From IMG/VR virus record IMGVR_UViG_3300036845_000049, positions 1,816-65,815 of that record: a stretch of DNA of 64,000 bases; one strand, given 5' to 3'. Origin of the DNA: a virus (lineage: Duplodnaviria > Caudoviricetes). The notes beneath the pieces were generated by a model. The model did not search any database and was not told where the DNA came from. It saw only the letters and a list, made by a program, of their open reading frames with translations. Shown one piece after another: positions 1 to 64,000 of this stretch (the first letter of the stretch is position 1; each line of letters starts with the position of its first letter). A program made the position numbers and the translations under genes.

Positions 1-2646
1 AGCCATGCGTTGGGCTTGTCGTTCTGCATCGGTTGGACCGGCAAGAGAAACGTGTTCTTCCTCTCCCCCTGCCGCTGCGTGTTCGGTCGGCGTTTCTTCG
101 TAGGCCGCCTCTGCGCGTGCTTCTTCTGGCGCTTCTTGCGGCTTGCCTTCTTCATCAACCGCTCCACCTTTAGCACGTACGCCCTCCGCGCCCCCCTCCA
201 ACCCAACCGATCCTGTGCCAAGCGCGCCCTCGTTACGGCGCACGGCGAACGCCTCTTGCCCACGGCCAGTATCGATCAGGTGTTCGCGATCTAGGAACCG
301 TGCGTAGGCTTCTGGCTTGGGGTACTTAGTTGCAGTCAGGTCCGCCGCTTCCCTGAGTTTTAGCATCGCGTCGTTATGAGGGTGCCCCTCGGGGAACGTA
401 TCGGGAATTTTAATGCCCGCCGCCTTCGCCTCGTTAACCATCGCCTTGGCGCGACTATATTCGTCATTGCGCCAATTGGGAGTAGGTTCTTGACGCGGAT
501 ACTTGTCTACAATCCGCTGCGCGCCTATGTTATCGTTGGCGACCTTCGCCTGATCGACTTTCGCTGTATGGACCCGGCCCTTAACGCCAGCCTCTTGCGC
601 TGCTGCGGCTTGTTTAGCAGCTTCCTTCGCCCTAAGCTGATCCTGCACGGAGCGCGCAGCCTGCGCCTCTTGGAATGCAGCCTCGTTTCGCGCACGAACG
701 CTCGCTTCATCCTGCGCCTCTAGGATACGCCCGGTTGGTGGGGCCGCCTTACCCAGTGGGTTAGCAACCTCCGGTTGTACAACCTGACGAGGTTGTGCAA
801 TCTCTGCTTGTCTAGCCGCTACAACGTCCTCCGGGCGCTCCACGCTGACCACGTTGCCGGGGGTCTTGCTAGCCTCTAGGTCCGCGACTTGGGCCGGGGC
901 AGTCGTCTCTGTGCCCGCCGCCGCCTTGGCTTCGGCCCCGGCTGGGGTGCGCTCGGTCACTGCTACAGGCGTCTCGCCCTCTGCAACCCTGGATAGCGCT
1001 TCATCCTTGGACACAGGGCCAAGTTGCAAGGCTTCGTTAAGCCGGTCGGTTTTGGCGTAATCCCGTATCTTGGCTACACTCAGACCGCTCGGCCCATTCT
1101 TGTCGAATTGAACGATGCGCCCATCAGGGAGCTTGACCTGCCCAAACGCCTTTTTATCAACAATATCAATAGGTTGCGACCCTTTCGGGTAGACCATCGC
1201 CTCCCGTGAGTTGCCCGGATCGAGCAGCGCGGCGTGCTGAGCGGCCAACGTCTCGGGAGTTTCCGGTACGACCGCCCCCACATCCTCGCGAGGCGGGGCA
1301 GGGACCGGGGTAGGACCGACTTCCGTGGGTGGCTGGGGGGGTGATGGCTCCCCGGTTGTATCGCCTGCTGGCGGTGCCTCCCTGCCCGTTTCTGAAGGGG
1401 GTGGGGTAGGTTGTACAACCGGAGGTTGTTCTACAGAGGGAGTTGGTGGTTCACTTACCCTCGGGGTAACTGGCTCGGGATTTAGAGCCGACGTTTCAGC
1501 AGGGCCAACCCCTTTATTCTCAGCCGTTGGGGGCGGTGGGCTAGTGTCAACCACTGGCGTTGCGGTAGCGGTCTTAGTTCCGGGCGCATCTGGGTCCAGT
1601 GAATATCCGCCAGTTGTGCTGCCCGACACACCCGACTTTTGCGTCATATCAACAGGCTTGCGGTAGTTCCGATCTGATCGTGTCGGCTCGGCGCTTACAC
1701 CGCCCTCAGGCAGGCGTGTCTTACCATGGAATGCACCACCTGCCAAGCCGACACCCGCGCCGAATAGCCCTTGCCCGACACCAGCGGTTAATAACTCATC
1801 GGGGGTTGCTTCCTCGCCTATCCCTTCTTTTGCCTGCTCATGGCCAGTGACGGCGGTTTGCACCGCCCCCAGCGGACCCATCTCTGCCGCGCCACGACCG
1901 GCACCAACAACGGCGTTCGCCCCCCTGCCAGTTACTCTACGGGTAAGGAAGTTGCTGCCGCCCAGCGCCGCATCTTCGGCGGGGCCAACACCCAACTTCG
2001 CGATACCGGTAAGCTCTACGCCGCCAGCCGCACCAAGCGCGCCGCCTATGAGCGCGGACGGGACGCCGACATTGAGCGCTGTGTCTTGCCCCAATTTAGT
2101 CTTAGCTTGTTCCTCAGTCATCCCCGACTGACGGTAATCCCGGTAGGTCGGGTTCTTATCCATCAGATCGATATCGTTGGTATTTTGGATCGCTTCCTTG
2201 TTCTCGCTAATGGCGCTGCCGCCACTGATCGCCGCGCCTGCGGCTGCGGACAGGGGTAGCCCAACTCCCGGTATGAGCGCGGGAGCAACCATTGCCGCCG
2301 TAGGGGCCGCTTGCTCTGCGATATAGACCGGCCAAGTCTGCTCGGCACCCGGCGTCATCGCCCCACGGCTCGCCGTCGCCGACTGCCGCTCGGCTTCTGC
2401 TTCCTCGGTCTGTCCAGTGACTTCGGCTAGGGGTGCGCCAACGCCGCCATGGAAACCCGCCGCCAGACCATGACCGATATCGGCTGCGTGCCAGTCTGGC
2501 GCATGGGTATATGGAGTATATCCACCACTCTCCCCCGTGCCGAAAGACCCAACCAACGGGTCATCGGTAGACGACGCGGCGACGCTCGTATCCGTGGCAC
2601 CGCCGAAGTGCCCAACTAGCGGATCATCTGTTTGCAGATCAGCCAT
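1..2646 (-). CDS. Giant virion/ejection-type protein, N-terminal part (runs off left end; absent from ORF track)
   Basis: ATG at 2646 overlaps the stop of the 2048-aa gene. The segments I translated (MADLQTDDPLVGHFGG... and ...ERQAQRMA at base 1) are in the same frame, and the ORF track shows no stop-terminated ORF in this frame. Confidence 0.8.
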   Translation of the reverse strand, partial: MADLQTDDPLVGHFGGATDTSVAASSTDDPLVGSFGTGESGGYTPYTHAPDWHAADIGHGLAAGFHGGVGAPLAEVTGQTEEAEAERQSATASRGAMTPGAEQTWPVYIAEQAAPTAAMVAPALIPGVGLPLSAAAGAAISGGSAISENKEAIQNTNDIDLMDKNPTYRDYRQSGMTEEQAKTKLGQDTALNVGVPSALIGGALGAAGGVELTGIAKLGVGPAEDAALGGSNFLTRRVTGRGANAVVGAGRGAAEMGPLGAVQTAVTGHEQAKEGIGEEATPDELLTAGVGQGLFGAGVGLAGGAFHGKTRLPEGGVSAEPTRSDRNYRKPVDMTQKSGVSGSTTGGYSLDPDAPGTKTATATPVVDTSPPPPTAENKGVGPAETSALNPEPVTPRVSEPPTPSVEQPPVVQPTPPPSETGREAPPAGDTTGEPSPPQPPTEVGPTPVPAPPREDVGAVVPETPETLAAQHAALLDPGNSREAMVYPKGSQPIDIVDKKAFGQVKLPDGRIVQFDKNGPSGLSVAKIRDYAKTDRLNEALQLGPVSKDEALSRVAEGETPVAVTERTPAGAEAKAAAGTETTAPAQVADLEASKTPGNVVSVERPEDVVAARQAEIAQPRQVVQPEVANPLGKAAPPTGRILEAQDEASVRARNEAAFQEAQAARSVQDQLRAKEAAKQAAAAQEAGVKGRVHTAKVDQAKVANDNIGAQRIVDKYPRQEPTPNWRNDEYSRAKAMVNEAKAAGIKIPDTFPEGHPHNDAMLKLREAADLTATKYPKPEAYARFLDREHLIDTGRGQEAFAVRRNEGALGTGSVGLEGGAEGVRAKGGAVDEEGKPQEAPEEARAEAAYEETPTEHAAAGGEEEHVSLAGPTDAERQAQRMA

Positions 2647-5600
2647 AACGTTGCATCGGACTTGATGGTATTGCCCCGCCCCGCTGCCAGCCTAAAGCTT
2701 TAGAGATGGGCGTTCCTGCGGACTGCCCAGCGTTATCTGGAATAGGGGGACGGTAAGGATTATTCGCCACAGCCGCCGTATCGGCTTGGTTGCGAGTTGC
2801 TAACGTAGCTTTCGCCCTTTGCATATTGAGAACATTAGCCCAGTCATTCCTTGGTAAGACAACCGTCTCGCGTGATCCATCGCTAGGACGAGTAATCGTC
2901 ACTGCATAGCGCGGACCATAGCCATCCTCTGGCACGGCGGCAGTTGTCGCCGTATAAGAGTTAAGCACGAAACCGCGCAACGCATCAGCAATAGCTGCTG
3001 GTTCCGCATCGTGAGTATAGCGATACCCATTAACCAACGCGTTGTCCATAACCATGCGTTGGTTCCGGTCGCCAAACTCACTGTTGTAATGGTCATCACG
3101 GAATTTCTGATCAGGGTTAACAGTCCCGTCAGGCATCGTTGAGGCTTGATCCTTATAAAAGTCTGCGGGTTGCTTACCCGTAATTTTACCATTCGCGTCA
3201 GTTTGCGTCGAGAACGTTCGTTGTACATCCGTATCAGGGCGCGGCGCACGCGCAGCGTGTTCTTCCGCCGTCTTGACAGCGAGCGCCTTGGCGTCGGTAT
3301 CATACTGCATACGTTTATCCGCTTCACCCTGCGTAAACGCCTCGCGTTTATTGGTTTGTTCTTGTGTAAACGTTTCGCGTTTGTTAGTCTGACCCTCAGT
3401 GAACTCCCTCCCCGCTTGGTCACGTAGGGTCTGGAACTGCTTGCTGCGAATGTCTCTGTTATCGGCTATATCCTTATTCATTGCGTCTTGGGCGCGTTTA
3501 GCCTTATCGTTGTACTGCGCCAGCGGACCCTTCTCGTAGGCTTGTATCGCTTGCGTTTGCTCCTGCCTACTCAGTCCTTGCAAATTCGGTGGGGCTGGGC
3601 GTGCCCAGTCCTGTCCATCAATATGAATGTAACCCTCCGGAGTCTGATACCGAGAGCGTATTGTCGCTGCATCGCTAGCGTTCGTTTGCTGTTCCTGATT
3701 GTTTATCCTCGCCGCAATGCTATCGAAGCTAACATCCTGCCCATCAGGGGTAGGGGCGGTGGGGTTGGGCCGGTCGGCGGGACTAGGTGGCGGCGGTAGC
3801 CCCCCACCATGTCCAGTCGGACCTTTACCCCCTGCCCCAGTAGGCGCAGTACCGTCGGCGGTTGGCGCAGCGCTAGCGCTATCTGGTGATGCTGACGCAG
3901 TTGCGGACGCAGTTGCGGACGCTGGTGTAGGTGTTGGCGCAGTTGCAGAACTAGCTGGGGTTTCTGTTGGTGATTGATCTGTTTTACCCACGCGGGTAAC
4001 TGGCTGCAACTCGTTACCGCCAACAGCATTTGCCACCCGCGTCTCACTAGCAGTCTGCGCGTCCTCTTTACCTTGAGCAATTACATTCTTCTGTCGGTTC
4101 GTCGCCATGTCCCTGAATGTTGGGTCGTATTTGCCCGCCTGTTCCTCCAACGCGTCCCACTGCATCTGCCCAGTGCGGCCACGGTTAGTCGCATATTGGA
4201 GTATCGCCGCTGCCGAACCTTTATGTTGCCATAGCACACGCCCATCCATGCCCTTGGCTTCCACTATCGCAGTGCCATCATCATTCAAGTGGACATGGGT
4301 CTGCCGCCCATCCGGCACTGCATCAGAGGCGTGGTTGATATTATCCACGGCCCCTTTCAAATTGCCATCATATAATTGTTTAGCAGCTTCTTCGGCAAAC
4401 TTCTGCGAGGTCTGCACCGAATATTGCAGAATACTAGCAGCCATTCGGCCTGCACCCTCACTGTTACCTTGGCTGAGCATATACCGATAAGTACCCTCCA
4501 TCACTGCAATCTGCCGCTCAGCATCATTAAGCGAGTGGTTAGGATCAATCGTATTGGCTATCTCGTTATGAATACTAGCGTCCATATCGCCAACATTTTT
4601 CCCCTGCACAAACCCCTGCCGGTTCCCCTGCGTCTGTGGATCACGAGCGATAGCCGGTGCGGCCTGCGCCCCACCAATACCAAGGTGATCCCCTAGCCAA
4701 TGAAGTCCATCACCAATCGCGCTAATCAAACCCTTCGATGGGTTGCCCTGCCCGTCACTAATCTCAGGCGTAATTGGCGAAACACTGGATGGACCGGCTT
4801 GACTGGGCGCAGGTGTTTGGTAGTCCGCCGGAGTGTAGTATCCATCTTGAGCCATTGATGGCGGTGCATTCGCCGCTGCGTCACGTTGATCTAGCAGCGC
4901 AGTCGTCATCTGGTCGTCGCCAGCCGTCTGCCTTTCCTCACTATAATCGGGAGCCGTATCACCAGCAGATACGTCACCGCCATCATCGAACGCAACCGAT
5001 CCGCCCCTAGCCATCGGCAGGGAGGGGATTGCCCCTGCGCCGAAAGTTGGCGCTGACGTTTGGCTGACGCCCTTGCCCACGGGTGCGCCTGCGGCTGCAT
5101 AGGTCGCCGGGTTGTAGTATATGGGAGGGATCGCGCCGCCGCCAGTTGCACCGGGGGGGGCGCCAGCCACGGAGGGGCTAACCCCGCCGCCATCGTCGTA
5201 TCGGTTTACCCTGCGGGTAATTGGGCCGCCCTTGCGAGACAGGATTTGGGTGGTTTGATCTTTTGGGTCAGTGCTATAGTTCGTACTGCCGGAACTATCG
5301 GTGGCAGACCCAGTGCCAGTCGTGGCGATATTATTGGGGTCATAGGTCTTAGCCAGTGTGCCGGTTGTCGGCACGCCGGGAATGCCAGTCGTCGTAGTGC
5401 TGGTCGGGTCAATACCAGTTATATCCACCTGAGGGGTGGTGATAGTCTGCGCCGAGGCACCGGGTTCGTTAAGAGGCGTAGGCGCGGCAGGCGTGGTAGT
5501 AGGCCAAACGGCATTGGGCATCAGCGAAAGCTGGCTAGCCGGATAAGTTGGATTAATCCCTTGAGCGTTTAGCGCAGCCGTTCCTTGGTTCGTTCCAGCC

Positions 5601-8600
5601 CAAGCTTTACTTTGTTGGTCAGCCCATGCTTGCTGATTGGGCGCAAGTTGGGCGTAGGGCGTACCCATCCACCCGCCGGTCGCCGTAGGCCCGTTGTAGG
5701 TGCCCCCCCAAATCGCGTTCATTACCGCTGTAGCGCCAGCGGGGTTAGTCGTCAATCCACCACCGGTGGCAAACGCAGTCGCAGGAATAGCCCCACCAGC
5801 GGCGAACCGCTTGATCGGCCCACCCTTGCGGGACAGGATTTGCTTCGTGGTGTCCTTATCGTCAACACTATAATTCGTACTACCTGAACTATCGGTGGCG
5901 GACCCACTGCCGGTCGTGCCGATCACGTTGGGGTCGTACGAGTTCGCCGTAATGACGTTCGATACACCGGGGGTGCCGGTCGTCGTAGTCGAAGTCGGGT
6001 CCGTCACCGTCGTACTAGTGGGATAATTCGTGATGTTCTGCACCGATGGCGGGTTGACGATTGTCGGCGAAGGCGTAGCCGCCGCAGGCGCAGCCGCCGC
6101 CGCAGCCGCTGGCGTAGTGGGGTAAGAAGCTGGGTTGTAGTACCAACTCGCCCTCCCCCCTCCCGCTATCTCGTTAGCGTTTTGTTCGTTATACCATTGT
6201 TGCTGGGCTGGCGTGAGCGCGTTGATATCAGCGGTTGTTCCCGGCCCACTCATAGTGGCAGCAAGCCCACCAGTGGACGTTGGCTGGGCCGCAAGCCATT
6301 GCGCCGAGTTCCAAGGCTGATACCCTAGTTGCGAGTTCGCATATGCGCCTACACTAGATAACCCACCCATCGACGGCTGTACCGTCGTAGGCGCAGGACT
6401 TCCCACCGGCCCTTGGTATGTCGTATAGGGGGTAGGCGAAGTGGTCGGTTGCCAACTGGTAAGCTGCACGCCGCCAGCGCCAGCATAAGCCATTGTCGGG
6501 CGAGAAGGGAGCGCCCCACCCTTGGCAAGACTTACCCGCTGGGTAATTGGGCCACCCTTCGCCGCGCCAAGCTGCATACCCAGCGTCATATCGTCCATAT
6601 TGGGCGCACCCACCGCGAAGTCTTGGTCATCCGGTCGGCGCATAGCCACCGGAGGAGGCGGGGGTGCTGGCGTTGGCGCAGCTTGCGACACTGGTGGGTT
6701 CGGCCCCCACAAGTGAGAAAGATCAATCGCCGTCATCTGCCTAGGCTGACCGCGAACATTTGGACCTTGGTTAGGCGCATCGATCTGAACAAAACGCGGG
6801 TCTTGTGCTGGCGTGGCGGGGATTGCACGCGTTGCGCTTACCGGCGTTGCATCGGGTGATGGTTTATTGGCTTCCACTGAAGGAGAACGTGCGGTCAGAT
6901 CGGGCCGCGCGCCATCGTCCGCTCGTGTTGCCGGACCCATTGGCAACGTCGTACGCCCACCACCTTCCGGCCCCATCTGTGGGGTTGGAGGCTCAGGCAC
7001 CGACGATGGTGTTGGGCCAACGTTAGGCGGTGCGCCCGTGCGTTGTGGCGGCCCCATTACTGGCCGGTCAGGCACGGACGAGGGCGTCATGCCGACGTTG
7101 GGCGGCGCGCCCGTACGTTGCGGCGGCCCTAAATCAGGCCGCTCCGGTATCCCTAGCTGACGACCGCGTGCAGCAATCGATGGCTCATTGCCCAACGTAC
7201 TGTCGTCAATCGGTGCAGCTTCGACCGGAACGCGGGTGTCACTTTGATCGCTAGTGTTCCGCTGCATGTCGCGAGCGCGCGCCGCTATCGATGTTTCATT
7301 GAACGGCGTATCGTCAGTATCGGAAGGCTTAGCGTCGGGTGCTGCACGATGCTCCGCTAATGTTCTTGCCGCCTTCTCTGCGCCTGCCTCAGTAACACCA
7401 TCCGCAGGTCCCGCCACTTGATAGGGGGTATGCAAAACTGGTGGCCCTTCGGGAGCCGCTTGAGCAACTTTATCCTTATTCGGTCCTTTCGTTGGTGTCT
7501 TAGCCGTCGTCGTGGGGGAGGCCAATTCAAAGTGCGGCTTATCCGGGTGCCGCCAGTCATCACCCGCGTTAAGTTTGACGCCTTCTTCCTTGGCGGCGGT
7601 TTTAATCGCGGCGGTGACCTTCGACTGCGCGGCGGGATCGAATGTAACCCGGTTATTACCATCAAGCGCCCATAAGTCGGCAGCGTTGCCCTTCATATGA
7701 ACAGACGCGTCCCCGCCATCCTTAGAGCCGACTTGTGACCACCCTACGCTCTTAGCCCAGTCCTGATCGACAGCGGAGCGCTTGCCATTACCCAGCACGA
7801 ACTTCAAGTCTGGGTTATCAGCGCGAGCGCGGGCGATAACCTTCTGCATATCGGGATTGATCTGCTTGAGGTTCGCCGCCTCATTGCCGACTGGATCGGG
7901 GTTCCAGCGGGTAAACATTGGTAGTTGATCACGGCCCTTGTCATCCTTGACAGGGATGTTGGCGTAGACGCCATTCGGGCCAGTGTTTGCGCCACCGCCC
8001 TTATCAACTGTTTGTTGGTAACCATCAGTGTTCATCGTAGCAGATTTCACTGATGGCGAAGCGGCGGCGGTGCGCGTAGCTGTGTCGCCGCCATGCACCG
8101 TCGCATACACGCTAGACGTGGGTGTACTGTTCAGTAATACGTCACTGCGCCCACCGCTCTCCTTATAGCCCCCGGCGCGCTCGAAATGCATCGCCGCGTA
8201 AGAGCCTTCCTCTGGTGACGCGGCGTTCTTAAATTGCTCCTTCGCCCGCGCCTGTTCAGGCGCATCCAAATCTGCGCCAGCGTAATATTTCAATTGATCG
8301 TCAAAGTTGGTATTGCCCGCAATCGGCGTCTTTCGGTCCCCCAACCATTGGGCGATGCCGAATGCTTTTGAGCTTGGGTTGACCGAAGTCGGCCCATCCG
8401 GTGCTTCCCGCGTCATACGCGCAACCGCACCCGCCGCGCCATACTCGGAAAACTTGCCGCTGTCCATTAAAACATTATAGGCATGCTGTTGGTTTTCCGG
8501 CGTCCAGAATTTACCCGATACTCCACCGCCATAACCGCCACCACCACCACCACCACCACTGCCGCCCTTATCCCAATCCCTCCCTGCTGCCTGCCCAGCA

Positions 8601-8785
8601 GCAATCTCTGCGGGGGTCAGTCCTTTGTTACGCCCAAGCCCACGGTTTGCCCATAATGCTTCCTGCGCAGCGTAATGTTTATTCAGCGCGTCATAATGCT
8701 GCTGCATTAGATACAGCTTCATCATCTCAGTAAATGACTTCGCGAAGCCGCCCGCGAATGCCCCAAAATGCTTGCTGTTAGCCAT
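2639..8785 (-). CDS. Large internal virion (ejection) protein with phage tail lysozyme-like and M15-type peptidase domains
   Basis: 2048 aa. FGIAQW/DQL/FER lysozyme-like motifs near the N-terminus; SVH..AAD..DKPHFEL zinc-peptidase motif; low-complexity P/T/A linkers; late-operon position. Confidence 0.75.
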   Translation of the reverse strand: MANSKHFGAFAGGFAKSFTEMMKLYLMQQHYDALNKHYAAQEALWANRGLGRNKGLTPAEIAAGQAAGRDWDKGGSGGGGGGGGYGGGVSGKFWTPENQQHAYNVLMDSGKFSEYGAAGAVARMTREAPDGPTSVNPSSKAFGIAQWLGDRKTPIAGNTNFDDQLKYYAGADLDAPEQARAKEQFKNAASPEEGSYAAMHFERAGGYKESGGRSDVLLNSTPTSSVYATVHGGDTATRTAAASPSVKSATMNTDGYQQTVDKGGGANTGPNGVYANIPVKDDKGRDQLPMFTRWNPDPVGNEAANLKQINPDMQKVIARARADNPDLKFVLGNGKRSAVDQDWAKSVGWSQVGSKDGGDASVHMKGNAADLWALDGNNRVTFDPAAQSKVTAAIKTAAKEEGVKLNAGDDWRHPDKPHFELASPTTTAKTPTKGPNKDKVAQAAPEGPPVLHTPYQVAGPADGVTEAGAEKAARTLAEHRAAPDAKPSDTDDTPFNETSIAARARDMQRNTSDQSDTRVPVEAAPIDDSTLGNEPSIAARGRQLGIPERPDLGPPQRTGAPPNVGMTPSSVPDRPVMGPPQRTGAPPNVGPTPSSVPEPPTPQMGPEGGGRTTLPMGPATRADDGARPDLTARSPSVEANKPSPDATPVSATRAIPATPAQDPRFVQIDAPNQGPNVRGQPRQMTAIDLSHLWGPNPPVSQAAPTPAPPPPPVAMRRPDDQDFAVGAPNMDDMTLGMQLGAAKGGPITQRVSLAKGGALPSRPTMAYAGAGGVQLTSWQPTTSPTPYTTYQGPVGSPAPTTVQPSMGGLSSVGAYANSQLGYQPWNSAQWLAAQPTSTGGLAATMSGPGTTADINALTPAQQQWYNEQNANEIAGGGRASWYYNPASYPTTPAAAAAAAPAAATPSPTIVNPPSVQNITNYPTSTTVTDPTSTTTTGTPGVSNVITANSYDPNVIGTTGSGSATDSSGSTNYSVDDKDTTKQILSRKGGPIKRFAAGGAIPATAFATGGGLTTNPAGATAVMNAIWGGTYNGPTATGGWMGTPYAQLAPNQQAWADQQSKAWAGTNQGTAALNAQGINPTYPASQLSLMPNAVWPTTTPAAPTPLNEPGASAQTITTPQVDITGIDPTSTTTTGIPGVPTTGTLAKTYDPNNIATTGTGSATDSSGSTNYSTDPKDQTTQILSRKGGPITRRVNRYDDGGGVSPSVAGAPPGATGGGAIPPIYYNPATYAAAGAPVGKGVSQTSAPTFGAGAIPSLPMARGGSVAFDDGGDVSAGDTAPDYSEERQTAGDDQMTTALLDQRDAAANAPPSMAQDGYYTPADYQTPAPSQAGPSSVSPITPEISDGQGNPSKGLISAIGDGLHWLGDHLGIGGAQAAPAIARDPQTQGNRQGFVQGKNVGDMDASIHNEIANTIDPNHSLNDAERQIAVMEGTYRYMLSQGNSEGAGRMAASILQYSVQTSQKFAEEAAKQLYDGNLKGAVDNINHASDAVPDGRQTHVHLNDDGTAIVEAKGMDGRVLWQHKGSAAAILQYATNRGRTGQMQWDALEEQAGKYDPTFRDMATNRQKNVIAQGKEDAQTASETRVANAVGGNELQPVTRVGKTDQSPTETPASSATAPTPTPASATASATASASPDSASAAPTADGTAPTGAGGKGPTGHGGGLPPPPSPADRPNPTAPTPDGQDVSFDSIAARINNQEQQTNASDAATIRSRYQTPEGYIHIDGQDWARPAPPNLQGLSRQEQTQAIQAYEKGPLAQYNDKAKRAQDAMNKDIADNRDIRSKQFQTLRDQAGREFTEGQTNKRETFTQEQTNKREAFTQGEADKRMQYDTDAKALAVKTAEEHAARAPRPDTDVQRTFSTQTDANGKITGKQPADFYKDQASTMPDGTVNPDQKFRDDHYNSEFGDRNQRMVMDNALVNGYRYTHDAEPAAIADALRGFVLNSYTATTAAVPEDGYGPRYAVTITRPSDGSRETVVLPRNDWANVLNMQRAKATLATRNQADTAAVANNPYRPPIPDNAGQSAGTPISKALGWQRGGAIPSSPMQRYG

Positions 8786-8802
8786 CTAACTTACTCTAAG
8801 GG

Positions 8803-10113
8803 TTAACCGGGGTATGCAGGGATAGCGCCGCCCATTGCGTGCGCTGGACGGGATACAAATGATGGATGCTGCGGGATCGCCGCCGTAGGCTCCCCGCCTA
8901 TGTCATTACGCCCTGCAAATTTCTGTTGCTCTTGCCGCGCCTTATCGATCTGCCCTGCAAAATATTGATGACCCTTCCACACCGCTACGTCTTTTGGGAT
9001 CACGAACTCGTGAGCGGTCAGCATCGCAGGCACGTCGTCGGTCGCCACGCCCATGCTTGGTGATGCGTGAATAGGCACGGTGCCCCCCGGTGTCGCCCCT
9101 GCGTCGCCACCACGATTGTATACCTGACGCGGCATCATCGGCGCGGAAGGAATGCCTGTCGCACCGCCGCCCTGATCCGGGGTTTGTTGATACGAAGCCA
9201 TACCCGGCACAGGAGGAAGCGCTGGCCCGCCGTCAGCATACCCAACCGCACCACCCTTAGCGATCCTCATAATCCCCGCGCCAAGCACACTACCCAACGC
9301 TGAGCCTAACCCGCCCATCTCGCCTGCGCCAGCTTCATTGAATGCAGCCTGCGATTGGTTGTACCCATTGACAGCGCCAACATAGCTGTTCATGGCGTTG
9401 GTGCCAGCGTTGAACCACTGGCTAGGGGCCGTCATCGCTTGCGAACCTGTCGATAAATTCCCCTGCGCCGTACTACCCGCACCCGACGCTGCGTTTGCCC
9501 CCGCCGATCCTGCTTGCGTACCAGCGCCAGTCAATGTGCCAACAGAATTGACCAGCCCCCGCCCAGTATTAATCGCGCCGCTCTCCAACTCCATCTGTTG
9601 GGCGCGTAAATTTTGCGCCGCCGTCGTTCCAGCGGCGGCTTCCGCCGCGCCAATCATCGGCTGTGCACCTGTGAACAATGACGCGTAACGCGCAGACCCC
9701 GGATTGATACCATAACCTCTAAGCGTCTCGGCAGCGGTATTAACGCCCTGCATCCCTTGCTCACCAACACTTGCCATGGCTTGCGCACGCGCGGTCGCCA
9801 TCGCCTGCGGCGACGCCCAATTTTGCGCTTGCTCAACGTAATTCGCTTCAAGCGGAGCGTAATATTGCTGATATTCCTGCCACTGTGCTTGGCTCTCAGC
9901 CTGCGATTGCGCCATGCTCGCTTCTTGCTGCTGAGCTAACGCAATCTGTTGCTGCTCGGATTGGTCCATGAGCGGTTGCTCTTGGTTCCAAACCTGCTGG
10001 GTCCACTGCAATTGCTGCTCACCAAGCGCGTACGCCTGATTGGCGGCCTGCGCAGACGCCATTGCCTGCATCATTCCAGACTGGTCGGCGCTACCGCCCT
10101 TATCGCTACCCAT
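8803..10113 (-). CDS. Internal virion/DNA transfer (pilot-like) protein
   Basis: 436 aa, Ala/Gln/Gly-rich helical; YADGG...DDVPAMLTAHEFVIP motif typical of ejection/tape-measure proteins. Confidence 0.65.
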   Translation of the reverse strand: MGSDKGGSADQSGMMQAMASAQAANQAYALGEQQLQWTQQVWNQEQPLMDQSEQQQIALAQQQEASMAQSQAESQAQWQEYQQYYAPLEANYVEQAQNWASPQAMATARAQAMASVGEQGMQGVNTAAETLRGYGINPGSARYASLFTGAQPMIGAAEAAAGTTAAQNLRAQQMELESGAINTGRGLVNSVGTLTGAGTQAGSAGANAASGAGSTAQGNLSTGSQAMTAPSQWFNAGTNAMNSYVGAVNGYNQSQAAFNEAGAGEMGGLGSALGSVLGAGIMRIAKGGAVGYADGGPALPPVPGMASYQQTPDQGGGATGIPSAPMMPRQVYNRGGDAGATPGGTVPIHASPSMGVATDDVPAMLTAHEFVIPKDVAVWKGHQYFAGQIDKARQEQQKFAGRNDIGGEPTAAIPQHPSFVSRPAHAMGGAIPAYPG

Positions 10114-10140
10114 CCAAGTTACTCCGTGGGTAAGTTCCCA

Positions 10141-10644
10141 TCAGTTCATCCACCGTGGATGGTCCCGCTCAAACAGTGTCACTGGCCCAGTCAGATAATC
10201 CGGCGCATATTCAATGAATGGCATTGGCATATTCAGCCATTTACAATCTTGTTTGTACATGCTGATAAGATACATGCCATTAATTCCATCGTCGTAATTG
10301 AATACGTCTTCGGTCAGATACTCAATCTTAAAACCAAGATGAAGATTATTATTTCGTGCCTTCACATTACGCTCGGGCACCAAACCAAATAATTTCTTAA
10401 CCCCTAGTTGTACAAATGGGTAATTGAACGCAAGATACAGGATCGCCTTGTTCACCCAGTTCCGTTGAAAGCCAGCCATATGGATTTGCACAGACCCGCT
10501 CAAGTAATTTGTGAAGATCACGCCACCTGCCAACTTGTCATCTTTATCATACGTCGCGATGCAGTGATGCAATTGGGGCACAAATTCTATCTGCGCCGCA
10601 TGTGCGATAAGTTTGATCGAGTGCACGTCGTTTATTCTAATCAC
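10141..10644 (-). CDS. GNAT-fold acetyltransferase-like virion-associated protein
   Basis: AFNYPFVQLGVKKLFGLVPERN...LGFKIE pattern; syntenic with podovirus GNAT genes preceding ejection proteins. Confidence 0.7.
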   Translation of the reverse strand: MIRINDVHSIKLIAHAAQIEFVPQLHHCIATYDKDDKLAGGVIFTNYLSGSVQIHMAGFQRNWVNKAILYLAFNYPFVQLGVKKLFGLVPERNVKARNNNLHLGFKIEYLTEDVFNYDDGINGMYLISMYKQDCKWLNMPMPFIEYAPDYLTGPVTLFERDHPRWMN

Positions 10645-11078
10645 GATACACGCACCATTAAAACCGAACCATTACGATAAACACCCCCCACCACAACACC
10701 TGCACTAGCAGCGGCAGTATCATTTGCAGCATTAGGCGGCAGAGGATTGAAAACCGGGCCTGCCGCAAGCAACACGGGTTGCCACGTAAGTCCGTGCCGT
10801 CCATACGTGTTGGCGTCATTGGGGGCCTCCGCTATCCCCGGACCCGGAGGCCCCTGCGGGCCTGCGGGACCCTGCGCTCCCACCACGCCCGTTGACTTTA
10901 ATTCATCCTTGGTGACGAAAATTTGGGCCGCCGACGAGGGCGCGAAGTTCGGATTGGGGTTCTGCGCGTTCATCGTGATCATGGTCAACGTTTGGCGCAC
11001 AGCATCAAGCGTTGCGCGCATCGACGGCGCGTCGTTGCCCGGTGACGGGATCGATGGATATATCGTCTTGCCAGCCAT
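10641..11078 (-). CDS. Small tail protein with short collagen-like stretch
   Basis: GAQGPAGPQGPPGP followed by EAPND..YGR..W motif shared with the fibre at 17246. Confidence 0.6.
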   Translation of the reverse strand: MAGKTIYPSIPSPGNDAPSMRATLDAVRQTLTMITMNAQNPNPNFAPSSAAQIFVTKDELKSTGVVGAQGPAGPQGPPGPGIAEAPNDANTYGRHGLTWQPVLLAAGPVFNPLPPNAANDTAAASAGVVVGGVYRNGSVLMVRVS

Positions 11079-13385
11079 TTACGCTGCCTTAAGCTCTTTC
11101 ACTGAACTCGCTACCTTGAAGAACCGCACGCCTACCTGACCCTCTATTTGAAACTCCCATAGCTCAGCTTTGAAGTCGCCGGGAATTAACAACACTTCTC
11201 CCGACTTCTGTATCTCCCGCACCACAATTTCATTGCCATCGGCGTATATGCGAATGATAAGGTACTGGGTGGTGGGGTCGAACGTCTGCGCTTGGTCGAT
11301 ATTTCTTACCCCAAGGGTAATTGTGACCTCCGGTGGGACTTCGTACAGGACCATGAACGCTTTGAACTGCTGCGGCGCGGTGAACCGGAAACGCTTGGTT
11401 TTCCACTGCCAACTACGGAGCGTCGTCGTGCCGGGTACACCTATAGGTGGGTTCCACTGCATGATCTGCTTATTGGATTGCAGGACGAATATTTGCCCGG
11501 ACAATTCATCTGATAAAATATTGAGAACTTGAATAGTCCCAATAGCACTGGTGCGCAAGTAAGTAAATGGCGTATTCGTATCACCACTATCCATCACGAA
11601 GCCATTATACCCAAGCGTATCAATTGGCTCGCTTGGGATTGGCGCACCTTTAATGAACGTTGCGTAAGATGAGCCATACCGCGCCGACGCCCACTGCGGC
11701 GGTAGCAACGAGTAATGAAATTCTTTCTCGTACACTGCTGTAGTTACGTTTTGCGTACCGCCTGAGTTAAGCAACTGGACGCCATTAGGTGACGCATAAT
11801 ACGCGCCCTCGCCTGACGCCACGATGGACCCACGTGAAATACATGGCTCGTTGGCGGTGATCTTGCCGATGGTCATCGTGTCTGGGGTCACACCAGTGGC
11901 GATGAAAGGAGAACCTTCGGTAATAATATTAAGCGATGACCCGTTCGCGGTCAGCCCAACAATCGGATAGTCCACTGTCAACGCGTATTGTGGCGGCCAT
12001 GCGTGCGGAAGGTAAGCCGCTGAAAACCACACTTCGCGCTCATTGGTAAACCCGGCTGCAATGCCGTTCGCCATCATCACCACGCCCTGCAATCCTGCCG
12101 GAGGAGGAGCAAAGCCTATTGTGCTAAGCTGTAGGTTCGCCGTAATCGACGCGTCAAGCGCACTATCGTGGATCGTCACTGTACCCGTTGGGTTAATCGG
12201 AACCTCGGTGACTTGGTAGTACGTCGCATTGCCGGAACTATCCACCACCGTGCGATAGAGCCGGTAGTGGCCGGGGTTCATAGGCACGTTCGTGTTATAG
12301 CCAGCCGGTGGCGCTGGAATAACCACTGTCCACGTGCCGGTGCCATCGCCAGACGCGACTGTCGCCGGAGATGGTTCACTTTCCTCCCCGAAGTCACTTA
12401 TATAGGTATAAACGTAAGCCCGCGTCTCAGGCAAGGCGCTAATGAACTGGATCGTATCGCCAGCTTGCACGCCCGCTGCTGTCACCGCTGAGCTTAGGGT
12501 GACCGTAGTTCCACCAATTGATGCAACAGTCGTGCCGTTGGTAATCTGGTTGGCGTTATCAAACTGAAAGGTGTCGCCCGCGATAACCGCCCCAACAAGG
12601 TTGATGCTGATCGTAACGGTAGTCGCCGTAACCGCCGCCACCGTCGAACCGGTGAACACAACTGCCGGGTTAGACGTACATTTGACCGTCATTCCCACGG
12701 CGATGTTATTCGGCGCAGTGCCAGTACTAGAAAAATTCAGCGTTGTTGTGCCAACCGCAGACGCCAGCGTCGTCGCGGCGCTCAACCGATGGTCGGTCAA
12801 GTCGAGGACGTTCATGCCCGCCAGCACGCCCGCAGAAACAGGCGACGAGCCAAACGTCAAGACTGTGCCGCCAACCGCCGTAACAGCGCTCGTCGTCATG
12901 ATGATCGACGTTGCCGGTGGCGTCACTGTAACTGGTACGGTAGGCGGCTTGATCCCTAACGTATAGTTGGAAGAACCGCTTTGTAACCGCGCCAGCGTGT
13001 TGTAGACTGGCCCCGGTGACGACGCAGGCCAGTTTGGATTATCCCCCATAGAGTTATATTCGTCACTCGGGAAGAAATAATACCTATCGTACGTGTCGCC
13101 AACCGTAGGGTTACGAATAGTCGTCAGATAGGGATCGGGGAACTCCAACCACAACGAACCCGCTGACGAGAAGTCAGGCGGGTTCGCGTCATTCAGTGGT
13201 ATACGATAAATAGACTGGCTGTCGTCGTACTGCACTGACGCTACAGCGTGCGCCGCCCGGAACCCACGAATTTGCCCACGGTACAGCCATGCGTTATTGC
13301 AAAGTTGACTATTATTGTCAGGAAGTAAAACCGGGTCCCTTATAGGAAGCATCCCACTGAAGTCAGCGATCATCACAGTCGGCAT
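11079..13385 (-). CDS. Tail nozzle/stabilization (tail tubular B-like) protein with Thr-rich insertion
   Basis: Probable start MPTVMIADFSG (TGATG overlap); YVYTY..GEESEPSP and WFS..YLPHAWP motifs of podovirus stabilization proteins. Confidence 0.7.
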   Translation of the reverse strand: MPTVMIADFSGMLPIRDPVLLPDNNSQLCNNAWLYRGQIRGFRAAHAVASVQYDDSQSIYRIPLNDANPPDFSSAGSLWLEFPDPYLTTIRNPTVGDTYDRYYFFPSDEYNSMGDNPNWPASSPGPVYNTLARLQSGSSNYTLGIKPPTVPVTVTPPATSIIMTTSAVTAVGGTVLTFGSSPVSAGVLAGMNVLDLTDHRLSAATTLASAVGTTTLNFSSTGTAPNNIAVGMTVKCTSNPAVVFTGSTVAAVTATTVTISINLVGAVIAGDTFQFDNANQITNGTTVASIGGTTVTLSSAVTAAGVQAGDTIQFISALPETRAYVYTYISDFGEESEPSPATVASGDGTGTWTVVIPAPPAGYNTNVPMNPGHYRLYRTVVDSSGNATYYQVTEVPINPTGTVTIHDSALDASITANLQLSTIGFAPPPAGLQGVVMMANGIAAGFTNEREVWFSAAYLPHAWPPQYALTVDYPIVGLTANGSSLNIITEGSPFIATGVTPDTMTIGKITANEPCISRGSIVASGEGAYYASPNGVQLLNSGGTQNVTTAVYEKEFHYSLLPPQWASARYGSSYATFIKGAPIPSEPIDTLGYNGFVMDSGDTNTPFTYLRTSAIGTIQVLNILSDELSGQIFVLQSNKQIMQWNPPIGVPGTTTLRSWQWKTKRFRFTAPQQFKAFMVLYEVPPEVTITLGVRNIDQAQTFDPTTQYLIIRIYADGNEIVVREIQKSGEVLLIPGDFKAELWEFQIEGQVGVRFFKVASSVKELKAA

Positions 13386-13852
13386 CAAATTCTCCTTTTC
13401 AGGTATTTGATCGCCCGACATAAAAGTTCCACGCTATCCTTTGCTCGCCCTAACAATACATTGCAATCATTGCATAGTAGCCCGCGCACCTTTTCAGTAG
13501 CATGATCATGATCCACTTTAACGTCTTTCAACTCTAATGGACCTTCACAGCACGCACACTTGCCACCCTGTTGCTTATACATCCTCAGGTATGTAGACGC
13601 CTCAAGTCCGTACAGAGACCTTAGCGCCCACTCCTGTCTTCTTGTCAATCCACTTGGCTGGACTATATTGGCGTTAGTCTTATTCCGCGTATTATATCGA
13701 TCTCTGTTTTTATGGTAAATTGCTAGACTTCTAGCATTGGCACATGCTTTGCATTCAGAGAATAGCCGCCCATTCGTTTTGACAAAGTAATCCGCATACG
13801 GCTTCTGTATGCCACATACAGTACATGCCTTCTGTAGGGCGACTACACTCAT
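13385..13852 (-). CDS. Endonuclease VII-like (HNH) free-standing endonuclease
   Basis: CxxC pairs and QGGKCACC..VDHDH..VRGLLCNDCN.LLG motif. Confidence 0.85.
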   Translation of the reverse strand: MSVVALQKACTVCGIQKPYADYFVKTNGRLFSECKACANARSLAIYHKNRDRYNTRNKTNANIVQPSGLTRRQEWALRSLYGLEASTYLRMYKQQGGKCACCEGPLELKDVKVDHDHATEKVRGLLCNDCNVLLGRAKDSVELLCRAIKYLKRRI

Positions 13853-13869
13853 GAAAGTTACTCTGTGGG

Positions 13870-14160
13870 TTACTTTTGGCTAGAGTGTTGCTGTATCACC
13901 TTGCGCCCAGTTTCGTGCTCAGCATCATGACGATGGGCATGCTGTTCAAGATGTTTCTTCCCGGCCTCCATCTCCGCACGAGTGTTATCGGCCAGTCCCT
14001 TTGGAGCGTTCTCAGGCGGGGCCATGTCGGGTTGAGGCCCATGACCGGCTTCGGTTGAGTTTGGGTTGGGTGGCGTGTTTGGTTGCCCGTGAATATTCTT
14101 TCCGGCGTTCGGGTCGGTCGGTGGTGCGGGCGGAATAGCTTGCTTCGGGGGTTGCGCCAT
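13870..14160 (-). CDS. Hypothetical Pro-rich protein
   Basis: 96 aa, coupled to upstream gene (TAATG). Confidence 0.65.
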   Translation of the reverse strand: MAQPPKQAIPPAPPTDPNAGKNIHGQPNTPPNPNSTEAGHGPQPDMAPPENAPKGLADNTRAEMEAGKKHLEQHAHRHDAEHETGRKVIQQHSSQK

Positions 14161-14363
14161 TATTTTTCTCCTATTGAGGGTGGGGTGTATGTGGCAGGCT
14201 CATTACCCTCATCGAGCCAAGTCTTGTAGTCTTGATAATTTCGATTGCCTTCATCGGTCGGGACGAAGGCTTCGGTGGGTCCAGTCAGGTCGCTCCAAGT
14301 CTCGCCCTCATCGAGCGTCACCTTGATCGTGGTTTCGTCGGGGTCTGTGTAGGTGAATTGCAT
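14160..14363 (-). CDS. Small tail-fibre-associated protein (chaperone-like)
   Basis: Start MQFTYTD after AAGGA; FVPTDEGNRNYQDYKTWLDEGNEP motif typical of genes following fibre genes. Confidence 0.65.
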   Translation of the reverse strand: MQFTYTDPDETTIKVTLDEGETWSDLTGPTEAFVPTDEGNRNYQDYKTWLDEGNEPATYTPPSIGEK

Positions 14364-14442
14364 GATGGGTGTCCTTAGAAGTCCTCGTCGAGCGTGACCC
14401 TGATCGTGGTTTCTTCGGGGGATGTATAGGCGAGGTTCATGA

Positions 14443-15672
14443 TCAGAGGTCCGCGTCCGCTGTAAATATCGCGTTAAGGGCGTAAGTTCCTGTCGCTGCC
14501 ACAACTGCTGAACCATAAAACATAGTACCGCTGTGCTGGAGCGTAATAGTACCTACATTTGTACTAACCCCGCCTACCTGTGCCATTGTCGCAGTGGCGC
14601 GCATAAGGACTGGGCACAGAGATGAAGCTATTGCGGCAAAACCAGAAACGTATGCTGCCGAACCACCATAAAGCTGCCCCTTCTGGTAATACCGCAGGCA
14701 GTCGAGCAGGTTGTCGCTTTGCTTGCGGAAGTCCGGCTCGGCGTTAGGCGGTGAGTTAACCATGAGCGCAACGCCAGTGATCGATAGCCCGCTGCTGGTC
14801 GTCGCCAGCACGTTGACCGCCCCCGCTGTGCTGAGAAAATTTCCGTTTTGCCAAGCATTGACGGTCGCGGTCTGGTAGGTCGAGCCGATGCACAAACCAA
14901 AACGTAAAAGGGCGCATGCGGCACTTGCAGCGACGCTCCACGTTCCCGCTGTGTCGGCGGGAATATCGAGCCTGATCTTAGTCCACGTATTGGCGGGAAG
15001 AACGAAGGTGGAGACGTAAGACCGCGCGCCTCCAGTATTGCAAAGCGAGAAGGCATAAGCCCCGGCAACGGGCGAACTGGCCCAGAACTCGACGGTGATC
15101 GGCAGGGCGTTCGGCGTGCCCCATTGTGCGTCAAGAAAATTGTAGCCTTCGATAAGATGCTGCCACGAAACCGCGTCGCCTGCCGCTGGCGAAGCGTAAG
15201 CCGTCGCCGTGTTGAAGCTCAGACAATAAAGAAACGGGAACCCGACTGGCGCGTTGCCCGGCGGCGCAGCAAGCGTAACACGGCCAACACTGCCTTTCGA
15301 CGCCACGCCGGAGTTGCCGATCTTCCAGCGATCAATGACGTAGGCAGACACCGCGCCCATCGCGATCTGAGCGCCGCCATTGCGCTGATCGATCGCCATG
15401 TCGCCATTGATAATACGATTGCGGTAGCGGATGTTCGACCCCAACGCCGCGTCGCCAGCATCCACGTACTGCTTGGTTGCGCCGCCGAGCGCCGCCGTGG
15501 GATCGGCGGCGAGCGTCAGGTTCGTGACCGGCCCCGACATCGTGCCGCCGGTCAACGGTAAATAGGCGTTATTCAGCCCAGTCGCCGTCCACTTCGCGCC
15601 GTCCCACGTCCACGTGACGCCTGCGGCTGAGAAGTTCTGACCGACTGTCGGACTAGCAGGGAAGTCAATCAT
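14443..15672 (-). CDS. Tail fibre/receptor-binding protein 2
   Basis: MIDFPASPTVGQ N-terminus, GGTM.G..LAADP..ATKQYVD shaft motif, NRIINGDM.IDQRN carbohydrate-binding-like domain, C.RYYQ. Confidence 0.75.
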   Translation of the reverse strand: MIDFPASPTVGQNFSAAGVTWTWDGAKWTATGLNNAYLPLTGGTMSGPVTNLTLAADPTAALGGATKQYVDAGDAALGSNIRYRNRIINGDMAIDQRNGGAQIAMGAVSAYVIDRWKIGNSGVASKGSVGRVTLAAPPGNAPVGFPFLYCLSFNTATAYASPAAGDAVSWQHLIEGYNFLDAQWGTPNALPITVEFWASSPVAGAYAFSLCNTGGARSYVSTFVLPANTWTKIRLDIPADTAGTWSVAASAACALLRFGLCIGSTYQTATVNAWQNGNFLSTAGAVNVLATTSSGLSITGVALMVNSPPNAEPDFRKQSDNLLDCLRYYQKGQLYGGSAAYVSGFAAIASSLCPVLMRATATMAQVGGVSTNVGTITLQHSGTMFYGSAVVAATGTYALNAIFTADADL

Positions 15673-15690
15673 ATATTTTTACTCTCAGGG

Positions 15691-17226
15691 TCAGAAGTCC
15701 GCGTCCGCCGTCCAGTTGAACTGAAAATATGAAACCCCCGAAACATTACAGATCATGGTCGCTCGGAAATTGCTTGGGCCTAAGTTGGGGATCGTAGGCG
15801 CGCCAGCCGGAAAACCGACATTCGACCCAGACGCAATCGGGGTTATCGTCGGAGTGGCGCGCATCGTTGGGTTTAGGAGCCCGTTATAATAATAAGCGCC
15901 ACTCGCAGTCGCGTTGCCACTCCAGATAGGAGCCGGGTTGTTTCCGGCTTGATAATACCGCTGGCAGTCGATGAGATTGTCGCTGTACTTGCGGAAGTCA
16001 GGCTCGGCGTTGGCCGCCGCCGCGCCAACCATCAGCGCAACACCGGTGAAATAGAGGGTGGCGTTGAGCGTACTGACGACGTTGACCGCGCCGGGGGCGG
16101 TGAGGAAATTGCCCGCCGTCCACGCGCCCGCCGCAGTCGCGCGGTTCGACCCGACGCCAAGATTGAAATACACGCCAAGCCCGCTGGCGTTAGCAGCAAC
16201 ACTCCATGACGCCCCAGCCGTGTCGCCGGGAATGGGAATGCGGAACTTCTGCCAAGTGTTCACTACCGTAATAGCGAAAGTAAACGTGTAGGAGCGCGTC
16301 CCGGCATTATCGCGCAGCGCCCCGGCAAATGTCCCCGTGAGTGACGAAAACGCCCAGAACTCCAGCGTCACCGGCAGAGCGTTCGCAGTACCCCAATTGG
16401 CGTCGTTGAAGTTGCAGCCCTCAACGGCTTGAACCCAACTCAGAACGTCGGCCGCCGCTGGCGTGTAAGCGGCGGTCGTTGTCCAAAGGAGGTATGAGAG
16501 TTGGCCGGTCAGAGAGATCCCGGTAGAACCCATCGCAGTTTGCCCGACGTTGCCTTTGCTGGCGATGGAGGTATTCAGCTTCCAACGGTCGATGACGTAT
16601 ATGCTCGACGCAGGCGCGGCGATGACCGCGCCCCCGTTGCGAGCATCCACCGACATGTCGCCGTTGATGATGCGGTTGCGGTAGCTCGTATTCGCAGCCG
16701 TATCAACATATTGTTTCGTTGCCGCACCAAGCGCCTGCGTCGGATCGGCGGCGAGGATCAGTGGGCCAGTCATCGTGCCGCCAGCCAGTGGAACAAGACC
16801 GCTCAGGTCTGTCTTGGCGGCGTTGGTAGCGATTACCCACTGGGTTGTATTGCCATCGTTGTACCAGACGTAGAGTTGCCCCCCAGCGCTGTCGAACCAC
16901 ATCGTGCCAACGTCTGGCGTCGCAGGGGGTGTATCGCCAACATTGACGTTGCCGCCAGTCAACGACCATTGGATGGAGTTGAACAAACCGGGGGGGACCG
17001 CAGCCTTCGCGGTGTATAATTTACCGCCCTGCACCACATAGTCGCCCTGATTGTACGAAGTCGTAGTAGAGAAGAACCGTACCGCGATCAAGTCCACCGC
17101 CGTCGCAGTGCTATCGACCACGCCCAACTGCTTGTCGGGCCAGTTAACATATAGTTCGCCCGGTTGACGCCCAGTTGGACGATTACCAGCAACATTAGAT
17201 CGAAGTGTTTGTATCCGTCCCGTCAT
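15691..17226 (-). CDS. Tail fibre/receptor-binding protein 1 (paralog of 14443-15672)
   Basis: Same NRIINGDM...CQRYYQ...TADADF domain plus extra N-terminal modules. Confidence 0.75.
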   Translation of the reverse strand: MTGRIQTLRSNVAGNRPTGRQPGELYVNWPDKQLGVVDSTATAVDLIAVRFFSTTTSYNQGDYVVQGGKLYTAKAAVPPGLFNSIQWSLTGGNVNVGDTPPATPDVGTMWFDSAGGQLYVWYNDGNTTQWVIATNAAKTDLSGLVPLAGGTMTGPLILAADPTQALGAATKQYVDTAANTSYRNRIINGDMSVDARNGGAVIAAPASSIYVIDRWKLNTSIASKGNVGQTAMGSTGISLTGQLSYLLWTTTAAYTPAAADVLSWVQAVEGCNFNDANWGTANALPVTLEFWAFSSLTGTFAGALRDNAGTRSYTFTFAITVVNTWQKFRIPIPGDTAGASWSVAANASGLGVYFNLGVGSNRATAAGAWTAGNFLTAPGAVNVVSTLNATLYFTGVALMVGAAAANAEPDFRKYSDNLIDCQRYYQAGNNPAPIWSGNATASGAYYYNGLLNPTMRATPTITPIASGSNVGFPAGAPTIPNLGPSNFRATMICNVSGVSYFQFNWTADADF

Positions 17227-17245
17227 ATGACCATTCTCCCTCTAT

Positions 17246-19192
17246 TTAGAAGGTACCAGCATCAATCGTAGCGTTGTCCACATACTGCTTAGTGGCAGCA
17301 TCCAAGTTACCAACTGGGTTACTCGCTAGGGTCAGTGTACCTCCCATCGTACCGCCTGACAAGAGCAAATAATTAGCAAGCGAAGCGACCGTAGCACGCG
17401 TCGTATCACTCGGATGCACATGATCCTCACGCGCCCATCTCACTCCTGCACCAACGGTTGCATTACCATCCATTAACGGCGCAACAGTCGCCCCAACCGG
17501 CACGGAGGCGATGGTCGCATATGGCCCCAGCGCCGCCGACACTTGCGCCGCCGTCTGGTAGCCCGACGGGTTACTCGTAGGGTAATAATTATTCAACGCC
17601 GAAGCAACTTGCGCCGCCGTCTGGTAGTTCGATGGGTTCGACGCGTTGTATTTGCTGGCGTCGCTCGGGTGCACGTGATCGGCGCGAGCGTACGCTGTTG
17701 ATACGCCAGTCGCCGCATTGCCGTCCATCGGCGGTGGAGAGCCAGATGGCTGTGGCACCGACGAAGTAATGGTGCTGTCAACATATCCCTTAGTGGCTGC
17801 GCCGCTAGTCGCAGTTGGCGGACCAGAGAGGACCAATAGGCCAGTCATCGTGCCGCCGGTTACCGCCAGTACGTTCACCCATGTGTGGTTCTGCCGCCCA
17901 TAGGTTGTGCCGTCAGCATTGGCGTCAGTCAACCCACCCGGCGCATGTGCCTGAAAATAACTTAGAGTGACCGGCTCCATCAAATTGACAGGATCAGCGG
18001 CGAGTTCAATCGCCCCTGTCATCGTACCGCCAGCCAACTGCAAGAACGGATAACCATTCGAGTTGAATGCGCCAATAATCGCGTTGTCAACATAATTCTT
18101 GTTGGCGGCTTGCTCGGGCGCAATTGGATCGTTGGATATGGCGATAGACCCATAGGCGGTAATGTTGCCGGTAAAGAACGACGGCTGTTGCACAGCCAGC
18201 GTGCCGCTGATAGAAACGTTACCAGCAATTGATAGTGAGCCTGTTACTCGACCACCGCTCACCCATCCGCGATTGCTTCGCATATAGCTATTGCCATCGG
18301 TGGGTGCATCCACACCAATGACTGCGGGCGGGACAATCGTCCATGCTGCGTTCAAACGGCCATACACATTGCCATTAATCGGCGCGTCAGCAAGAATAGG
18401 TTCCTGCGGTATAACAGTCCACGCACCGTTCTGCCGCCCGTAGATATGCCCATCATTCGACGCATCGTTCTGAAGCGGGTCTAATACCCACCCGCCGTTA
18501 CCCCGTGAGTAATTCTGTCCGGTGCTTGGCGCGTCAGCTTGGATAATGTCTGGAGCCCAATAACCGTTATAACGGCTATAGAGCGTGTTGCTTTGCGGCG
18601 CTTCCGACACCAAATTGATGCTCATCATGACTTGCCAGAAGAATTTCGTGCCGTCAGTGACCCATTCATAGAGCGTCTGTGTGTCGGGGCTATACCACTG
18701 ATCCATCACGTTCGGAGCAACTGGCGGCGCAGACCCCCAAAAATAGCGCACCGCCGTGTTGGCATAACCTTGCGTCGGCTCACCTAGTGGGATTTCAGTG
18801 TACAACGCGGGGACCGAGTTGCTCGTACCGCAGGCGCAATCGCCGGATGACGGGATATTGATCAGCACAGTATCAGTGCGCGGCGACCCACTAGAATTGA
18901 TAGTCATCGTCAGCGTGTATTGCTGGCCTGCAATGCCACCACTCAACAAGAACGCCAGACGGCCCGCGATATCCGAATGCGCATAACTCACCACCAACGC
19001 CGGGTTGCTTGTCACATCAAGCTCAAATGCCCACGAGTTCACCAGCAACGGTGGCGAAAGGTTAGAGTAATCCACCACGACCAGTGTTTGGTCGGTTGGT
19101 TGCTTAGTAACCGTCGCAAGCGTCAACGTCACATCTGCGAATAGATAGACCGCATCCGTATTGACGACGCCCGCTGGGAGCATAAAACCCAT
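17246..19192 (-). CDS. Tail fibre (proximal) with DAP.DG..Y.R.N..W repeats
   Basis: About six DAP/DA repeats, several GGTMTG and K.YVD motifs, two A(R)xDHVHP motifs. Confidence 0.7.
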   Translation of the reverse strand: MGFMLPAGVVNTDAVYLFADVTLTLATVTKQPTDQTLVVVDYSNLSPPLLVNSWAFELDVTSNPALVVSYAHSDIAGRLAFLLSGGIAGQQYTLTMTINSSGSPRTDTVLINIPSSGDCACGTSNSVPALYTEIPLGEPTQGYANTAVRYFWGSAPPVAPNVMDQWYSPDTQTLYEWVTDGTKFFWQVMMSINLVSEAPQSNTLYSRYNGYWAPDIIQADAPSTGQNYSRGNGGWVLDPLQNDASNDGHIYGRQNGAWTVIPQEPILADAPINGNVYGRLNAAWTIVPPAVIGVDAPTDGNSYMRSNRGWVSGGRVTGSLSIAGNVSISGTLAVQQPSFFTGNITAYGSIAISNDPIAPEQAANKNYVDNAIIGAFNSNGYPFLQLAGGTMTGAIELAADPVNLMEPVTLSYFQAHAPGGLTDANADGTTYGRQNHTWVNVLAVTGGTMTGLLVLSGPPTATSGAATKGYVDSTITSSVPQPSGSPPPMDGNAATGVSTAYARADHVHPSDASKYNASNPSNYQTAAQVASALNNYYPTSNPSGYQTAAQVSAALGPYATIASVPVGATVAPLMDGNATVGAGVRWAREDHVHPSDTTRATVASLANYLLLSGGTMGGTLTLASNPVGNLDAATKQYVDNATIDAGTF

Positions 19193-19201
19193 ATCGCTCT
19201 C

Positions 19202-20059
19202 CTATATGCTCGGAAGGTATGGGGCAAACCACAGCATGAATATAATGCTGTCAGCGGATGGCGCTTGCGCGAACGCGATCTGATTGTTCACCGCCGTATA
19301 TTGCGTCACTGCGTCTTGCCATACCCCATCAACCGACACGAATACGGTATTACCGCCGCTAATTGTGACCGGCCTGCCAACGACGCTCGTCAGATTGAAC
19401 ACAGTTGTCGTGCCGTCCGGGTGAATTGGTTGGAGGCTAAGGATGGTGACATTACTACCGCCGCCACCACCCCCACCGCCACTACCCGCCTCCTGCCAAA
19501 GGCTCGTAATGCCGTTGCTGATATAATCGTACAGTAGACCATTCGACGTGTCGTACCAACGATCCAACACGTTCGCGCCAACCGGGATCGTGCCACTGAC
19601 AAAGAACCGTGGTGCGGTGTTGACAATAATCGACCCGTCTCCACTCACGTCCCCATTCACCGGAGGCGGCGTAGGCAGAGGGGTACACCCACAATCATCA
19701 CCCAGCACATTCACAGTCAGCTTGTCGGTACGCACTTCTCCAGTCGTCAAGGTGGCGCTAATCATAACGTCGTAAGCGCACCCCTCAATACCGGCGGAAA
19801 GAAGGAAAGTGAGTTGCGTTTTTCCAGTGTTCAGCGTTGCTTTGCTAATACCCAAGTTTGGGGAGCCACCCGGAGTTACCCTGAGGGTAAAATTGGCGAG
19901 CGTCACTGCCGGGATAAGCTGGCTGTAATCCACGGTAATAAACGTGTTCGTATCGACTGATGTTTTGTCGAAGAAGCCGAGGTCATGCGTCGTGTCAGCA
20001 ACGAACATCGCTTGGTTAGTCTGTGCACCGGGGATCGGGTATGGGTAAATTTGGTTCAT
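19202..20059 (-). CDS. Tail fibre adaptor-like structural protein
   Basis: N-terminal domain paralogous to 17246-19192; beta-rich C-terminus. Confidence 0.6.
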   Translation of the reverse strand: MNQIYPYPIPGAQTNQAMFVADTTHDLGFFDKTSVDTNTFITVDYSQLIPAVTLANFTLRVTPGGSPNLGISKATLNTGKTQLTFLLSAGIEGCAYDVMISATLTTGEVRTDKLTVNVLGDDCGCTPLPTPPPVNGDVSGDGSIIVNTAPRFFVSGTIPVGANVLDRWYDTSNGLLYDYISNGITSLWQEAGSGGGGGGGGSNVTILSLQPIHPDGTTTVFNLTSVVGRPVTISGGNTVFVSVDGVWQDAVTQYTAVNNQIAFAQAPSADSIIFMLWFAPYLPSI

Positions 20060-20805
20060 GCGTGACCTACATACATACCAGTGTTCCGGTGGCCGCTATT
20101 CCACCCCTGCGGATAACCCCAACGTTGTGTGGCGTAGCCGAACATGCGCCGAACCTCAGTGCGGCATAGCCCAATGCCTTGGTTGAACATGCGCCCGTGA
20201 TACTGCGCGCCCGGTAGCGACGAGTAAGGCTTGCCGGGTTGCAGCATCAACCGCATGTTGACGCCGTTGGCGATATAGTTCAAGTACTTTTCCATCACCC
20301 AGTTGGGCGGCGATACGAACCCCTCGCTGTCAACCGGATCACATGGCGTCAACGCCAGCGTGGCGATCCACGTTTCATCGGAAGTTGGGTTATCACGAAT
20401 ACGCAATATAGGACATTTCTCCCCAGCGTTTAAAAGTGCCCCCGACCGCTGGGTCCGAAACAACGGGTCCTGAGCTTCCGACGCCGCGTTGCGCCCGTCA
20501 GTACTTAAGTATTGAGGAGGGCACATTGGGAGGTATGGAGGCAGTGGATACTCAGCAGACGGTGGGGGCGAGCGCGGTCGATCCAAACCCATGAGCCGAT
20601 TGACTACCACATTCTGCCCGGTGCCAACCTGATAGTCATTGGTATATGGAACGATGTAGATTGGAACTTCCAACAGCCATGCGTCTGTACGCTGGAAGAA
20701 GTCCTTGAGAGTGTTGAAAACCTCAAGCCTTATAATTCCATCTAAAGCTCCGCCACAGGTCATCCTGACCATATCGTTTAAGCGGGCTAAATTGGTCGTC
20801 GTCAT
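20056..20805 (-). CDS. Head-tail adaptor / tail tubular A-like protein
   Basis: FF.RTDAW and RLMLQPGKPYS motifs; position after capsid. Confidence 0.6.
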   Translation of the reverse strand: MTTTNLARLNDMVRMTCGGALDGIIRLEVFNTLKDFFQRTDAWLLEVPIYIVPYTNDYQVGTGQNVVVNRLMGLDRPRSPPPSAEYPLPPYLPMCPPQYLSTDGRNAASEAQDPLFRTQRSGALLNAGEKCPILRIRDNPTSDETWIATLALTPCDPVDSEGFVSPPNWVMEKYLNYIANGVNMRLMLQPGKPYSSLPGAQYHGRMFNQGIGLCRTEVRRMFGYATQRWGYPQGWNSGHRNTGMYVGHA

Positions 20806-20808
20806 GGC

Positions 20809-21240
20809 TTATGCCGCCGATAGCGTGGTTAAGTGCGATTGGAACTTGGCCATAAATCCTTGTGCCCGTGCGTCCTGCGTATCGGTCACGTCGAGGAACT
20901 GCGCCCACCCGTTGACGAACCAATCGAGTGTTGACATGTACTTGTTTGGAACCGGCACGAGAGTGCCCTTGCCGAGAATATAGCTCCCATCCGGGTTGGT
21001 CGCCACGTCATCTGTCGTGTATTGTGGCGGGTTGCCATCATCAGTATCGCCCTTACGCAAAGGTCGCTGATACTTCAAATCCAAAAATATATCGGGGCGA
21101 ACGCGGCCCATCTCACCCAAGCCAATGTTGAGCGCGATCAATAACGTTGTGTCGGGATAGCGATAGGGCGACACTGCATCTTGCAGGCCCAATCGCGCTA
21201 CCCCTAGATAATCCGTCACGGTTCGATAACGTTGTGCCAT
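20809..21240 (-). CDS. Head completion/adaptor protein
   Basis: Likely start MAQRYR at 21240; R..LQD....RY.D..L...LN.G......RPD pattern. Confidence 0.6.
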   Translation of the reverse strand: MAQRYRTVTDYLGVARLGLQDAVSPYRYPDTTLLIALNIGLGEMGRVRPDIFLDLKYQRPLRKGDTDDGNPPQYTTDDVATNPDGSYILGKGTLVPVPNKYMSTLDWFVNGWAQFLDVTDTQDARAQGFMAKFQSHLTTLSAA

Positions 21241-21263
21241 TTTTACCCATAGAGTAATAAGAC

Positions 21264-21299
21264 GGTCCCGGCGTACACGGGAGTATTCACGCCGGGACC
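21264..21299 (-). terminator. Hairpin downstream of capsid gene (terminator/attenuator)
   Basis: 11-bp stem ggtcccggcgt / acgccgggacc; weak U-tract on minus strand. Confidence 0.55.
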
Positions 21300-21334
21300 T
21301 AGCAGACGCTACACGCAACGACAACAGGCAGGCG

Positions 21335-22330
21335 TTACGTGCCAGCGACCTGCGTAACAATGGCTTGCGCCAGCGCTTTGCCGTCCAACACCTGACGGCC
21401 ATAGACTTGCAGACCGCGCAGGATTTGACCGAACGTCCGCTCGGAACGGATCGTTTCGACATTCGTAAGCTGCGAGGCGAACGTCAAACCGTGCGCGTGA
21501 CCAGCATAGATCACCCACTCGCCCGCCGCCAGCCCAGCCGCAACGCCGCTCGGAAGCAAGTTGGAGGCGTAGACCGTGAACCGGTCGATCTGCCCGAACT
21601 TGCCATTGCGCAGAATGCTCACGCTGTCGCCAGACACGAACACTTCACGCAGTTCCGAACGCTTGATCTGGAACGTCGCCCATGTGGGCATAACGACCCA
21701 ACGCCCCGTCTCGGGGATGTTCTGCTCGTCAAGCGCCTGACCCAACCTTAAGAGTATGTCGATGATTTCGACTTGTCCGGTGGTTGGATTGCGGCCCACC
21801 GACGCAAGGGGAGTGCCGGTCACACCGAGATTGATGTTGGCGGAAACCGCGCCAGCGGCGAGGCCACGATTGAGAGCGTTCGCCTGATTGAGGATGTAGA
21901 GCAGTACGTCCGTATCGACAACGATCTTCATCTGCTCGGATGCGTCATCCGACCATAGGCTCATATTGTTAATGTCGGACTGCTTCTCGATCACGTCATC
22001 AATGATCGCGGCGAAGTATTTGCCTTGGTCGATAGTCAACTCAACGCTGCTACCGGCTGGCCTTTGGAGCGCCAAGTCACCGTTGACGAGGTAATTATTG
22101 ATGATCAGCGTCGGCTTCGTGCGAATTTTCACACGGTCGCCGTAGCTCTTGATTTCGCCCTCGTAGTCCGTGTTACTGATCGCGGCTAGGACGGTCGCCG
22201 CATAGAACTTTTCGATCAGCTTCCCCGACCAGATTTCTGGAATAAAACCGGCGGCGACGTAATCAGTAGACGTACTACCGGGCGGGTAAATTGGAGGGGT
22301 TGTACCAGAGCCAGCTAGACCCAGTGCCAT
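21335..22330 (-). CDS. Major capsid protein (P22 coat-like family)
   Basis: FIPEIWSGKL..NTDYEGEIK..GD.VKI, LTIDQ.KYF and RGLQVYG motifs; strong RBS AGGAG. Confidence 0.9.
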   Translation of the reverse strand: MALGLAGSGTTPPIYPPGSTSTDYVAAGFIPEIWSGKLIEKFYAATVLAAISNTDYEGEIKSYGDRVKIRTKPTLIINNYLVNGDLALQRPAGSSVELTIDQGKYFAAIIDDVIEKQSDINNMSLWSDDASEQMKIVVDTDVLLYILNQANALNRGLAAGAVSANINLGVTGTPLASVGRNPTTGQVEIIDILLRLGQALDEQNIPETGRWVVMPTWATFQIKRSELREVFVSGDSVSILRNGKFGQIDRFTVYASNLLPSGVAAGLAAGEWVIYAGHAHGLTFASQLTNVETIRSERTFGQILRGLQVYGRQVLDGKALAQAIVTQVAGT

Positions 22331-22477
22331 GATATTCTCCTATCGTTAGACCTGTGTTACTACCTTTCTTTATGGCCCAACGAGCGGATTTATCGGCTCG
22401 GCTTCGCTCTCTCAGTTGCCGGGGTGTTAATGCCGGGGGACTGAGAGCCAGAAATTTAAATTGCCTAACAAATAATT

Positions 22478-23680
22478 TTATCGAATACGCCCTTCGTTAC
22501 CAGCGTCGAAGATTTGCCTTTCGATAGCAGCCGCTTCGTCCTCTCGGCCTGCGTACTTGCCTTGGGTCTTGTCTGTGTAGAACTGCTTAATTTCCGATCT
22601 GTAGACAATGCCCTTATCCGGGGGAGCTTGAGTTTGACCACTTTTCGCCCTGCCGGGGGCAGCGAGCGCCATCAAGTCGAATTGCTGCGGGGACGGCGGC
22701 GGGTTACCCTGAGAGTAACCGGCTCCGTTGCCTGCGCCATTGGGCTGGCTGGGGGCTGCGCCTACGGCTTGTAGAAACGTATTAAAGATATCGATAACCT
22801 GTCCCGCTTGGTTCGAGTTGTGAGCGCCATTCAGAAACTCACGCCGCGTCCGATGCGAGATGGGGTCGATCTGATCAAGCCACTGTCCAAATTGCGGACT
22901 GTCGTTAATCGCACTCCACTGCGGCACTGCTCGCGCCAGATCGTCATACATTTTAACGCGAGCGTCAAAGACAACGGTATTTTGCACACCGCCGACCTGA
23001 CGCTTAACTTGCGCCAATTCACCAGCCAATTGCTGCAAAAACGGCTCGTAAACTTCAGCGGCGCGACGCCCCATCACGTCCATAAGCTCAGCGCCGTACT
23101 CAGTTACCTCGGTCGGTTTGACAAAGCGACCGGGGGGTGGGGGTGCGACGTTAAATCGCAACCCCGACCCCTCGCCCTGCGGCGCGGCGGGAGGGGGGCT
23201 CCCCACCTGCGCTAGCAGCCTTTGTTGGTCGAGCAACGTCTGTTGCAGACGACGCGTGTTCTCTTGATCACGGTCATAACGACCTTTAAGTGACTTGAAC
23301 TGATGCTCCCAATCCGCTTCGTTCTGCGGTTGGGGAGGTTGGGGAGCCGCTGGCGGCTGGGGCGGTGTGAACGTGCGCGACTGTACACGCGTGTCGCTCG
23401 GATCGCCAACCGGATCAAACTCGGGCGGGCGCGGATTGTTCGGATCAAAGTTGGCGGTAATCACGCCGGGGTTAGGACGAGCCGCAGGCACAACCGGCCT
23501 AACCAGTTCGTTGCCGCCAGCCGCTTCATTGGCGGCCTTCGCCTGCTTGGCTTGCTCAATAAGGGCATTGGCGCGATCTGCCTGCGCCTTCACACCGGAG
23601 GGGACCGGCACAGAAGGATCAGGCGCACCACGCTTGGTTGCACCGCCAACTGCGTTATGTCCTTGGACTGTGGTGTTCAT
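22478..23680 (-). CDS. Capsid scaffolding protein
   Basis: Coiled-coil, WEHQFKSLKGRY, C-terminal IE.QIF.A..EGRIR; directly upstream of capsid gene. Confidence 0.7.
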   Translation of the reverse strand: MNTTVQGHNAVGGATKRGAPDPSVPVPSGVKAQADRANALIEQAKQAKAANEAAGGNELVRPVVPAARPNPGVITANFDPNNPRPPEFDPVGDPSDTRVQSRTFTPPQPPAAPQPPQPQNEADWEHQFKSLKGRYDRDQENTRRLQQTLLDQQRLLAQVGSPPPAAPQGEGSGLRFNVAPPPPGRFVKPTEVTEYGAELMDVMGRRAAEVYEPFLQQLAGELAQVKRQVGGVQNTVVFDARVKMYDDLARAVPQWSAINDSPQFGQWLDQIDPISHRTRREFLNGAHNSNQAGQVIDIFNTFLQAVGAAPSQPNGAGNGAGYSQGNPPPSPQQFDLMALAAPGRAKSGQTQAPPDKGIVYRSEIKQFYTDKTQGKYAGREDEAAAIERQIFDAGNEGRIR

Positions 23681-23916
23681 TTACGATACTTATCCATCGT
23701 CTTTTCGATATCGATACAGTCGTCTCGTAGCTCTTTCATCCTACGCCCGAACCCGATGGCGATGGGCGCATGTTCTACTGAGGCAGTCGTAATCCTCTCC
23801 AACTCATCCGCCGTATACACCTTGAACGCTTCAACATATGTCGCCCACACACTCGGGTCACTCTTGCTCAAGGCATACAGCGCCTTGAGATATTCGTCGC
23901 GCGCCTCACTAGCCAT
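23677..23916 (-). CDS. Hypothetical protein
   Basis: 79 aa, overlaps the scaffold start. Confidence 0.65.
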   Translation of the reverse strand: MASEARDEYLKALYALSKSDPSVWATYVEAFKVYTADELERITTASVEHAPIAIGFGRRMKELRDDCIDIEKTMDKYRK

Positions 23917-23930
23917 ACTTACCCAGTGGG

Positions 23931-24209
23931 TTAGAGAACTCTATTCGGCTTACTCACGTTGGCGAACGGTGGCCCACTGTTGACGATATCATCGATCAGG
24001 TCGCCGGTGGACGCTTTACCCTTGTCCTCTTTGCAGTAGTTGTTGGAGAGCAACCGGCCAAGCCCCTGCCCGACAACTTCCTCGGGGGCGTGATCCCATA
24101 TCCCTTCAAGCTCGGCCCGCTTGTTACAGGGACCGAACGTGCGGATAGTGCCCGCGTCAGTATCGCCAAACGACTTCGAGTCTTTCTTGCGCTCAGATGG
24201 CTTATCCAT
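23931..24209 (-). CDS. Hypothetical protein
   Basis: 92 aa, in operon. Confidence 0.55.
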   Translation of the reverse strand: MDKPSERKKDSKSFGDTDAGTIRTFGPCNKRAELEGIWDHAPEEVVGQGLGRLLSNNYCKEDKGKASTGDLIDDIVNSGPPFANVSKPNRVL

Positions 24210-24378
24210 CGACAGTCTCCCAATCGTCCGCCAGCAAGTCCTCGTAGGTTAAATCAAGATCATCAGTATCTTTTGTTTCCTCATGATCAATAAATCGATC
24301 CTTATCCTCCCACCCAGCACGGGCAATCCTGTCGCCACTGCGAAGTCGCTTGACTGCTTGTCCAATATCCATGGTCAT
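24202..24378 (-). CDS. DUF2829/Tad2-like small protein
   Basis: M.IGQAVKRL..G.RIARAGW..K...EDLLADDWETV matches the DUF2829 end motifs; central part is short. Confidence 0.6.
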   Translation of the reverse strand: MTMDIGQAVKRLRSGDRIARAGWEDKDRFIDHEETKDTDDLDLTYEDLLADDWETVDG

Positions 24379-24409
24379 CCACTTTACGTTGCGCCCACTT
24401 ACGATCATT

Positions 24410-24444
24410 TCGCATGTGCGTGTACGCAAACATGCGACACGCAA
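24410..24444. repeat. 35-bp repeat copy 1
   Basis: tcgcatgtgcgtgtacgcaaacatgcgacacgcaa. Confidence 0.9.
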
Positions 24445-24449
24445 TAACC

Positions 24450-24692
24450 TTAGGGAACTAATGCTACAAGTACGTTAAGAGCGCTTGTAAAGCCACCATA
24501 ATCAAGCGACGTTAGACGGGGTAGCGCCTCGACCATCCGAATGTTGTTTATCCATACCAAGCAATGCTGATCACCCTGCGATGCGCTCTGGCTTGGCAAA
24601 GAGGCGGTGGGTATGGCTAAAGCTGCGCCAACCGCCCGTATCACAGAAATGCGCTCGTTATCACCGATATTTTGGTACAGAGGCATTGGCAT
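24450..24692 (-). CDS. Hypothetical protein
   Basis: 80 aa ORF in late operon. Confidence 0.55.
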   Translation of the reverse strand: MPMPLYQNIGDNERISVIRAVGAALAIPTASLPSQSASQGDQHCLVWINNIRMVEALPRLTSLDYGGFTSALNVLVALVP

Positions 24693-24782
24693 CGTAGTTA
24701 CCCCGAGGGTAAAAGAACAAACCGGGATCAGACAGTGCCCGAACTAGGAACTTCTAGATACAAGCACAAAATCGACCCACTG

Positions 24783-25022
24783 TCAACCGGATTGTGTCTC
24801 TTTTCCAGAAACACCGGGCACTTTCTTTCCCGCCGATCCCTTGCCAAACATATGGCCTGATCCACCTTTGGCGAATTTTTCGCTGCCACCGGGGGGTGAG
24901 TTTGACTCTTTGCCCGACACGCCGTCCGCTGCTTTGCCTGCGGTGCCCTTACCGAACATCTTGCCGGTGCCACCTTTGGCGAAGAACCCCGGCTTGTCGC
25001 CACTGCTGATCACTTTACCCAT
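24783..25022 (-). CDS. Small basic Gly/Lys-rich protein with tandem repeat
   Basis: FAKGG.G.MFGKG.AGK...GVSGKE twice; RBS GGAGG. Confidence 0.75.
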   Translation of the reverse strand: MGKVISSGDKPGFFAKGGTGKMFGKGTAGKAADGVSGKESNSPPGGSEKFAKGGSGHMFGKGSAGKKVPGVSGKETQSG

Positions 25023-25052
25023 GATGATACCTCCATTTACCCATAGGGTTGC

Positions 25053-25565
25053 TTACCTACCCTTATGGACCGTGCCCTTATGACGCGCCTTCACGTCGCC
25101 GCCCACAGCGCCTCCCTTAGCATAACCGGATCGGAGACCCGTATCTGGTGGCGGTGATGGCGGCGGGGAACTTTTGAGCGCCGTGTCCGGCGGTGCGTCA
25201 GGCGGTGACTGGCGCTTGAGGCCCGCATCCGTTACATCGGGCGGTGGCCCACGCTTAAGGCCAGCATCGGTAGGTCCACCTTTTGCGAACCCGCCTGACC
25301 CACCCATGCCACCGGGAGGCGGTGGGGGCGGACCTGCGCCTGCACCCCCACCGGGCATGGGCGGCGGTGCGCCTGCACCGATACCGGGAGGCCGTACGTT
25401 TGCCACCTTGGGGGCCATTGGCGGCGCACCCATATGAGCGGCGGGCGAGCCGGGTCCTGCACCCAATCCACTGCCCGCCATAGCGGTAGGGGGACGCCCT
25501 GCTTTAATGCCCGCGCCGCCCATCTTCTTACTGCCGGGACCAGCCATCGCTCGGTTGCGAGCCAT
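25053..25565 (-). CDS. Pro/Gly-rich basic protein with DxGLK repeats and AKGG motifs
   Basis: RBS GGAGG; FAKGG and YAKGG; four D.(G/A)L(K/R) repeats. Confidence 0.7.
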   Translation of the reverse strand: MARNRAMAGPGSKKMGGAGIKAGRPPTAMAGSGLGAGPGSPAAHMGAPPMAPKVANVRPPGIGAGAPPPMPGGGAGAGPPPPPPGGMGGSGGFAKGGPTDAGLKRGPPPDVTDAGLKRQSPPDAPPDTALKSSPPPSPPPDTGLRSGYAKGGAVGGDVKARHKGTVHKGR

Positions 25566-26031
25566 TGCCCGCCTCCCTGTTATCTAGTAGCTCCTGCTGG
25601 GGGTTGTCCCCCAACTCGATACGTCTTACCGGCACGGAGCTACGAATGTGCCGTGTCTCCTGCCACGAAGCGGGTACGCCGGTAAACGTACGATATACCC
25701 ACATATCGATATCATCAAACATGTAGTATCGTTCACCCCGGCTCTTGTCGGGCGGTTCTTTGAATGAATTGCCGCCGAAGATCGTCCACTTCGGCCCACT
25801 CTCGTCGCGGCTGAACGCTTCCAGCACGTCAGCACGTAATGCTTTGCCCCAACGTCTTTGCATGTAAATGATCGCGTCGTCTACATGAATGTATCCGGCA
25901 GGGATGTTCGGGTCCCACTTGGCGATCAGCGGCTTACGCGCTTGTGCATCGGCGCGACGCTCTTGGTCCCGTTCTTTACTCTGCGGGTAAAGCCCCCGAT
26001 CAGTTTTATCAATAAAATCTTTCACGTTCAA
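25528..26031 (-). CDS. HTH/excisionase (AlpA/MerR)-like DNA-binding protein
   Basis: L......GPKW..FG...RYY.FDDID.WV pattern. Confidence 0.5.
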   Translation of the reverse strand: MNVKDFIDKTDRGLYPQSKERDQERRADAQARKPLIAKWDPNIPAGYIHVDDAIIYMQRRWGKALRADVLEAFSRDESGPKWTIFGGNSFKEPPDKSRGERYYMFDDIDMWVYRTFTGVPASWQETRHIRSSVPVRRIELGDNPQQELLDNREAGNGSQPSDGWSRQ

Positions 26032-28610
26032 TGGGTCGGCCCTCCCTGATTAACCAAGTTCGCTCGCGGCTGTCCCGGCTGGGGCGCGGGCGTGGGCGGT
26101 GCGCCCCCCTGCGCCACCTGTGCGGGTCCGGGTGCGCCTACGTTGGGTGGTGCTTGTGGGGGTCCACCCTGACCGGGAGGCACCGGAGGGCCGCCCATGG
26201 GCGCATGCCCCGGCTGGCCTTGTGACGCCGCCATCGCCGCCGCTTGCTGTTGTTGCTTTTCAAGATCGGCTTCGCTCGGGACGATGTTCTCGCCCGGTAG
26301 ACCAATCTCGGTGGCGACGCTACGAAGAACTTGCGCCCGACCTTTCGGCCCAATGATCCCCATATCAATCGGATTAGCAGTAAGTTGCAGGAACTCCAAT
26401 TGTCTTGCACGTTGCGTTTCGCGCTGTTGCGCCACCTGCACGCCCAGCACACGAACTTTTTCTTCCCCAGTCAAAAGCCCTGTTTGATCTGTCAACATCA
26501 CCATATCGAGCAGCGCATTGATGACCGGCTCGATCACGTCGATATCAATGTTCGACGCTACAGTCTGTAGGATTTTGGAACTGTTCTGCATCAACATGGA
26601 AAGGCCGCTGGCCGTACGGCCAAGGCCCCCACTAGGAGGACTACCAGTCATGAACTTCGGTATGGCGCTGGCTTCATCCGCCATCGCGGAGAACGCCTGA
26701 TACACCGCCAGCATCTCGCTCGCGTTGCTGGATGGGGAGAAGAACTCGACCGCCTTCTCGGTGTTGTTCCCAAATGGATCGCTCTTAACGTGCCAGCGCT
26801 TCCATGGGTACATGTCCTCGCCGTTCTCGCCGTCGCCTAGTCGGTCATCATTGACGACGACCTGCGGGCCAGAACTAATCGAGAGGTTATTAACCAGAGC
26901 GCGCAGCGTAGCATTAGCCACCGAAGAAACGTCTGCGAGTAGATCAGGCAAGCCGTTTCCAGCCGGAGTGCCGGGAACCTTCTCGAAACTAGTGATGTAA
27001 TATTGATGGCGTTTGCGGGGCGAGGGAATGAGTTGTACCTTAATGATATGACGGCCAATAAGCCAAGCATTGCAAAAGTAATCCCTGAGCGGGTCCGGTA
27101 TCTCAGTGGGGTCCATCCCCAAGTCTAGAAGGAACCGACCCTGTGCGTTCCCCTGAAACTCCAAACAGGCTATAAGGCCACTCTGATTAAAACGCGGGTC
27201 CTCGCGTCCTTCAAGGATACTACGCTCGCTGTCGGTTTGGTCCCAGTTGTCAACCAGACCGCCTCGACCATATTCGTCCAATACGGCTCGGACTTCCTCA
27301 CTAATAAATCCCGGTAAATCCAAGAGTGTGTTAATTTCAGAGCGTGTAAGACGACTACGCTGGATAATGTTTGCATCTTCGATCTGCGCTACGCCGGGGG
27401 TCCAGTAAATATCGAATGGGCTAACGCGCTCCCAGCATAGCACCGGCACGTCTTGCACAGTCGGTTTAGCTAATTGCGCTTGCGGATTTGCGGCTCCTTG
27501 CATGGGAGAGTTGCTTAATCCGCCTTGGGCGGGCGTTTGTTTTGGAGCAGGAGGCGCAATGCCAGAACTTACCCCCGGAGTAAGTTGGGAGTCGGGCATT
27601 GGCAAGTCAGTGGACGGATTGCCGGGTAAGGCCGACGCAGGGGAGTTGCTGTTCGCCGGGAACGGCGATACATCCTTTGTCCACTTGACTTGGGTCTTGA
27701 TCCGAACCGTAGGCCCCTTCATACAGGCGTACGGGAACATCGGTAGATCGACTAGAAACTCAGCGAGGGCGGTATAGAACCCGCCCATCGCCAGCAGTTC
27801 TTCAAGCTTGTCCTGCGCCACCTTGCATTGATCGTTGGCCTTCCGCTTCGCCTCATCGCGGGCGTCACTCATCATCAGGTCATACACGTCCCTGACCTGA
27901 TTAGGGTCAGGTAATGGCGGTGGGGGTGGAGGTGGGACCATGCCAGCCCCCACACCCGGAGGCGGTGCCGCGCCGGGAGGTATTGCACCGGTATGCATGC
28001 CTTGCGACGGCCCGGACGCTGAGGGTATTGCTTGATCTGTAAACGCTGGGGATACCCCAGCACGAGCACCCGCCGCTTGCGCTGCTGCTGTGCCAATCTG
28101 GTGAGCGACATTTGCTGATGCTGCCTGAAAGTGCGCTTGTATCTGAGATGTGACCGTCTCGCCGATATGCTGGGCGATGGCTTGCACAACTTCGTCGGGA
28201 ACGTCGGGGTCGCTCGACGGCTCAAGCCCCCACGGCTTGTCTGTACCTAGATAAACATCACGAAGGAGCGCCGAGGTGCCCCGACACTTCATCGCGATAA
28301 TGCGAGCGTAGACGTTGCTACCGCCGAACTTCTTAATCTCTTGAATAACGTTCGTGTCGTAGATGCCATTAAACGCTCGCAAGCTTGCGAGCAGTCTATC
28401 GCTCCACCCGCGACCGACAGTATCTCTATGGCGTCGCATGAGAGAGTATTGATCGGTAATGAACCCAGCTAGGCCGACCGGCGCGAGCAGGGCGCTATCA
28501 GGAGGACGCTGGTAAGCCTGCGCCCGCGTGGCGTCCATCACCTGCTGCTGTGCAGCCGTGTCGTCGCGTCCAACGACGCGTAGGGCCGGTGCATTCGGTA
28601 GCGCCGCCAT
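26028..28610 (-). CDS. Portal protein
   Basis: Probable start MAALPN at 28610; ERVSPFDIYW, G.GLPDLL.D, N...SSGPQV, RTASGLSMLM motifs; Pro-rich insertions. Confidence 0.85.
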   Translation of the reverse strand: MAALPNAPALRVVGRDDTAAQQQVMDATRAQAYQRPPDSALLAPVGLAGFITDQYSLMRRHRDTVGRGWSDRLLASLRAFNGIYDTNVIQEIKKFGGSNVYARIIAMKCRGTSALLRDVYLGTDKPWGLEPSSDPDVPDEVVQAIAQHIGETVTSQIQAHFQAASANVAHQIGTAAAQAAGARAGVSPAFTDQAIPSASGPSQGMHTGAIPPGAAPPPGVGAGMVPPPPPPPLPDPNQVRDVYDLMMSDARDEAKRKANDQCKVAQDKLEELLAMGGFYTALAEFLVDLPMFPYACMKGPTVRIKTQVKWTKDVSPFPANSNSPASALPGNPSTDLPMPDSQLTPGVSSGIAPPAPKQTPAQGGLSNSPMQGAANPQAQLAKPTVQDVPVLCWERVSPFDIYWTPGVAQIEDANIIQRSRLTRSEINTLLDLPGFISEEVRAVLDEYGRGGLVDNWDQTDSERSILEGREDPRFNQSGLIACLEFQGNAQGRFLLDLGMDPTEIPDPLRDYFCNAWLIGRHIIKVQLIPSPRKRHQYYITSFEKVPGTPAGNGLPDLLADVSSVANATLRALVNNLSISSGPQVVVNDDRLGDGENGEDMYPWKRWHVKSDPFGNNTEKAVEFFSPSSNASEMLAVYQAFSAMADEASAIPKFMTGSPPSGGLGRTASGLSMLMQNSSKILQTVASNIDIDVIEPVINALLDMVMLTDQTGLLTGEEKVRVLGVQVAQQRETQRARQLEFLQLTANPIDMGIIGPKGRAQVLRSVATEIGLPGENIVPSEADLEKQQQQAAAMAASQGQPGHAPMGGPPVPPGQGGPPQAPPNVGAPGPAQVAQGGAPPTPAPQPGQPRANLVNQGGPTH

Positions 28611-28635
28611 CCCCGCCTTACCCTCAGGGTAACTA

Positions 28636-28670
28636 TTGCATGTGCGTGTTCGCAAACATGCAACACGCAA
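28636..28670. repeat. 35-bp repeat copy 2
   Basis: ttgcatgtgcgtgttcgcaaacatgcaacacgcaa. Confidence 0.9.
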
Positions 28671-28677
28671 TTTATGC

Positions 28678-28737
28678 TTGACTTATGCCCAAATTTATGC
28701 CAACATTCCCTTTACCACAGAAATACCGGCTTGTCAA
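28678..28737. promoter_or_regulatory. Face-to-face sigma70-like promoters (towards the 28759 gene and towards portal)
   Basis: Plus: TTGACT-N17-CAACAT (28678-28706); minus: TTGACA-N17-TAAAGG (28737-28709). Confidence 0.55.
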
Positions 28738-28758
28738 GAGGGTTAGGAAAATATTTTT

Positions 28759-29289
28759 ATGACCCCCATTTCTACGGCGTTGCTCACAAAAGACGACGAA
28801 AAACGGCTCCGCGATCTGGCTGCTGGCCTGATCCGAGGCATAGAAGAACCCGAAACGGTCATGAGCCGCTGCGGGTTCAGCCCCGGCGATTACACGGAAC
28901 TGAGCGAGACCCGCATGTTCCGGCAGATGCTCAGCGAAGCGCAGGAAGAATGGGAGGGCGCGCGCAACACGCACAAGCGCATCAAGCTGAAGGCCGCCGT
29001 CAACGTCGAGGAAGCGCTGCCCCATTTCTACAAGGCGATGATCAGCGAGAAGGAGCCGCTTAGCTCCAAGGTCAAGGCGTTGGAGGTCGTCGCCCGGATC
29101 GGCGGGCTTGGCAACCCGGAGCCAGTCGTGGCGAGCAACGGTCAGTTCTTCAAGCTGGAAATTAACCTAGGCGGGGGCGTCGCCCCTATCGTGGCGGCGA
29201 TTGGGGTGGAGAATGTGACCATCGAGCATGAAGCACAAGTTTTTAATCAAAGCCGACTGTTCGACGCGTTGCCACTTGAGGATTTGTAA
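28759..29289 (+). CDS. Putative terminase small subunit (opposite strand)
   Basis: 176 aa helical protein with N-terminal HTH-like part and C-terminal F.LEINLG strand; lies between terminase and portal. Confidence 0.5.
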   Translation: MTPISTALLTKDDEKRLRDLAAGLIRGIEEPETVMSRCGFSPGDYTELSETRMFRQMLSEAQEEWEGARNTHKRIKLKAAVNVEEALPHFYKAMISEKEPLSSKVKALEVVARIGGLGNPEPVVASNGQFFKLEINLGGGVAPIVAAIGVENVTIEHEAQVFNQSRLFDALPLEDL

Positions 29290-29461
29290 TTAAGTCGCCG
29301 TCGCACACGACGAGCGCCAGCCACTCATCATCGGCTATCTTAGCGACACACGTTACGGCAAGGGAGATATCCTCGGTTTCCTCCTTGTCAACGTCGAACA
29401 TGTTTGTCACTGGCCATATCCCGCCTTCGTACTTTACGTACACGATCTTTGTGCCAGCCAT
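29243..29461 (-). CDS. Hypothetical protein
   Basis: MAGTKIVYVKY start after GGAG; PVTNMFD..EET.D...AV.CVA motif. Confidence 0.55.
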   Translation of the reverse strand: MAGTKIVYVKYEGGIWPVTNMFDVDKEETEDISLAVTCVAKIADDEWLALVVCDGDLITNPQVATRRTVGFD

Positions 29462-29566
29462 CCAGATGCTCCTTCCAACGCATCGCGGGGTCGTATCGGG
29501 GTGGCAGGAGAACGCACACCACCGCAATTACCCCGAGGGTAAGTCCGAACCAATCCATTTTTTCTC

Positions 29567-29839
29567 CTACGCGTTTAGCGTGTTCGCTTGCGACGAAGTG
29601 TACGCCTCGCCAACAGGCGAGGCTTTGACGCGCACGCTTGAAGTAAGTTTGGGGGGAGCCTGCCGTTCTCCCCCCATTCCGTCCAGCCTGCTAACGGCAG
29701 GTTGAGGCTGGGCTACCACACCCGGCTCTCTCTTGCGTGTCGCATGTTTGCGAACACGCACATGCGAGAAAGCGGGGGGATTACTCATCTGGTTTAGGTT
29801 TATGTTTGTGCTTTCGTTTATGGTGAGTTGCTGGTTCAT
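29567..29839 (-). CDS. Hypothetical protein
   Basis: RBS GGAGG; contains repeat copy 3. Confidence 0.45.
   Translation of the reverse strand: MNQQLTINESTNINLNQMSNPPAFSHVRVRKHATRKREPGVVAQPQPAVSRLDGMGGERQAPPKLTSSVRVKASPVGEAYTSSQANTLNA
29733..29767. repeat. 35-bp repeat copy 3 (inverted relative to copies 1 and 2)
   Basis: ttgcgtgtcgcatgtttgcgaacacgcacatgcga is the reverse complement of the consensus. Confidence 0.9.
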
Positions 29840-30008
29840 CTGTAACCTCCGGGCTATCCCTGAACAAGTTCGCCGGGTAGCCTTGGTTTATGGTTGAGTT
29901 CGCTGGGCACTCCACGTCCTGCGTCGTCGGCGTGTTGACCGTATGGCAGGCGAACGGTTGCCCGCCACATATCCACAAGGTTGTGACCGCCGTGCACATT
30001 ACACTCAT
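29781..30008 (-). CDS. Hypothetical Cys-containing protein
   Basis: 75 aa ORF starting next to a palindrome copy. Confidence 0.45.
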   Translation of the reverse strand: MSVMCTAVTTLWICGGQPFACHTVNTPTTQDVECPANSTINQGYPANLFRDSPEVTDEPATHHKRKHKHKPKPDE

Positions 30009-30027
30009 AAGTTACTCACTGGGTAAC

Positions 30028-30252
30028 TCAAACAAGCGTGTCAATACGTCGTATGATTTCGTCCTCACCCAAGCACAGCCACGCCGGATCGTTGAATGCA
30101 TGCACGGCGAACGCCGCCTTGGCATGATCCAGCGGCCCGGTAGGGCCAGCGTAATTAGCGTTCTGCGCCTCACGCTTGCAGATCGGCCACAAGATATTGA
30201 GGTCGATCCTACGCTGGTAAGCGCGCCACCAGTTGAGCGGGTTCAGGTCCAT
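30028..30252 (-). CDS. Hypothetical protein
   Basis: 74 aa, overlaps the terminase stop. Confidence 0.6.
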   Translation of the reverse strand: MDLNPLNWWRAYQRRIDLNILWPICKREAQNANYAGPTGPLDHAKAAFAVHAFNDPAWLCLGEDEIIRRIDTLV

Positions 30253-31748
30253 GCTAGAGCGCTAGGCGCCTGCCGCATCGGGCGGCGTGGCTTGAGTGAT
30301 TGCACGATCCGTCCCAGCACCCAAGCATAGGCACCTGCATTACCCGTCACCAGACACACATATTGCAGACAATCCGCCACGTCGCTCCAAGGGTGCAGCT
30401 TCTCGGGGATGGCTTTCTGGTAGGTGCCTCCCGACTTGTCCTGATCCACGTCGAACTTATACTGCCCGTTCAGCGCCGCTACGAGGGTAGGGCAGCGCGT
30501 TCCATCAATAAGGATCGCTGGCCCACCCTGTATGTTCCTAATGAAAAACTGCTCGACGCCACGTAGTCTTGGATCGAGGTCGTTTGTAGGGGCAGGTTCT
30601 GCCGCCAGCCCACAATTTTTCAGAACATCAAAACTATTCCACTCAAACAGGCTATCCTTCGCCCGCCCGCTCGGGTCGCCCACCAACCCGATAGGCCTAC
30701 CGGCGTATCGGGCGCTAAGGAGTGTAGGTATGAGGTTCTGCTTACAGTGCTGCTCCAACCCAATATTCTCTCCTGTCGGCCCGCGCCCCGGCACTTCTTC
30801 GAGGACTAACAATCGTCCTGAGTGGTCGAGTTGGCAGATGAGGCTCCACGGCGATCTGCCAAAATCTTGGCCCACGATCAACATCCGAGAGTACACAGGT
30901 TCTAGGGGAGATATTGATACATGGTAGTCATACCTGAAACTCTCCGCGAATACCGCCGCACCAGATGGATCACGCCCTAGTTGTGCGAATACATACCGGC
31001 GTTTATAGTCTTCAGACCCAACCTCCATAAGTCGCTCATAGTACCCCCGCCCCTGTTTGATGCGAACAGGGTCATCCTCCGGCAGGAGGACTGTTTCGGC
31101 GGTTTGATTAAGGTGCGGTAGGTTCTCTGCGTCTGGCGACATACCGGATGGTTGATGGAATATCTGCCACTGGGGTGGGGGCGCTTCAAGAAAGCTAGCC
31201 CACGGCGTATTCATAATTGGACTGTTCGTATCACACCAGATGCCCGACCACGTACAAGGACCAAGTTCGCCGCTGGGATAACGCCCAACACGACCGGCAA
31301 TATCAGAAAGAAGGTTGATGTCGGTTTCAATCGACTCGTTTACAAACGCGCCGGTTAATTGAAGTGATAAAAGCCGCTTAACGTCATCGGGCTCATCTAG
31401 CGGGATCAACAGCCACTCCGAGTACACCTCGCCGTACTCAAGATAGATCGTACTCTCGCTGACCCGCCAATCCGCGATGTTGCCGAACCATGCACGGATA
31501 TCTTTTAGGATCGTGCTTTTGAGGTCCTTGAGTGATTGCCGGATGATGGCAAAACGGGTATACCTTATCCCATCGGCAGCAGGAGCTTGTTGCGCCATGC
31601 GGCGAGCCATCTCTACGATACAGGCAGTGGATTTGCCTGATCCGACCGGACCCCATATCAAACGTCCAAAACTGTCCGATTGAAGAAATTGAGATATTAC
31701 GGGTGGGGCGTTGTAAGTCCATTGCGATCTAACCGTGCCAGTACGCAT
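30243..31748 (-). CDS. terL: Terminase large subunit
   Basis: Walker A GPVGSGKS, Walker B-like AFVNE, CDTN coupling motif, nuclease GQDFG and DVADCLQY; likely start MRTGTV at 31748. Confidence 0.9.
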   Translation of the reverse strand: MRTGTVRSQWTYNAPPVISQFLQSDSFGRLIWGPVGSGKSTACIVEMARRMAQQAPAADGIRYTRFAIIRQSLKDLKSTILKDIRAWFGNIADWRVSESTIYLEYGEVYSEWLLIPLDEPDDVKRLLSLQLTGAFVNESIETDINLLSDIAGRVGRYPSGELGPCTWSGIWCDTNSPIMNTPWASFLEAPPPQWQIFHQPSGMSPDAENLPHLNQTAETVLLPEDDPVRIKQGRGYYERLMEVGSEDYKRRYVFAQLGRDPSGAAVFAESFRYDYHVSISPLEPVYSRMLIVGQDFGRSPWSLICQLDHSGRLLVLEEVPGRGPTGENIGLEQHCKQNLIPTLLSARYAGRPIGLVGDPSGRAKDSLFEWNSFDVLKNCGLAAEPAPTNDLDPRLRGVEQFFIRNIQGGPAILIDGTRCPTLVAALNGQYKFDVDQDKSGGTYQKAIPEKLHPWSDVADCLQYVCLVTGNAGAYAWVLGRIVQSLKPRRPMRQAPSALAWT

Positions 31749-31817
31749 CTTAGTCTCTCGCGTTCGCTTACCGCTCACGCTCGGTTGGAGGTTACCCCGA
31801 GAGTAAGTCGTGAGGGA

Positions 31818-31846
31818 ACTATAACACGAAGGTAAAGGGTTGTCAA
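31818..31846 (-). promoter_or_regulatory. Sigma70-like promoter for terminase operon
   Basis: TTGACA-N17-TATAGT on minus strand; palindrome copy at 31792 just downstream of the predicted +1. Confidence 0.75.
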
Positions 31847-31982
31847 TAAGGAAAACCCAAAGAATTTGGGTTCCCGGAGGGAAATTCCGAAAAGAGTTTT
31901 TGGCCCCAAGATGTTGTACGCGCACCTAAAGGCCGCGCCCCCGGTCCATGCCTTGGTCCAGATAGGGTTACCCCTAGGGTAA

Positions 31983-32468
31983 GTCGCGCCGTCTCAGTAT
32001 GATGTAGATAGGCTAGACTGAGACAACGGGTCAAGGCAATCTACCACCAACGCGAGGAGCGGGCTTAGGAGCCGTGGTGTCGAGGCAATGTCAAAGGGTA
32101 CTTTGACGCGCTTAATGCATGGAACCGGGCACAACTTCCCGAGACATGACGCGCGGAAGTCTGCTACATGGCGGGACGTAGGTCCTTCTGATCGGCGGGC
32201 GCAAAGGAGAGTAATGACTAGGCTTTAGTGGCGAACGCCACGAAACGCGACTTGCGGGTATAGCAACCCGTAGCGTTGACAACATTTGGTGGTGCGGATC
32301 GCACCTAGGTAAGAACCCTGAGCAGACACGATATGCTGCTAATAAGAGGCAAAGCTAGGCAGTGTCCATAAAGTTTTACCCGCAAGGGTAAACGCCAATA
32401 AAAATTAAGTCTTATTGATAAAATCAACCGCCGGGGAGCAATTCCCGGCGGTGTTTTACGTTCTTTTT
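31983..32468 (+). ncRNA. Candidate large structured non-coding RNA
   Basis: No plus-strand ORF of 60 aa or more; about ten hairpins, two GCAA tetraloops, long-range complementarity, ends in hairpin plus U-tract. Confidence 0.5.
32427..32468 (+). terminator. Intrinsic terminator
   Basis: accgccgggga-gcaa-ttcccggcggt followed by gttttacgttcttttt. Confidence 0.7.
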
Positions 32469-32870
32469 AGTCTTATTAGTCTTATTCGTCTTATCAGAAA
32501 AAACCCACTACTTGAGTCATAGGTTTCGGATAAGACCAAAACCGGCCTTAAGTCACTGGCAGGAGAGGCTTTTTATATGTATGTCTTATAGTCATATAGT
32601 AATATGCAAGTAGGAAGCAAACATAGGACCTACAACTTACCCGCGTGAATTGTGGGTAACTCGGGGCCTCCCCCCTATAGGTTGCTATCTAAAAATTTTT
32701 CGTAAGACTAATTTTTCCACTCTTATCCTAACAATATCAATGGGTTAGCGTGATAAGCGCAAGTGCTACTTTAAAAGACTAAAACTAACCCATTGATATA
32801 TTTGGAGATAAGACTTCTCAGTCTGAAAAGTTAGTCCTATCCCTGCCGTTCAGCGGCGTTTTAGGCTAGC
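32469..32870. other. AT-rich iteron-like region (putative origin or packaging/terminus region)
   Basis: Repeated GTCTTA(T)/(A)TAAGAC in both orientations; 15-bp inverted repeat 32734-32748/32785-32799; sits at the divergence of the two arms. Confidence 0.5.
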
Positions 32871-32892
32871 TTACCCCTGGAGTAACATCGAA

Positions 32893-33087
32893 ATGAAGCC
32901 TTTTACATACATACTAAAGGGTAACGGCAAGCACTGCACCGCTACCATTTTTCGGCCAAATGGCAGTGGTATAGATATTAATACCATGACAAGCCAACGA
33001 AACGATGCTAAGTCCCGTGCCAAGAAATGGGCAGAAAAGCGCGTTGCGTTCTACAACGCCAATTTTCCCGATTTGACTGAGGAATAA
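32893..33087 (+). CDS. Early hypothetical protein
   Basis: 64 aa, GGAG RBS lies within a palindrome copy. Confidence 0.6.
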   Translation: MKPFTYILKGNGKHCTATIFRPNGSGIDINTMTSQRNDAKSRAKKWAEKRVAFYNANFPDLTEE

Positions 33088-33091
33088 CGCT

Positions 33092-33286
33092 ATGATGCTC
33101 AAAGTAGGCGACAGGATCGAAATACCCGTGCATTACGATATGTGGATGCGTGGGGCGCGTTTTGGCGTGGTTACGTCAATTAAGCGCAACATTCCGGGCT
33201 TTTCGGATTGTGCGTATGTGAAGCTCGATATGCTGCCTAACAAGCGCTTGCGTTTGTGGCGCATTGACTGGGAGTATTGCAGATAA
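33092..33286 (+). CDS. Early hypothetical protein (SH3/KOW-like)
   Basis: KVGDRIE...G.V...YVKLD pattern; RBS GAGGA. Confidence 0.65.
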   Translation: MMLKVGDRIEIPVHYDMWMRGARFGVVTSIKRNIPGFSDCAYVKLDMLPNKRLRLWRIDWEYCR

Positions 33287-33335
33287 TCACTAGCATTATA
33301 GGCAGCGTGAGACCTGCCTATATTAGTAGTGATTT
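33286..33335 (+). other. Long intergenic hairpin (possible RNase III site or terminator)
   Basis: aatcacta..tataggcag / ctgcctata..tagtgatt. Confidence 0.5.
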
Positions 33336-33367
33336 TGCTACTGTTTTAACCCTGAGAGTAACTAACC

Positions 33368-33463
33368 ATGAAAAAGTATGTGCACCTTGTTTGTTATATC
33401 GCTTGCTTCTGGGTGATCGGCATTAACCTCACCCTTCTCGCTGCCGAATTCCGGTTAATCTAA
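33368..33463 (+). CDS. Small hydrophobic peptide (31 aa)
   Basis: MKKYVHLVCYIACFWVIGINLTLLAAEFRLI; TAATG coupling to next gene. Confidence 0.5.
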   Translation: MKKYVHLVCYIACFWVIGINLTLLAAEFRLI

Positions 33464-33678
33464 TGTATTGGGTAATAGGAACGGCTATTGGCGTGGGTGT
33501 TATCGCCACTCTCATTAAAGAGCATCTTAATGCTGGCGGTAAGATCACTATCGGCGGCTTGATCTTTATCATGCTGCTAATCATTGGATGGGAGGCGCAG
33601 ATCGACAAGCAAGTCTCGTGCGACAATGGCAATCAGACTGCATGTGAACAGATTGAACGCGCCCACGACGACAACTAA
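33463..33678 (+). CDS. Small membrane protein
   Basis: Two hydrophobic segments, C..GN..AC motif. Confidence 0.6.
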   Translation: MYWVIGTAIGVGVIATLIKEHLNAGGKITIGGLIFIMLLIIGWEAQIDKQVSCDNGNQTACEQIERAHDDN

Positions 33679-33752
33679 TCGTTTACTCAACCCATGCGAG
33701 TATGCTTGAGAACTGCTCGCATCAGTTGTGTAAAATAAAGTAAAGCACCCAC

Positions 33753-33781
33753 TTGACAAGCCCCTTCTTTCATGCCAAATT
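33753..33781 (+). promoter_or_regulatory. Sigma70-like promoter
   Basis: TTGACA-N17-CAAATT with A-rich UP-like element upstream. Confidence 0.55.
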
Positions 33782-33835
33782 GGCACGACGCAACGGCACC
33801 ATGCGTAATTGAGTGTCATAACAGGAGTAGTATAA

Positions 33836-35017
33836 ATGGCAAGACGACCGAAGCTGGATAACACCGGCAACGAAAACGAGGATGCAGGCGGGTTCGCACC
33901 GGGCGTTGCGGAGCATATCGCTACCGACACGAGCGACGAGGCAGGCGAGACTGAGCGGTTCGATGCAAGCGAAGACGAGCCGACGCAGGAAGAAGGCCCG
34001 GACGTAGCTACGATCACGGACCCTTCAAACACAAGGACTGCGCGTCCTGCCGCTAACCCACAGGGTAACGGATCGAACGCGCCCCGCGCTACGTCGCCTC
34101 GCTCAGCGTACAACACGCTGAAGAAAAAGGTGCAGGACCTTGGCGAGCAGCTTGGCGGCGGCAAGACCAGCATGATCAGGCTGGCCGAGATTGTCACTGA
34201 GGCTGCGCAGGATGGCGACATTTCAGTAGCGCAAGTTCCTGAAATCTACGACCGGTTCAAGGCTGGCGCAGCTAAGGGTTCGACCATGACCGAGATTGGC
34301 GAAGTCTCCGACGAGGCGGCAATGGGCATGGCTCCGGCCAAGTCAATCGAGCAGCAGTTGTCGAAGCTTCTCCGGTTCGTCTATCTTGGCATCCAATACA
34401 ACACCGATGCGCTCGACCTTATCTACAAGGCGCGCAACATGCACATCGAGTTGCTGCGTGCTGCAAACGGTGACGCCGAAGTCAAGAAGGGCATCAAACC
34501 CGGCTCGACTTACAGCGTGCTTGTTGACGTGGCTCGCGCCCAACTCAAGAAGCAGAAGGATGCGGTCGAGGATGGCAAGAAGTCCGGCGTCAAGCACACT
34601 GGCCTTGCGCCATTGCTGACCGACGCTGAGCTTCGCGACATCATGACGCAGGAAGTCAAGGAGCCTGTGGACAAGACCGGCGAGGACTACTTGCTTGACA
34701 CGCTGATCAAGGCCCGCGCTACAGCCAAGGGCAGTGACAAGCGCAACGCGATCACATGCGTTGAGCTTGACAACGCCATCGAGTGGCTGCGCGCCGCGAT
34801 GGGTGTTGTTGCGCCCGACAAGCTGGCGGAATACGACGCCTCGGAAGCCAAGGCTATTCAGGCCAAGGCTGACGCCAAGGCGGCGAAGGAGGAAGCCGAA
34901 GCCGAGAAGGCGCGCAAGGCACAAGAAGCGAAAGATGCGCCGAAGCCGTCTAAGGCTGAGCGGCAGGCTGCGCTTGCTACTCCGGCACAACAGGGGAACG
35001 CGCAACCCGCTGCTTAA
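33836..35017 (+). CDS. Probably abundant early protein, unknown function; acidic N-terminus, Ala/Lys-rich C-terminal tail
   Basis: 393 aa, AGGAG RBS, own promoter and terminator, strongly biased codons (AAG, GAG, GAC). Confidence 0.85.
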   Translation: MARRPKLDNTGNENEDAGGFAPGVAEHIATDTSDEAGETERFDASEDEPTQEEGPDVATITDPSNTRTARPAANPQGNGSNAPRATSPRSAYNTLKKKVQDLGEQLGGGKTSMIRLAEIVTEAAQDGDISVAQVPEIYDRFKAGAAKGSTMTEIGEVSDEAAMGMAPAKSIEQQLSKLLRFVYLGIQYNTDALDLIYKARNMHIELLRAANGDAEVKKGIKPGSTYSVLVDVARAQLKKQKDAVEDGKKSGVKHTGLAPLLTDAELRDIMTQEVKEPVDKTGEDYLLDTLIKARATAKGSDKRNAITCVELDNAIEWLRAAMGVVAPDKLAEYDASEAKAIQAKADAKAAKEEAEAEKARKAQEAKDAPKPSKAERQAALATPAQQGNAQPAA

Positions 35018-35079
35018 TACATAAGAACGCGCGTTCGCTTACATCGAAACGCTTACGCGCGTATTACTCGCTGAGTAAC

Positions 35080-35108
35080 AAGCCCGCGCCCCAGCGCGGG
35101 TTTTTTGT
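35080..35108 (+). terminator. Intrinsic terminator
   Basis: cccgcgc-ccca-gcgcggg followed by T-run. Confidence 0.85.
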
Positions 35109-35165
35109 TGCGCACCTATCATCAACGCCAACCGTGAACGCCGCAGCGTTTAGAAAGGAGAAACC

Positions 35166-35291
35166 ATGAAGACCCTTATCGCCATGCTGGCGGTCGTTGT
35201 CTCGCTGAGCGCCGTCGCGCCCGCCGTTGCTGGATATCATTCCTGCACAACGTCGTGCTACGGCAATTCCTGCACAACCAACTGCTACTGA
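35166..35291 (+). CDS. Secreted Cys-rich micro-peptide (41 aa; not in ORF track)
   Basis: AAGGAG RBS; MKTLIAMLAVVVSLSAVAPAVA/GYHSCTTSCYGNSCTTNCY. Confidence 0.8.
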   Translation: MKTLIAMLAVVVSLSAVAPAVAGYHSCTTSCYGNSCTTNCY

Positions 35292-35633
35292 CCCCAACCC
35301 CATAGCGGCCTCATATCTACCTGCCGCAGTAGACCCTGACTGTATCATATACACTCGAACCTTCGAAGCTCCGTGCGCTTGGCGCTAACGAGTACAAGGT
35401 TCAACTCTCGCTAACGCGCATCCATGCGGAAGATGTAAAACCAAGCCAGTGTACCGAGGCGGCGCTGCGTCCCGCCCAACCCAATTCCTATTGCCGTCAA
35501 GTCCCCGCATCCTTTTCTCCATTTGAGGATCGGGCGTTGCATATCCCCAGCAACGAAATTGACGGCAGGGCGGCAGGGACGTGGCCGCAACCGTTTCCCT
35601 GCCGCCCACAATTACCCTTTGGAGTAAACTGAC

Positions 35634-35831
35634 GTGACCGATCTGGAACAATTCGAGGCGATGCTAAACCGCGCCAACATCCCACATAGCCGCCTAAAGC
35701 TAGACCCTTACGATGATGTCAATAAGCACCTTATCGTGGTCGATGTGCACGGACATAGCTTTGTGCATTGCTATTGCTGGGCAAAGTTCACGCTCGACGG
35801 CGCGCTCGTTGCCGTCGACTATGGGTACTAA
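35634..35831 (+). CDS. Hypothetical protein
   Basis: GTG start with GGAG RBS inside palindrome. Confidence 0.6.
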   Translation: MTDLEQFEAMLNRANIPHSRLKLDPYDDVNKHLIVVDVHGHSFVHCYCWAKFTLDGALVAVDYGY

Positions 35832-35833
35832 TC

Positions 35834-36160
35834 ATGCGCAACCTACGTGTAATGCGCCGCGCCGACGACATGCCATTGTATGGGCTGCTTACCCGCGTGG
35901 GTAAGTGCAAGTACGAGGTTATCATTAAGTTCGTCAAGTCGAAGCGCGTGCTGCACAAAGAGCAACTTCCCCTGCCGACACGTGCGGCGGTGCAACAGTT
36001 TTTCGCCCGCGAGTATCCATCGCTCACATGGGGTGAGCCGAAGTTCCGCAAGCCGCGCATCAAGATAGTGCGCAGCAAGCCACCAAAGAAGAAAGTTACC
36101 CGCAAGGGTAAGTCCCCCAAGCCACGCAAAAGAAAGAAAGAAAGAAAGAAAGCACAATGA
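35834..36160 (+). CDS. Basic hypothetical protein, Lys-rich tail
   Basis: Likely start MRNLRV; ATGA coupling downstream. Confidence 0.55.
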   Translation: MRNLRVMRRADDMPLYGLLTRVGKCKYEVIIKFVKSKRVLHKEQLPLPTRAAVQQFFAREYPSLTWGEPKFRKPRIKIVRSKPPKKKVTRKGKSPKPRKRKKERKKAQ

Positions 36161-36351
36161 CCAAGAAAGACTTCAACGAACTGTCGCAGCAACTAGCCAT
36201 CGTCAAGCCGGACACAGACCATGGCGTCGTGTACGCTAAATGGTCCGAGTGTGTCTATGCCGTCATGCTGGCGTGCAAATCAACCAGCGCCAACTTTGAT
36301 CGTGGGCGGTTTTTAACCGCTTGCGGCGTGCCGAATATAGGTGTGAAATGA
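36157..36351 (+). CDS. Conserved phage hypothetical protein
   Basis: MTKKDF...N FD..RFL.ACG motif. Confidence 0.7.
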   Translation: MTKKDFNELSQQLAIVKPDTDHGVVYAKWSECVYAVMLACKSTSANFDRGRFLTACGVPNIGVK

Positions 36352-36668
36352 CCCACCAGTTCGACGGACCCTATTGCAGACGACAGCGCAAGCTCGCCAA
36401 GATATGGCGTGCCATCGCCCGACGCTGGCGCGATGCGCCGTTGCGCCGGATCGTCATCAGCTATCACGAACACGATGACGACGATGGTTAAAATTTATGT
36501 GCTTGCCGCCATGCTATCGCTCCTAGCAGGTGCAGCCGCAATGACGTGGTACGCACCATCAAAAGCGTGCTACATCGACCCAAACGGCGATGCGATGGGC
36601 TATTCGTTGTGCAAGAAATAGCTTGCGATAATCAGAATGTCGCTCGTAATTTTTCTGTTTTAACCCTC

Positions 36669-36697
36669 TTGACAGCATCTTACGCTTATGGTAGTAA
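36669..36697 (+). promoter_or_regulatory. Sigma70-like promoter
   Basis: TTGACA-N17-TAGTAA; palindrome copy at 36716 downstream. Confidence 0.6.
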
Positions 36698-36751
36698 GGG
36701 TGTGTCATGCAACCGTTACCCATTGGGTAACTAACTTTAGAAAGACTGACG

Positions 36752-37861
36752 ATGAAACTCAACCAACTTGCGGCTCGAATACCAGCGCTGTACTATAGCG
36801 CGCTGGAAACGGGCGGCCCGTCCTATATCACCGAGAGTGCGCCCGGTCGTGGCAAAACCAGCGTGTGGTGTCAGTTTCCGAAGCTAATGAAACGGATTGA
36901 CCCACAGGGTAACTATGGGCTGAGCGTCATCAATGGCGCGAACTTCACGCTGATGACAGCGATGGGGTTCATGGTTCCCGTCACCGACGCCAACGGCAGG
37001 CAGGTATCTCAGTTCACCCTGCCGTATTGGTGGCAGTCAACCGAGGGCAAGCCGCTAGACGCGTATGATGGCGGTATCATCCTTGTTGACGAGGCCGACA
37101 AGCTCGGCATGGATGAGAAGAAAATCGTTGGCGAGGCAGCGCTGAGCAAGATACTCGGCACGCATCGGTTCCCACCGGGCTGGGTGGTTGTGTTCGCTGC
37201 TAACCGAATGTCGGATCGTTCGGGCTCGACGCGCGAGTTGGATCACCTGATCAATCGTCGCATCAAGATTGAGATAACCGACGACGTTGAGGCATGGGTG
37301 GAATGGGCGCTAGCTGAGAAGTTATTGCCTGAGACAATCCAGTTCGGCGAGGAAAACCCGCAGCTATTGTTCGAGCCGAAGCCGGACGATCAGCGTCCAT
37401 GGTGCACGCCAAGGTCATTACACCAGATTGATATCCATCTGCAATCGCTCATGCGTTCGTTTGACAGCGACAAGATACCGACCGATCCTCTGACGCAGGA
37501 GGAAATCAAGGGTGGCATTGGTGCGCCAGCATGTGCGCAGTTCGTCAAGACGATACGGCTTGGGCAGGAGCTATCGAGCTACGAGGACGTGATCGCCAAC
37601 CCGACAACAGTTACTCTGCCGGGTAAGCCTGACGCGATGCGGCTCATGAGCTACAAGATTGCGTCACGTGTGAGCGTTGAGGATGCTAAGCAAGCGCTCA
37701 CGTTCATGTCTCGCATGCCTGTAGAGCATCAGACGATCTTCGTTCGCATGGCGATACAGCGAACATATACTCTGGCGTTTGAGCCTAACTTCGCTGCGTG
37801 GTGCGGCAGGAATACCGCGCTAATCGCTATTCTTAACAGGTACAAGACTGAGAACAAGTAA
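36752..37861 (+). CDS. MoxR-like AAA+ ATPase
   Basis: Walker A SAPGRGKT, Walker B ILVDE, sensor AANR, LINR, TPRS. Confidence 0.85.
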   Translation: MKLNQLAARIPALYYSALETGGPSYITESAPGRGKTSVWCQFPKLMKRIDPQGNYGLSVINGANFTLMTAMGFMVPVTDANGRQVSQFTLPYWWQSTEGKPLDAYDGGIILVDEADKLGMDEKKIVGEAALSKILGTHRFPPGWVVVFAANRMSDRSGSTRELDHLINRRIKIEITDDVEAWVEWALAEKLLPETIQFGEENPQLLFEPKPDDQRPWCTPRSLHQIDIHLQSLMRSFDSDKIPTDPLTQEEIKGGIGAPACAQFVKTIRLGQELSSYEDVIANPTTVTLPGKPDAMRLMSYKIASRVSVEDAKQALTFMSRMPVEHQTIFVRMAIQRTYTLAFEPNFAAWCGRNTALIAILNRYKTENK

Positions 37862-37865
37862 CCCT

Positions 37866-38204
37866 ATGGGTAAAAGACGAGTGGTTAACCTATACCGCGC
37901 TTCACCACGCCCTGACTGGAACCAAAACCCACCCCACTGCCAAGTGTCAGTCACACTTAACGAGACAATTATAGGAACCGACACTATGCGTTTAGTATTC
38001 AATACCTCACTCACTGTTGACGTGAGCGCCAACGATGATGAACTGCGTAAGGCGTTCATGGAGTTGGTTACCCAGTCCGCGCGCACGATCTACGGACCGG
38101 CAGCGATGCTGGCCAAGTCCCGACCGATCATCAAGATCACGGAGACTTCGCGCGATGGCATGAAGGATGTTGACCTGTTCGATGAAGCGTTACCCAATGA
38201 GTAA
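37866..38204 (+). CDS. Hypothetical protein between ATPase and vWA genes
   Basis: Start and stop both lie inside palindrome copies. Confidence 0.6.
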   Translation: MGKRRVVNLYRASPRPDWNQNPPHCQVSVTLNETIIGTDTMRLVFNTSLTVDVSANDDELRKAFMELVTQSARTIYGPAAMLAKSRPIIKITETSRDGMKDVDLFDEALPNE

Positions 38205-38320
38205 GGGACATTACTTTTGCCGCAATAATTTGTGGTACTACCTCAATGAGTACGGCAAATTGTACCGCTCAAAATTGCTGGGACCAAGCCGTAGTCAACT
38301 CAACATAGAAAGACAGATCG

Positions 38321-39703
38321 ATGCCCGCAACCCAAGTATTCGACCAGTCGCCAGTCGCAGGCGAGATAGAACTGTGGCCACAACTTAAGCTTAGCCCGCA
38401 GCACGAGCGGCAGTGGGCTGAGTTTAAAGCCTGCATGCTGTGGGCTGTGCCATCGTTCAGCGACATATGGCTGGCGATGATGGTGGACAAGTATTGCGAC
38501 CATGCATGGTTCACCGATCAGATACCAACGGCGGCGACCGACGACAAGTATCTGTACATCAATGCCGAATGGTTCTTCAAGTTGACGCTTGACGAGCAGT
38601 TGTTCGTCGCCTGCCATGAGGTGGAACACGCCATGTATGGTCACGCTGGGCTGGGTTACTCTCTGAGTAAGGAGGGTAAGGTTCGCTACAGCGATGGTGT
38701 TGTCCTGCCGTACGACAGCGAACTGATGAACGTGGCGATGGACTACGTTATCAACGATCAGCTTGTCCAAGCCAAGATCGGCAAGATGCCTGAGGGTGGA
38801 TGCCATTGGCCTAGAGTTGTCAACGGCGACATGGGTGTGCTGGATGCGTATCGCGCCTGCTATAAGCGCAAGCCGCCCCCGCCGCCGCGTGGTGGGAGCA
38901 GCAACGGTGAAGGTGAAGGCAAGGGCGGTAAAGGCAACCAGCCGGGTAACCCACAGGGTAATCCATGCAATGGTCCCGGCCAGCCGTTCGACAAGCTGTT
39001 GCGCCCCGGCCAAGGCCGAGGCAAGAGCGCCAACAAGGCTGTGAGTGAGCGCAGCCAAAGCGAGTGGGACACAACTGTCACGGCGGCGATGGAAGCGGCG
39101 AAATTGCGTGGGCAGTTGCCAGCCAATCTTGACCGGGCATTCAACAAGCGCCTGCAACCCAAGGCAGACTGGCGTGATCTGTACATGCTGGCGGTTAGCA
39201 GGAAGATCGGCAATGACCGTTATACTTGGGATATTCTTAATCAACAGTTGGCTTATCGGGGTATTGGTGCACCGGGGCGAACTTCGTATGGCTGCGATCT
39301 TGTTGTTATTGCTGTTGATACTAGCGGCAGCATTAACCAAAGAACTCTCGACGTGTTCTTAGCCGAGACGAGCGCTCTGTTGGAGCAGGCGAAGCCGAAG
39401 CGCGTCATCTTCGCGCAGTGCGACGCCAAGATACATGAGTGGGACGCTATCGAAGGCACCGACGACTTGTTTGGGCGCAAGCTTAAGGGCGGTGGCGGCT
39501 CGCGTACTGAGCCAGTGTTTGAACGTATCGATGAGGAAGGGCTTGTCCCCGATATGCTTGTGTACCTCACAGATGGGTACATATCCTATCCCGATCATGC
39601 GCCAAGCTTCCCAGTCGTGTGGGGGTTCGTTGATAGCGGCGATAACAAGCCGCCGTTTGGCGAGCTAGTAATCGTGCCAGCGCAACATGAGCTTACCCAG
39701 TGA
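38321..39703 (+). CDS. Metallopeptidase-like (HExxH) plus vWA domain protein (DUF2201-like)
   Basis: TAATD, HEVEH, N.A.D.VIN; MIDAS DTSGS, GGG.., YLTDGY. Confidence 0.85.
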   Translation: MPATQVFDQSPVAGEIELWPQLKLSPQHERQWAEFKACMLWAVPSFSDIWLAMMVDKYCDHAWFTDQIPTAATDDKYLYINAEWFFKLTLDEQLFVACHEVEHAMYGHAGLGYSLSKEGKVRYSDGVVLPYDSELMNVAMDYVINDQLVQAKIGKMPEGGCHWPRVVNGDMGVLDAYRACYKRKPPPPPRGGSSNGEGEGKGGKGNQPGNPQGNPCNGPGQPFDKLLRPGQGRGKSANKAVSERSQSEWDTTVTAAMEAAKLRGQLPANLDRAFNKRLQPKADWRDLYMLAVSRKIGNDRYTWDILNQQLAYRGIGAPGRTSYGCDLVVIAVDTSGSINQRTLDVFLAETSALLEQAKPKRVIFAQCDAKIHEWDAIEGTDDLFGRKLKGGGGSRTEPVFERIDEEGLVPDMLVYLTDGYISYPDHAPSFPVVWGFVDSGDNKPPFGELVIVPAQHELTQ

Positions 39704-40062
39704 GTAAGATTGGTAGTTGGCTCAACGTGCATTGGAGGCAGCACATGGATGCACAGCTAAAGCGTTGGATCGAAAAACGCGATGCGCTGTTCACCAACCC
39801 CAACATCGTGGATGCAACAAAGTGGTGGGTCAGTCAGGGTTTACCCAACCCGACTCGACCCACCGTGCCACTCGCCACCGTGCACAAGGCGCGACTGCAA
39901 TGGCTCGACGCCACCGACGAGATGATTGCTGAGAGTATGAAGTGGTTGCTAGACCATGGATATAAAACAACTATGCGAGGCGCACCGCCGATCACGCCAG
40001 AGCAACGTGACGCCGAGCGTGCGTACCTTGGCAAGCCGCCGCTTACCCCGAGGGTAAAATGA
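39700..40062 (+). CDS. Hypothetical protein
   Basis: GTGA coupling inside palindrome. Confidence 0.6.
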   Translation: MSKIGSWLNVHWRQHMDAQLKRWIEKRDALFTNPNIVDATKWWVSQGLPNPTRPTVPLATVHKARLQWLDATDEMIAESMKWLLDHGYKTTMRGAPPITPEQRDAERAYLGKPPLTPRVK

Positions 40063-40466
40063 TTGAAGTCACCAAAGGATTGTATATTAGTTGGCTTCGC
40101 ACTGAGGCGGATAGGGTCGAAGCATTCCGCAGCGCACATAACGACGACAAAGGTTGGGACCGCAGTGCGCGGTTGTTCGACTTGGTGCGCACTATCATCA
40201 AGGCTGTGCACCCTAGTACGCGAATGACAAAATACGCTTACATCGAATTTATCGAGGACGAAGCGACGCGGATCGAGGCGTTCAAAAGCAATAGTGGAAG
40301 TGATCATGGGTGGGACCGCGCCGCTATCCTATTTCATGCCGTACGCGCAACGATCCATTCGGAGCAACTGGCGCGACAGGAAGATCACGAGGCTCGCTAT
40401 CCAAGGCCGAAACACCACGGCGATGCGCAATGGCTCACTGATGGCGGATGGAGTGGCAAGCGTTGA
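40059..40466 (+). CDS. Hypothetical protein with internal tandem domain duplication
   Basis: YI....EA.R.EAF.S....D.GWDR.A.LF..VR..I occurs twice. Confidence 0.7.
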   Translation: MIEVTKGLYISWLRTEADRVEAFRSAHNDDKGWDRSARLFDLVRTIIKAVHPSTRMTKYAYIEFIEDEATRIEAFKSNSGSDHGWDRAAILFHAVRATIHSEQLARQEDHEARYPRPKHHGDAQWLTDGGWSGKR

Positions 40467-40494
40467 GTAAACCAAGCAGTAACCCGGAGGGTAA

Positions 40495-40713
40495 ATGATG
40501 CCTTGTCCCAAATGCGGCGGCGTGTGGACACGTCAAAGCGGCATGCGCCGCTGCAAGAAATGTGGGTATGTGTATGGCACGCAGGATACGCATACCCCAA
40601 TCCCACGCCCAACAATATACGCGTCTACCCATATCGATGAATGGGAGGACGAAACGCTCATACGTGATAAACCGGGGAGGCAAGATACACCACTAAACTT
40701 CGACAATTCGTAG
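40495..40713 (+). CDS. Zn-ribbon small protein
   Basis: CPKC...CKKC; GGAGG RBS inside palindrome. Confidence 0.65.
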   Translation: MMPCPKCGGVWTRQSGMRRCKKCGYVYGTQDTHTPIPRPTIYASTHIDEWEDETLIRDKPGRQDTPLNFDNS

Positions 40714-40714
40714 C

Positions 40715-40880
40715 TCCCCACCAAGGGGTTTTCTCCGGCAGCGGGCGCGGTGGCACCGGCTAGGCATTGGCTCAATGGGTTAGGGATTTTCCTGTTGAGT
40801 GCATGGGCCTTCAAGGTTAGGTTCGGGTCCTTGGTGGGGGCGTTAGTCACTGTCCCCGTGAAACCTAACAAACCACCGTT
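40715..40880 (+). ncRNA. Candidate structured RNA element
   Basis: 11-bp closing stem 40716-40726/40829-40839 with internal hairpins and possible pseudoknot. Confidence 0.4.
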
Positions 40881-40928
40881 TATATTTTCTCTTACCCGTT
40901 GGGTAACAACTTTAGAGTGGTAACCGAC

Positions 40929-41774
40929 ATGAACCGACATTTGGTAGGCCACATAGATACGTGGTTGGATAGGGCGGCTAACTTCGTGATCGCATACATG
41001 CCAGTGGACATTAGTGTTGACATAGCATATGAGGAAATGCTGGCGTGCACTACGATCAACACCGAGGCGATGATCGCCGCGTTCAGCGAAGCCGTGAAGT
41101 ACCTACAACCACAGGGCCAGTTCAAGCGGTTCAACTTCACGCTCCCCGATGGGCGCACCGCTACTATTCAGGCGCGGTTCGCCCCAACATCGAAGTGGCC
41201 GATGTTTCTGATCCCTGAGCAGAACCTTACCATTGACCCCGAGGGTAAGTTCGCCGCACTACTCGACACGCCCTTACGCGTAGCGACCGAGTGGGTGCAT
41301 CTGGAATACATCTGGCAGCAGCTACGCATGGCTCATCATGAGCTGAGCAACGACCAGCTTGTCTATCTCATGCCGTGGATACGTGAGTGTTTGGCTGACT
41401 TTGACATAACCTCCCTGCCGGTTGAAGTGAAGCAGGTTGAACGTAGGGTAATCGACAAAGAACATGCAACTATCATGCGCGATGCGAACGTGCTGTTTTT
41501 CCCGCGCTTGTCCAAGTCGCTCATGGCAGTGGCGCGTTCAGGGCGCGTGCTTATAAGCCAGTATCGAATGATCGACGCTGCGTATGGACACGAACAATTG
41601 GTGCGCTCTCCGCTATCTGTAGATCGTGCCATGGGACTTGTCGAACCATGGGTGAAAGAACACTTCACCGAGGCGATGGACGAATGGACGCTTGACAGAA
41701 ATCATCAAGCCGCACGGCAGTTGGCAGTGATTAGAGCGCGTGACGCTGCTAAGGATAACCCTAAGGGTAAGTAA
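40929..41774 (+). CDS. Hypothetical protein
   Basis: About 281 aa ORF, likely start MNRHLV. Confidence 0.7.
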   Translation: MNRHLVGHIDTWLDRAANFVIAYMPVDISVDIAYEEMLACTTINTEAMIAAFSEAVKYLQPQGQFKRFNFTLPDGRTATIQARFAPTSKWPMFLIPEQNLTIDPEGKFAALLDTPLRVATEWVHLEYIWQQLRMAHHELSNDQLVYLMPWIRECLADFDITSLPVEVKQVERRVIDKEHATIMRDANVLFFPRLSKSLMAVARSGRVLISQYRMIDAAYGHEQLVRSPLSVDRAMGLVEPWVKEHFTEAMDEWTLDRNHQAARQLAVIRARDAAKDNPKGK

Positions 41775-41784
41775 GGAAGCTAAC

Positions 41785-42111
41785 ATGGCCGGGTTCACCT
41801 ATAAGTCGTACAACTTCATTGACAAGGACCCGATCATCGATCAGGTTCGCACCGTCACCACTGGTATGAAGTACGCCATGATCGCTGAGGCGAGCGGCGT
41901 AACCAAGCAAACCATACGCAACATGCTAGACGGCAAGACGAGACGACCACAAGCGGCAACCGTTAACGCCATACTGCGCGCGTGTGGACACAAACTGAGC
42001 ATCCGCCCCATTGCTGAGCTAGAGACAGTCGCGCCGACCATCACCATGCGACACGTAGTGCAGATCGCCAAATATCGCAACCTCAAGAAACAGAAGACGA
42101 AGCGCGCCTAA
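41785..42111 (+). CDS. XRE/Cro-like HTH DNA-binding protein
   Basis: IAEASGVTKQTIRNMLDGKTRRPQAATVNAIL; AAGGA RBS. Confidence 0.8.
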   Translation: MAGFTYKSYNFIDKDPIIDQVRTVTTGMKYAMIAEASGVTKQTIRNMLDGKTRRPQAATVNAILRACGHKLSIRPIAELETVAPTITMRHVVQIAKYRNLKKQKTKRA

Positions 42112-42124
42112 CCCGGAGAGTAAG

Positions 42125-42580
42125 ATGCCAGTAAAATTCAAGCTTGGGTTTACTATTGACGCCGAGACGCTTTTCGGTATAATGTCCAAGTTCTTGCCGG
42201 TAGAGAATTTGGTTGTGGAAGAACTCGCTCCGATGCCTGACCCAGCGATACGGTTTGACAAGCGGTTCGATCTGCCGAAGCCGAAACGTGCGCCGCAAGT
42301 ACGCAAAACAAAGGGCAGCGGCTATGCGATGAACTTGCATGCGGGCGGGAACGCTATCATCATGGCGGTGTTCAGCGACGGCGAGGAACACAGCGTCATG
42401 GAATGTTCGCCCGGCTTGAAGGCGGCTGGATATTCCACCAATGGAACGTTCGGCAGGTTCGAGCGCTTGAAGCGCCACGGGGTATTGGTCCCCCACGGCA
42501 GGGGGAGATGGAAACTTACCCCCAAGGGTAAGGAACTATGGGAGCATCCGCCAAGAGCAGCGCGGGAGAACGCAGCATGA
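42125..42580 (+). CDS. Winged-helix-like protein
   Basis: C-terminal RLKRHGVL....GRWKLTPKG wing motif. Confidence 0.6.
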   Translation: MPVKFKLGFTIDAETLFGIMSKFLPVENLVVEELAPMPDPAIRFDKRFDLPKPKRAPQVRKTKGSGYAMNLHAGGNAIIMAVFSDGEEHSVMECSPGLKAAGYSTNGTFGRFERLKRHGVLVPHGRGRWKLTPKGKELWEHPPRAARENAA

Positions 42581-43164
42581 TCGAAGTGCCTGACCGCATG
42601 AAGCATCTGGACCGCGACCATCGCGGCTATCCGATACCGTTCCTTGTGTTCCGTGATATCGATGGCAAGCCGCACTTCACGATCAACGACGAGCATAAAG
42701 CGCAGCGTTGCAGGACGCATGACGTGTGTGCGATATGCGGCTCGAAGCTATTGCGTGGGCGCTGGTTCGTCGGCGGACCCATGTCAGCGCTCGCGCCACT
42801 GGGCGCATACATCGATCCGCCGCTGCACCACGAGTGCATGCAGTTCGCTCTACAAACATGCCCATACCTTCTCAATGCCAGCTACCAAAAGCCGCTCGAT
42901 GGTAGGACGCTGGACCCTGCGAAGGCACCGGGTGTGATCGGGCTGATTGATAAGACTATGATCCCTGAACGACCAAAGATATTCGTCGGCGTCATGGCGG
43001 TGGGTCAGTTCTACACCGACCGTGGTTATATCGTGCCGAAGAAACCATTCCGCGCCATGGAGTTCTGGCGTGACGGCAAGATGGAACAGCGGTTTGAGCG
43101 CGACCAGATTGCTTTCGCTATGCACCAAGCTGCGATAGCGTTTCAGAAAGCTGGCATGCTGTGA
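42577..43164 (+). CDS. Conserved phage hypothetical Zn-binding protein
   Basis: RGYPIP, CAICG, PPLHHEC..FAL..CPYL. Confidence 0.75.
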   Translation: MIEVPDRMKHLDRDHRGYPIPFLVFRDIDGKPHFTINDEHKAQRCRTHDVCAICGSKLLRGRWFVGGPMSALAPLGAYIDPPLHHECMQFALQTCPYLLNASYQKPLDGRTLDPAKAPGVIGLIDKTMIPERPKIFVGVMAVGQFYTDRGYIVPKKPFRAMEFWRDGKMEQRFERDQIAFAMHQAAIAFQKAGML

Positions 43165-43240
43165 GGATGGGTTATGGAGAGATATATGCAGACAGCCAAC
43201 GAACCAGAAACCAGACATTAACTTACCTACGGGGTAAACC

Positions 43241-45154
43241 ATGCTGCGCATCTTTGGCGACTTCGAGAGCTACTACGACACCATATACTCGCTTAAGAAG
43301 ATGAGCCCCGTCGAATACATACTTGACCCACGGTGGGAGACGTTGGCGTGTTCCGTGGCTATCGACCACGAGCCGCCAATGCTCCTGCCGCAAGACGACA
43401 TAGCAAAGTTTCTTAAAGACATAAAGCAACCGTATTGTTTCATTAGTCACAACGCTCTGTTCGACGCCTGCGTGCTGGCGTACCGCTACGGTATACACCC
43501 GCCCGCGCTGCACTGTACGTTGAGCCTAGCTCGCGCCACGATCTACCACCAGATACCTAACGGCAGGCTGAGCCTTAAGAGCGTGCTTAAGCATCTTGGG
43601 CTGGGCGAGAAGGGCGACTTTATCCACCAGATGCGTGGCAAGCATTGGGCCGACTTAGTTGCTGACCCCGGCCTGATGATGTTGTTCGCTGCGTACGCGC
43701 ACAACGACAGCACTGGGTGCCGCGACATATTCTATTACCTACGCCAATACTTCCCCAACCAAGAAGCCATCGTGATGGATCACGTGATTCGCATGGCGAC
43801 CTCGCCAGTGCTGCAAGTGGACGCGACTGGGCTGCAAGTCTATCGCGAGGAAGTGCGGACGAAAAAAGCTGCCTTACTCTCTAGGGTAACTTTAACGGAC
43901 CCCGGTAGTTTAGCTAGCTCTATCAAGTTCGCCGCTATGCTGCAAGCGTTGGGCGTTGACCCGCCGATGAAGATATCGCCATCTGATCCTGATGGCAAGA
44001 AGATGACATACGCGTTCGCCAAGTCGGACCAAGCTTTCACCGACCTGTTGGAGCATGACGACCCCATGGTGCAAGCGCTGGTATCCGCGCGGCTGGGTAT
44101 CAAATCGACCATAGAGGAAACCCGATCCACTCGGTTTATTAGTATCGCGCTGGCGACCCACGCCAACCTTGGCGCACCCTACATGCCGATACCGCTCAAG
44201 TACAGCGGCGCGCACACACATAGGTATTCGGGCGACTGGCTTCTCAACATGCAGAACCTATCGGCCCGCAAGAGCAAAGCGATGCGCCGCTGTTTGTATG
44301 CGCCCGCAGGCTATACGATTGTGGCCGTGGACGCCGCACAGATCGAGGCTCGCATCGTTGCATGGTTGGCGCAACAGATGGATTTGCTCGACATGTATAT
44401 CATAGGCGAGGACACGTACAAAGCCTTCGCTGCCGACATATTCGGGATTGCACTTACCCTAGTGAGTAAGGTGCACCGGTTCGTGGGTAAGACTTGCATC
44501 TTGGGGCTGGGCTTTGGCATGTCGGCAAGGAAGCTTTTCTTCACCATTCGTACGCTGGCGCGCGAGCAGGGGATTGACCTTGGGTTCGTGTTGACGCTTG
44601 AAATGTGTGAAGCTTGGGTGATGACGTACCGCCGCAAGTTCGGCTACATTCAGCAGCTATGGACCGACTTGAACCACCTTGTTTCGTTGATGGCGCAAGG
44701 GCACGCACAGGACTATAGGGTTGGGCCATGCATCGTGGATGGTACAACTGTCATACTTCCGAGCGGCCTGCGGTTGTTCTACGATAACTTGCGGTTTGAA
44801 GTTAACCCACAGGGTAAGGGCAACTACGTTTATGACCAAGCCCAGTTCACTAAGCGTCTATACGGCGCGAAATTACTTGAAAATATCGATCAGGCGCTCG
44901 ACCGGCAGCATGTCGTTGAAGCTGGGCTGCGCACGGAGATGCGAGCGTTGGCGCAGGGCATACCCGACCCACGCGTGTTGCTCAATATTCACGACGAGAA
45001 TGTTTATGCGGTCCCGACCGAATATGCCCCCGCATTAGCTAAGATTGCCTATGAAGAAATGATCCGCAACACGGAGTGGAGTGAGGGCTTACCATTAGCG
45101 GCGGAAGTCAAATTGGGTAAGAACCTAGCAGACATGGTGGAATGGAAGCCATGA
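43241..45154 (+). CDS. DNA polymerase family A with 3'-5' exonuclease domain
   Basis: DFES, HNA.FD, motif A DAAQIEAR, motif B RFVGKTCILGLGFG, motif C IHDE. Confidence 0.92.
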   Translation: MLRIFGDFESYYDTIYSLKKMSPVEYILDPRWETLACSVAIDHEPPMLLPQDDIAKFLKDIKQPYCFISHNALFDACVLAYRYGIHPPALHCTLSLARATIYHQIPNGRLSLKSVLKHLGLGEKGDFIHQMRGKHWADLVADPGLMMLFAAYAHNDSTGCRDIFYYLRQYFPNQEAIVMDHVIRMATSPVLQVDATGLQVYREEVRTKKAALLSRVTLTDPGSLASSIKFAAMLQALGVDPPMKISPSDPDGKKMTYAFAKSDQAFTDLLEHDDPMVQALVSARLGIKSTIEETRSTRFISIALATHANLGAPYMPIPLKYSGAHTHRYSGDWLLNMQNLSARKSKAMRRCLYAPAGYTIVAVDAAQIEARIVAWLAQQMDLLDMYIIGEDTYKAFAADIFGIALTLVSKVHRFVGKTCILGLGFGMSARKLFFTIRTLAREQGIDLGFVLTLEMCEAWVMTYRRKFGYIQQLWTDLNHLVSLMAQGHAQDYRVGPCIVDGTTVILPSGLRLFYDNLRFEVNPQGKGNYVYDQAQFTKRLYGAKLLENIDQALDRQHVVEAGLRTEMRALAQGIPDPRVLLNIHDENVYAVPTEYAPALAKIAYEEMIRNTEWSEGLPLAAEVKLGKNLADMVEWKP

Positions 45155-45672
45155 CCTTACAGTGTGCAAGCTGTAGAGTTCGCGTGTTTGCTGGCTTCCC
45201 GCCATGGGAGAACTGTGTTACATGTCAAACTTTCAACGAAATGGAGGCAGGTAAACGTGCCCTCGTTGAATATCAACCAACAGAGGACGAGAAACGTAGG
45301 TCTGCATATCTGGCAATCCGTCAAGCTACCTATTCATATGCGCCCCGCAAACCAGCGTGGACTAAGCCGCATGTGTGGTGGCCCATGCGGGAGAGTTATG
45401 AACGTGAGCGCGACTGGAATACATATTATCCTTCATCGGGTATTGATGCCTACAAACGCATGGGGGAACATTGGCCAGATCGCAGTCATCAATTATCCTA
45501 CGAGTGTTTTGCAGACTTCACTTACTCTAAAGAGTTACGCGATAAAATGCAGACGCAACTCGATATAGAGTTCGATCTAATGCCGGAAGAAGATGGTGTT
45601 GGTGACAACGAGCATCTGGCATTTATGTGGAAGATACGAAGCAAGAAAAAGAAAAAACAACACAACCTATAA
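45151..45672 (+). CDS. Hypothetical protein with N-terminal CxxC pairs
   Basis: ATGA coupling to polymerase. Confidence 0.55.
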   Translation: MTLQCASCRVRVFAGFPPWENCVTCQTFNEMEAGKRALVEYQPTEDEKRRSAYLAIRQATYSYAPRKPAWTKPHVWWPMRESYERERDWNTYYPSSGIDAYKRMGEHWPDRSHQLSYECFADFTYSKELRDKMQTQLDIEFDLMPEEDGVGDNEHLAFMWKIRSKKKKKQHNL

Positions 45673-45699
45673 GCGAGTGAAATACAACTACTAGTATAC

Positions 45700-45728
45700 T
45701 TGACAACTCGTTACGCTCGTGTTACATA
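45700..45728 (+). promoter_or_regulatory. Sigma70-like promoter
   Basis: TTGACA-N17-TACATA. Confidence 0.65.
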
Positions 45729-45754
45729 TGTTTACGGTCAAGGGGCCTATATAG

Positions 45755-46075
45755 GTGAGTAAAATGGTAAACTTTGTGACCGTGGAACCGGATGTTGACG
45801 TTCCCGCCGACGAGAAGACGCTTATCCTTGCGTTCGGGGTAACTCCCATGGAAGCTAGGTTTATGCAGGCGATGCTTAACACCACCGATTGGATCGGCAA
45901 GGATGAACTACCAGAGATTAAATACAGCATTCGCCAAGTCATCTACACGCTACGCACGAAGCTAGAGAAGCGCAAGATTTGGGTGATTAACGATGGCAAT
46001 GGACGATATTCTATCCCGCCTGCGTGCAAAGAAATTATTAGACAAACAATCGAAACCATCTTACCCACAGAGTAA
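45755..46075 (+). CDS. Winged-helix (OmpR C-terminal-like) DNA-binding protein
   Basis: TPMEARF..., SIRQVIYTLRTKLE....IN...GRY. Confidence 0.7.
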   Translation: MSKMVNFVTVEPDVDVPADEKTLILAFGVTPMEARFMQAMLNTTDWIGKDELPEIKYSIRQVIYTLRTKLEKRKIWVINDGNGRYSIPPACKEIIRQTIETILPTE

Positions 46076-46523
46076 CCCACCGACGCTGAGAGATTATCAA
46101 GTGGCGTTAGGCGATCCGAACGATTTTGGTGCTCTTGCTAACATTGTAGGCACGCCGGATATGTGGTCAAATATTATCAAATCGCAGGCTGAGCAAGATA
46201 TAACGCGCCAAATGGCGCAGGCGCAGATGAACGCAAATGTGCAACAAGCACAGCACTTCCCAGCGCCAGTAACGCCACCCAACCGGCCATCCACCGGGGC
46301 AACCCTATCGCAGCGCGCCCGCGAGATGTTCCTCAAGCGCATGGGCGGGCTGCGCGCTGAGATGACGATTGCGGCAGAGGATTATCTTCACTGCCATATC
46401 TTTGGCGATAAGGTGTATCTGTTCTATTGTTTCGCTGGGCGCGATGGGTGTGTGAAGGAAGATATCGACCTGTTCCCGAGCGATCAGTTGATAACCCAAT
46501 TCAGGATGGTGCTGGCTACATGA
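45993..46523 (+). CDS. Hypothetical protein (start uncertain)
   Basis: C-terminal LFPSDQLITQFRM motif. Confidence 0.55.
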   Translation: MAMDDILSRLRAKKLLDKQSKPSYPQSNPPTLRDYQVALGDPNDFGALANIVGTPDMWSNIIKSQAEQDITRQMAQAQMNANVQQAQHFPAPVTPPNRPSTGATLSQRAREMFLKRMGGLRAEMTIAAEDYLHCHIFGDKVYLFYCFAGRDGCVKEDIDLFPSDQLITQFRMVLAT

Positions 46524-46936
46524 TCTGCGAAGTATGCGACGGCTCTGGTCACTACTGGAATACGCTGCTAGAGCAAACTTTCTATTGTCCAAACTGTCTT
46601 ACTCTATGGGTAACGCCAATGATAACGAGGGTTGAACACCGGGACAAGGGTTGGTACATCTGCAAATATGACACAGCGGAGAATATGCGGTCTGGTTTTG
46701 TGGGAGTAATAACTGGCCCATATGACACCGAGGCAGGGGCGAAACGGGCGCTTGCCGAAACGACCGACGATAAAGAGAACACTGGCCTGACTACGAGGAA
46801 AGTCTATGACCCTAGCCGCGACCCCACCCCAGCCACCTTCAAAGTTAACCTCGACGCCGGTATCCCAACCGACAACGACGAAGATATGTCAGAAGTGCAA
46901 ATCGGTGAAGTTAGTAGTGGAGTTTCGTCTACGTAA
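46520..46936 (+). CDS. Hypothetical Zn-finger-containing protein
   Basis: CEVCDGSG..CPNC; GPYDTEA.A motif. Confidence 0.5.
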   Translation: MICEVCDGSGHYWNTLLEQTFYCPNCLTLWVTPMITRVEHRDKGWYICKYDTAENMRSGFVGVITGPYDTEAGAKRALAETTDDKENTGLTTRKVYDPSRDPTPATFKVNLDAGIPTDNDEDMSEVQIGEVSSGVSST

Positions 46937-47363
46937 ATCATTCGTAACAGGGGAACACTATCGGGGACGAGTATGTAAGCGCTGCCACCAAGACACAGCC
47001 AATGCACGCAAGCAAAATAGCTATCCGGCACGAAAGAAAGCACGAGATGCTACAGCACGGTGGAGAGAAAACAACCCAGAGAAACATCGTCAGCTTGCAC
47101 TGCATTATGCTCGCATGCGAAAGTTTGGGATCACTCTGGCGGAAAGAGACGAACTGCTTGCAGCGCAAGGGAATGTTTGCGCTATCTGCCAAGGGGACAA
47201 TTCTGGGAGTAAGCGGGACTGGCACATAGATCACTGCCATAAGAGCAATCAGATACGAGGCATTCTATGCCATCCATGTAACCTACTGCTAGGGTTTGCG
47301 AAGGAAGATACCCATGTCCTTGAACGCGCAATCAGCTATATCAAAGCCCATGAAAGCGACTAA
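46806..47363 (+). CDS. Endonuclease VII-like (HNH) free-standing endonuclease
   Basis: Q.NVCAIC...HIDHCH...IRGILCHPCNLLLG. Confidence 0.85.
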   Translation: MTLAATPPQPPSKLTSTPVSQPTTTKICQKCKSVKLVVEFRLRKSFVTGEHYRGRVCKRCHQDTANARKQNSYPARKKARDATARWRENNPEKHRQLALHYARMRKFGITLAERDELLAAQGNVCAICQGDNSGSKRDWHIDHCHKSNQIRGILCHPCNLLLGFAKEDTHVLERAISYIKAHESD

Positions 47364-48057
47364 CTTTTCATGGTCCTATAGTAAGCTCAAAAATTTTGAA
47401 ACCTGTGCCCGGAGGTATAAAGAGATTGATGTTGACAAGACTATAGAACAACCCCGGTCTGCCGAGTTGGATCGGGGCGACGATCTGCATGCTGCAATGC
47501 AGAGACGGGTGCAGGGTACGACACCACTTCCTCCGCAGTTCATATATATGGAACCATGGGCAGAGAAGTTAACCCGCGTCCTGCACCCGTTCCAGATTAT
47601 TCAGTGCGAGCTAAAGCTGTCCATGAACAAGGCAGGGTTACCCACTGGGTACTTCGACAAGACGACTTGGTATCGCGCCAAGATAGATTACTTCCGCTTG
47701 ATGCCGACCGGGGTTGATGGCGTGGACTACGGGCATATCGTTGACTATAAGACCGGCAAGCCGCCAAGGTTCCCTGACAACACGCAACTCATGCTCAGTG
47801 CATGGACGATCTTCCAGCACTACAAGACAGTGCAGAACGTCCGGGTGGATTATCTATGGACTGAATACAGCGACACGTCGCATGAGAACTATGGGCGTCA
47901 TGAGATGCCCGCGCAGTTGGAGCAACTTACCCCACGGGTAACTGCCCTAGAGACGGCGCATCGCAATGATGACTTCCCGCCGAAGCCTAACGGGCTATGC
48001 TACGAATACTGCGACGTGATTAAGTGTGAGTTCCACGGCAAGAGGTCAAAGCGATGA
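47350..48057 (+). CDS. PD-(D/E)XK (RecB/Cas4-like) exonuclease
   Basis: WSYSKL..FETC, G..LH, KID, VDYKTGK, QL, C-terminal CxxC..C. Confidence 0.85.
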   Translation: MKATNFSWSYSKLKNFETCARRYKEIDVDKTIEQPRSAELDRGDDLHAAMQRRVQGTTPLPPQFIYMEPWAEKLTRVLHPFQIIQCELKLSMNKAGLPTGYFDKTTWYRAKIDYFRLMPTGVDGVDYGHIVDYKTGKPPRFPDNTQLMLSAWTIFQHYKTVQNVRVDYLWTEYSDTSHENYGRHEMPAQLEQLTPRVTALETAHRNDDFPPKPNGLCYEYCDVIKCEFHGKRSKR

Positions 48058-48449
48058 CGCCTGAGGGCAGGGTTAAAAAGAAAGTAACGGAGCTACTTAA
48101 AACGTTCCCTTCGGTCTACGCCTTTATGCCCGTACAGCACGGCTTAGGCGCGTCAGGACTGGACTACCACTGCGTAGTGGGTAAGATGCTTCAGGTGGGG
48201 CCTATAGCTGAGATGATCCCCCTAGCGTTCTTCATTGAGGCGAAGAAACCGGGTGGCGAGCCTACCCAACGGCAGGATGATTTTATCTACGAACGCAAAG
48301 TAAAACAGAACGCGCGGACGTTCGTAATTGACGAGGACCCAAGCATAGGCAAGGGCAAGGGGCTGGATGATTTGGCCCTATGGTTAGGAGAGATAGAGCG
48401 TCACAATGAACATATCCGTTCCATTATCCAACACGAATTTACCCAGTAG
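48054..48449 (+). CDS. VRR-NUC nuclease / Holliday junction resolvase-like
   Basis: TPEGRVK, G..D, IEAK.PG..PT.RQ. Confidence 0.85.
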   Translation: MTPEGRVKKKVTELLKTFPSVYAFMPVQHGLGASGLDYHCVVGKMLQVGPIAEMIPLAFFIEAKKPGGEPTQRQDDFIYERKVKQNARTFVIDEDPSIGKGKGLDDLALWLGEIERHNEHIRSIIQHEFTQ

Positions 48450-49875
48450 AGTAACTAGCGACCAAGCCGGGGCAGCAATGCTGACGGCTGGGTACGCGTT
48501 CCCTGAGGGAACGTTTCAAGTGCAGAAGTGGACAGCAGCGCTGTTCATCGAGAACCCGCGTGGGTACTGCATCAATGAGCTAGGCACAGGCAAGACAAGA
48601 AGTATTTTATTTGCGTTCGATGCGCTCAAGCGGGCGGGTTTGGTGCAGCGGATGATTGTGTTATGCCCACTGACCGCCATGAGACGCACGTGGTATCGGG
48701 AAGTGCTGCTATATTTCCCATGGCTCAAAGCGATAATTCTGCACGGCCCTAACAAGGCCGCTCGCTTCAAGAAACTGGTAGAGAGAGTTGACATTTATAT
48801 CATCAACCACGATGGGCTTGAAGTGCTAGAAGATAGCTTGATGTTGCGTGACGATATCGACTGCGTATGTGTTGACGAGATTGGCGGCTACCGGAACGGA
48901 CGGGCTGAGAAAACTAAACTATTGCGCGCATACGTCGCGTCGAAAGACTACGTGTGGGGCCTGACTGGTTCGCCTATCCCTCGCGCCGTCACCGACGTAT
49001 GGGGGCCATGCTCATGTCTTACTCCCCATACTGTACCGAAATTCTTCACGATCTTCCGCGACCAACTGATGCTCAAGAAAGGTCAGTTCAAGTGGGTGCC
49101 TAAACCCGGTGCGGAGGAACGCGCCGTATCGTGCATGCAGCCAAGCGTGCGGTTCAAACTCTCGGACGTGACCGAGTTACCCGAGAGGGTAATTAAGTAT
49201 TACCAAGCAGACCTGACGCCGAAACAGAGTTACGTTTATGAGGCGATGCGCAAGCAATCAATCGCGCTAGTTGGGGAACACAAGATCGATGCGCTCAACG
49301 CTGGCGCGGTGCTAAGCAAACTGATGCAGATCGCTATCGGTTACGTGTACACGCGCGACGGCAAAACGATCCATATGGACAACACGCCGCGCTTGCAATT
49401 GATCCTAGACCTGATCGACAGCACGCAACGCAAGGTGCTTCTGTTCGCGCCATTCAAATCGGCAGTGAGTGCGTTTAGTGCGTTTCTGACAACCAACAAA
49501 GTCTCTCATGCCGTAGTGACGGGCGATACAACGCTCAAGCGACGTGACGAGATATTCGGGGACTTTCAAGACACGCCCAAGTACAAGGTTATTGCCGCGC
49601 ATCCCGGATGCATGTCTCACAGCCTTACGCTCACAAAGGCGAACACGACGATATGGGCAGGGCCAGTGACTTCACTGGAAACGTTCCAACAGGCGAACGG
49701 GCGCACGTATCGAGTGGGGCAGGACGACAAGACGTTAGTAGCGATGGTTGGCGGAACGGCGATGGAAGAAAAAATGTACAAACTTCTCGCCGCCAACGAA
49801 CAGCTACAAAATCGTTTCCTTGAAATAGTCGAGGCAATCACAGAGCAGATCACAGAAGGGGAACTTACCCAGTGA
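48406..49875 (+). CDS. SNF2-like SF2 helicase
   Basis: GTGKT, VDE, LTGSP, QANGR.YR.GQ. Confidence 0.88.
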   Translation: MNISVPLSNTNLPSRVTSDQAGAAMLTAGYAFPEGTFQVQKWTAALFIENPRGYCINELGTGKTRSILFAFDALKRAGLVQRMIVLCPLTAMRRTWYREVLLYFPWLKAIILHGPNKAARFKKLVERVDIYIINHDGLEVLEDSLMLRDDIDCVCVDEIGGYRNGRAEKTKLLRAYVASKDYVWGLTGSPIPRAVTDVWGPCSCLTPHTVPKFFTIFRDQLMLKKGQFKWVPKPGAEERAVSCMQPSVRFKLSDVTELPERVIKYYQADLTPKQSYVYEAMRKQSIALVGEHKIDALNAGAVLSKLMQIAIGYVYTRDGKTIHMDNTPRLQLILDLIDSTQRKVLLFAPFKSAVSAFSAFLTTNKVSHAVVTGDTTLKRRDEIFGDFQDTPKYKVIAAHPGCMSHSLTLTKANTTIWAGPVTSLETFQQANGRTYRVGQDDKTLVAMVGGTAMEEKMYKLLAANEQLQNRFLEIVEAITEQITEGELTQ

Positions 49876-50069
49876 GTAACGATGCATTAGGTGAACGGTT
49901 CGCTGACGCCATTACGAGGGTATTAGAGATATTACCGAAGGATGGAACGGAAGGACATTTCCCCTGCCCCGCCTGCGGCATAGGCGAAGTGCACTGGCTG
50001 CGTGTCGGCAGGAAGAAGCATTTGCGGATCGGATGCACTACACCAGAATGCGTAATGTTGATCCAATAA
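49872..50069 (+). CDS. Zn-ribbon small protein
   Basis: CPAC...C...C; GTGA coupling inside palindrome. Confidence 0.65.
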   Translation: MSNDALGERFADAITRVLEILPKDGTEGHFPCPACGIGEVHWLRVGRKKHLRIGCTTPECVMLIQ

Positions 50070-50135
50070 GTTAGGGCGATATTTTGGACCCAAAAAATTT
50101 TTTGGGAATTTAGGAACCTAATAGGCTAATCTCAA

Positions 50136-50888
50136 ATGGACAACGATGATGACCACGGACTGGCTAGACATACTGACCCTAGTACGTCTCATGAAGCCGC
50201 TGAGATTACCAAAGCTAAGAAACTAGTAGGTGATATATGCGATGCATTGAAAGCGGTTAGCGGTAACAACAAATGGTACAACTGCTTTGAACTAGCCGAA
50301 GATCATGGCGGCATAACAAATATCAAGTATGCCACACTCACCCCACGCATGCCAGACCTACGAGACACTGGGCTAGTAGACTGGCAGAAGATGAAAGCGC
50401 CCAACGATAAAAATATACTGACGAACTTACTACACTACCGATGGAGAACAACACCTATCATGGCTAATTTTGATCTAGGCGAGCGTATAAAACAAGTGCG
50501 TGAAGTCGAGAAAATCATCGAGGACAAACAGGAAGAACTAGATACGTCGCTCGCAAAGCACCACGAGTTCGTGAAGCTGGGGCGAGCAGAAATCCTAGAG
50601 TTCTTGAATAAAACTAACCAGAAGTCATCCAACACCGAGTATGGTGGGTGTCACTGGAAGCCGAAGATCACATACCGCGTGGAAGATAAGGACGCTTTCA
50701 GGCGGCACGTGATTGGGGCCGAGGCGTGGGAGCTTATCACTTGGGCGTCGGCTCCTGTTAACTGTGAGGCGTTCACCGAAGAACACAAGATGACGCCTCC
50801 CGGCCTCGTGCGTAACGCGGTGAACATTCTCTACATCACCCCGCCAACCAAGCCCAAAGACAAGAACAAGATCGTACAACAACCGTAA
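50136..50888 (+). CDS. Hypothetical protein, apparent two-part fusion
   Basis: N-part ARHTDPSTSHEAA (HTH-associated motif); C-part from MANFDLG at 50459 has its own GGAG. Confidence 0.6.
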   Translation: MDNDDDHGLARHTDPSTSHEAAEITKAKKLVGDICDALKAVSGNNKWYNCFELAEDHGGITNIKYATLTPRMPDLRDTGLVDWQKMKAPNDKNILTNLLHYRWRTTPIMANFDLGERIKQVREVEKIIEDKQEELDTSLAKHHEFVKLGRAEILEFLNKTNQKSSNTEYGGCHWKPKITYRVEDKDAFRRHVIGAEAWELITWASAPVNCEAFTEEHKMTPPGLVRNAVNILYITPPTKPKDKNKIVQQP

Positions 50889-50922
50889 CTTACCCGCAGG
50901 GTAAACAAGAAAGGACAATAAC

Positions 50923-52131
50923 GTGGCTAATAATGTAGCAAATAGAGGCAACGGGGCGCAGGCAATCATGCCACAGTCCCAGTTGTTCGATACTCTGCCC
51001 GCAGAGTGGGATGACTTGACGGCTAACGTAGCCATCAGCTTTCCAATTCTTGGGATCAAGGGGGGTAAGTGGCACTATCGGTTCCGTGGCGAGGAACAAA
51101 TCCTTCTGGACGCACAGGGCCGGTTCCCCACCCCTGCCGTTCATGTCGTCATCCTCAAGGCGCAGAAGGAACTGTCCCGCACGTATTACGCGACCGGCTA
51201 TGTCGAGGGTGCCAACGCTCCCCCGGATTGTTGGTCATCGGACGGCGTTGCTCCCGATATGTCGGTGGCGCAGCCGATCAATCCGGTGTGCGCGACGTGC
51301 CCGTGTGACGCATGGGGTTCGGGCGCTACGCCTGCCGCTCCCAAGGCGAAGGCATGCCAGCAACGACGGCGCACCGTCGTCGTGCCGTACAGCAGTGACC
51401 TGACGAATGAGACTGGCGGTGGGCCTATCCTCTTGTCAGTGCCACCCGGTTCACTCACCAATCAGGTGGCGTATGGCAACATGCTCCGCGACAATCGCGT
51501 GCACTACGCTGGCGTGGTAACGGAACTGAGCTTCACGCAAGACCCAAGCATCGCGTTCCCGAAAATCGAGTTCACCTATGTGAAGTCGCTCACGGACGAA
51601 GAAGCGCAAGTGATTATCGAGATACGCGAACACGAACAGGTGGGCCGTATCTTGCAGTCCAAGATGGTCCCTGCCGAAATGGACAGCGCGCCGCCTCCTG
51701 AAGCACAGCAGCAGGCCGCAACTGCGCCGCCACGACCGGCAACGCAAGCTAGACCGGCCCCACGCCCCAGTGTCGTACGTGCGCCCGTACCGCAGCAGCA
51801 ACCCATGCAATCGGAACTTACGCAGGCAGGAGTAGCAGCGACAGCACCCCCGCCACCCCCGCCACCGCCTCCGGTAAATCGGGTGGGGGGGTTCGCGATG
51901 GGACCAGCGACTAAGGCAGCGCCGCCCCCGCCCCCGCTGCCCGGTACTATCGCGGATGCAATGAAAACACCTGCCGCCCCGCCGCCATCTATGCGTGGTG
52001 TCGCCAAGCCGTTGCCGCCACGCCAGCCAGAGGAACCAGAAACGGAGGACGCGACCGGCGAGCCAGAAGCAACTGAGGGGGCGGTTCCCTCAGACTTGAA
52101 CAAACTATTCAGCAACTTGATGACTGGCTAA
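50923..52131 (+). CDS. ssDNA-binding/annealing-type replication protein
   Basis: PDCWSSDG..P, C..CP...WGS, KAC..RR; Pro-rich linker and acidic tail; AAGGA RBS. Confidence 0.65.
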   Translation: MANNVANRGNGAQAIMPQSQLFDTLPAEWDDLTANVAISFPILGIKGGKWHYRFRGEEQILLDAQGRFPTPAVHVVILKAQKELSRTYYATGYVEGANAPPDCWSSDGVAPDMSVAQPINPVCATCPCDAWGSGATPAAPKAKACQQRRRTVVVPYSSDLTNETGGGPILLSVPPGSLTNQVAYGNMLRDNRVHYAGVVTELSFTQDPSIAFPKIEFTYVKSLTDEEAQVIIEIREHEQVGRILQSKMVPAEMDSAPPPEAQQQAATAPPRPATQARPAPRPSVVRAPVPQQQPMQSELTQAGVAATAPPPPPPPPPVNRVGGFAMGPATKAAPPPPPLPGTIADAMKTPAAPPPSMRGVAKPLPPRQPEEPETEDATGEPEATEGAVPSDLNKLFSNLMTG

Positions 52132-52194
52132 CCTTACCCATAGAGTAAAAGGGCGGGGCGAACCCGCCCATCTCTGCTTACTGGGGAGGTAAGT

Positions 52195-55149
52195 ATGAGC
52201 GACATGTTGCGGTTCATGAATATGGTTGCGCCTGTGAGCCAAGAAACATGGTTCACAATACATCACCGTACCTTCGTGCCGGGTAGGGTAGACCCTATCT
52301 TCCCCGGCAATGCCCACAAGACGATCAAGACAGCGATGAATGACGCCCAGTATTGGGCGCAGAGAGGCCACTGCGTTTACATATCGCAGGGCATATACCG
52401 CAGCGCAGGGCCGGTAACCGGGATTTACCCGAAGGCTGATCGGACGTACCCTAATCTCGTTGCCTGCAAGAACCTCTACATGGACGTAGACGTTAAGCCA
52501 GACGGTTATCCAACTCACGACGCAATGAAGGCCGCAGTTTTTGGCTTCCTTAAATGGTTCGGCTTATGGCCGACCGTCATCGTCGGCAGTGGATCGGGCG
52601 GGTGGCATTTATACTGGACCCTACACACTGCGATTGACGAGCGCGAATTTAAGAACCTTGCAGGGCGATTGATCAATGCCGGTACAGAGTACGGCCTGCT
52701 ATTCGATAAGCAATGTACACGTGATGCGACGCGGCTTCTCCGGGTAGCTGGGACGTGGAACTTCAAGCATGCCACTGATGACGTGCCAGCTTCGTCCGTG
52801 ACGTTGGAGCATAGCAGCGACGGGGTTCATATCGATGTTGATACAGGGCGCAAGCATTTGGAGCGCTGGCCTACCGCAGTTACCCAAGAGAGTAAGCCGC
52901 ATGTAGGGAGCGTAGACGCACACGGATTACCACTAGACGAGAACGCCGACCTGACTGGGGGTATGAAGAAAGAATATGCGCCCGTATCTATTGATGAAGT
53001 CGCCGTTCACTGTCCTTTTGTTAGAAACACTCTGGATGCTGGGGGAGCTAATCTGGTGGGCGACCCGCAGTGGCATACGGTCGTGGCGCTCGCGTGCCAT
53101 ACCACGGACCCACGGGGAACGGCTCACCGACTGTGCAACAAGTCGCCTCACTACACCGAGGAAGGAACTGACGACAAACTTACCACCGCGCAGTTGGCGA
53201 GGGAGCAGCGCTCGACTATTGGACCGCCGAAGTGCGCCACCATCGCCATCGAGCGAGAAGAATGCAAGACTTGTCCACATTTGGCTCTTGCTACCACTCC
53301 ATTGGCGGTTGGTTTTAAGCGGACCAACGGTCACGCTTATCAACCCTTCACCGCCGCCCCCGGTGCACAACCCATAGAACTGCCTTGGCCTTACTACCAA
53401 GACGCCACCAGTTTACAAATATTCAAGCCACCAGTAGATAATGGTAAGGCTAACGAGGTTGGTGGGCTGGTGTTTGAATACCCTATCCTGCCGGGTGCCA
53501 TGCTTGAGGTAGGGCATCCATCGTACCAATTCATCCTGAACACTATGCAGGGAGGTAAGGAAGTGACCAAGCAGTTCGATAGTTCCATCGTTGCTGACAA
53601 TATAACTTTTGCCAGAGCGTTCTCCGCTGCGGGGTTGCCGCTCACAGTAAGGCCAATCGACATGCCTAGGCAATTCATGACTAGCTACATCAAGCAGCTA
53701 CAGCATAAGCCCGAAACCCTTATCACTGTGCCCGCCTTCGGTTGGTCGCCGGATGCGAACGGAGACATTGGGTTCGCCTTCGCTGGCGAGTATGTCTCCC
53801 CTGCCGGTACGTCTAGATGCGCTCACCCGTCGGGTGGTACGGCGAACTACAGGGTAATGGGCGACGAGCAAGTATGGAGGGATTTAGTAAAGCTTATCGT
53901 CACCCCTGACAGACCTGACTTATCGTGCATGATCGCGTCAAGTTTTGCTGCGCCGCTGGTGGGTATGACCGGCGAGAATGGGTTACTCATGGGGGTAACT
54001 TCGCCTGCATCCGGCATAGGGAAATCCACGGCGCTGACGACAGGGCAGGCGGTATGGTCAAATCCGGGTGGCGTCGGTGGGCTAAGCGACACCGTGAACT
54101 TCACGTTCGCTAAATGTGCCGAGCTTAGACACCTGCCAGTATTCTATGACGAAATTAAGGGTGACCAACAACTAAAGGATATGACGAAAATTGCTTTTCA
54201 GTTAACAAGAGGACAGGAGAAGGGACGCTCAGATCGTTCTGGTAAAATGCGCAAGGTCAATGAGTTCAAGACGCTGTGCGGGTATGCCGCCAACGGCTCC
54301 ATTGTTGATGGCGTACGCGAGGAAGATAAGGGTACTGACGCATCGTGGCTGCGTATCTTCGAGATGCGGGGTATCAAAATACCAGAAACATCTCCCAACT
54401 TCGCGACGAGTGTTCAAGACTTACTCAATGGGTTAGAATTGAACCACGGTGGGATCGGCAGGAGATACGCAACGTACTTGGGTCAGAACCATGCCAAAAC
54501 TTACAAGATGTTGGCTGCGTTCAAGATGGATATTGCACAGGAGCTTCGTGCAAGCCCAAAGGTCGAACGGTTTTGGGTAGCAGCCATTGCGACGACGATG
54601 CTGGGCGCTTATCTTGCCAATGCATTGGGTGTCGTAACGTTCCCAGTGGATGACATGAAGAAATTTATGTTCTCTGAGTTCCATCGCATGAAAGATGCGA
54701 TGGCTGAGGACCCAAGCGACCTGACTAAAGAACGGGCGTTAATGAATACGATTGGCGCGTTCCTTAACGAGAAGCAACCCCGTAACATGGTGATCCTCGA
54801 CAAGACGTGGAGTCAACCGCTGCGCCCACCTAAGGGATACGCTAATATCCTCAATGAGAAGCCTGATCAGAACTGGGGCAAGCTAGAAGCACAAGTATCA
54901 GGTGACCCGCTCACTCTACGTATAGCTGACATCGCCCTAACCGAATGGTGCGCCAAAGGTAAACGCCCGAAGAACGTTCTTGTCGATCAGATGCGGAGCG
55001 TGATGGGGGCTAAGATGACAAGCGGCATCATCGGGTCTGGCTCACGCAAGGGTGGAGCTAAAGAGAATATATGGCTTATCAACGCCAAGCCGGGTACAGA
55101 AATAGCAAGTTACCTCGAATACACGATCAACTATAAATTCCTGCCATAG
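52195..55149 (+). CDS. Primase-helicase (AEP-like primase plus DUF927/P-loop)
   Basis: YMDVD, SGSGGWHLYW, R.LRVAGT.N; C..CPH; Walker A SGIGKST, FYDE; GGAGG RBS. Confidence 0.85.
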   Translation: MSDMLRFMNMVAPVSQETWFTIHHRTFVPGRVDPIFPGNAHKTIKTAMNDAQYWAQRGHCVYISQGIYRSAGPVTGIYPKADRTYPNLVACKNLYMDVDVKPDGYPTHDAMKAAVFGFLKWFGLWPTVIVGSGSGGWHLYWTLHTAIDEREFKNLAGRLINAGTEYGLLFDKQCTRDATRLLRVAGTWNFKHATDDVPASSVTLEHSSDGVHIDVDTGRKHLERWPTAVTQESKPHVGSVDAHGLPLDENADLTGGMKKEYAPVSIDEVAVHCPFVRNTLDAGGANLVGDPQWHTVVALACHTTDPRGTAHRLCNKSPHYTEEGTDDKLTTAQLAREQRSTIGPPKCATIAIEREECKTCPHLALATTPLAVGFKRTNGHAYQPFTAAPGAQPIELPWPYYQDATSLQIFKPPVDNGKANEVGGLVFEYPILPGAMLEVGHPSYQFILNTMQGGKEVTKQFDSSIVADNITFARAFSAAGLPLTVRPIDMPRQFMTSYIKQLQHKPETLITVPAFGWSPDANGDIGFAFAGEYVSPAGTSRCAHPSGGTANYRVMGDEQVWRDLVKLIVTPDRPDLSCMIASSFAAPLVGMTGENGLLMGVTSPASGIGKSTALTTGQAVWSNPGGVGGLSDTVNFTFAKCAELRHLPVFYDEIKGDQQLKDMTKIAFQLTRGQEKGRSDRSGKMRKVNEFKTLCGYAANGSIVDGVREEDKGTDASWLRIFEMRGIKIPETSPNFATSVQDLLNGLELNHGGIGRRYATYLGQNHAKTYKMLAAFKMDIAQELRASPKVERFWVAAIATTMLGAYLANALGVVTFPVDDMKKFMFSEFHRMKDAMAEDPSDLTKERALMNTIGAFLNEKQPRNMVILDKTWSQPLRPPKGYANILNEKPDQNWGKLEAQVSGDPLTLRIADIALTEWCAKGKRPKNVLVDQMRSVMGAKMTSGIIGSGSRKGGAKENIWLINAKPGTEIASYLEYTINYKFLP

Positions 55150-55213
55150 AAGTTACTCTATGGGTAATATGGAAAATCAGAAACACTTGTAGAAACTTTC
55201 TAATTTACCCTTC

Positions 55214-55245
55214 TTGACAACAGGTTACGGGTAAGATATTGTCAA
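55214..55245 (+). promoter_or_regulatory. Sigma70-like promoter embedded in inverted repeat
   Basis: TTGACA-N17-TATTGT; cttgacaa...ttgtcaag dyad. Confidence 0.6.
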
Positions 55246-55265
55246 GGGCTAACCGGGAGTATTCA

Positions 55266-55472
55266 ATGTCTGATCCTAACGACTTCTCAGAGATATCAAA
55301 CGGCGCTGCCCGCAACGTTCAACAGCGCAGCCTGCGTAGGGCGCTCGCGGTCAATGCGGTCACCATGGCGAGGGAACACGCCGAGAGGGGCGGGGAGCCG
55401 TTTACGCAGTCTGATGCGGACGTAATAATGTACATAACCGAACTGTTAGATAGGGTAGCCGAGAAGCCGTGA
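55266..55472 (+). CDS. Hypothetical protein
   Basis: MSDPND start after GGGAG. Confidence 0.6.
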   Translation: MSDPNDFSEISNGAARNVQQRSLRRALAVNAVTMAREHAERGGEPFTQSDADVIMYITELLDRVAEKP

Positions 55473-55771
55473 AACGAGCTATCATGGTTTTATTACTCTG
55501 TGGGGTAAGTAATGCCAGCGCTGACGCTCGCTGCTTTAAGCTTTGGCATTACCCATGGCCTCAGAATTGTAATGCGCATGGGGTCTATCTACGCACGTCG
55601 AAACCCAGTCGGGCTATTCTACCTGCTGTATTTCACCCTCCTGTTAGCGTTCCTGATCCTGTTCCTGATATTCTTCTGCCGGACATGAGCGCAACATGGG
55701 GCGGGGCGATGGATAGCGAGCTTGAATTGCAAATGCAACGACAAAGAGCGATTAGATCACTCGAAAAATAA
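55469..55771 (+). CDS. Putative secreted protein
   Basis: Signal-peptide-like N-terminus; C....W.YPWPQ.C. Confidence 0.6.
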   Translation: MKRAIMVLLLCGVSNASADARCFKLWHYPWPQNCNAHGVYLRTSKPSRAILPAVFHPPVSVPDPVPDILLPDMSATWGGAMDSELELQMQRQRAIRSLEK

Positions 55772-55835
55772 GTACAACCTGTACGTGTATCACGAAATAT
55801 TACAGGTTGTTCATAATAATTACACAAAAAAGAAC

Positions 55836-55864
55836 TTGACAAATACTCCCAATAAGAGTATGGC
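55836..55864 (+). promoter_or_regulatory. Sigma70-like promoter for secreted-protein cluster
   Basis: A-tract, TTGACA-N17-TATGGC. Confidence 0.5.
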
Positions 55865-56002
55865 AATATTGTGGCTTATACGGGCTGGGGTTCGTGGCCT
55901 ATTTTCCCTTTCAGAGTTACCCAGCGGGTAAGCCTATTCCCGTCGCATGTGCGACTGGGGTCCGGGGCGGCGGGGTCCGCTCACTTCACATGGGGTAATA
56001 GT

Positions 56003-56305
56003 ATGAAGCGCATTGTTCTTGCAACGGTTGCGGTGCTTGCTCTCACGAGCGCATCGTTTGCGGCTGGCGGGATCGGGATTGGCTTTGGCCATACCGGGAC
56101 GGCAGCTTCCTCAACCGGCCATAGCGCAGCCTCGGCTGGCGCAACTGGCTTCGGCGTCGGCGTCGGCGCGGGTGCAGGCCGCACCAGTTTAGCGGCTGGC
56201 CTTGGCGTTGGCGGGGCTACGTCCTCGGCTTCGTCCATCGGCAATGGAGCGGCGGCTTCATCGGCGTCGGGCCTTGGCGTCGGCGCTGGTTTCGGCACCC
56301 GCTAA
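56003..56305 (+). CDS. Secreted Gly/Ala/Ser-rich protein
   Basis: MKRIVLATVAVLALTSASFA signal; GxGxG repeats. Confidence 0.75.
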   Translation: MKRIVLATVAVLALTSASFAAGGIGIGFGHTGTAASSTGHSAASAGATGFGVGVGAGAGRTSLAAGLGVGGATSSASSIGNGAAASSASGLGVGAGFGTR

Positions 56306-56371
56306 ACCACCAACGCGAGGCGCGGCTCCGTTCCAAGACAAGCGGGGCCGCTTTCTCATGGAGATAGCGCC

Positions 56372-56698
56372 ATGAAGAACATACTTGCGATGGTTGTGTT
56401 GCTTGCGTTCCCCATGACCGCGTTTGCTGGTTCGTTGCCGACTGCTCCCAAGCCCCCCTCTGTGTCCACAAGTCACGGCGGGGCCTCTGTACCGGGTATT
56501 AACGTCAGTCCCGGTATGGCGGCAGGGCTTGGTGGCGCAGCGGCGACGGGGACAGGCAAAGGTCCAGCTAACGCTTTCGGCTTTAGCGTCGGACCCGGCC
56601 TTGTCCAAGCTGGCTCAGCGGCTACGTCCGCTGGCGGGGCGGGCGCAGCGGCGGGTTTTGGGTCTGGTCCCGGCGGCGTTGCTGGGACCGGGTACTAA
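56372..56698 (+). CDS. Secreted Gly/Ala-rich protein
   Basis: GGAG RBS; MKNILAMVVLLAFPMTAFA signal. Confidence 0.75.
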   Translation: MKNILAMVVLLAFPMTAFAGSLPTAPKPPSVSTSHGGASVPGINVSPGMAAGLGGAAATGTGKGPANAFGFSVGPGLVQAGSAATSAGGAGAAAGFGSGPGGVAGTGY

Positions 56699-56723
56699 TC
56701 TGTATGTTTGCTTTGTAATATAG

Positions 56724-56749
56724 TAGGGGGCTAACAACCCCCTATTTTT
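56724..56749 (+). terminator. Intrinsic terminator
   Basis: taggggg-ctaacaa-cccccta followed by T-run. Confidence 0.75.
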
Positions 56750-56786
56750 CTAACGGGAGGTACGGCAGAGATGACTTGGGGCGTCT

Positions 56787-56930
56787 ATGTTTACTCGGGT
56801 GCTGGAAGCCATAGGCGCTTTCCTAATAGTGTGCGCGGGTATGTTCGCCATCTTGGCGTGGCGCGCACCGTATATACCCGATGAAGATGACCTTGAACAC
56901 GAAGATCAAAACGATTTACCCGATGGGTAA
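56787..56930 (+). CDS. Small single-pass membrane protein (47 aa)
   Basis: MFTRVLEAIGAFLIVCAGMFAILAW plus acidic tail; stop lies within palindrome. Confidence 0.5.
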   Translation: MFTRVLEAIGAFLIVCAGMFAILAWRAPYIPDEDDLEHEDQNDLPDG

Positions 56931-56956
56931 GCTCACACCATAAGGAGAAAGGTTCA

Positions 56957-57703
56957 ATGAAAGCTTTAGTTGCGGCTATGGTAGTCGCGCTCTGCCCCCT
57001 GCCGTATATCAGCGAGGCTAACGCTCAATCTGCCACCGGTATTGGTGTCGGCACGTCACGCTCAACCGCCATTGGGGTGGGTAACGCCTTCGGCAACCAG
57101 TCCAACCGGCTCGTCAATAACAACATGATCACCATTGATCCGGGTACGCCCACCAACACCGGCAGGAATGCAGGGGCGACCAACAGTGGCAACCGCACTA
57201 GCAACCTCTCGAACAGCGGCAACGTCCTGACCAGCAACAGCGGCAACTTGAACGAGCCACACCAAGCGCCGTCCGTGTTCGCTCCCTCAGTCGGTTCGTC
57301 CTCGCCATGCGACAGCTATTTCTCGCTCGGCGCGTCCGGTCCCGGCGCGGGCGCTTCGTTCGCGTTCCCGTGGCAGAACCACAACTGCGACATGAGGGCG
57401 AACACCCTCGTCTTGCAGCAGTTGGGCATGCACGTGGCGGCGAGACAGCGCATGTGCTATGACAACGATACGGCAGAGGCAATGGCGGCGGCTGGGTTCC
57501 AGTGCACGGTAGGGCCACGCGCTCCGAAGCCGGAGCAGACACAGCAGTATACCCCTACGGCGGTGGTCACCCCAGCAGCGGCTCTCGGTGCGCCTACAGG
57601 TGGAGACTTCTACTACTCTCGGGGAGTGCGGTATGTGCCTGTTTCATGCAGTCAGAAGCACCAGACCCATAGCCCGGATGGCGTGTGCCTCAACCGAGGT
57701 TAA
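56957..57703 (+). CDS. Secreted protein with NSGN repeats and Cys-containing domain
   Basis: AAGGAG RBS, signal peptide, NSGN x3, APS..AP..C..S.G...NC...L...G...AA...MC. Confidence 0.8.
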   Translation: MKALVAAMVVALCPLPYISEANAQSATGIGVGTSRSTAIGVGNAFGNQSNRLVNNNMITIDPGTPTNTGRNAGATNSGNRTSNLSNSGNVLTSNSGNLNEPHQAPSVFAPSVGSSSPCDSYFSLGASGPGAGASFAFPWQNHNCDMRANTLVLQQLGMHVAARQRMCYDNDTAEAMAAAGFQCTVGPRAPKPEQTQQYTPTAVVTPAAALGAPTGGDFYYSRGVRYVPVSCSQKHQTHSPDGVCLNRG

Positions 57704-57723
57704 GCAACTTACTCTATGGGTAA

Positions 57724-57760
57724 CAGCGGGGACCGCATTTGCCCCCGCTGCTATTATTTA
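57724..57760. terminator. Hairpin between converging arms (likely bidirectional terminator)
   Basis: cagcgggg / ccccgctg with AT-rich flank. Confidence 0.6.
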
Positions 57761-57776
57761 ATGAATAGCTCGTATA

Positions 57777-58292
57777 CTAAGTACCCGATGACGATGCCGG
57801 TGGTGATCCAGAAGGTGCCGCTGCTGGGGCCACTGCTTCCGCCGTCTGAGGGGAGTTCGGGCCTTTGTGGTAACGCTTCTCTGGCGTTCCGCTCTTTCTG
57901 TCGCTGCCAACACTCGGAAAGCCCTTCGCCATCGTGTTCAGCTTTGGGTCCGTGGGGTCCATTGGAACCGCTGCCGTCGTCGGGTCCAAAGGGGTTCGGT
58001 GCACACCCGAAGTGGTGGTCAACCCCGGCTCTGCATCCGCCAAGGGCTGTTCCACCGCAGGGCTGGCGCGGGTAGCGTCACCGCCGAGTGCAAGGATTTT
58101 GTCCCGCGTCTCGTCGTCAACGATACCCGCCGTCGAGCGGGCATAGATCAGGTCATCTGCCGCCTTGTCAGCCGCAGCCTGATCCTTCATCCGTTGCTGA
58201 TACCGATCCTTGGCCGTAGGGGCTCCTGACGGTGCCGCTGGCGGCGCGGTCGTTCCGTCTCCACTCGTCGTTGGTACTGGTGCTGTAGCCAT
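57777..58292 (-). CDS. Hypothetical low-complexity protein
   Basis: AGGAG RBS; Pro/Thr/Ala-rich. Confidence 0.65.
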   Translation of the reverse strand: MATAPVPTTSGDGTTAPPAAPSGAPTAKDRYQQRMKDQAAADKAADDLIYARSTAGIVDDETRDKILALGGDATRASPAVEQPLADAEPGLTTTSGVHRTPLDPTTAAVPMDPTDPKLNTMAKGFPSVGSDRKSGTPEKRYHKGPNSPQTAEAVAPAAAPSGSPPASSSGT

Positions 58293-58297
58293 TGTAT

Positions 58298-58654
58298 CTA
58301 CTCCTGCGGCCCTTTGTCCTTTCCGCCAGCGGGTGGGCCATTCCCGTTAGACGAACTATCGCGCCCTATCCAGTGGGCGATGACTGCGCCAAAGGCGGCG
58401 ACTAATCCCCCAATCACGCCTGACGTTATCTCGTCATTAGGGATAGTGAAAAACATACAGAACGTAACCACACCGATGAACGCCAGCACGATCAACAGCG
58501 ATATCGTCAGTACACCCCCAGTATGATCAAACTTGCTTGATATGATAAGCAGAACGGTTATAAAAACAATGCCGACCCCAATACCAATCGTCGCCGGATA
58601 GTCTAACAATTTTGGGGTAAGAGGGAGGACGACAATATCATGTGCGTCGGTCAA
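58298..58654 (-). CDS. Putative holin (3 TM)
   Basis: Three hydrophobic segments; near endolysin. Confidence 0.6.
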   Translation of the reverse strand: MTDAHDIVVLPLTPKLLDYPATIGIGVGIVFITVLLIISSKFDHTGGVLTISLLIVLAFIGVVTFCMFFTIPNDEITSGVIGGLVAAFGAVIAHWIGRDSSSNGNGPPAGGKDKGPQE

Positions 58655-58875
58655 TATTTTTCCCCATCATTGAACTTACTCAGCACAGCCGCGCATGTTT
58701 CCATCACACCTATAAACTTGCCGTTTGAAGTATCGACAACGCAATGAACATCATTGTCCACATGACCCTCGTACAGAGGGGGGCGCAAACTGATGATTTT
58801 ATGTGGGTTAACATCGACGGTTTGCCCTCCCGGCAAGGTGAGGACCAATAGACCAGCCGCCATCCATTGTCTCAT
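58651..58875 (-). CDS. FlbD-like small protein
   Basis: LT..G..V.VNP..I...NG....V.E pattern. Confidence 0.45.
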   Translation of the reverse strand: MRQWMAAGLLVLTLPGGQTVDVNPHKIISLRPPLYEGHVDNDVHCVVDTSNGKFIGVMETCAAVLSKFNDGEKY

Positions 58876-58882
58876 TTCCTTT

Positions 58883-59602
58883 TCATTCCGTCCCGTCGTA
58901 GACCACTATTCCATTAACTGAGACAACAACTGTCCCCGTTGCTGTAATATCTACTCGTCCCGACATTTCTGGTAGCGGGTCGGGCGGTGGCGGCGCAGGC
59001 TCTGACGTTTTGACCAGCGCAGGCTTAAACTTGTTATAGTACCCAGCGATGGTGCTTGCCTGATCAGTGCCGTTGACGGTGCGCCGTGCGTTAACTGCGT
59101 CCTCGGTGGTAGAATTGAAGTATTTGGGCAGGCCCACCCCGGTGAACCACCCCACCGTCATGCCGTCATACATCACCAGCGCCGATGGCTCGTTCTCTAG
59201 CATCTTGTCTGGATACTGATACAGCGGGACATCGAGGCCATAATCTTTCTTAAGTTGATCTTGGCCCATCTGGTAGTTGGTGTCCCACGTCAGTTGAACG
59301 TGGCCGCGCCCATAATACACGTTATTATAGGGGCCGGTAGCCGTCCAATACTTACCCGGTGGGTTACCATACGGCTTGCCGCCGTTCTCTTTTACCGGAA
59401 CCATCTTCTGGCCGGTTTCATGGTACGCAGTGGCGAAGCAATAGGCAAGCCAATTCGTGCCGTCGCGCGGGTTAGGCTGCTCGAAATATTTCTCCCAAAC
59501 GTCAAGCATATAGTTCATGCCATCCACTTGGGACTGACTAAGCGTACCGCCGAACAGGGATGACCGGACGGCAGGGAAGAATTTGTCGCGATCATATGGC
59601 AT
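58883..59602 (-). CDS. Endolysin, glycoside hydrolase family 19-like
   Basis: LAY..AT.YHET, YYGRG.VQLT...NY, ARR.VNG. Confidence 0.85.
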   Translation of the reverse strand: MPYDRDKFFPAVRSSLFGGTLSQSQVDGMNYMLDVWEKYFEQPNPRDGTNWLAYCFATAYHETGQKMVPVKENGGKPYGNPPGKYWTATGPYNNVYYGRGHVQLTWDTNYQMGQDQLKKDYGLDVPLYQYPDKMLENEPSALVMYDGMTVGWFTGVGLPKYFNSTTEDAVNARRTVNGTDQASTIAGYYNKFKPALVKTSEPAPPPPDPLPEMSGRVDITATGTVVVSVNGIVVYDGTE

Positions 59603-59672
59603 GACTTACAACCTTACAGTTACCCTTAGAGTAAACGGCGGGAGTCGCCCCCCGCCGCGTGTCACTTACTTA

Positions 59673-60203
59673 TTAGGACGAAGCAGCCGCAGAAGGCGTC
59701 GGAACCGGCGCTTCGGGGGTGATGACGCCAACCGTCACCCAACCCGTAGCCTGCGACCATCCCGATTTCCACTCGACCTTGCTGGTATCCTCCGGTGGTT
59801 CAACCGGGGGACCATTCGGCGGGAAGTAGATCGGCGGCATAATGCTGGGGGGCAACGAACCGGGACCACCCGAGATATGGCCGGGAGGACGGCCACCCGG
59901 AAGCGTATTATCGATCCAGTTCGGAGGTCCGCCCCAGATGCCCGGAGGCTGGCCCGGAAGCGTGTTATCAATCCAGTTCGGAGGCTGACCGCCCCAGATG
60001 CCGGGAGGCTGACCACCCGGCGCGATGGGATGACCGGGATGGGGAAGTGGAGCGCCACCCCAGATACCCGGAGGCTGGCCGGGTCCACCACCGCCCCCAC
60101 CACCGGGCGGATAGGGCTGGCCACCGCCGCCCCAAGTGGGGGGCATACCCCCACCAGCTATATCGACTTCAAGAAACCCGCCTGTAACTTTCACTATCGT
60201 CAT
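59673..60203 (-). CDS. Pro/Gly-rich repeat protein
   Basis: GGAGG RBS; GQPPGIWGG x3, PPNWIDNTLPG x2. Confidence 0.75.
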   Translation of the reverse strand: MTIVKVTGGFLEVDIAGGGMPPTWGGGGQPYPPGGGGGGGPGQPPGIWGGAPLPHPGHPIAPGGQPPGIWGGQPPNWIDNTLPGQPPGIWGGPPNWIDNTLPGGRPPGHISGGPGSLPPSIMPPIYFPPNGPPVEPPEDTSKVEWKSGWSQATGWVTVGVITPEAPVPTPSAAASS

Positions 60204-60275
60204 TACAACTTCCTCCGTGCTAGACCGCCCATTGCGATCATAGAACCTATACCACACAATTATGACACTATCAAC

Positions 60276-60476
60276 TCACCACCGACGCCATCCGTGTTTT
60301 TTAGCTGGCGTTGTCGGTTCACTGATCGGCTTTATTGGGCCACCCTTCTCATGCTTCTGCGCCTGATCGGCAGCGAAAAAGTCCTTGCCGACACTCTGTG
60401 ACACTCCCCCAAAGCCACCCTTGGTGTGCGCGGCTGCGGCCATAAGTCTCTTTTGGGCTGGTGACGTGCTAGGCAT
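60276..60476 (-). CDS. Small conserved phage protein
   Basis: MPSTS.AQ.R.MAAAAH...V.QSV.K.F..AD motif. Confidence 0.75.
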   Translation of the reverse strand: MPSTSPAQKRLMAAAAHTKGGFGGVSQSVGKDFFAADQAQKHEKGGPIKPISEPTTPAKKHGWRRW

Positions 60477-60655
60477 TAGAGACGCCCCAACAGCACAAGC
60501 ACAAGGATGATGACTAGGATTAGGCCAATACCACCTACGCCATAGTGGCCTGCACCATAGCCGTAGCCCCAGTATGGCACCGCTGAACCGCCGCCTAGGC
60601 CACCCACCAAAACGAGGACTAGGATAACGACCAGAACAATACCGAGTATAGACAT
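60476..60655 (-). CDS. DUF3309-like small membrane protein (59 aa; not in ORF track)
   Basis: MSILGIVLVVILVLVLVGG..WGYG..GGIGLILVIILVLVLLGRL. Confidence 0.7.
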   Translation of the reverse strand: MSILGIVLVVILVLVLVGGLGGGSAVPYWGYGYGAGHYGVGGIGLILVIILVLVLLGRL

Positions 60656-60676
60656 TGTACCTTACTCCATGGGTAA

Positions 60677-60955
60677 CTATTTATCAATAGGCACTGAGTA
60701 GCCTTTTTGCCCTTTTCTCCATGAGCGGTTTTTATGCACGCTCTCCACACGAGAGTTACCCATAGAGTTACCCCCGCCCCCAGCCAATGGGTTGATATGC
60801 GCCACGTCGCCCGTTGGGGAGTGGCCTAACCGCTTAGTTGTCTGCGCACGCAATTGATTGCGTTCCTCACGGTGCTTGATCTGCTCGGGCGTGTCTTCGT
60901 AGCGTTCCTCTTTCTTGTAGTCGCGACGTTGAGGGGGGTTGCTACTGGTAGACAT
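60677..60955 (-). CDS. Small HNH-like protein
   Basis: RDYKKE...RN..R...DVAHINPL..GG.N...N.R......NRS. Confidence 0.65.
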   Translation of the reverse strand: MSTSSNPPQRRDYKKEERYEDTPEQIKHREERNQLRAQTTKRLGHSPTGDVAHINPLAGGGGNSMGNSRVESVHKNRSWRKGQKGYSVPIDK

Positions 60956-63900
60956 TGTATTCCTCCGCGTTGGCGCGCTGCCGTGGCGTCATTGGCTTAC
61001 TAGCCCTACCAGCCTGCCTAGCTTTGAGGATATGCCCTGCCGTGATACGGTTCTGTGGGTGGGCGAGGTTCCATCTATTCGCCGCCGCCCGGTCCCCCTG
61101 CCCCGCCGCCGCGATGGCTTGCTTACGTTCGGCGCTATCCTCCTTGATCAGCCCAGTCTCTTTGTTGTACAGCGCCTCGCGCGTCGGCGTGCCGCCCGCC
61201 GCCTTAATGAACGTCTCATAGGGATCAAGTGGCGTCATGTCGGGTTGCCCGTGCTGACCCGGCTTGCCACTCTCATTTTCTGCATACGCCTTGGCTATAT
61301 CGGAGAACAACCTGATCGGGATAACACTGGGTATGCCATGCTTGTAATCACCCTTGAGTATGCTGTTGACGCCATCCCATTCGTCCTTGACGTAGCCCGT
61401 CCCAGAACCAACCATATCAAACAGGAAGTCTTTTGGCGACTGCAACGCTTGGTTCTTAACCATCAAGTCGTTCAACCCAATGCGCGAACTGGCGCTCAGC
61501 CCTGCCGCGCCAAGAATGCCATCCATAACCAAATGACCACCGAACTTACCCATAGAGTTAGTCGTCGCCCTGCGCGCCGCATCCTCATATTCATCCCAGC
61601 TACGGGTCAACCCAAGAGCATGGGACATCTCAACTGCCAGCCGTATAGGCTCTGGCACGCCAGACGCCACCCCTGCTAGCGCCGCCGTGGTGCCCATGGT
61701 GGACACGAGCGATATGATGGCAGCGCGCTGAATTTCCGGTGTCTCCCCCCTGATCGCGTTGTATACATTCTTCGCCAGCAACCGGTATATCATCATGGGC
61801 ACCGCACGGAACTGCATCGCTGCCCGTACAACAGGGTTCTTTAAGAACGATGCACGGTTACTCGCAGAGTAAATGCCCAATGTCGGGCTAACTGTATCCT
61901 TCGCATAACGCACCGCTTGCGCATGATGTGCGACACTCTGCGCAAGCGTTTGAGGCTTGCCCATCTTCGCGCGCTCTAAATCGTACGCCGACATATAGGT
62001 GGCCACACGATTGGTACTGTCGACCGCGTGGCTCATCTCATTGCCGATGTTCTGTAGATACTGAGTGGCGCGATCCACCATGCCAGTGCGGTCGAAGCTC
62101 TTCCGGTAGTCCGTGATAATCGAACCTAGATGAGGAGTTTCCCTGCCACTATCGAAAGCTTTAAGCTGGTCAGTCGTAGCTCCGTTTTTAACCAAGCTGT
62201 CCCGTATACTCGACAAGAGATCGGTTGGCACATGAGCGTCGCTCTTGAGCGCACCTAACATTCCCTTAACGCCTCTACCCAACGTCTTGCCAGCGCCCAT
62301 ATTACTTAGCGTCTTGAGATAGGCAGCATGTGATTGAGCGAACCCATGTCGCCCTGCAAGCTGTGGGATCGAATACAGATATGGATGCGTCAAATCCAGC
62401 GCATAATGAATAGGTGCCATCATATCCTTCACGTATGCGAGCGCTGTAATTCGCTGCAAGAATGGCGACATCTGCCCGGTGAACCCCTCCTTGCCGAAAT
62501 GCAGCGCTCTATCCTCCATCTCACGCACCAGCACGCCACGCTTGGGTGTGTTCGCGTCCTGTACCTTGCGCGTTATATCGCGCATCTCGCCAAACGCCTT
62601 GTCGATATCCGGCATAGTCTTAGACCGCGCCTGACTTCTGGCGCTGTTGGCGAGGTAGTCATGCACAGCCAACACCGGGTCAGCGTTAGCCCCACCCACC
62701 CGATTGCTCTTAAGTAAGCCGCTGTTTATGCGATTACCCTTCATCAACCCCAGCGAAGCTTGCTCGTTGGCTTCCTTAAGCGCAGCCTTCTGATCGTTAC
62801 TCAGATGGGTAAGTGCATCTATAGCGTGTTCCTGCGCCCGCAGCGTGCCAGAGTGCAGGCCATAGTCGAGACTAGCATTCTTCTCTCGTAACATAGGCTC
62901 AGTTGGATCAAGTCCCATCTGCCTAAGCGCATCGCCCAACTTCCTGCCTTCGTAAACATCATTAACCCCATAGGAAGCCTTAGTCTGCACCGTCACCTTG
63001 TACTGTTCACCCTGCCCCGGCTTCTGCTCGGTGCTGGTCGGCTCAGTGACTTTCTCCATGCGAGACGGCAGGGATTTATCTACCAACTCCTGCCGATAGT
63101 CGTAGGCGTCCTGCTTGTTGGCGAACGTAACCTCCTTGTCCTTCACAGACACAGCCTTGGGGGCCTTAGGTAGCTCATGCTCTGCGTTCACCACGTAGTC
63201 GCCTTTGCGCGAGCCGGGGAAGTAGGGGCCTTCTTGTTTCAGCATTCCACGCAGGTCCCGAAGCATCTTAATGTGCGGGTCTTCGTTGAACTTGTCGGCC
63301 TCGTCGCCCTCTAGCTTGTCGCCGTCCAATACCTTAGTCACTGCGTTGTAACGCTCAACCTGCTTAATCTCGGACGGCGTGCGGTTCGCTTCTGTCGTCC
63401 TAAGCGCTTCCTGTAGACTTTCGTTATTGTCGAAATTCTCACGCAGCCCGTTGGAGAATGTTTCAATGCCAGCCTTAACGCTCTTGTGTCCTTCCTCCAT
63501 CAGCGCGTCACGCAGGTCACTGAACAACGAGCGTTCTTCCTCGGTCGATCTATTAAAGTCATCAGACAGACGCGGGTGCGCTAGAATGCCCTCATGGTTC
63601 TCAGCGTTGGCGTTCACACCAAACTTGCCTTTACGGTCTGGCTTGATATGATCATTGCGTCCAGCCCCTAACGCTTCGTCAGGATGCACATTGAAGTTGG
63701 CGCTCTCACTCAACAGAGTGACCAATCTATCTAACCCGTCAGGGTTAGTGCGCTTCATGTTCATCATGCGTTGCATCAAGGGATCGTGCGCTTGGAGTGC
63801 ATTCTGGATCATCTTCTCTTGCTTAAGCAACCCCTCCTGCGCACGGCGCATAGGGTTTGCCTCGGTCTTGTCACCAAACATATGCTCGTTGTCTATGCGT

Positions 63901-64000
63901 AACGCATCCGTCGCGGAGGCTTTGGCTTTCGCGTTAAACCATTTCTGTTCTGAGTTGGTCCTAACTGCTTGAGCAGCGTCACTGTTCCAGAACGATGACG
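60942..64000 (-). CDS. Giant virion protein, C-terminal part (open at right end)
   Basis: Frame of the 979-aa ORF stays open upstream of 63881 to the window edge; PYFP..R.G motif and helical C-terminus as in large phage polyvalent/ejection proteins. Confidence 0.8.
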   Translation of the reverse strand, partial: SSFWNSDAAQAVRTNSEQKWFNAKAKASATDALRIDNEHMFGDKTEANPMRRAQEGLLKQEKMIQNALQAHDPLMQRMMNMKRTNPDGLDRLVTLLSESANFNVHPDEALGAGRNDHIKPDRKGKFGVNANAENHEGILAHPRLSDDFNRSTEEERSLFSDLRDALMEEGHKSVKAGIETFSNGLRENFDNNESLQEALRTTEANRTPSEIKQVERYNAVTKVLDGDKLEGDEADKFNEDPHIKMLRDLRGMLKQEGPYFPGSRKGDYVVNAEHELPKAPKAVSVKDKEVTFANKQDAYDYRQELVDKSLPSRMEKVTEPTSTEQKPGQGEQYKVTVQTKASYGVNDVYEGRKLGDALRQMGLDPTEPMLREKNASLDYGLHSGTLRAQEHAIDALTHLSNDQKAALKEANEQASLGLMKGNRINSGLLKSNRVGGANADPVLAVHDYLANSARSQARSKTMPDIDKAFGEMRDITRKVQDANTPKRGVLVREMEDRALHFGKEGFTGQMSPFLQRITALAYVKDMMAPIHYALDLTHPYLYSIPQLAGRHGFAQSHAAYLKTLSNMGAGKTLGRGVKGMLGALKSDAHVPTDLLSSIRDSLVKNGATTDQLKAFDSGRETPHLGSIITDYRKSFDRTGMVDRATQYLQNIGNEMSHAVDSTNRVATYMSAYDLERAKMGKPQTLAQSVAHHAQAVRYAKDTVSPTLGIYSASNRASFLKNPVVRAAMQFRAVPMMIYRLLAKNVYNAIRGETPEIQRAAIISLVSTMGTTAALAGVASGVPEPIRLAVEMSHALGLTRSWDEYEDAARRATTNSMGKFGGHLVMDGILGAAGLSASSRIGLNDLMVKNQALQSPKDFLFDMVGSGTGYVKDEWDGVNSILKGDYKHGIPSVIPIRLFSDIAKAYAENESGKPGQHGQPDMTPLDPYETFIKAAGGTPTREALYNKETGLIKEDSAERKQAIAAAGQGDRAAANRWNLAHPQNRITAGHILKARQAGRASKPMTPRQRANAEEYNVYQ

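Follow-up and report, generated by a model that had tools for sequence, protein, structure and literature searches.

What reads the short inverted repeat that recurs along the genome of a 65,815-bp soil phage (G000) whose nearest cultured relatives are Rhizobium phages? The motif, TTACYC-N3/4-GRGTAA, has 80 copies in the contig when the Y/R alternatives and up to one mismatch are allowed, and 78 of them lie in the window, the 64,000-nt stretch of DNA analysed here (Table 1). The strict form, with a spacer of N{3,4}, matches 55 times within the window, while dinucleotide-preserving shuffles gave a mean of 0.01 matches and a maximum of 1 (0 of 100 reached 55), which bears out the enrichment far above chance that a preliminary description had asserted. 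All 75 start coordinates given there were recovered in a by-eye comparison with the copies having up to two mismatches, but strict copies at 25976 and 61858 had been missed.

When synonymous codons were shuffled (n = 100), the strict count fell from 55 to a mean of 17 (maximum 21). This shuffle cannot alter copies that are outside called genes or only partly within them, of which there are 21; since the shuffled mean is close to that number, the intragenic copies vanish under synonymous-codon shuffling, so the count also stands out from the codon-shuffled background against which it had been proposed to be judged. Lone half-sites show no clear enrichment (TTACCC outside the sites, 39 versus approximately 29 expected in all), indicating that the functional unit is the pair. 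The literature searched contained no published description of this consensus.

Table 1. Positions and settings of the 78 copies of the inverted repeat within the window
Coordinates	Setting	Features
749..763	in gene	coding-strand TAACCC variant
1455..1469	intragenic	
1932..1946	intragenic	
3984..3999	2048-aa virion gene	spacer 4 nt
5206..5220	2048-aa gene	
6532..6546	2048-aa gene	
8791..8805	junction	5' arm holds stop TAA; ATG 5 nt past 3' arm
10119..10133	junction	5 nt to ATG
11306..11320	780-aa gene	retained in L003
13858..13872	junction	5' arm holds stop TAA; 5 nt to ATG
15679..15693	junction	5' arm holds stop TGA; 6 nt to ATG
17319..17334	tail-fibre-like gene	spacer 4 nt
17571..17585	intragenic	
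18498..18512	intragenic	
19876..19890	intragenic	
21243..21257	junction	directly 3' of major capsid gene; other lineages also have one there
22704..22718	variable linker of 400-aa protein	lineage-own motif at same alignment position
23919..23933	junction	5' arm holds stop TAA; 2 nt to ATG
24698..24712	junction	5 nt to ATG
25976..25990		strict; absent from preliminary list
27569..27583	portal-like gene, low-complexity part	
28618..28632	portal ORF, unconserved 5' extension	probably leader
29528..29542	junction	
30012..30026	junction	3' arm holds stop; 3 nt to ATG
31792..31806		just 3' of late-arm promoter-like site (31846-31818, minus strand)
31968..31982	divergent control region	
32376..32391	divergent control region	spacer GCAA
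32871..32885	junction	GGAG within site; 7 nt to ATG
33346..33361		TAACCC variant
34054..34068	393-aa early gene	
35064..35078	intergenic	adjoins terminator-like hairpin 35080-35103
35612..35627	junction	6 nt to GTG
35889..35904		spacer 4 nt
36096..36111		spacer GCAA (4 nt)
36716..36730	5' of ATPase gene	
36898..36912	ATPase gene	TGACCC variant
37611..37626	ATPase gene	
37859..37873	junction	5' arm holds ATPase stop TAA
38190..38204		112-aa gene ends at 3'-arm TAA
38656..38670	DUF2201 gene	
38947..38961	DUF2201 gene	
39693..39707	junction	spacer holds stop TGA
40043..40057	gene end	1 nt to ATG
40480..40494	junction	GGAGG within site; ATG immediately next
40892..40906		
41234..41248	291-aa gene	
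41756..41770	5' of XRE gene	
42109..42123	junction	5' arm holds XRE stop TAA; 1 nt to ATG
42516..42531		spacer 4 nt
43223..43237	junction	3 nt to DNA polymerase ATG
43874..43889	DNA polymerase gene	
44454..44469	DNA polymerase gene	
44802..44817	DNA polymerase gene	
45522..45537		weak, 3' arm deviant; may be chance
46061..46075		
46599..46613	junction	
47638..47652		3' arm deviant
47927..47941	nuclease gene	
48439..48454	helicase gene start	
49177..49192	helicase gene	
49865..49879	junction	spacer holds helicase stop TGA
50890..50904	junction	
52134..52148	junction	ahead of primase gene
52880..52895	primase gene	
53983..53998	primase gene	
54421..54435	primase gene	3' arm deviant
55153..55167	junction	past primase gene
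55493..55508		
55917..55931		
56916..56930		
57709..57723	intergenic	convergent arm boundary
59352..59366	intragenic	
59620..59634	intergenic	
60662..60676	junction	6 nt to ATG
60756..60770	intragenic	
61546..61560	979-aa gene	
61858..61872		strict; absent from preliminary list
62797..62812	979-aa gene	

Even spacing and lineage-specific spelling under selection

Of the 80 copies, 45 fall in the 25.6-kb plus-strand (replication) arm (1.76 per kb) and 35 in the remaining 40.2 kb of the genome (0.87 per kb), in agreement with the earlier estimates of one copy per ~0.6 kb in the early and ~1.2 kb in the late arm. Copies had been described as dispersed rather than clustered, and their gaps are indeed more even than random placement would give: the coefficient of variation of gap length is 0.63, whereas randomly placed copies give 0.985, and none of 2000 simulations reached such evenness. 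For 10 of 13 motif-rich genomes this coefficient is 0.50-0.77 (P <= 0.031).

Evidence for selection comes from the closest relatives, L227 and L081, which are two overlapping loci on one contig. Identity to G000 reaches 96% and 95%, respectively, in the arms but 79-82% in the flanks and 80% in the loops, and L227 and L081 retain 22 of the 24 and 23 of the 26 sites covered. Purifying selection therefore acts on the arms only, and the conserved arms and free spacer noted from a single genome hold in related phages. Further relatives, including the cultured Rhizobium phage RHph_TM27A, have their own spellings of T-N-A-C-Y-N / 2-5 nt / N-R-G-T-N-A (TTACCC, TTACTC, TAACTG, TCACTA, CAACTAT, TTACCT, TCACTC and TTGCTC across lineages). 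These lineage-own motifs sometimes share a protein position between relatives, and in the linker of the 400-aa protein each lineage has its own motif at the same place. Relatives occur as prophages, and where integration or carriage in a bacterium is demonstrable the number of copies is much lower (6-16), a poor fit to a simple role in silencing during lysogeny.

Half-sites or hairpins

On balance, and with moderate confidence, we regard the copies as double-stranded DNA recognition sites for a phage-encoded, two-fold symmetric, sequence-specific protein. A possible but clearly weaker candidate is a hairpin in single-stranded nucleic acid. In mRNA, the stem would hide the ribosome-binding site of the next gene until the upstream ribosome opened it, or would be recognised by an RNA-binding protein or RNase of the phage; in single-stranded DNA, the copies would be priming or loading signals for the phage primase-helicase at Okazaki-fragment spacing, the distances of 0.6-1.2 kb between copies being comparable in order of magnitude to the length of such fragments. 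The motif has the form of a 6-bp stem with a 3-4-nt loop of free sequence, and both arms change jointly between lineages. Variable spacers are natural for hairpin loops and unusual for classical helix-turn-helix dimers, and spacer length varies within several genomes (3 nt in 50 copies versus 4 nt in 16 in G000; 24/11/9 in G008; 36/9/4 in G009; 36/16 in RHph). It is nearly fixed in seven of 13 genomes (G006 48/53, G007 45/48, G010 37/40, G011 37/39, G012 38/41, G013 22/22 and G019 61/61).

Gene context lends the hairpin model some support. By crude gene calls, 27 of the 80 copies (a third) lie at gene junctions, 28% of gene boundaries carrying one, and a start codon follows the 3' arm by 0-9 nt in 18 of these 27, with the first three motif bases forming a stop codon in 6. 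However, up to 53 copies are inside genes by the same crude calls, where there is no place for a ribosome-binding-site switch. While 55 of the 80 copies are symmetric at all 12 specified positions, the deviant arm is the coding-strand 5' arm in 22 of the 25 asymmetric ones, an orientation that follows transcription as a hairpin might. At least 6 of these 22 owe it to stop-codon use, their TAA or TGA terminating the gene upstream. Among intragenic copies, the 5' arm deviates in 11 and the 3' arm in 3, a weak bias without explanation. Relatives show the same orientation with transcription, exact copies numbering 9 on the plus versus 2 on the minus strand in L010 and 9 versus 0 in L054. The earlier statement that variants show no bias to the transcribed strand is thus correct for the C/T and G/A variants (17 versus 23) but not for TAACCC and TGACCC (22 of 25).

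The pattern of mismatches speaks against hairpins. Coding-strand Y/R combinations in G000 are C-G in 36 copies, C-A in 23, T-G in 17 and T-A in 4, so that C·A mismatches are at least as common as U·G, and the pairing-preserving double change, T-A, is seen 4 times where approximately 7 would be expected under independence. Across 13 motif-rich genomes, G·U accounts for only 105 of 428 single-mismatch copies, and transitions at position 5 are about equally frequent in one arm and the other (13 versus 17 in G000, 9 versus 10 in G006, 10 versus 8 in G019). Copy families do not retain pairing by compensatory or G·U changes in the manner of structured RNA. The arms drift toward a consensus and not toward the partner arm, which is half-site behaviour rather than pairing. 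Uncompensated mismatches and the lack of a G·U bias favour a double-stranded site over an RNA or DNA hairpin. Moreover, the flanks in G000 have a weak A-S...S-T symmetry around a W-N-W spacer, and symmetry reaches further than any hairpin could exploit. G011 has TAACTGC-NN-GCAGTTA in 20 of 21 copies, 9 of them unbroken 16-bp palindromes, and G013 has AACTAT-NN-ATAGTT in all 22 exact copies; two central bases are too few for a loop. The mismatch, G·U and spacer data hence lend indirect support to the original preference for a double-stranded site of a symmetric protein over an RNA hairpin.

Sigma-70-like promoters were no more frequent than in shuffles (15 promoter-like sites in 20 kb versus 16.2) and few adjoin copies, so a classical operator role is not indicated. 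For the copies at 31500-51499, a search for a stem plus U-run flagged only the one at 36096, on the non-coding strand, and the other copies in that region do not have terminator form.

Host words, enzyme targets and recombination

That the sites serve a host factor or process (a nucleoid protein, or a Chi-like or uptake-type signal), with the phage copying a host word, is very improbable. Lineage spelling could track different hosts, and in their even spacing the copies resemble Chi and uptake sequences. Against this, relatives with 85-90% capsid identity already have different motifs, and TTACC-N5/6-GGTAA, counted across four whole bacterial assemblies holding related phages, is found almost only in phage DNA. 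The 60.5-kb phage contig of G001 has 9 of 12 sites, with 3 outside; the prophage region of G004 and the two prophage copies of G005 hold 10 of 10 each; and in G002 the phage contig has 3, one other contig 8 and the rest 2. Except for that one G002 contig, the 3.3-8.7 Mb of host DNA outside the phages contain 0-3 copies, which does not exceed the reversed-pattern controls (9, 11, 8 and 2 in the four assemblies). In these hosts of relatives of G000, the motif is almost confined to phage DNA, and it is not over-represented there as a host-wide iterated word of the Chi, uptake-sequence or HIP1-like kind would be. Of the phage- or host-encoded reader first envisaged, the host-encoded version is accordingly unlikely.

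It is doubtful, though less so, that the copies are targets of a phage DNA-marking or DNA-cutting enzyme such as a methyltransferase, a base-modifying enzyme or a site-specific nicking enzyme. Some phage DNAs carry localized nicks left by site-specific nicking enzymes. Such enzymes typically recognise short palindromes whose centre is unspecified, specificity switches quickly between lineages, the privacy of the motif to phage DNA would fit, and the annotation of RHph_TM27A includes a "putative methyltransferase". Yet the scanned G000 proteins have no methyltransferase or site-specific nuclease domain, their only nuclease domains being an endonuclease VII domain and a PD-(D/E)XK nuclease, both usual recombination enzymes. 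Enzyme targets also need be neither enriched nor evenly spaced, and within-genome spacer variation is not usual for such enzymes. As little credence can be given to recombination linkers or selfish micro-repeats, spread by or serving cassette exchange between phages, as to a host word. The share of copies at junctions would suit them, and copies of the Cluster O mycobacteriophage repeat are reported to recombine with one another (PMC4351075). Of 269 ends of nucleotide homology to 11 relatives, 37 do fall no more than 25 bp from a copy (13.8% versus 6.4% at random), but such ends are likewise over-represented at gene boundaries (31% versus 9.7%). Given this and the share of boundaries that carry a copy, ~12% would be expected, leaving no copy-specific excess. 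Intragenic copies with a 4-nt spacer cannot be in-frame insertions, and copies originate in place through point change.

A possible mode of action and known dispersed sites

If the copies are sites for a symmetric phage protein, each half-site would be T-T-A-C-Y-C, with the halves 3 bp or less often 4 bp apart. Selection maintains one site per ~0.6 kb in the replication arm, against one per ~1.2 kb in the virion arm. A compact genome has little free space, so sites would be written at junctions, with the stop codon inside the 5' arm and ribosome-binding purines in or just past the 3' arm, and otherwise in protein loops and linkers that tolerate them. The specificity of the protein and all its sites would shift together between lineages. 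We infer that the protein binds the sites as a dimer, is encoded by the phage and exerts an effect by binding; the even spacing suggests that it would act over the whole chromosome and not at a few promoters, perhaps blocking or tuning transcription as stoperators do, or loading at the sites and then spreading along the DNA. No reader emerged when 58 of the ~90 called proteins were compared with Pfam and PHROGs. The sole DNA binder named by these searches, an XRE-type protein, was considered for this role and rejected.

Dispersed palindromic sites are known for the KorB/ParB family (RK2 KorB with its OB operators, parS, Noc sites), and G000 shares with these a palindrome of 13-16 bp that recurs along a single replicon. 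Loading followed by sliding, as for ParB or KorB, would explain why even spacing matters. Unlike those systems, G000 has a several-fold higher number of sites, and Pfam detected no ParB-type domain in 40 of its ~90 proteins, the other half or so, mostly short ORFs, having been left out; parS-type sites are not known to have variable spacers. Stoperators are present in dozens per genome and oriented with transcription. They belong to Cluster A mycobacteriophages, with their L5 gp71-type repressor (PMC9283540, PMC6550527), and are described in the text available as asymmetric 13-14-bp sites bound by a monomer (PMC9283540). As far as these sources go, many sites dispersed over both arms and squeezed into gene junctions, a consensus that differs by sub-lineage (for stoperators, co-evolving with its protein) and a protein acting on the whole genome rather than single promoters, as proposed here, are features in common. 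The G000 sites differ in being two-fold symmetric rather than asymmetric and oriented with transcription, and among the 58 scanned proteins neither an L5 gp71-type repressor (no gp71 query was used) nor an integrase or any repressor family besides XRE was recognised.

The closest published analogue is a repeat of Cluster O mycobacteriophages, so that the dispersed sites cannot be called an undescribed type of system. This 17-bp dyad repeat, TGTTCGG-N3-CCGAACA, has more than 30 copies genome-wide, in short intergenic gaps and in genes and mostly not at promoters, and is missing from the host genome; in the available text, its authors suggest that a dimeric protein binds the copies and assign no function (Cresawn et al. 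2015, PMC4351075). To the extent of that text, both repeats are inverted, with arms of 6-7 bp and a free 3-bp centre, have more than 30 copies between and inside genes, and are absent from the host chromosome, which for G000 refers to hosts of relatives. The G000 repeat has another sequence in a non-homologous phage, podovirus-like and of soil Proteobacteria, whereas the Cluster O phages are siphoviruses of Mycobacterium. Its density is roughly twofold higher (80 copies in 66 kb, compared with 34 in Corndog), its arms are degenerate where those of Cluster O are invariant, its spacer is 3 or 4 nt, and its spelling differs at matching positions in sister lineages, in contrast to the single spelling in five Cluster O genomes. 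New here are the lineage-specific spellings of one design, the privacy of the motif to phage DNA and the uncompensated mismatches.

Number, spacing and selection of the sites

The window has 55 matches to the strict palindrome, TTACYC-N{3,4}-GRGTAA, where shuffled sequence gives 0.01, and there are 80 copies with at most one mismatch in the complete contig (G000). All 75 coordinates listed in the preliminary description proved to be real copies or one- to two-mismatch variants, but the list lacked the strict copies at 25976 and 61858. Outside the copies, 39 isolated half-sites were found, without clear enrichment. Intergenic copies and copies that overlap a gene end make up 27 of the 80, and up to 53 are within called genes; the latter figure is an upper bound because the longest open reading frames were called as genes, which overcounts intragenic copies (those at 28618 and 31792 fall within 5' extensions that are not conserved). 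A shuffle of synonymous codons eliminated the intragenic copies: of the 55 strict copies it left a mean of 17, close to the number (21) that are not wholly within a gene.

The copies had been described as dispersed rather than clustered, and their spacing is in fact much more even than random placement gives: the coefficient of variation of the gaps is 0.63 versus 0.985, and none of 2000 simulations was as even. Gaps in the replication arm have a coefficient of variation of 0.445 and a mean of 576 bp, and long genes such as those for the polymerase and primase carry copies at about this interval. Even spacing was also seen in 10 of the 13 motif-rich genomes counted. Loading sites of the KorB/ParB type offer another model of how even spacing might be important. 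In a scan of 20 kb of G000, the copies did not coincide with sigma-70-like promoters or terminators, and no association with promoters was evident. The two strong hairpins of the early control region bear no relation to the palindrome family. Recombination at the copies was also considered, and ends of homology were not in excess there beyond a gene-boundary effect.

Relatives were collected by a capsid-protein scan of IMG/VR, which gave 142, of which 80 loci were kept; scans with the DNA polymerase and the ATPase gave only 9 and 4 close loci, and a polymerase alignment scan gave distant relatives only. The closest relatives are two overlapping loci of one contig, with 82-85% nucleotide identity in the aligned parts. 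These bear out the claim that the arms are conserved: arms are 95-96% identical, compared with 80% for loops and 79-82% for the 15-nt flanks, and the two loci retain 22 of 24 and 23 of 26 covered copies. Where identity falls to 74-78%, only about half remain (for example, 10 of 16 in the relative locus L229), indicating that copies turn over.

Evidence that the word is private to the phage came from bacterial assemblies that contain relatives with capsid proteins 64-72% identical to that of G000. Some of these relatives are integrated in Pseudolabrys and Xanthobacteraceae genome bins, and others are whole 60-61-kb contigs in two Bradyrhizobium isolates; they carry few copies, 6-16. When whole assemblies were scanned for TTACC-N5/6-GGTAA, phage DNA held 9 of 12 occurrences in assembly G001, 10 of 10 in G004 and 10 of 10 in G005. 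In assembly G002, three sites are in the phage contig, eight in one further contig and two elsewhere. A reversed-pattern control gave 9, 11, 8 and 2 occurrences in the four assemblies. Thus, in the hosts of relatives, the word is found almost only in phage DNA. This speaks against a host word of the Chi, uptake or HIP kind, and also against a host regulator that has targets in the host. The palindromes are a real, strongly selected, phage-private site array. The further G002 contig (C166, Bradyrhizobium sp.) has its eight sites within 24 kb (713-23946), and might represent another phage of this clade. In the Pseudolabrys bin, the prophage occurs twice on one 465-kb contig (G005:C4), in copies that look identical and are separated by 61.9 kb (32238-33224 and 94131-95117); the prophage is either in tandem or was duplicated in assembly.

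Structure of a copy and the nature of the signal

Read on the coding strand, the 3' arm (G-R-G-T-A-A) is almost invariant and the 5' arm is T-T/A/G-A-C-Y-C; of the 25 asymmetric copies, 22 deviate in the 5' arm. In copies at gene junctions, the 5' arm supplies the stop codon, with TAA/TGA as the first three bases in six, and the purines of the ribosome-binding site come from the 3' arm or spacer. The start codon follows within 0-9 nt of the copy in 18 of the 27 junction copies. Intragenic copies are read in frame 2 (Tyr/Asn/Asp-Pro-x-Gly-Lys/Asn) or frame 1, and are often hosted by poorly conserved protein linkers. The spacer has the form W-N-W, and the flanks are weakly symmetric. Copies 46599, 55153 and 57709 are letter-identical 15-mers with the spacer TAT, from which copies 60756 and 61546 (TAACTC) differ only at arm position 2. 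The spacers TAT (7) and ACA (5) are seen on the coding strand; their reverse complements, ATA and TGT, are absent among the 30 commonest spacers listed.

The preliminary description favored a site in double-stranded DNA over an RNA hairpin, and the base-pairing data point the same way. If the copies acted as a hairpin, in single-stranded DNA or RNA, their arms should vary in a way that keeps pairing. At the fifth pair on the coding strand, C-G occurs in 36 copies of G000, C-A in 23, T-G in 17 and T-A in 4. Non-pairing C·A is thus no rarer than wobble, and the compensated T-A occurs less often than expected if the two arms varied independently. Across 13 genomes, G·U arises from 105 of 428 single mismatches, and in G000 and two other genomes (G006 and G019) the two arms show position-5 transitions equally often. 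Moreover, conserved symmetry reaches within two bases of the center in G011 and G013, and spacer length hardly varies in seven genomes. By contrast, the spacer varies in G000, G008, G009, G014 and the Rhizobium phage RHph, which would suit a hairpin or a flexible reader, and asymmetric variants are oriented with transcription, an effect that stop-codon use explains in large part but not fully. Weighed together, the pairing, wobble and symmetry data favor a protein on duplex DNA over a hairpin: a hairpin signal is improbable, and there is a somewhat better than even chance that the copies are sites for a symmetric protein on duplex DNA. Most likely, they are docking sites for a phage-encoded symmetric DNA-binding protein that would act along the whole chromosome.

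Genome organization and candidate readers

The window covers bases 1816-65815 of the G000 contig, a single contig of 65,815 bp. When the G000 contig is closed into a circle, a single continuous frame of 1537 codons spans both ends; because this frame is uninterrupted, the contig represents a whole, circularly permuted genome. The product of this frame and the next protein (979 aa) match "DarB-like antirestriction" PHROGs, and no Pfam domain was found in either. Among 20 large G000 proteins, PHROGs identified the major head protein, portal/adaptor, large terminase, internal virion proteins and tail fibers, together with a family-A DNA polymerase, a helicase, a primase-helicase and a MoxR-like ATPase. 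Pfam added a DUF2201 metallopeptidase/VWA protein, an XRE-type (helix-turn-helix) protein, a PD-(D/E)XK nuclease and an endonuclease VII domain. A megablast search of the phage collection found no nucleotide relatives of G000. Its nearest cultured kin, four Rhizobium phages of the RHph_TM27A group, have a capsid protein that is 69.4% identical and a primase that is 32.5% identical; HMO-2011-type podoviruses of marine bacteria are more distant, at about 30% identity.

Positions of features in the phage genome (window coordinates)
Feature	Position	Strand	Remarks
1537-codon frame	1-2646 and 63896-64000	minus	spans contig ends on circle closure
Virion arm	57777 through contig ends to 32134	minus	
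155-aa protein, virion arm	13385-13852	minus	recombination endonuclease VII domain (Pfam E 5e-22)
Replication arm	32088-57703	plus	
Terminator-like hairpin with T-run	32427-32452		11 pairs; early control region
393-aa protein	33836-35017	plus	first gene of early arm
Terminator-like hairpin with T-run	35080-35103		10 pairs; early control region
MoxR-like ATPase and DUF2201 metallopeptidase/VWA pair	36752-39703	plus	conserved in nearly all relatives
XRE protein	41740-42111		
402-aa protein	50923-52131	plus	invariant Cys cluster, long Pro/Ala linker, conserved acidic end

Those G000 proteins that were scanned with Pfam and PHROGs showed no domain of the ParB, methyltransferase, integrase or RNA polymerase type. 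In relatives, the two arms were assigned by homology. A gene-content contrast of motif-rich and motif-poor genomes revealed no gene private to the motif-rich ones. The XRE protein was considered as the reader. Of 15 other genomes, 13 of them motif-rich, a profile search detected it in only four (G006, G007, G011 and G012). Its recognition-helix stretch is almost identical in G011 (motif TAACTG), G012 (TCACTA) and the relative locus L082 (TTACCC), and it is the best-conserved protein between G011 and G012 (75.5%) despite their differing motifs. These sequence comparisons rule the XRE protein out as the determinant of specificity.

Only four conserved early proteins of unassigned function are near-universal, of 393, 112, 250 and 402 aa. 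The 393-aa protein remains a candidate reader solely on account of its presence in 14 of 15 genomes; its homologue in RHph_TM27A is EVB29_028. It has an acidic disordered N-terminus, an all-helical core that was confidently modeled and a Lys/Ala-rich tail (AlphaFold model all-helical, mean pLDDT 73.7). None of its 62 homologues has an informative name, and no Pfam or PHROGs family or PDB sequence match was found, with weak leads only from the Atlas. Structure searches with its model retrieved no similar fold: the best Foldseek E was 0.43, and the best VIA-align Z, 7.4, falls within helical noise. Profile searches of the 112-, 402- and 250-aa proteins against the PDB gave nothing useful, and the model of the 112-aa protein (pLDDT 73.6) had no Foldseek match. 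The 402-aa protein had no database match; its sequence features make it look like a zinc-containing single-strand DNA-binding protein.

Lineage-specific spellings and a possible role

The G000 motif occurs solely in the closest of the relatives. A gapped-palindrome search of the others revealed lineages with their own spellings: TTACTC..GAGTAA, TTAACTG-N4-CAGTTAA, TCACTA-N4-TAGTGA, AACTAT-NN-ATAGTT, TTACCT-N4-AGGTAA and TCACTC-NN-GAGTGA, as well as the asymmetric TAACTC-N3-GAGTGA and TTACCA-N4-AGGTAA. TTGCTC-N4-GAGCAA and CACTAC-N-GTAGTG occur in contigs binned with bacterial genomes. Whole relative genomes have 39-76 copies each with at most one mismatch, a 31-kb partial genome has 22, and RHph_TM27A has 52. 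In the linker of a 400-aa protein encoded upstream of the capsid gene, G000 and three relatives (L009, L019 and L023) each have their own motif at the same alignment position, in different reading frames.

One tentative proposal, which we consider possible rather than probable, is that the palindromes are a private, fast-evolving "address code": a phage protein would load at the regularly spaced sites and cover or mark the whole phage DNA as self. The 393-aa family is a candidate for this predicted protein, on grounds of position and ubiquity only, and protein and site specificity would be reset together in each lineage. If the address-code reading is true, the phage handles its own DNA differently from host DNA and kin-phage DNA, with possible uses in nuclease shielding, kin exclusion or immunity, and selective replication or packaging.

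The array had been put forward as a candidate undescribed system, which is not supported as worded, since a dispersed dyad repeat is already in print for the Cluster O mycobacteriophages (PMC4351075). Repeats of this kind have been on record in phage genomes for ten years and have had no explanation (PMC4351075). The Cluster O repeat is 17 bp long and has 34 copies, between and inside genes and mostly not at promoters; it is absent from the host and was proposed as the site for a dimeric protein, its function being left unexplained (PMC4351075). It is the nearest published case to the G000 array. Stoperators, the Cluster A repressor sites, resemble the proposed action of the copies but differ in being asymmetric and read by a monomer (PMC9283540). 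Searches that did not extend to supplementary files found no print report of the present motif or clade feature.

The G000 array is distinguished by its density, documented spelling switches at conserved positions, the host test and cultured kin. The clade is an unusually good handle, with a very high density of 40-80 sites per 55-66 kb, even spacing and a motif absent from the DNA of the hosts of relatives. At least eight spellings of one design occur at matching positions among relatives, so protein-DNA co-variation can be mined. The clade also has cultured members, Rhizobium phages of the RHph_TM27A group (52 sites), which have a harmless laboratory host; that of RHph_TM27A is Rhizobium phaseoli. 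Identification of the reader would account for a feature that recurs in the architecture of phage genomes, and might bring to light a new fold for sequence-specific DNA binding whose specificity is easily re-targeted.

Some of the more distant contigs of HMO-2011 type, with polymerases 36-41% identical, have other palindromes in the early region, such as TAACAWTGTTA, which occurs 18 times in 9 kb. In one distant HMO-2011-like contig (L192:294-8763), GTACGTCA-N-TGACGTAC is present eight times, and the 10-12 bases after it (ATAACATAGA) are almost identical from copy to copy. Because a TTGACG overlaps this palindrome, the palindrome with its flank resembles an early promoter-operator cassette.

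What the first reader, a model, noticed from the sequence alone, without database searches (positions are those of the whole stretch)
31983..32468. ~480-nt highly structured non-coding RNA candidate at the arm divergence
SEEN: a stretch without a convincing ORF that is packed with stems: gtctcagt/actgagac, ggct/agcc, gtcaaag/ctttgac, acttcc/ggaagt, ggac/gtcc, gtggcg/cgccac, tgcgggt/acccgta, ggtgcg/cgcacc, tttaccc-GCAA-gggtaaa, and a terminal GCAA-capped hairpin with U-tract. Long-range complements include accaccaa (~32043) with ttggtggt (~32286), caacgc with gcgttg, and gtcgcg (31983) with cgcgac (~32246). GNRA loops and the U-tract point to the plus strand. KNOWN: phages carry large ornate ncRNAs (GOLLD, ROOL) and packaging RNAs; I cannot assign this one to a family. 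It is adjacent to the terminase promoter and would be the first plus-strand transcript.
Basis: partly seen in the sequence, partly recalled or inferred. Interest (0 to 1): 0.75.

Follow-up and report, generated by a model that had tools for sequence, protein, structure and literature searches.

The report
New large folded RNA in soil phages
The flagged stretch is a real, roughly 540-base folded non-coding RNA gene that a small group of uncultured soil phages keeps between their packaging gene and their early genes; it matches no described RNA family and its job is still unknown.

Summary
Confirmed. Window 31924-32457 (+) holds a conserved, highly structured non-coding RNA that ends in an intrinsic terminator (32427-32452 plus a T tail). 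It lies in the 1.1-kb ORF-poor gap between terL (30243-31748, -) and the first rightward ORF (32893).

- **Folding:** z = -4.13 against shuffles.
- **Relatives:** 26 related loci came from uncultured phages.
- **Central domain:** 24 base pairs are 97.7% paired across 9 distinct sequences, against 34-52% when partners are slid. 17 of 24 pairs changed on both sides, and 0 of 500 shuffles reached this.
- **Second domain:** one helix is 100% paired in 11 sequences, with 4 of 5 pairs covarying.
- **Strand:** 20 G-U cells point to the plus strand.
- **Rfam 15:** no family matched in the window or in 10 relatives.

A nearly invariant 36-nt block (31924-31959) sits at or just before the 5' end. The RNA is modular, and some relatives lack the central domain.

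Function is unknown. My best guess is a stand-alone, early, protein-binding scaffold or decoy RNA. The main rival is a cis-acting early leader.

No expression data could be obtained. The scan's look-up by sequence found only this window. Notes on other genomes concern unrelated candidates.

The parts
31924..32457 (+). Whole proposed RNA, about 534 nt. The 5' end is uncertain and could lie up to about 50-80 nt further upstream. The 3' end is in the T tail of the terminator.
   Evidence: Homology with relatives begins at 31924. Terminator. Fold z -4.13 for 31983-32468.
31924..31959 (+). Nearly invariant block ACCTAAAGG-N8-CCGGTCC-N3-CC-N2-GGTCC. It is probably the transcribed 5' part of the RNA; its role is unknown.
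   Evidence: Found in 22 of 27 upstream regions. Four of the five without it have 610 nt or less of upstream DNA; the fifth is L030. Single copy in the window.
31967..31982 (+). 5' hairpin TTACCC-CTA-GGGTAA, a member of the genome-wide palindrome family.
   Evidence: Most relatives keep a copy here; seven of them read TTGCCC...GGGTAA, a G-U pair on the plus strand (read by eye).
31991..32024 (+). Helix A (GTCTCAGT / ACTGAGAC). It interleaves with helix B, so the two may form a pseudoknot.
   Evidence: Seen in the window, L002 (one C-G to G-U change) and, with bulges, L006 (read by eye). Support is limited.
32004..32044 (+). Helix B (GTAGAT 32004-32009 / ATCTAC 32039-32044), directly after the conserved GTA-N3-TGT motif.
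   Evidence: At the same two anchors relatives have GTAGCT/AGCTAC, GTCGAT/ATCGAC, GTCCA/TGGAC, GTTCCC/GGGGAC, GTAGGCCA/TGGCCTAC and a 12-bp version in L004. Each helix alone is not significant against shuffles, except L004, L026 and L031.
32045..32079 (+). Helix C (CACCA / TGGTG). It encloses the CGC-GAGGA-GCG hairpin (32051-32061) and a variable hairpin (32062-32073).
   Evidence: GAGGA hairpin: 18 of 18 cells paired, 2 of 3 pairs covary. Helix C: 75% paired in the MAFFT alignment, where two rows are offset by one column.
32090..32107 (+). Hairpin D (GTCAAAG-GGTA-CTTTGAC).
   Evidence: The base GTC/GAC is kept and the upper part is replaced by other paired sequences in relatives (read by eye).
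32107..32155 (+). Three-tier stem: E1 (32107-32111 / 32151-32155), E2 (32118-32121 / 32145-32148), E3 (32126-32129 / 32138-32141).
   Evidence: E1 100% paired with 4 of 5 pairs covarying; E2 95%; E3 90%. E2 and E3 are present in 5 of the 9 sequences.
32159..32200 (+). Helix H (GTCTGCT 32159-32165 / GGCGGGC 32194-32200). It encloses the conserved strands ACATGGCG and TTCTGATC and hairpin F (32173-32186).
   Evidence: H 98% paired with 6 of 6 pairs changed on both sides; F 100% paired with 3 of 5 pairs changed on both sides.
32228..32241 (+). Hairpin I (GTGGCG / CGCCAC).
   Evidence: Relatives have GTGGC/GCCAC and TGCGG/CCGCG at the same place (read by eye).
32253..32272 (+). Hairpin J (TGCGGGT / ACCCGTA), lineage-specific.
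   Evidence: Replaced by other hairpins in L017 and absent in L019.
32291..32305 (+). Hairpin K (GGTGCG-GAT-CGCACC). The sequence GATCGCAC is conserved.
   Evidence: A T-A to G-C change in L017, L019 and L032; the register differs in other groups (read by eye).
32304..32367 (+). G domain: helix G (CCTAG 32304-32308 / CTAGG 32355-32359), an inner hairpin, and the conserved GGCAGTGTCC (32358-32367).
   Evidence: helix G is paired in 55 of 55 cells across 11 distinct sequences, and 4 of 5 pairs changed on both sides.
32375..32392 (+). Hairpin M (TTTACCC-GCAA-GGGTAAA).
   Evidence: Kept in group 1. Group 2 has CGATC-TGCAAAT-GATCG or CAAGC-TGCAAAT-GCTTG at the same place.
32427..32462 (+). Intrinsic terminator: 11-bp stem, GCAA loop, GTTTTACGTT tail.
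   Evidence: Relatives of group 1 have CCGGCAAGGG...CCCTTGCCGG plus a T-rich tail at the same place.

Best explanation
**What is shown.** The stretch is a gene for a large (about 0.53-0.58 kb), modular, highly folded non-coding RNA read on the plus strand. It is the founding example of an undescribed RNA family confined, as far as I could search, to one clade of uncultured soil phages.

Folded parts, in order:
1. The invariant 36-nt block.
2. Helix B, with a possible pseudoknot partner.
3. A junction closed by helix C.
4. Hairpin D.
5. A three-tier stem.
6. Helix H, whose internal loop carries the conserved strands ACAUGGCG and UUCUGAUC around hairpin F.
7. Several replaceable hairpins.
8. The widely shared G domain.

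In this phage the RNA appears to be its own unit. It ends in a strong intrinsic terminator, and a separate promoter-like site (32572-32600) follows before the first ORF.

**What is inferred.**
- Host RNA polymerase makes it rightward from a start at or upstream of the block, as the first product of the rightward (early/replication) arm.
- It acts as a folded RNA, not through long base-pairing. Helices change sequence freely, while unpaired junction strands and the 5' block stay fixed. That pattern is typical of RNAs that build a tertiary fold and bind a protein or other partner.
- My committed guess is a trans-acting scaffold or decoy that binds a conserved host or phage protein early in infection.
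For: **Existence and fold**
- Fold z -4.13; relatives z -3.76 and -2.51.
- Central domain: 170 of 174 cells paired over 24 pairs in 9 distinct sequences. 17 pairs changed on both sides, 0 of 500 shuffles reached this, and slid controls gave 34-52%.
- Helix G: 55 of 55 cells paired in 11 sequences, 4 of 5 pairs covary.
- GAGGA hairpin: 18 of 18 cells paired.
- A covariance model of the central domain finds 14 of 28 sources at E from 3e-7 to 7e-33.
- The energy-only fold of L017 recovers helices B, C, D, E, F and I and the terminator.

**Strand**
- 20 of the 170 paired cells are G-U. On the opposite strand only 150 of 174 would pair.
- The terminator tail fits the plus strand.

**Not coding**
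- No ORF above 57 aa.
- Single-column indels in the alignments.

**Stand-alone unit**
- Terminator at 32427-32452, then a promoter-like site at 32572-32600.
- All 6 group-1 sequence types (window included) have the terminator, and 5 of the 6 have a promoter-like site beyond it.

**New family**
- No Rfam match.
- No DNA match among 50,697 phage records.
Against: - No transcript evidence: no RNA run holds the stretch.
- No clear sigma-70-type promoter lies upstream of the RNA in the window. 13 of 17 sequences, window included, have a weak-to-fair hit ending 6-124 nt upstream of the block, but I ran no shuffle control for that count.
- In groups 2 and B the RNA runs straight into small ORFs, with no terminator or promoter between. 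There it is at least also a 5' leader, which favours a cis role.
- The structures were drawn by eye from the same sequences on which they were counted. The sequences are related (9-11 distinct types), so the shuffle controls overstate significance. No R-scape-type test was run.
- No protein partner is identified. The early genes next to the RNA have no family match.
Confidence: 0.45

Rival explanations
1. Cis-acting early leader. The RNA is the long 5' leader of the rightward arm. Its fold, perhaps with a small arginine-rich phage protein, sets how much transcription passes the terminator at its end. That could work by processive antitermination, as with lambda nut/N or HK022 put, or by attenuation.
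For: - It lies at the head of the rightward arm and ends in a terminator.
- In L005, L014, L026, L006, L024 and L004 a 59-71-aa, very basic ORF follows the RNA directly. No terminator or sigma-70-like promoter lies between, so RNA and ORFs would share a transcript.
- The fixed 5' block could be a polymerase-binding element.
Against: - The window and its nearest relatives lack those small ORFs. They have a strong terminator followed by their own promoter-like, AT-rich repeat region.
- About 500 nt with several junctions is far more than known antitermination or attenuation leaders need (recalled knowledge).
- No alternative terminator/antiterminator pairing was found.
Confidence: 0.3
2. Replication-origin transcript. 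The folded RNA ends beside an iteron-like, AT-rich region and serves as a primer or activator of replication, as ColE1 RNA II or the phage T7 and T4 origin transcripts do.
For: - About ten GTCTTAT-type repeats and AT-rich DNA lie directly after the terminator, at 32406-32830.
- Relatives carry their own different repeats at that place.
- The phage encodes a family A DNA polymerase, a primase/helicase and a helicase.
Against: - A clean intrinsic terminator releases the RNA instead of leaving a hybrid.
- Groups 2 and B have no repeat region after the RNA.
- A primase is encoded, so an RNA primer is not needed.
Confidence: 0.08
3. Packaging-related element. Either the RNA takes part in DNA packaging like phi29 pRNA, or the invariant block is the DNA site (pac/cos) read by the terminase and the RNA is incidental.
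For: - It lies next to terL.
- The block is single-copy, the most conserved non-coding sequence of the region, and contains a direct GGTCC repeat.
Against: - The phage has an ordinary large terminase.
- It also has a homologue of the protein encoded just upstream of terL in Rhizobium phage RHph_TM3_14A, a likely small terminase, at 28759-29289.
- Covariation shows selection on the RNA fold, not only on DNA.
- The contig ends of relatives do not coincide with the block.
Confidence: 0.05
4. No functional RNA. The region is a DNA-level control region (promoters, operators, terminators) whose hairpins reflect composition and protein-binding palindromes.
For: - The gap holds promoters, a bidirectional-looking terminator and members of a palindrome family with about 75 copies in the window.
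- The minus strand also folds better than shuffles, z -3.19.
Against: - 17 of 24 and 4 of 5 pairs show double changes that keep pairing.
- 20 G-U cells would be mismatches in DNA or on the other strand.
- Helices are kept while their sequences diverge to below 70% identity.
Confidence: 0.03

Closest known systems
GOLLD, ROOL and OLE: large 'ornate' bacterial and phage RNAs of unknown function
   Same: - A large (over 400 nt), multi-junction, heavily covarying RNA.
- Conserved unpaired junction nucleotides.
- Encoded by phages, as GOLLD and ROOL often are.
- No known function.

GOLLD, ROOL and OLE form homo-oligomeric RNA complexes (PMC12286853; I saw only the search listing and the start of the abstract).
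   Different: - No match to any Rfam model, and these families are in Rfam, so it is not a member.
- Different context: the terL/early-gene divergence of a soil phage clade. That GOLLD and ROOL usually sit next to tRNA genes is recalled, not checked here.
- Oligomerisation was not tested.
phi29 pRNA (packaging RNA)
   Same: - A phage-encoded structured RNA.
- The fold is conserved while the sequence drifts.
- Encoded at the head of an early transcription unit (recalled).
   Different: - pRNA is about 120-174 nt and works with a terminal-protein/gp16 packaging system (recalled).
- This phage has an ordinary TerL and a TerS-like gene.
- No Rfam match.
Lambda nutL/N and HK022 put early leaders
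   Same: - Sits at the start of the early arm, before a terminator.
- Some relatives encode a small arginine-rich protein right after it.
   Different: - Those leaders are tens of nucleotides long (recalled); this RNA is about 540 nt with several junctions.
- The window lacks the small ORF and has its own promoter-like site after the terminator.
ColE1 RNA II and phage origin transcripts
   Same: - About 550 nt of folded RNA ending next to an AT-rich, repeat-bearing region.
- A family A polymerase is encoded.
   Different: - It ends in an intrinsic terminator.
- The repeat region is missing in several relatives.
Candidate structured RNAs mined from IMG/VR (PMC10690425)
   Same: The same data source and the same kind of evidence (covariation in phage intergenic regions).
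   Different: - Those 8,495 candidates are 29-151 nt long (passages read), so none can be this whole RNA.
- Single hairpins or sub-domains of it may be among them.

Membership tests
Any Rfam 15 family (including GOLLD, ROOL, OLE, HEARO, pRNA, RNase P, tmRNA, 6S, group I/II introns, riboswitches) | A match to the family's covariance model at its gathering score | tested here: not met
   - 0 matches in the 64-kb window at gathering score.
- At E up to 10 in 31700-32950, only terminator-like or chance hits far below gathering (best 26.6 bits against 114).
- 10 related loci at E up to 1: one unrelated hit elsewhere.
Large ornate ncRNAs (as a kind, not a homologous family) | Over 400 nt, many helices and junctions supported by covariation, conserved unpaired nucleotides, no coding capacity | tested here: met
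Large ornate ncRNAs (GOLLD/ROOL/OLE) | Homo-oligomeric RNA-only assembly | not testable with these tools
   Needs native gels, SEC-MALS or cryo-EM of the transcript.
phi29-type pRNA | The phage packages with a pRNA-dependent ATPase and lacks an ordinary terminase | tested here: not met
   - terL 30243-31748 matches large terminases of 24 phage records.
- A homologue of a likely small terminase lies at 28759-29289.
Antitermination or attenuation leader (nut, put and the like) | Lies in the same transcript as the genes it controls, upstream of the terminators to be passed | tested here: inconclusive
   - Window: the terminator is followed by a separate promoter-like site.
- Groups 2 and B: ORFs follow directly.
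- No transcript maps are available.
Genome-wide TTACCC-N3-GGGTAA palindrome family of this phage | A 6-bp arm palindrome with a 3-nt spacer | tested here: met
   - 31967-31982 matches with 0-1 mismatch.
- 32375-32392 has a 4-nt spacer and was not picked up by that pattern.
- These two hairpins are family members embedded in the RNA; the remaining helices are not.

The most novel reading that the evidence does not exclude
The RNA is the first thing this phage clade makes on entry. It works in trans as an ornate RNA machine. Its invariant 36-nt 5' block and fixed junction strands would grip a conserved host factor such as RNA polymerase, Rho (several relatives carry a C-rich, G-poor tract right after the block) or the ribosome. 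Alternatively it assembles into an RNA-only complex like ROOL or GOLLD. Either way it would take over or shield against a host system. That would be a new functional class of phage-encoded large RNA, and unlike GOLLD and ROOL it would come with a clear place in the infection programme.
Probability: 0.2. Interest if true: 0.85.

Novelty: new variant of a known kind. Interest (0 to 1): 0.68.

Why it matters
- **Rarity.** Very few bacterial or phage non-coding RNAs above 400 nt with complex, covariation-supported folds are known. Each of GOLLD, ROOL, OLE and raiA has opened questions about what large RNAs still do without proteins.
- **Fixed context.** This one has a clear genomic position at the head of the rightward arm, next to the packaging gene promoter.
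- **Natural variants.** Its modular build offers natural deletion variants: type B lacks the central domain.
- **Binding-site candidate.** It carries an almost invariant 36-nt element that calls for a binding partner.
- **Testability.** Together these make function testable once a host is found.
- **Scope.** It shows that soil phage 'dark matter' holds RNA genes as well as unknown proteins.
- **Annotation.** The 1.1-kb 'empty' gap should not be read as only promoters and an origin.

Tried and rejected
**Known families.** Rfam searches at gathering and at permissive thresholds in the window and in 10 relatives found nothing.

**tRNA/tmRNA.** None in the window.

**Cultured-phage relatives.**
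- No DNA match in 50,697 phage records.
- The nearest TerL is 46% identical (Rhizobium phages), and their gene order differs.

**Expression.** No RNA holder is listed for the stretch. Six DNA soil runs hold all or part of it. I did not lay reads, because contigs of DNA runs cannot show a transcript.

**attP reading of the block.** Rejected.
- No integrase or resolvase family in the 65.8-kb record.
- No TerL relative in 185,579 species genomes.
- The five 20-22-nt identities in bacterial contigs are about the number expected by chance for 19 fixed bases in 596 Gb.
- They lie inside coding sequence with unrelated flanks. Two of them are in one homologous gene of two Bryobacterales MAGs.

**Block as a repeated phage promoter.** Rejected, because it is single-copy. 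The pattern had one N too many and did not even match the window's own copy.

**Block as antisense to a universal RNA.** No match in E. coli genomes.

**Sigma-70 promoter at the block.** None in the window.

**Family outside the clade.**
- A G-domain pattern found 29 stretches in IMG/VR. Six are known clade contigs.
- Of the other 23, one (L048) keeps the helix. It overlaps a ribosome-binding site in an unrelated phage and is taken as chance.
- Block patterns found only clade contigs.

**'The RNA replaces a missing small terminase'.** Weakened by the TerS-like ORF at 28759-29289.

**CsrA-sponge and anti-Shine-Dalgarno sponge ideas.** GGA or GGAG motifs are neither systematically in loops nor clearly enriched. 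This was a count by eye; no test was run.

**Full-length MAFFT alignments.** They misplace variable hairpins, so I counted pairs only on short anchored segments.

Full report
**Setting.**
- The window is bases 1816-65815 of a 65,815-bp IMG/VR virus record rated complete.
- Genes on the minus strand fill 1-31748. They include a portal (26028-28670), a 2048-aa virion protein and the large terminase terL (30243-31748).
- Genes on the plus strand start at 32893. They include an ATPase, a family A DNA polymerase, helicases and a primase/helicase.
- Between the two arms lie 1,144 bases without a convincing ORF.
- A near-consensus sigma-70 promoter for terL (TTGACA-17-TATAGT, 31846-31818, minus strand) sits at the left of this gap.
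- A weaker promoter-like site (32572-32600, plus strand) sits towards the right.
- An 11-bp GC-rich hairpin with T tails at 32427-32452 lies in between.
- The finding, 31983-32468, is the GC-richer core of the gap.

**The observation.**
- The plus strand folds 4.1 standard deviations better than dinucleotide-preserving shuffles, and the minus strand 3.2.
- No ORF above 57 aa overlaps the stretch.
- No Rfam family reaches its threshold anywhere in the window. A permissive search of the gap gave only terminator look-alikes far below threshold.

**Relatives.**
- The stretch has no DNA match among 50,697 deposited phage genomes.
- The nearest cultured TerL is 46% identical (Rhizobium phages).
- Searching with TerL gave 7 IMG/VR loci and 19 metagenome loci at 76-82% TerL identity. 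None came from 185,579 species genomes.
- In window orientation, 22 of the 27 upstream regions (window included) carry a nearly invariant block, ACCTAAAGG-N8-CCGGTCC-N3-CC-N2-GGTCC, at window 31924-31959.
- Four of the five without it are contigs that end 610 nt or less upstream of terL. The fifth is L030.
- Downstream of the block the sequences diverge fast. The window matches L002 at 80-91% only at the two ends, L017/L027 at 68% over 474 nt, and others only in patches.
- All relatives examined with enough upstream DNA nevertheless keep several hundred ORF-poor bases there.

**Comparative structure, central domain.**
- I cut the segment between two conserved anchors (window 32096-32215) from 9 distinct sequences and aligned them with MAFFT (A3).
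- I then counted a structure I had drawn by eye: stems E1, E2 and E3, helix H and hairpin F, 24 pairs in all.
- 170 of 174 cells form standard pairs (97.7%), against 34-52% when the 3' partners are slid by 1-3 columns.
- 17 of 24 pairs show changes on both sides, and none of 500 shuffles reached any of the five measures.
- Helix H is striking: all 6 pairs changed on both sides, with up to five pair types per position.
- A covariance model built from A3 finds this domain in 14 of 28 sources at E from 3e-7 to 7e-33. It does not find it in L004, L006, L015, L024, L008, L021 or L022. Two weak hits (E 0.027 and 0.2) lie elsewhere, and I take them as chance.

**Caveats on these counts.**
- I derived the structure from the same sequences.
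- The sequences are related.
- The tool itself warns that both facts inflate the contrast.
- Even so, the size of the effect and the variety of pair types are far beyond what those warnings cover.

**Comparative structure, G domain.**
- A second anchored segment (window 32285-32375) aligns across 11 distinct sequences (A6). These include L006, L015 and L024, which lack the central domain.
- Helix G (CCTAG/CTAGG in the window) is paired in 55 of 55 cells, and 4 of its 5 pairs changed on both sides.
- The inner helix is only 69% paired in this MAFFT alignment, because its register shifts between lineages.
- The strands GTA(A/G)(G/T)A after the 5' arm and GGCAGTG after the 3' arm are conserved and unpaired.

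**Comparative structure, 5' part.**
- After the block and a variable, often C-rich stretch comes a conserved GTA-N3-TGT motif.
- Directly after it, helix B pairs with a strand that always abuts the next conserved motif.
- The paired sequences differ between lineages: GTAGAT/ATCTAC, GTAGCT/AGCTAC, GTCGAT/ATCGAC, GTCCA/TGGAC, GTTCCC/GGGGAC, GTAGGCCA/TGGCCTAC, and 12 bp in L004.
- Each helix alone is short and mostly not significant against shuffles in that call. The argument rests on the fixed anchors on both sides.
- The CGC-GAGGA-GCG hairpin is paired in 18 of 18 cells, with 2 of 3 pairs covarying.
- The local helix C is 75% paired in the MAFFT alignment because two rows are offset by one column. 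In L031 it reads CACTCG/CGAGTG.
- The energy-only fold of L017 independently gives helices B, C, D, E, F and I and the terminator.

- acttcc/ggaagt is specific to the window and conflicts with E3.
- GGAAG is conserved and unpaired in every type A sequence.
- gtcgcg/cgcgac and caacgc/gcgttg have no counterparts in L002 or L017.
- accaccaa/ttggtggt is a perfect 7 bp in the window, L002 and L032 but only 4-5 bp in L017 and L019, and it competes with helix C. It may be an alternative pairing, but I cannot show that.
- tgcgggt/acccgta is lineage-specific.
- tttaccc-GCAA-gggtaaa and the hairpin at 31967 resemble the TTACCC-N3-GGGTAA palindrome. That palindrome gave 149 two-strand matches across the window against 13 expected.

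**Strand and ends.**
- 20 of the 170 paired cells in the central domain are G-U. Read on the other strand, only 150 of 174 would pair.
- The terminator has its better T tail on the plus strand, and group-1 relatives keep a different but equally paired terminator there.
- The 5' end is not fixed by any data.
- The window has no sigma-70-like site upstream of the RNA at my thresholds.
- 13 of 17 sequences have a site ending 6-124 nt upstream of the block. In three lineages it shares the TTGTCAA of the terL -35 element (no shuffle control).
- I therefore think the block is transcribed and is the 5' part of the RNA. This is inference.

**Modularity and units.**
- Type A has every domain: the window, L002, L017/L027, L019/L029, L025, L032, L005/L007/L018, L014, L026 and L031.
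- Type B (L006, L015, L024) goes from helix B through a small hairpin straight to the G domain, and then has other domains.
- L004, L008 and L021/L022/L028 differ further.
- In group 1, which includes the window, the RNA ends in a strong terminator. An AT-rich region with lineage-specific short repeats and a promoter-like site follows. In the window these repeats are about ten GTCTTAT-type copies at 32406-32830.
- In groups 2 and B there is no such terminator or promoter. A 59-71-aa, very basic ORF follows, often with a small acidic ORF after it.
- So the RNA is a stand-alone unit in the window and at least also a leader in some relatives.

**What it is not.**
- It is not an attachment site. 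The phage has no integrase or resolvase, and the few 20-22-nt identities of the block in bacterial genomes are at chance level and inside genes.
- It is not a repeated phage promoter.
- It is not a substitute for a missing small terminase, because a likely homologue exists at 28759-29289.
- The G-domain and block patterns do not find it outside this clade in IMG/VR.

**How it most likely works.**

Shown:
- A plus-strand RNA fold under selection.
- A terminator at its end.
- Conserved single-stranded junction strands and a fixed 5' block.
- Free replacement of peripheral hairpins.

Inferred:
- Host polymerase transcribes it first on the rightward arm.
- It acts as a folded particle that binds a partner. 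Selection keeps the shapes and the unpaired strands, not long stretches that could pair with a target.

Odds:

| Reading | Confidence |
|---|---|
| A genuine structured RNA gene | about 0.9 |
| Trans-acting scaffold or decoy | 0.45 |
| Cis-acting early leader | 0.30 |
| Origin transcript | 0.08 |
| Packaging role | 0.05 |
| No functional RNA | 0.03 |

**Comparison and novelty.**
- In kind it is closest to the large ornate RNAs GOLLD, ROOL and OLE, which also occur in phages and lack a known function (PMC12286853 and PMC5737381; listings and abstract starts only).
- It fails the only available membership test, a match to their Rfam models.
- The IMG/VR survey of structured RNAs reports motifs of 29-151 nt (PMC10690425; passages read).
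- My two literature searches turned up no description of such an RNA. That is weak evidence of absence.
- I rate it a new variant of a known kind: a new family of large phage ncRNA with its own architecture and context.

**Limits.**
- There are no expression data.
- The host is unknown.
- Structures are hand-drawn and counted on 6-11 related sequences.
- No phylogeny-aware covariation test was run.
- The 5' end and the promoter are unknown.
- The function is a reasoned guess.

Noticed in passing
window 749-62812 (for example 8790-8805, 32870-32885, 37858-37873): The palindrome TTACCC-N3-GGGTAA(G) gives 149 two-strand matches at up to 3 mismatches, against 13 expected. Many lie at gene junctions just before start codons. 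Among 13 asymmetric copies in the leftward arm, the wobble-compatible reading is on the mRNA strand in 5 and on the other strand in 8. That points to a DNA-level (protein-binding) site more than an RNA hairpin.
   Followed up: partly
window 32406-32830: About ten copies, in both orientations, of a GTCTTAT-type 7-10-mer lie in the AT-rich region between the RNA's terminator and the first rightward ORF. A 15-bp perfect inverted repeat also lies there (32734-32748 / 32785-32799). Relatives carry different repeats at the same place. These look like iterons or operators (origin or early-promoter control).
   Followed up: partly
window 28759-29289 (+): A 176-aa ORF on the plus strand, between the portal gene and terL (both minus), is 31% identical over 139 residues (E 1.6e-15). 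The match is to the protein encoded just upstream of terL in Rhizobium phage RHph_TM3_14A. It is a likely small terminase that lies convergent to terL.
   Followed up: partly
L006, L024, L014, L026, L005, L004 (first ORFs after the RNA; positions): Relatives that lack the terminator encode a 59-71-aa, very arginine/lysine-rich protein directly after the RNA. Often a small acidic protein with a conserved (E/D)L(D/E)RYDALQRWLDA motif follows. Neither ORF was seen after the RNA in the window; the rest of the window was not searched. The basic protein could be an RNA-binding partner or an N-like factor.
   Followed up: no
window 31818-31846 (-) and 31855-31895: The terL promoter is near-consensus (TTGACA-17-TATAGT with a TG before the -10), which is unusual for a late gene. 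A palindrome copy (31791-31806) lies just after it. Two small hairpins (AACCCAAA/TTTGGGTT and CGGA/TCCG) lie between this promoter and the conserved block. On the minus strand the first reads as a terminator-like hairpin with a T-rich tail.
   Followed up: no
L033 1227-1248 and L034 1007-1026: The central 20-22 nt of the conserved block are identical to a stretch inside a homologous 386-aa gene of two Bryobacterales MAGs, in antisense orientation to that gene. From recalled motifs alone the protein looks like a SAM-dependent RNA methyltransferase. Equal-length identities occur in Planococcus, Verrucomicrobia and Deltaproteobacteria contigs, and the total equals the chance expectation, so this is probably chance.
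   Followed up: partly
window 2639-8785 (-): The 2048-aa virion-arm protein has an endolysin-like segment (residues 304-441, PHROG 465, E 4.6e-17) and a weak tail-protein match. It has no Pfam hit and no sign of an RNA polymerase.
   Followed up: no
L002-L032, upstream of terL: The terL genes of relatives differ in length (1503-1602 nt for the same 501 query residues), with an insertion-prone region around residue 200 of TerL (consensus).
   Followed up: no
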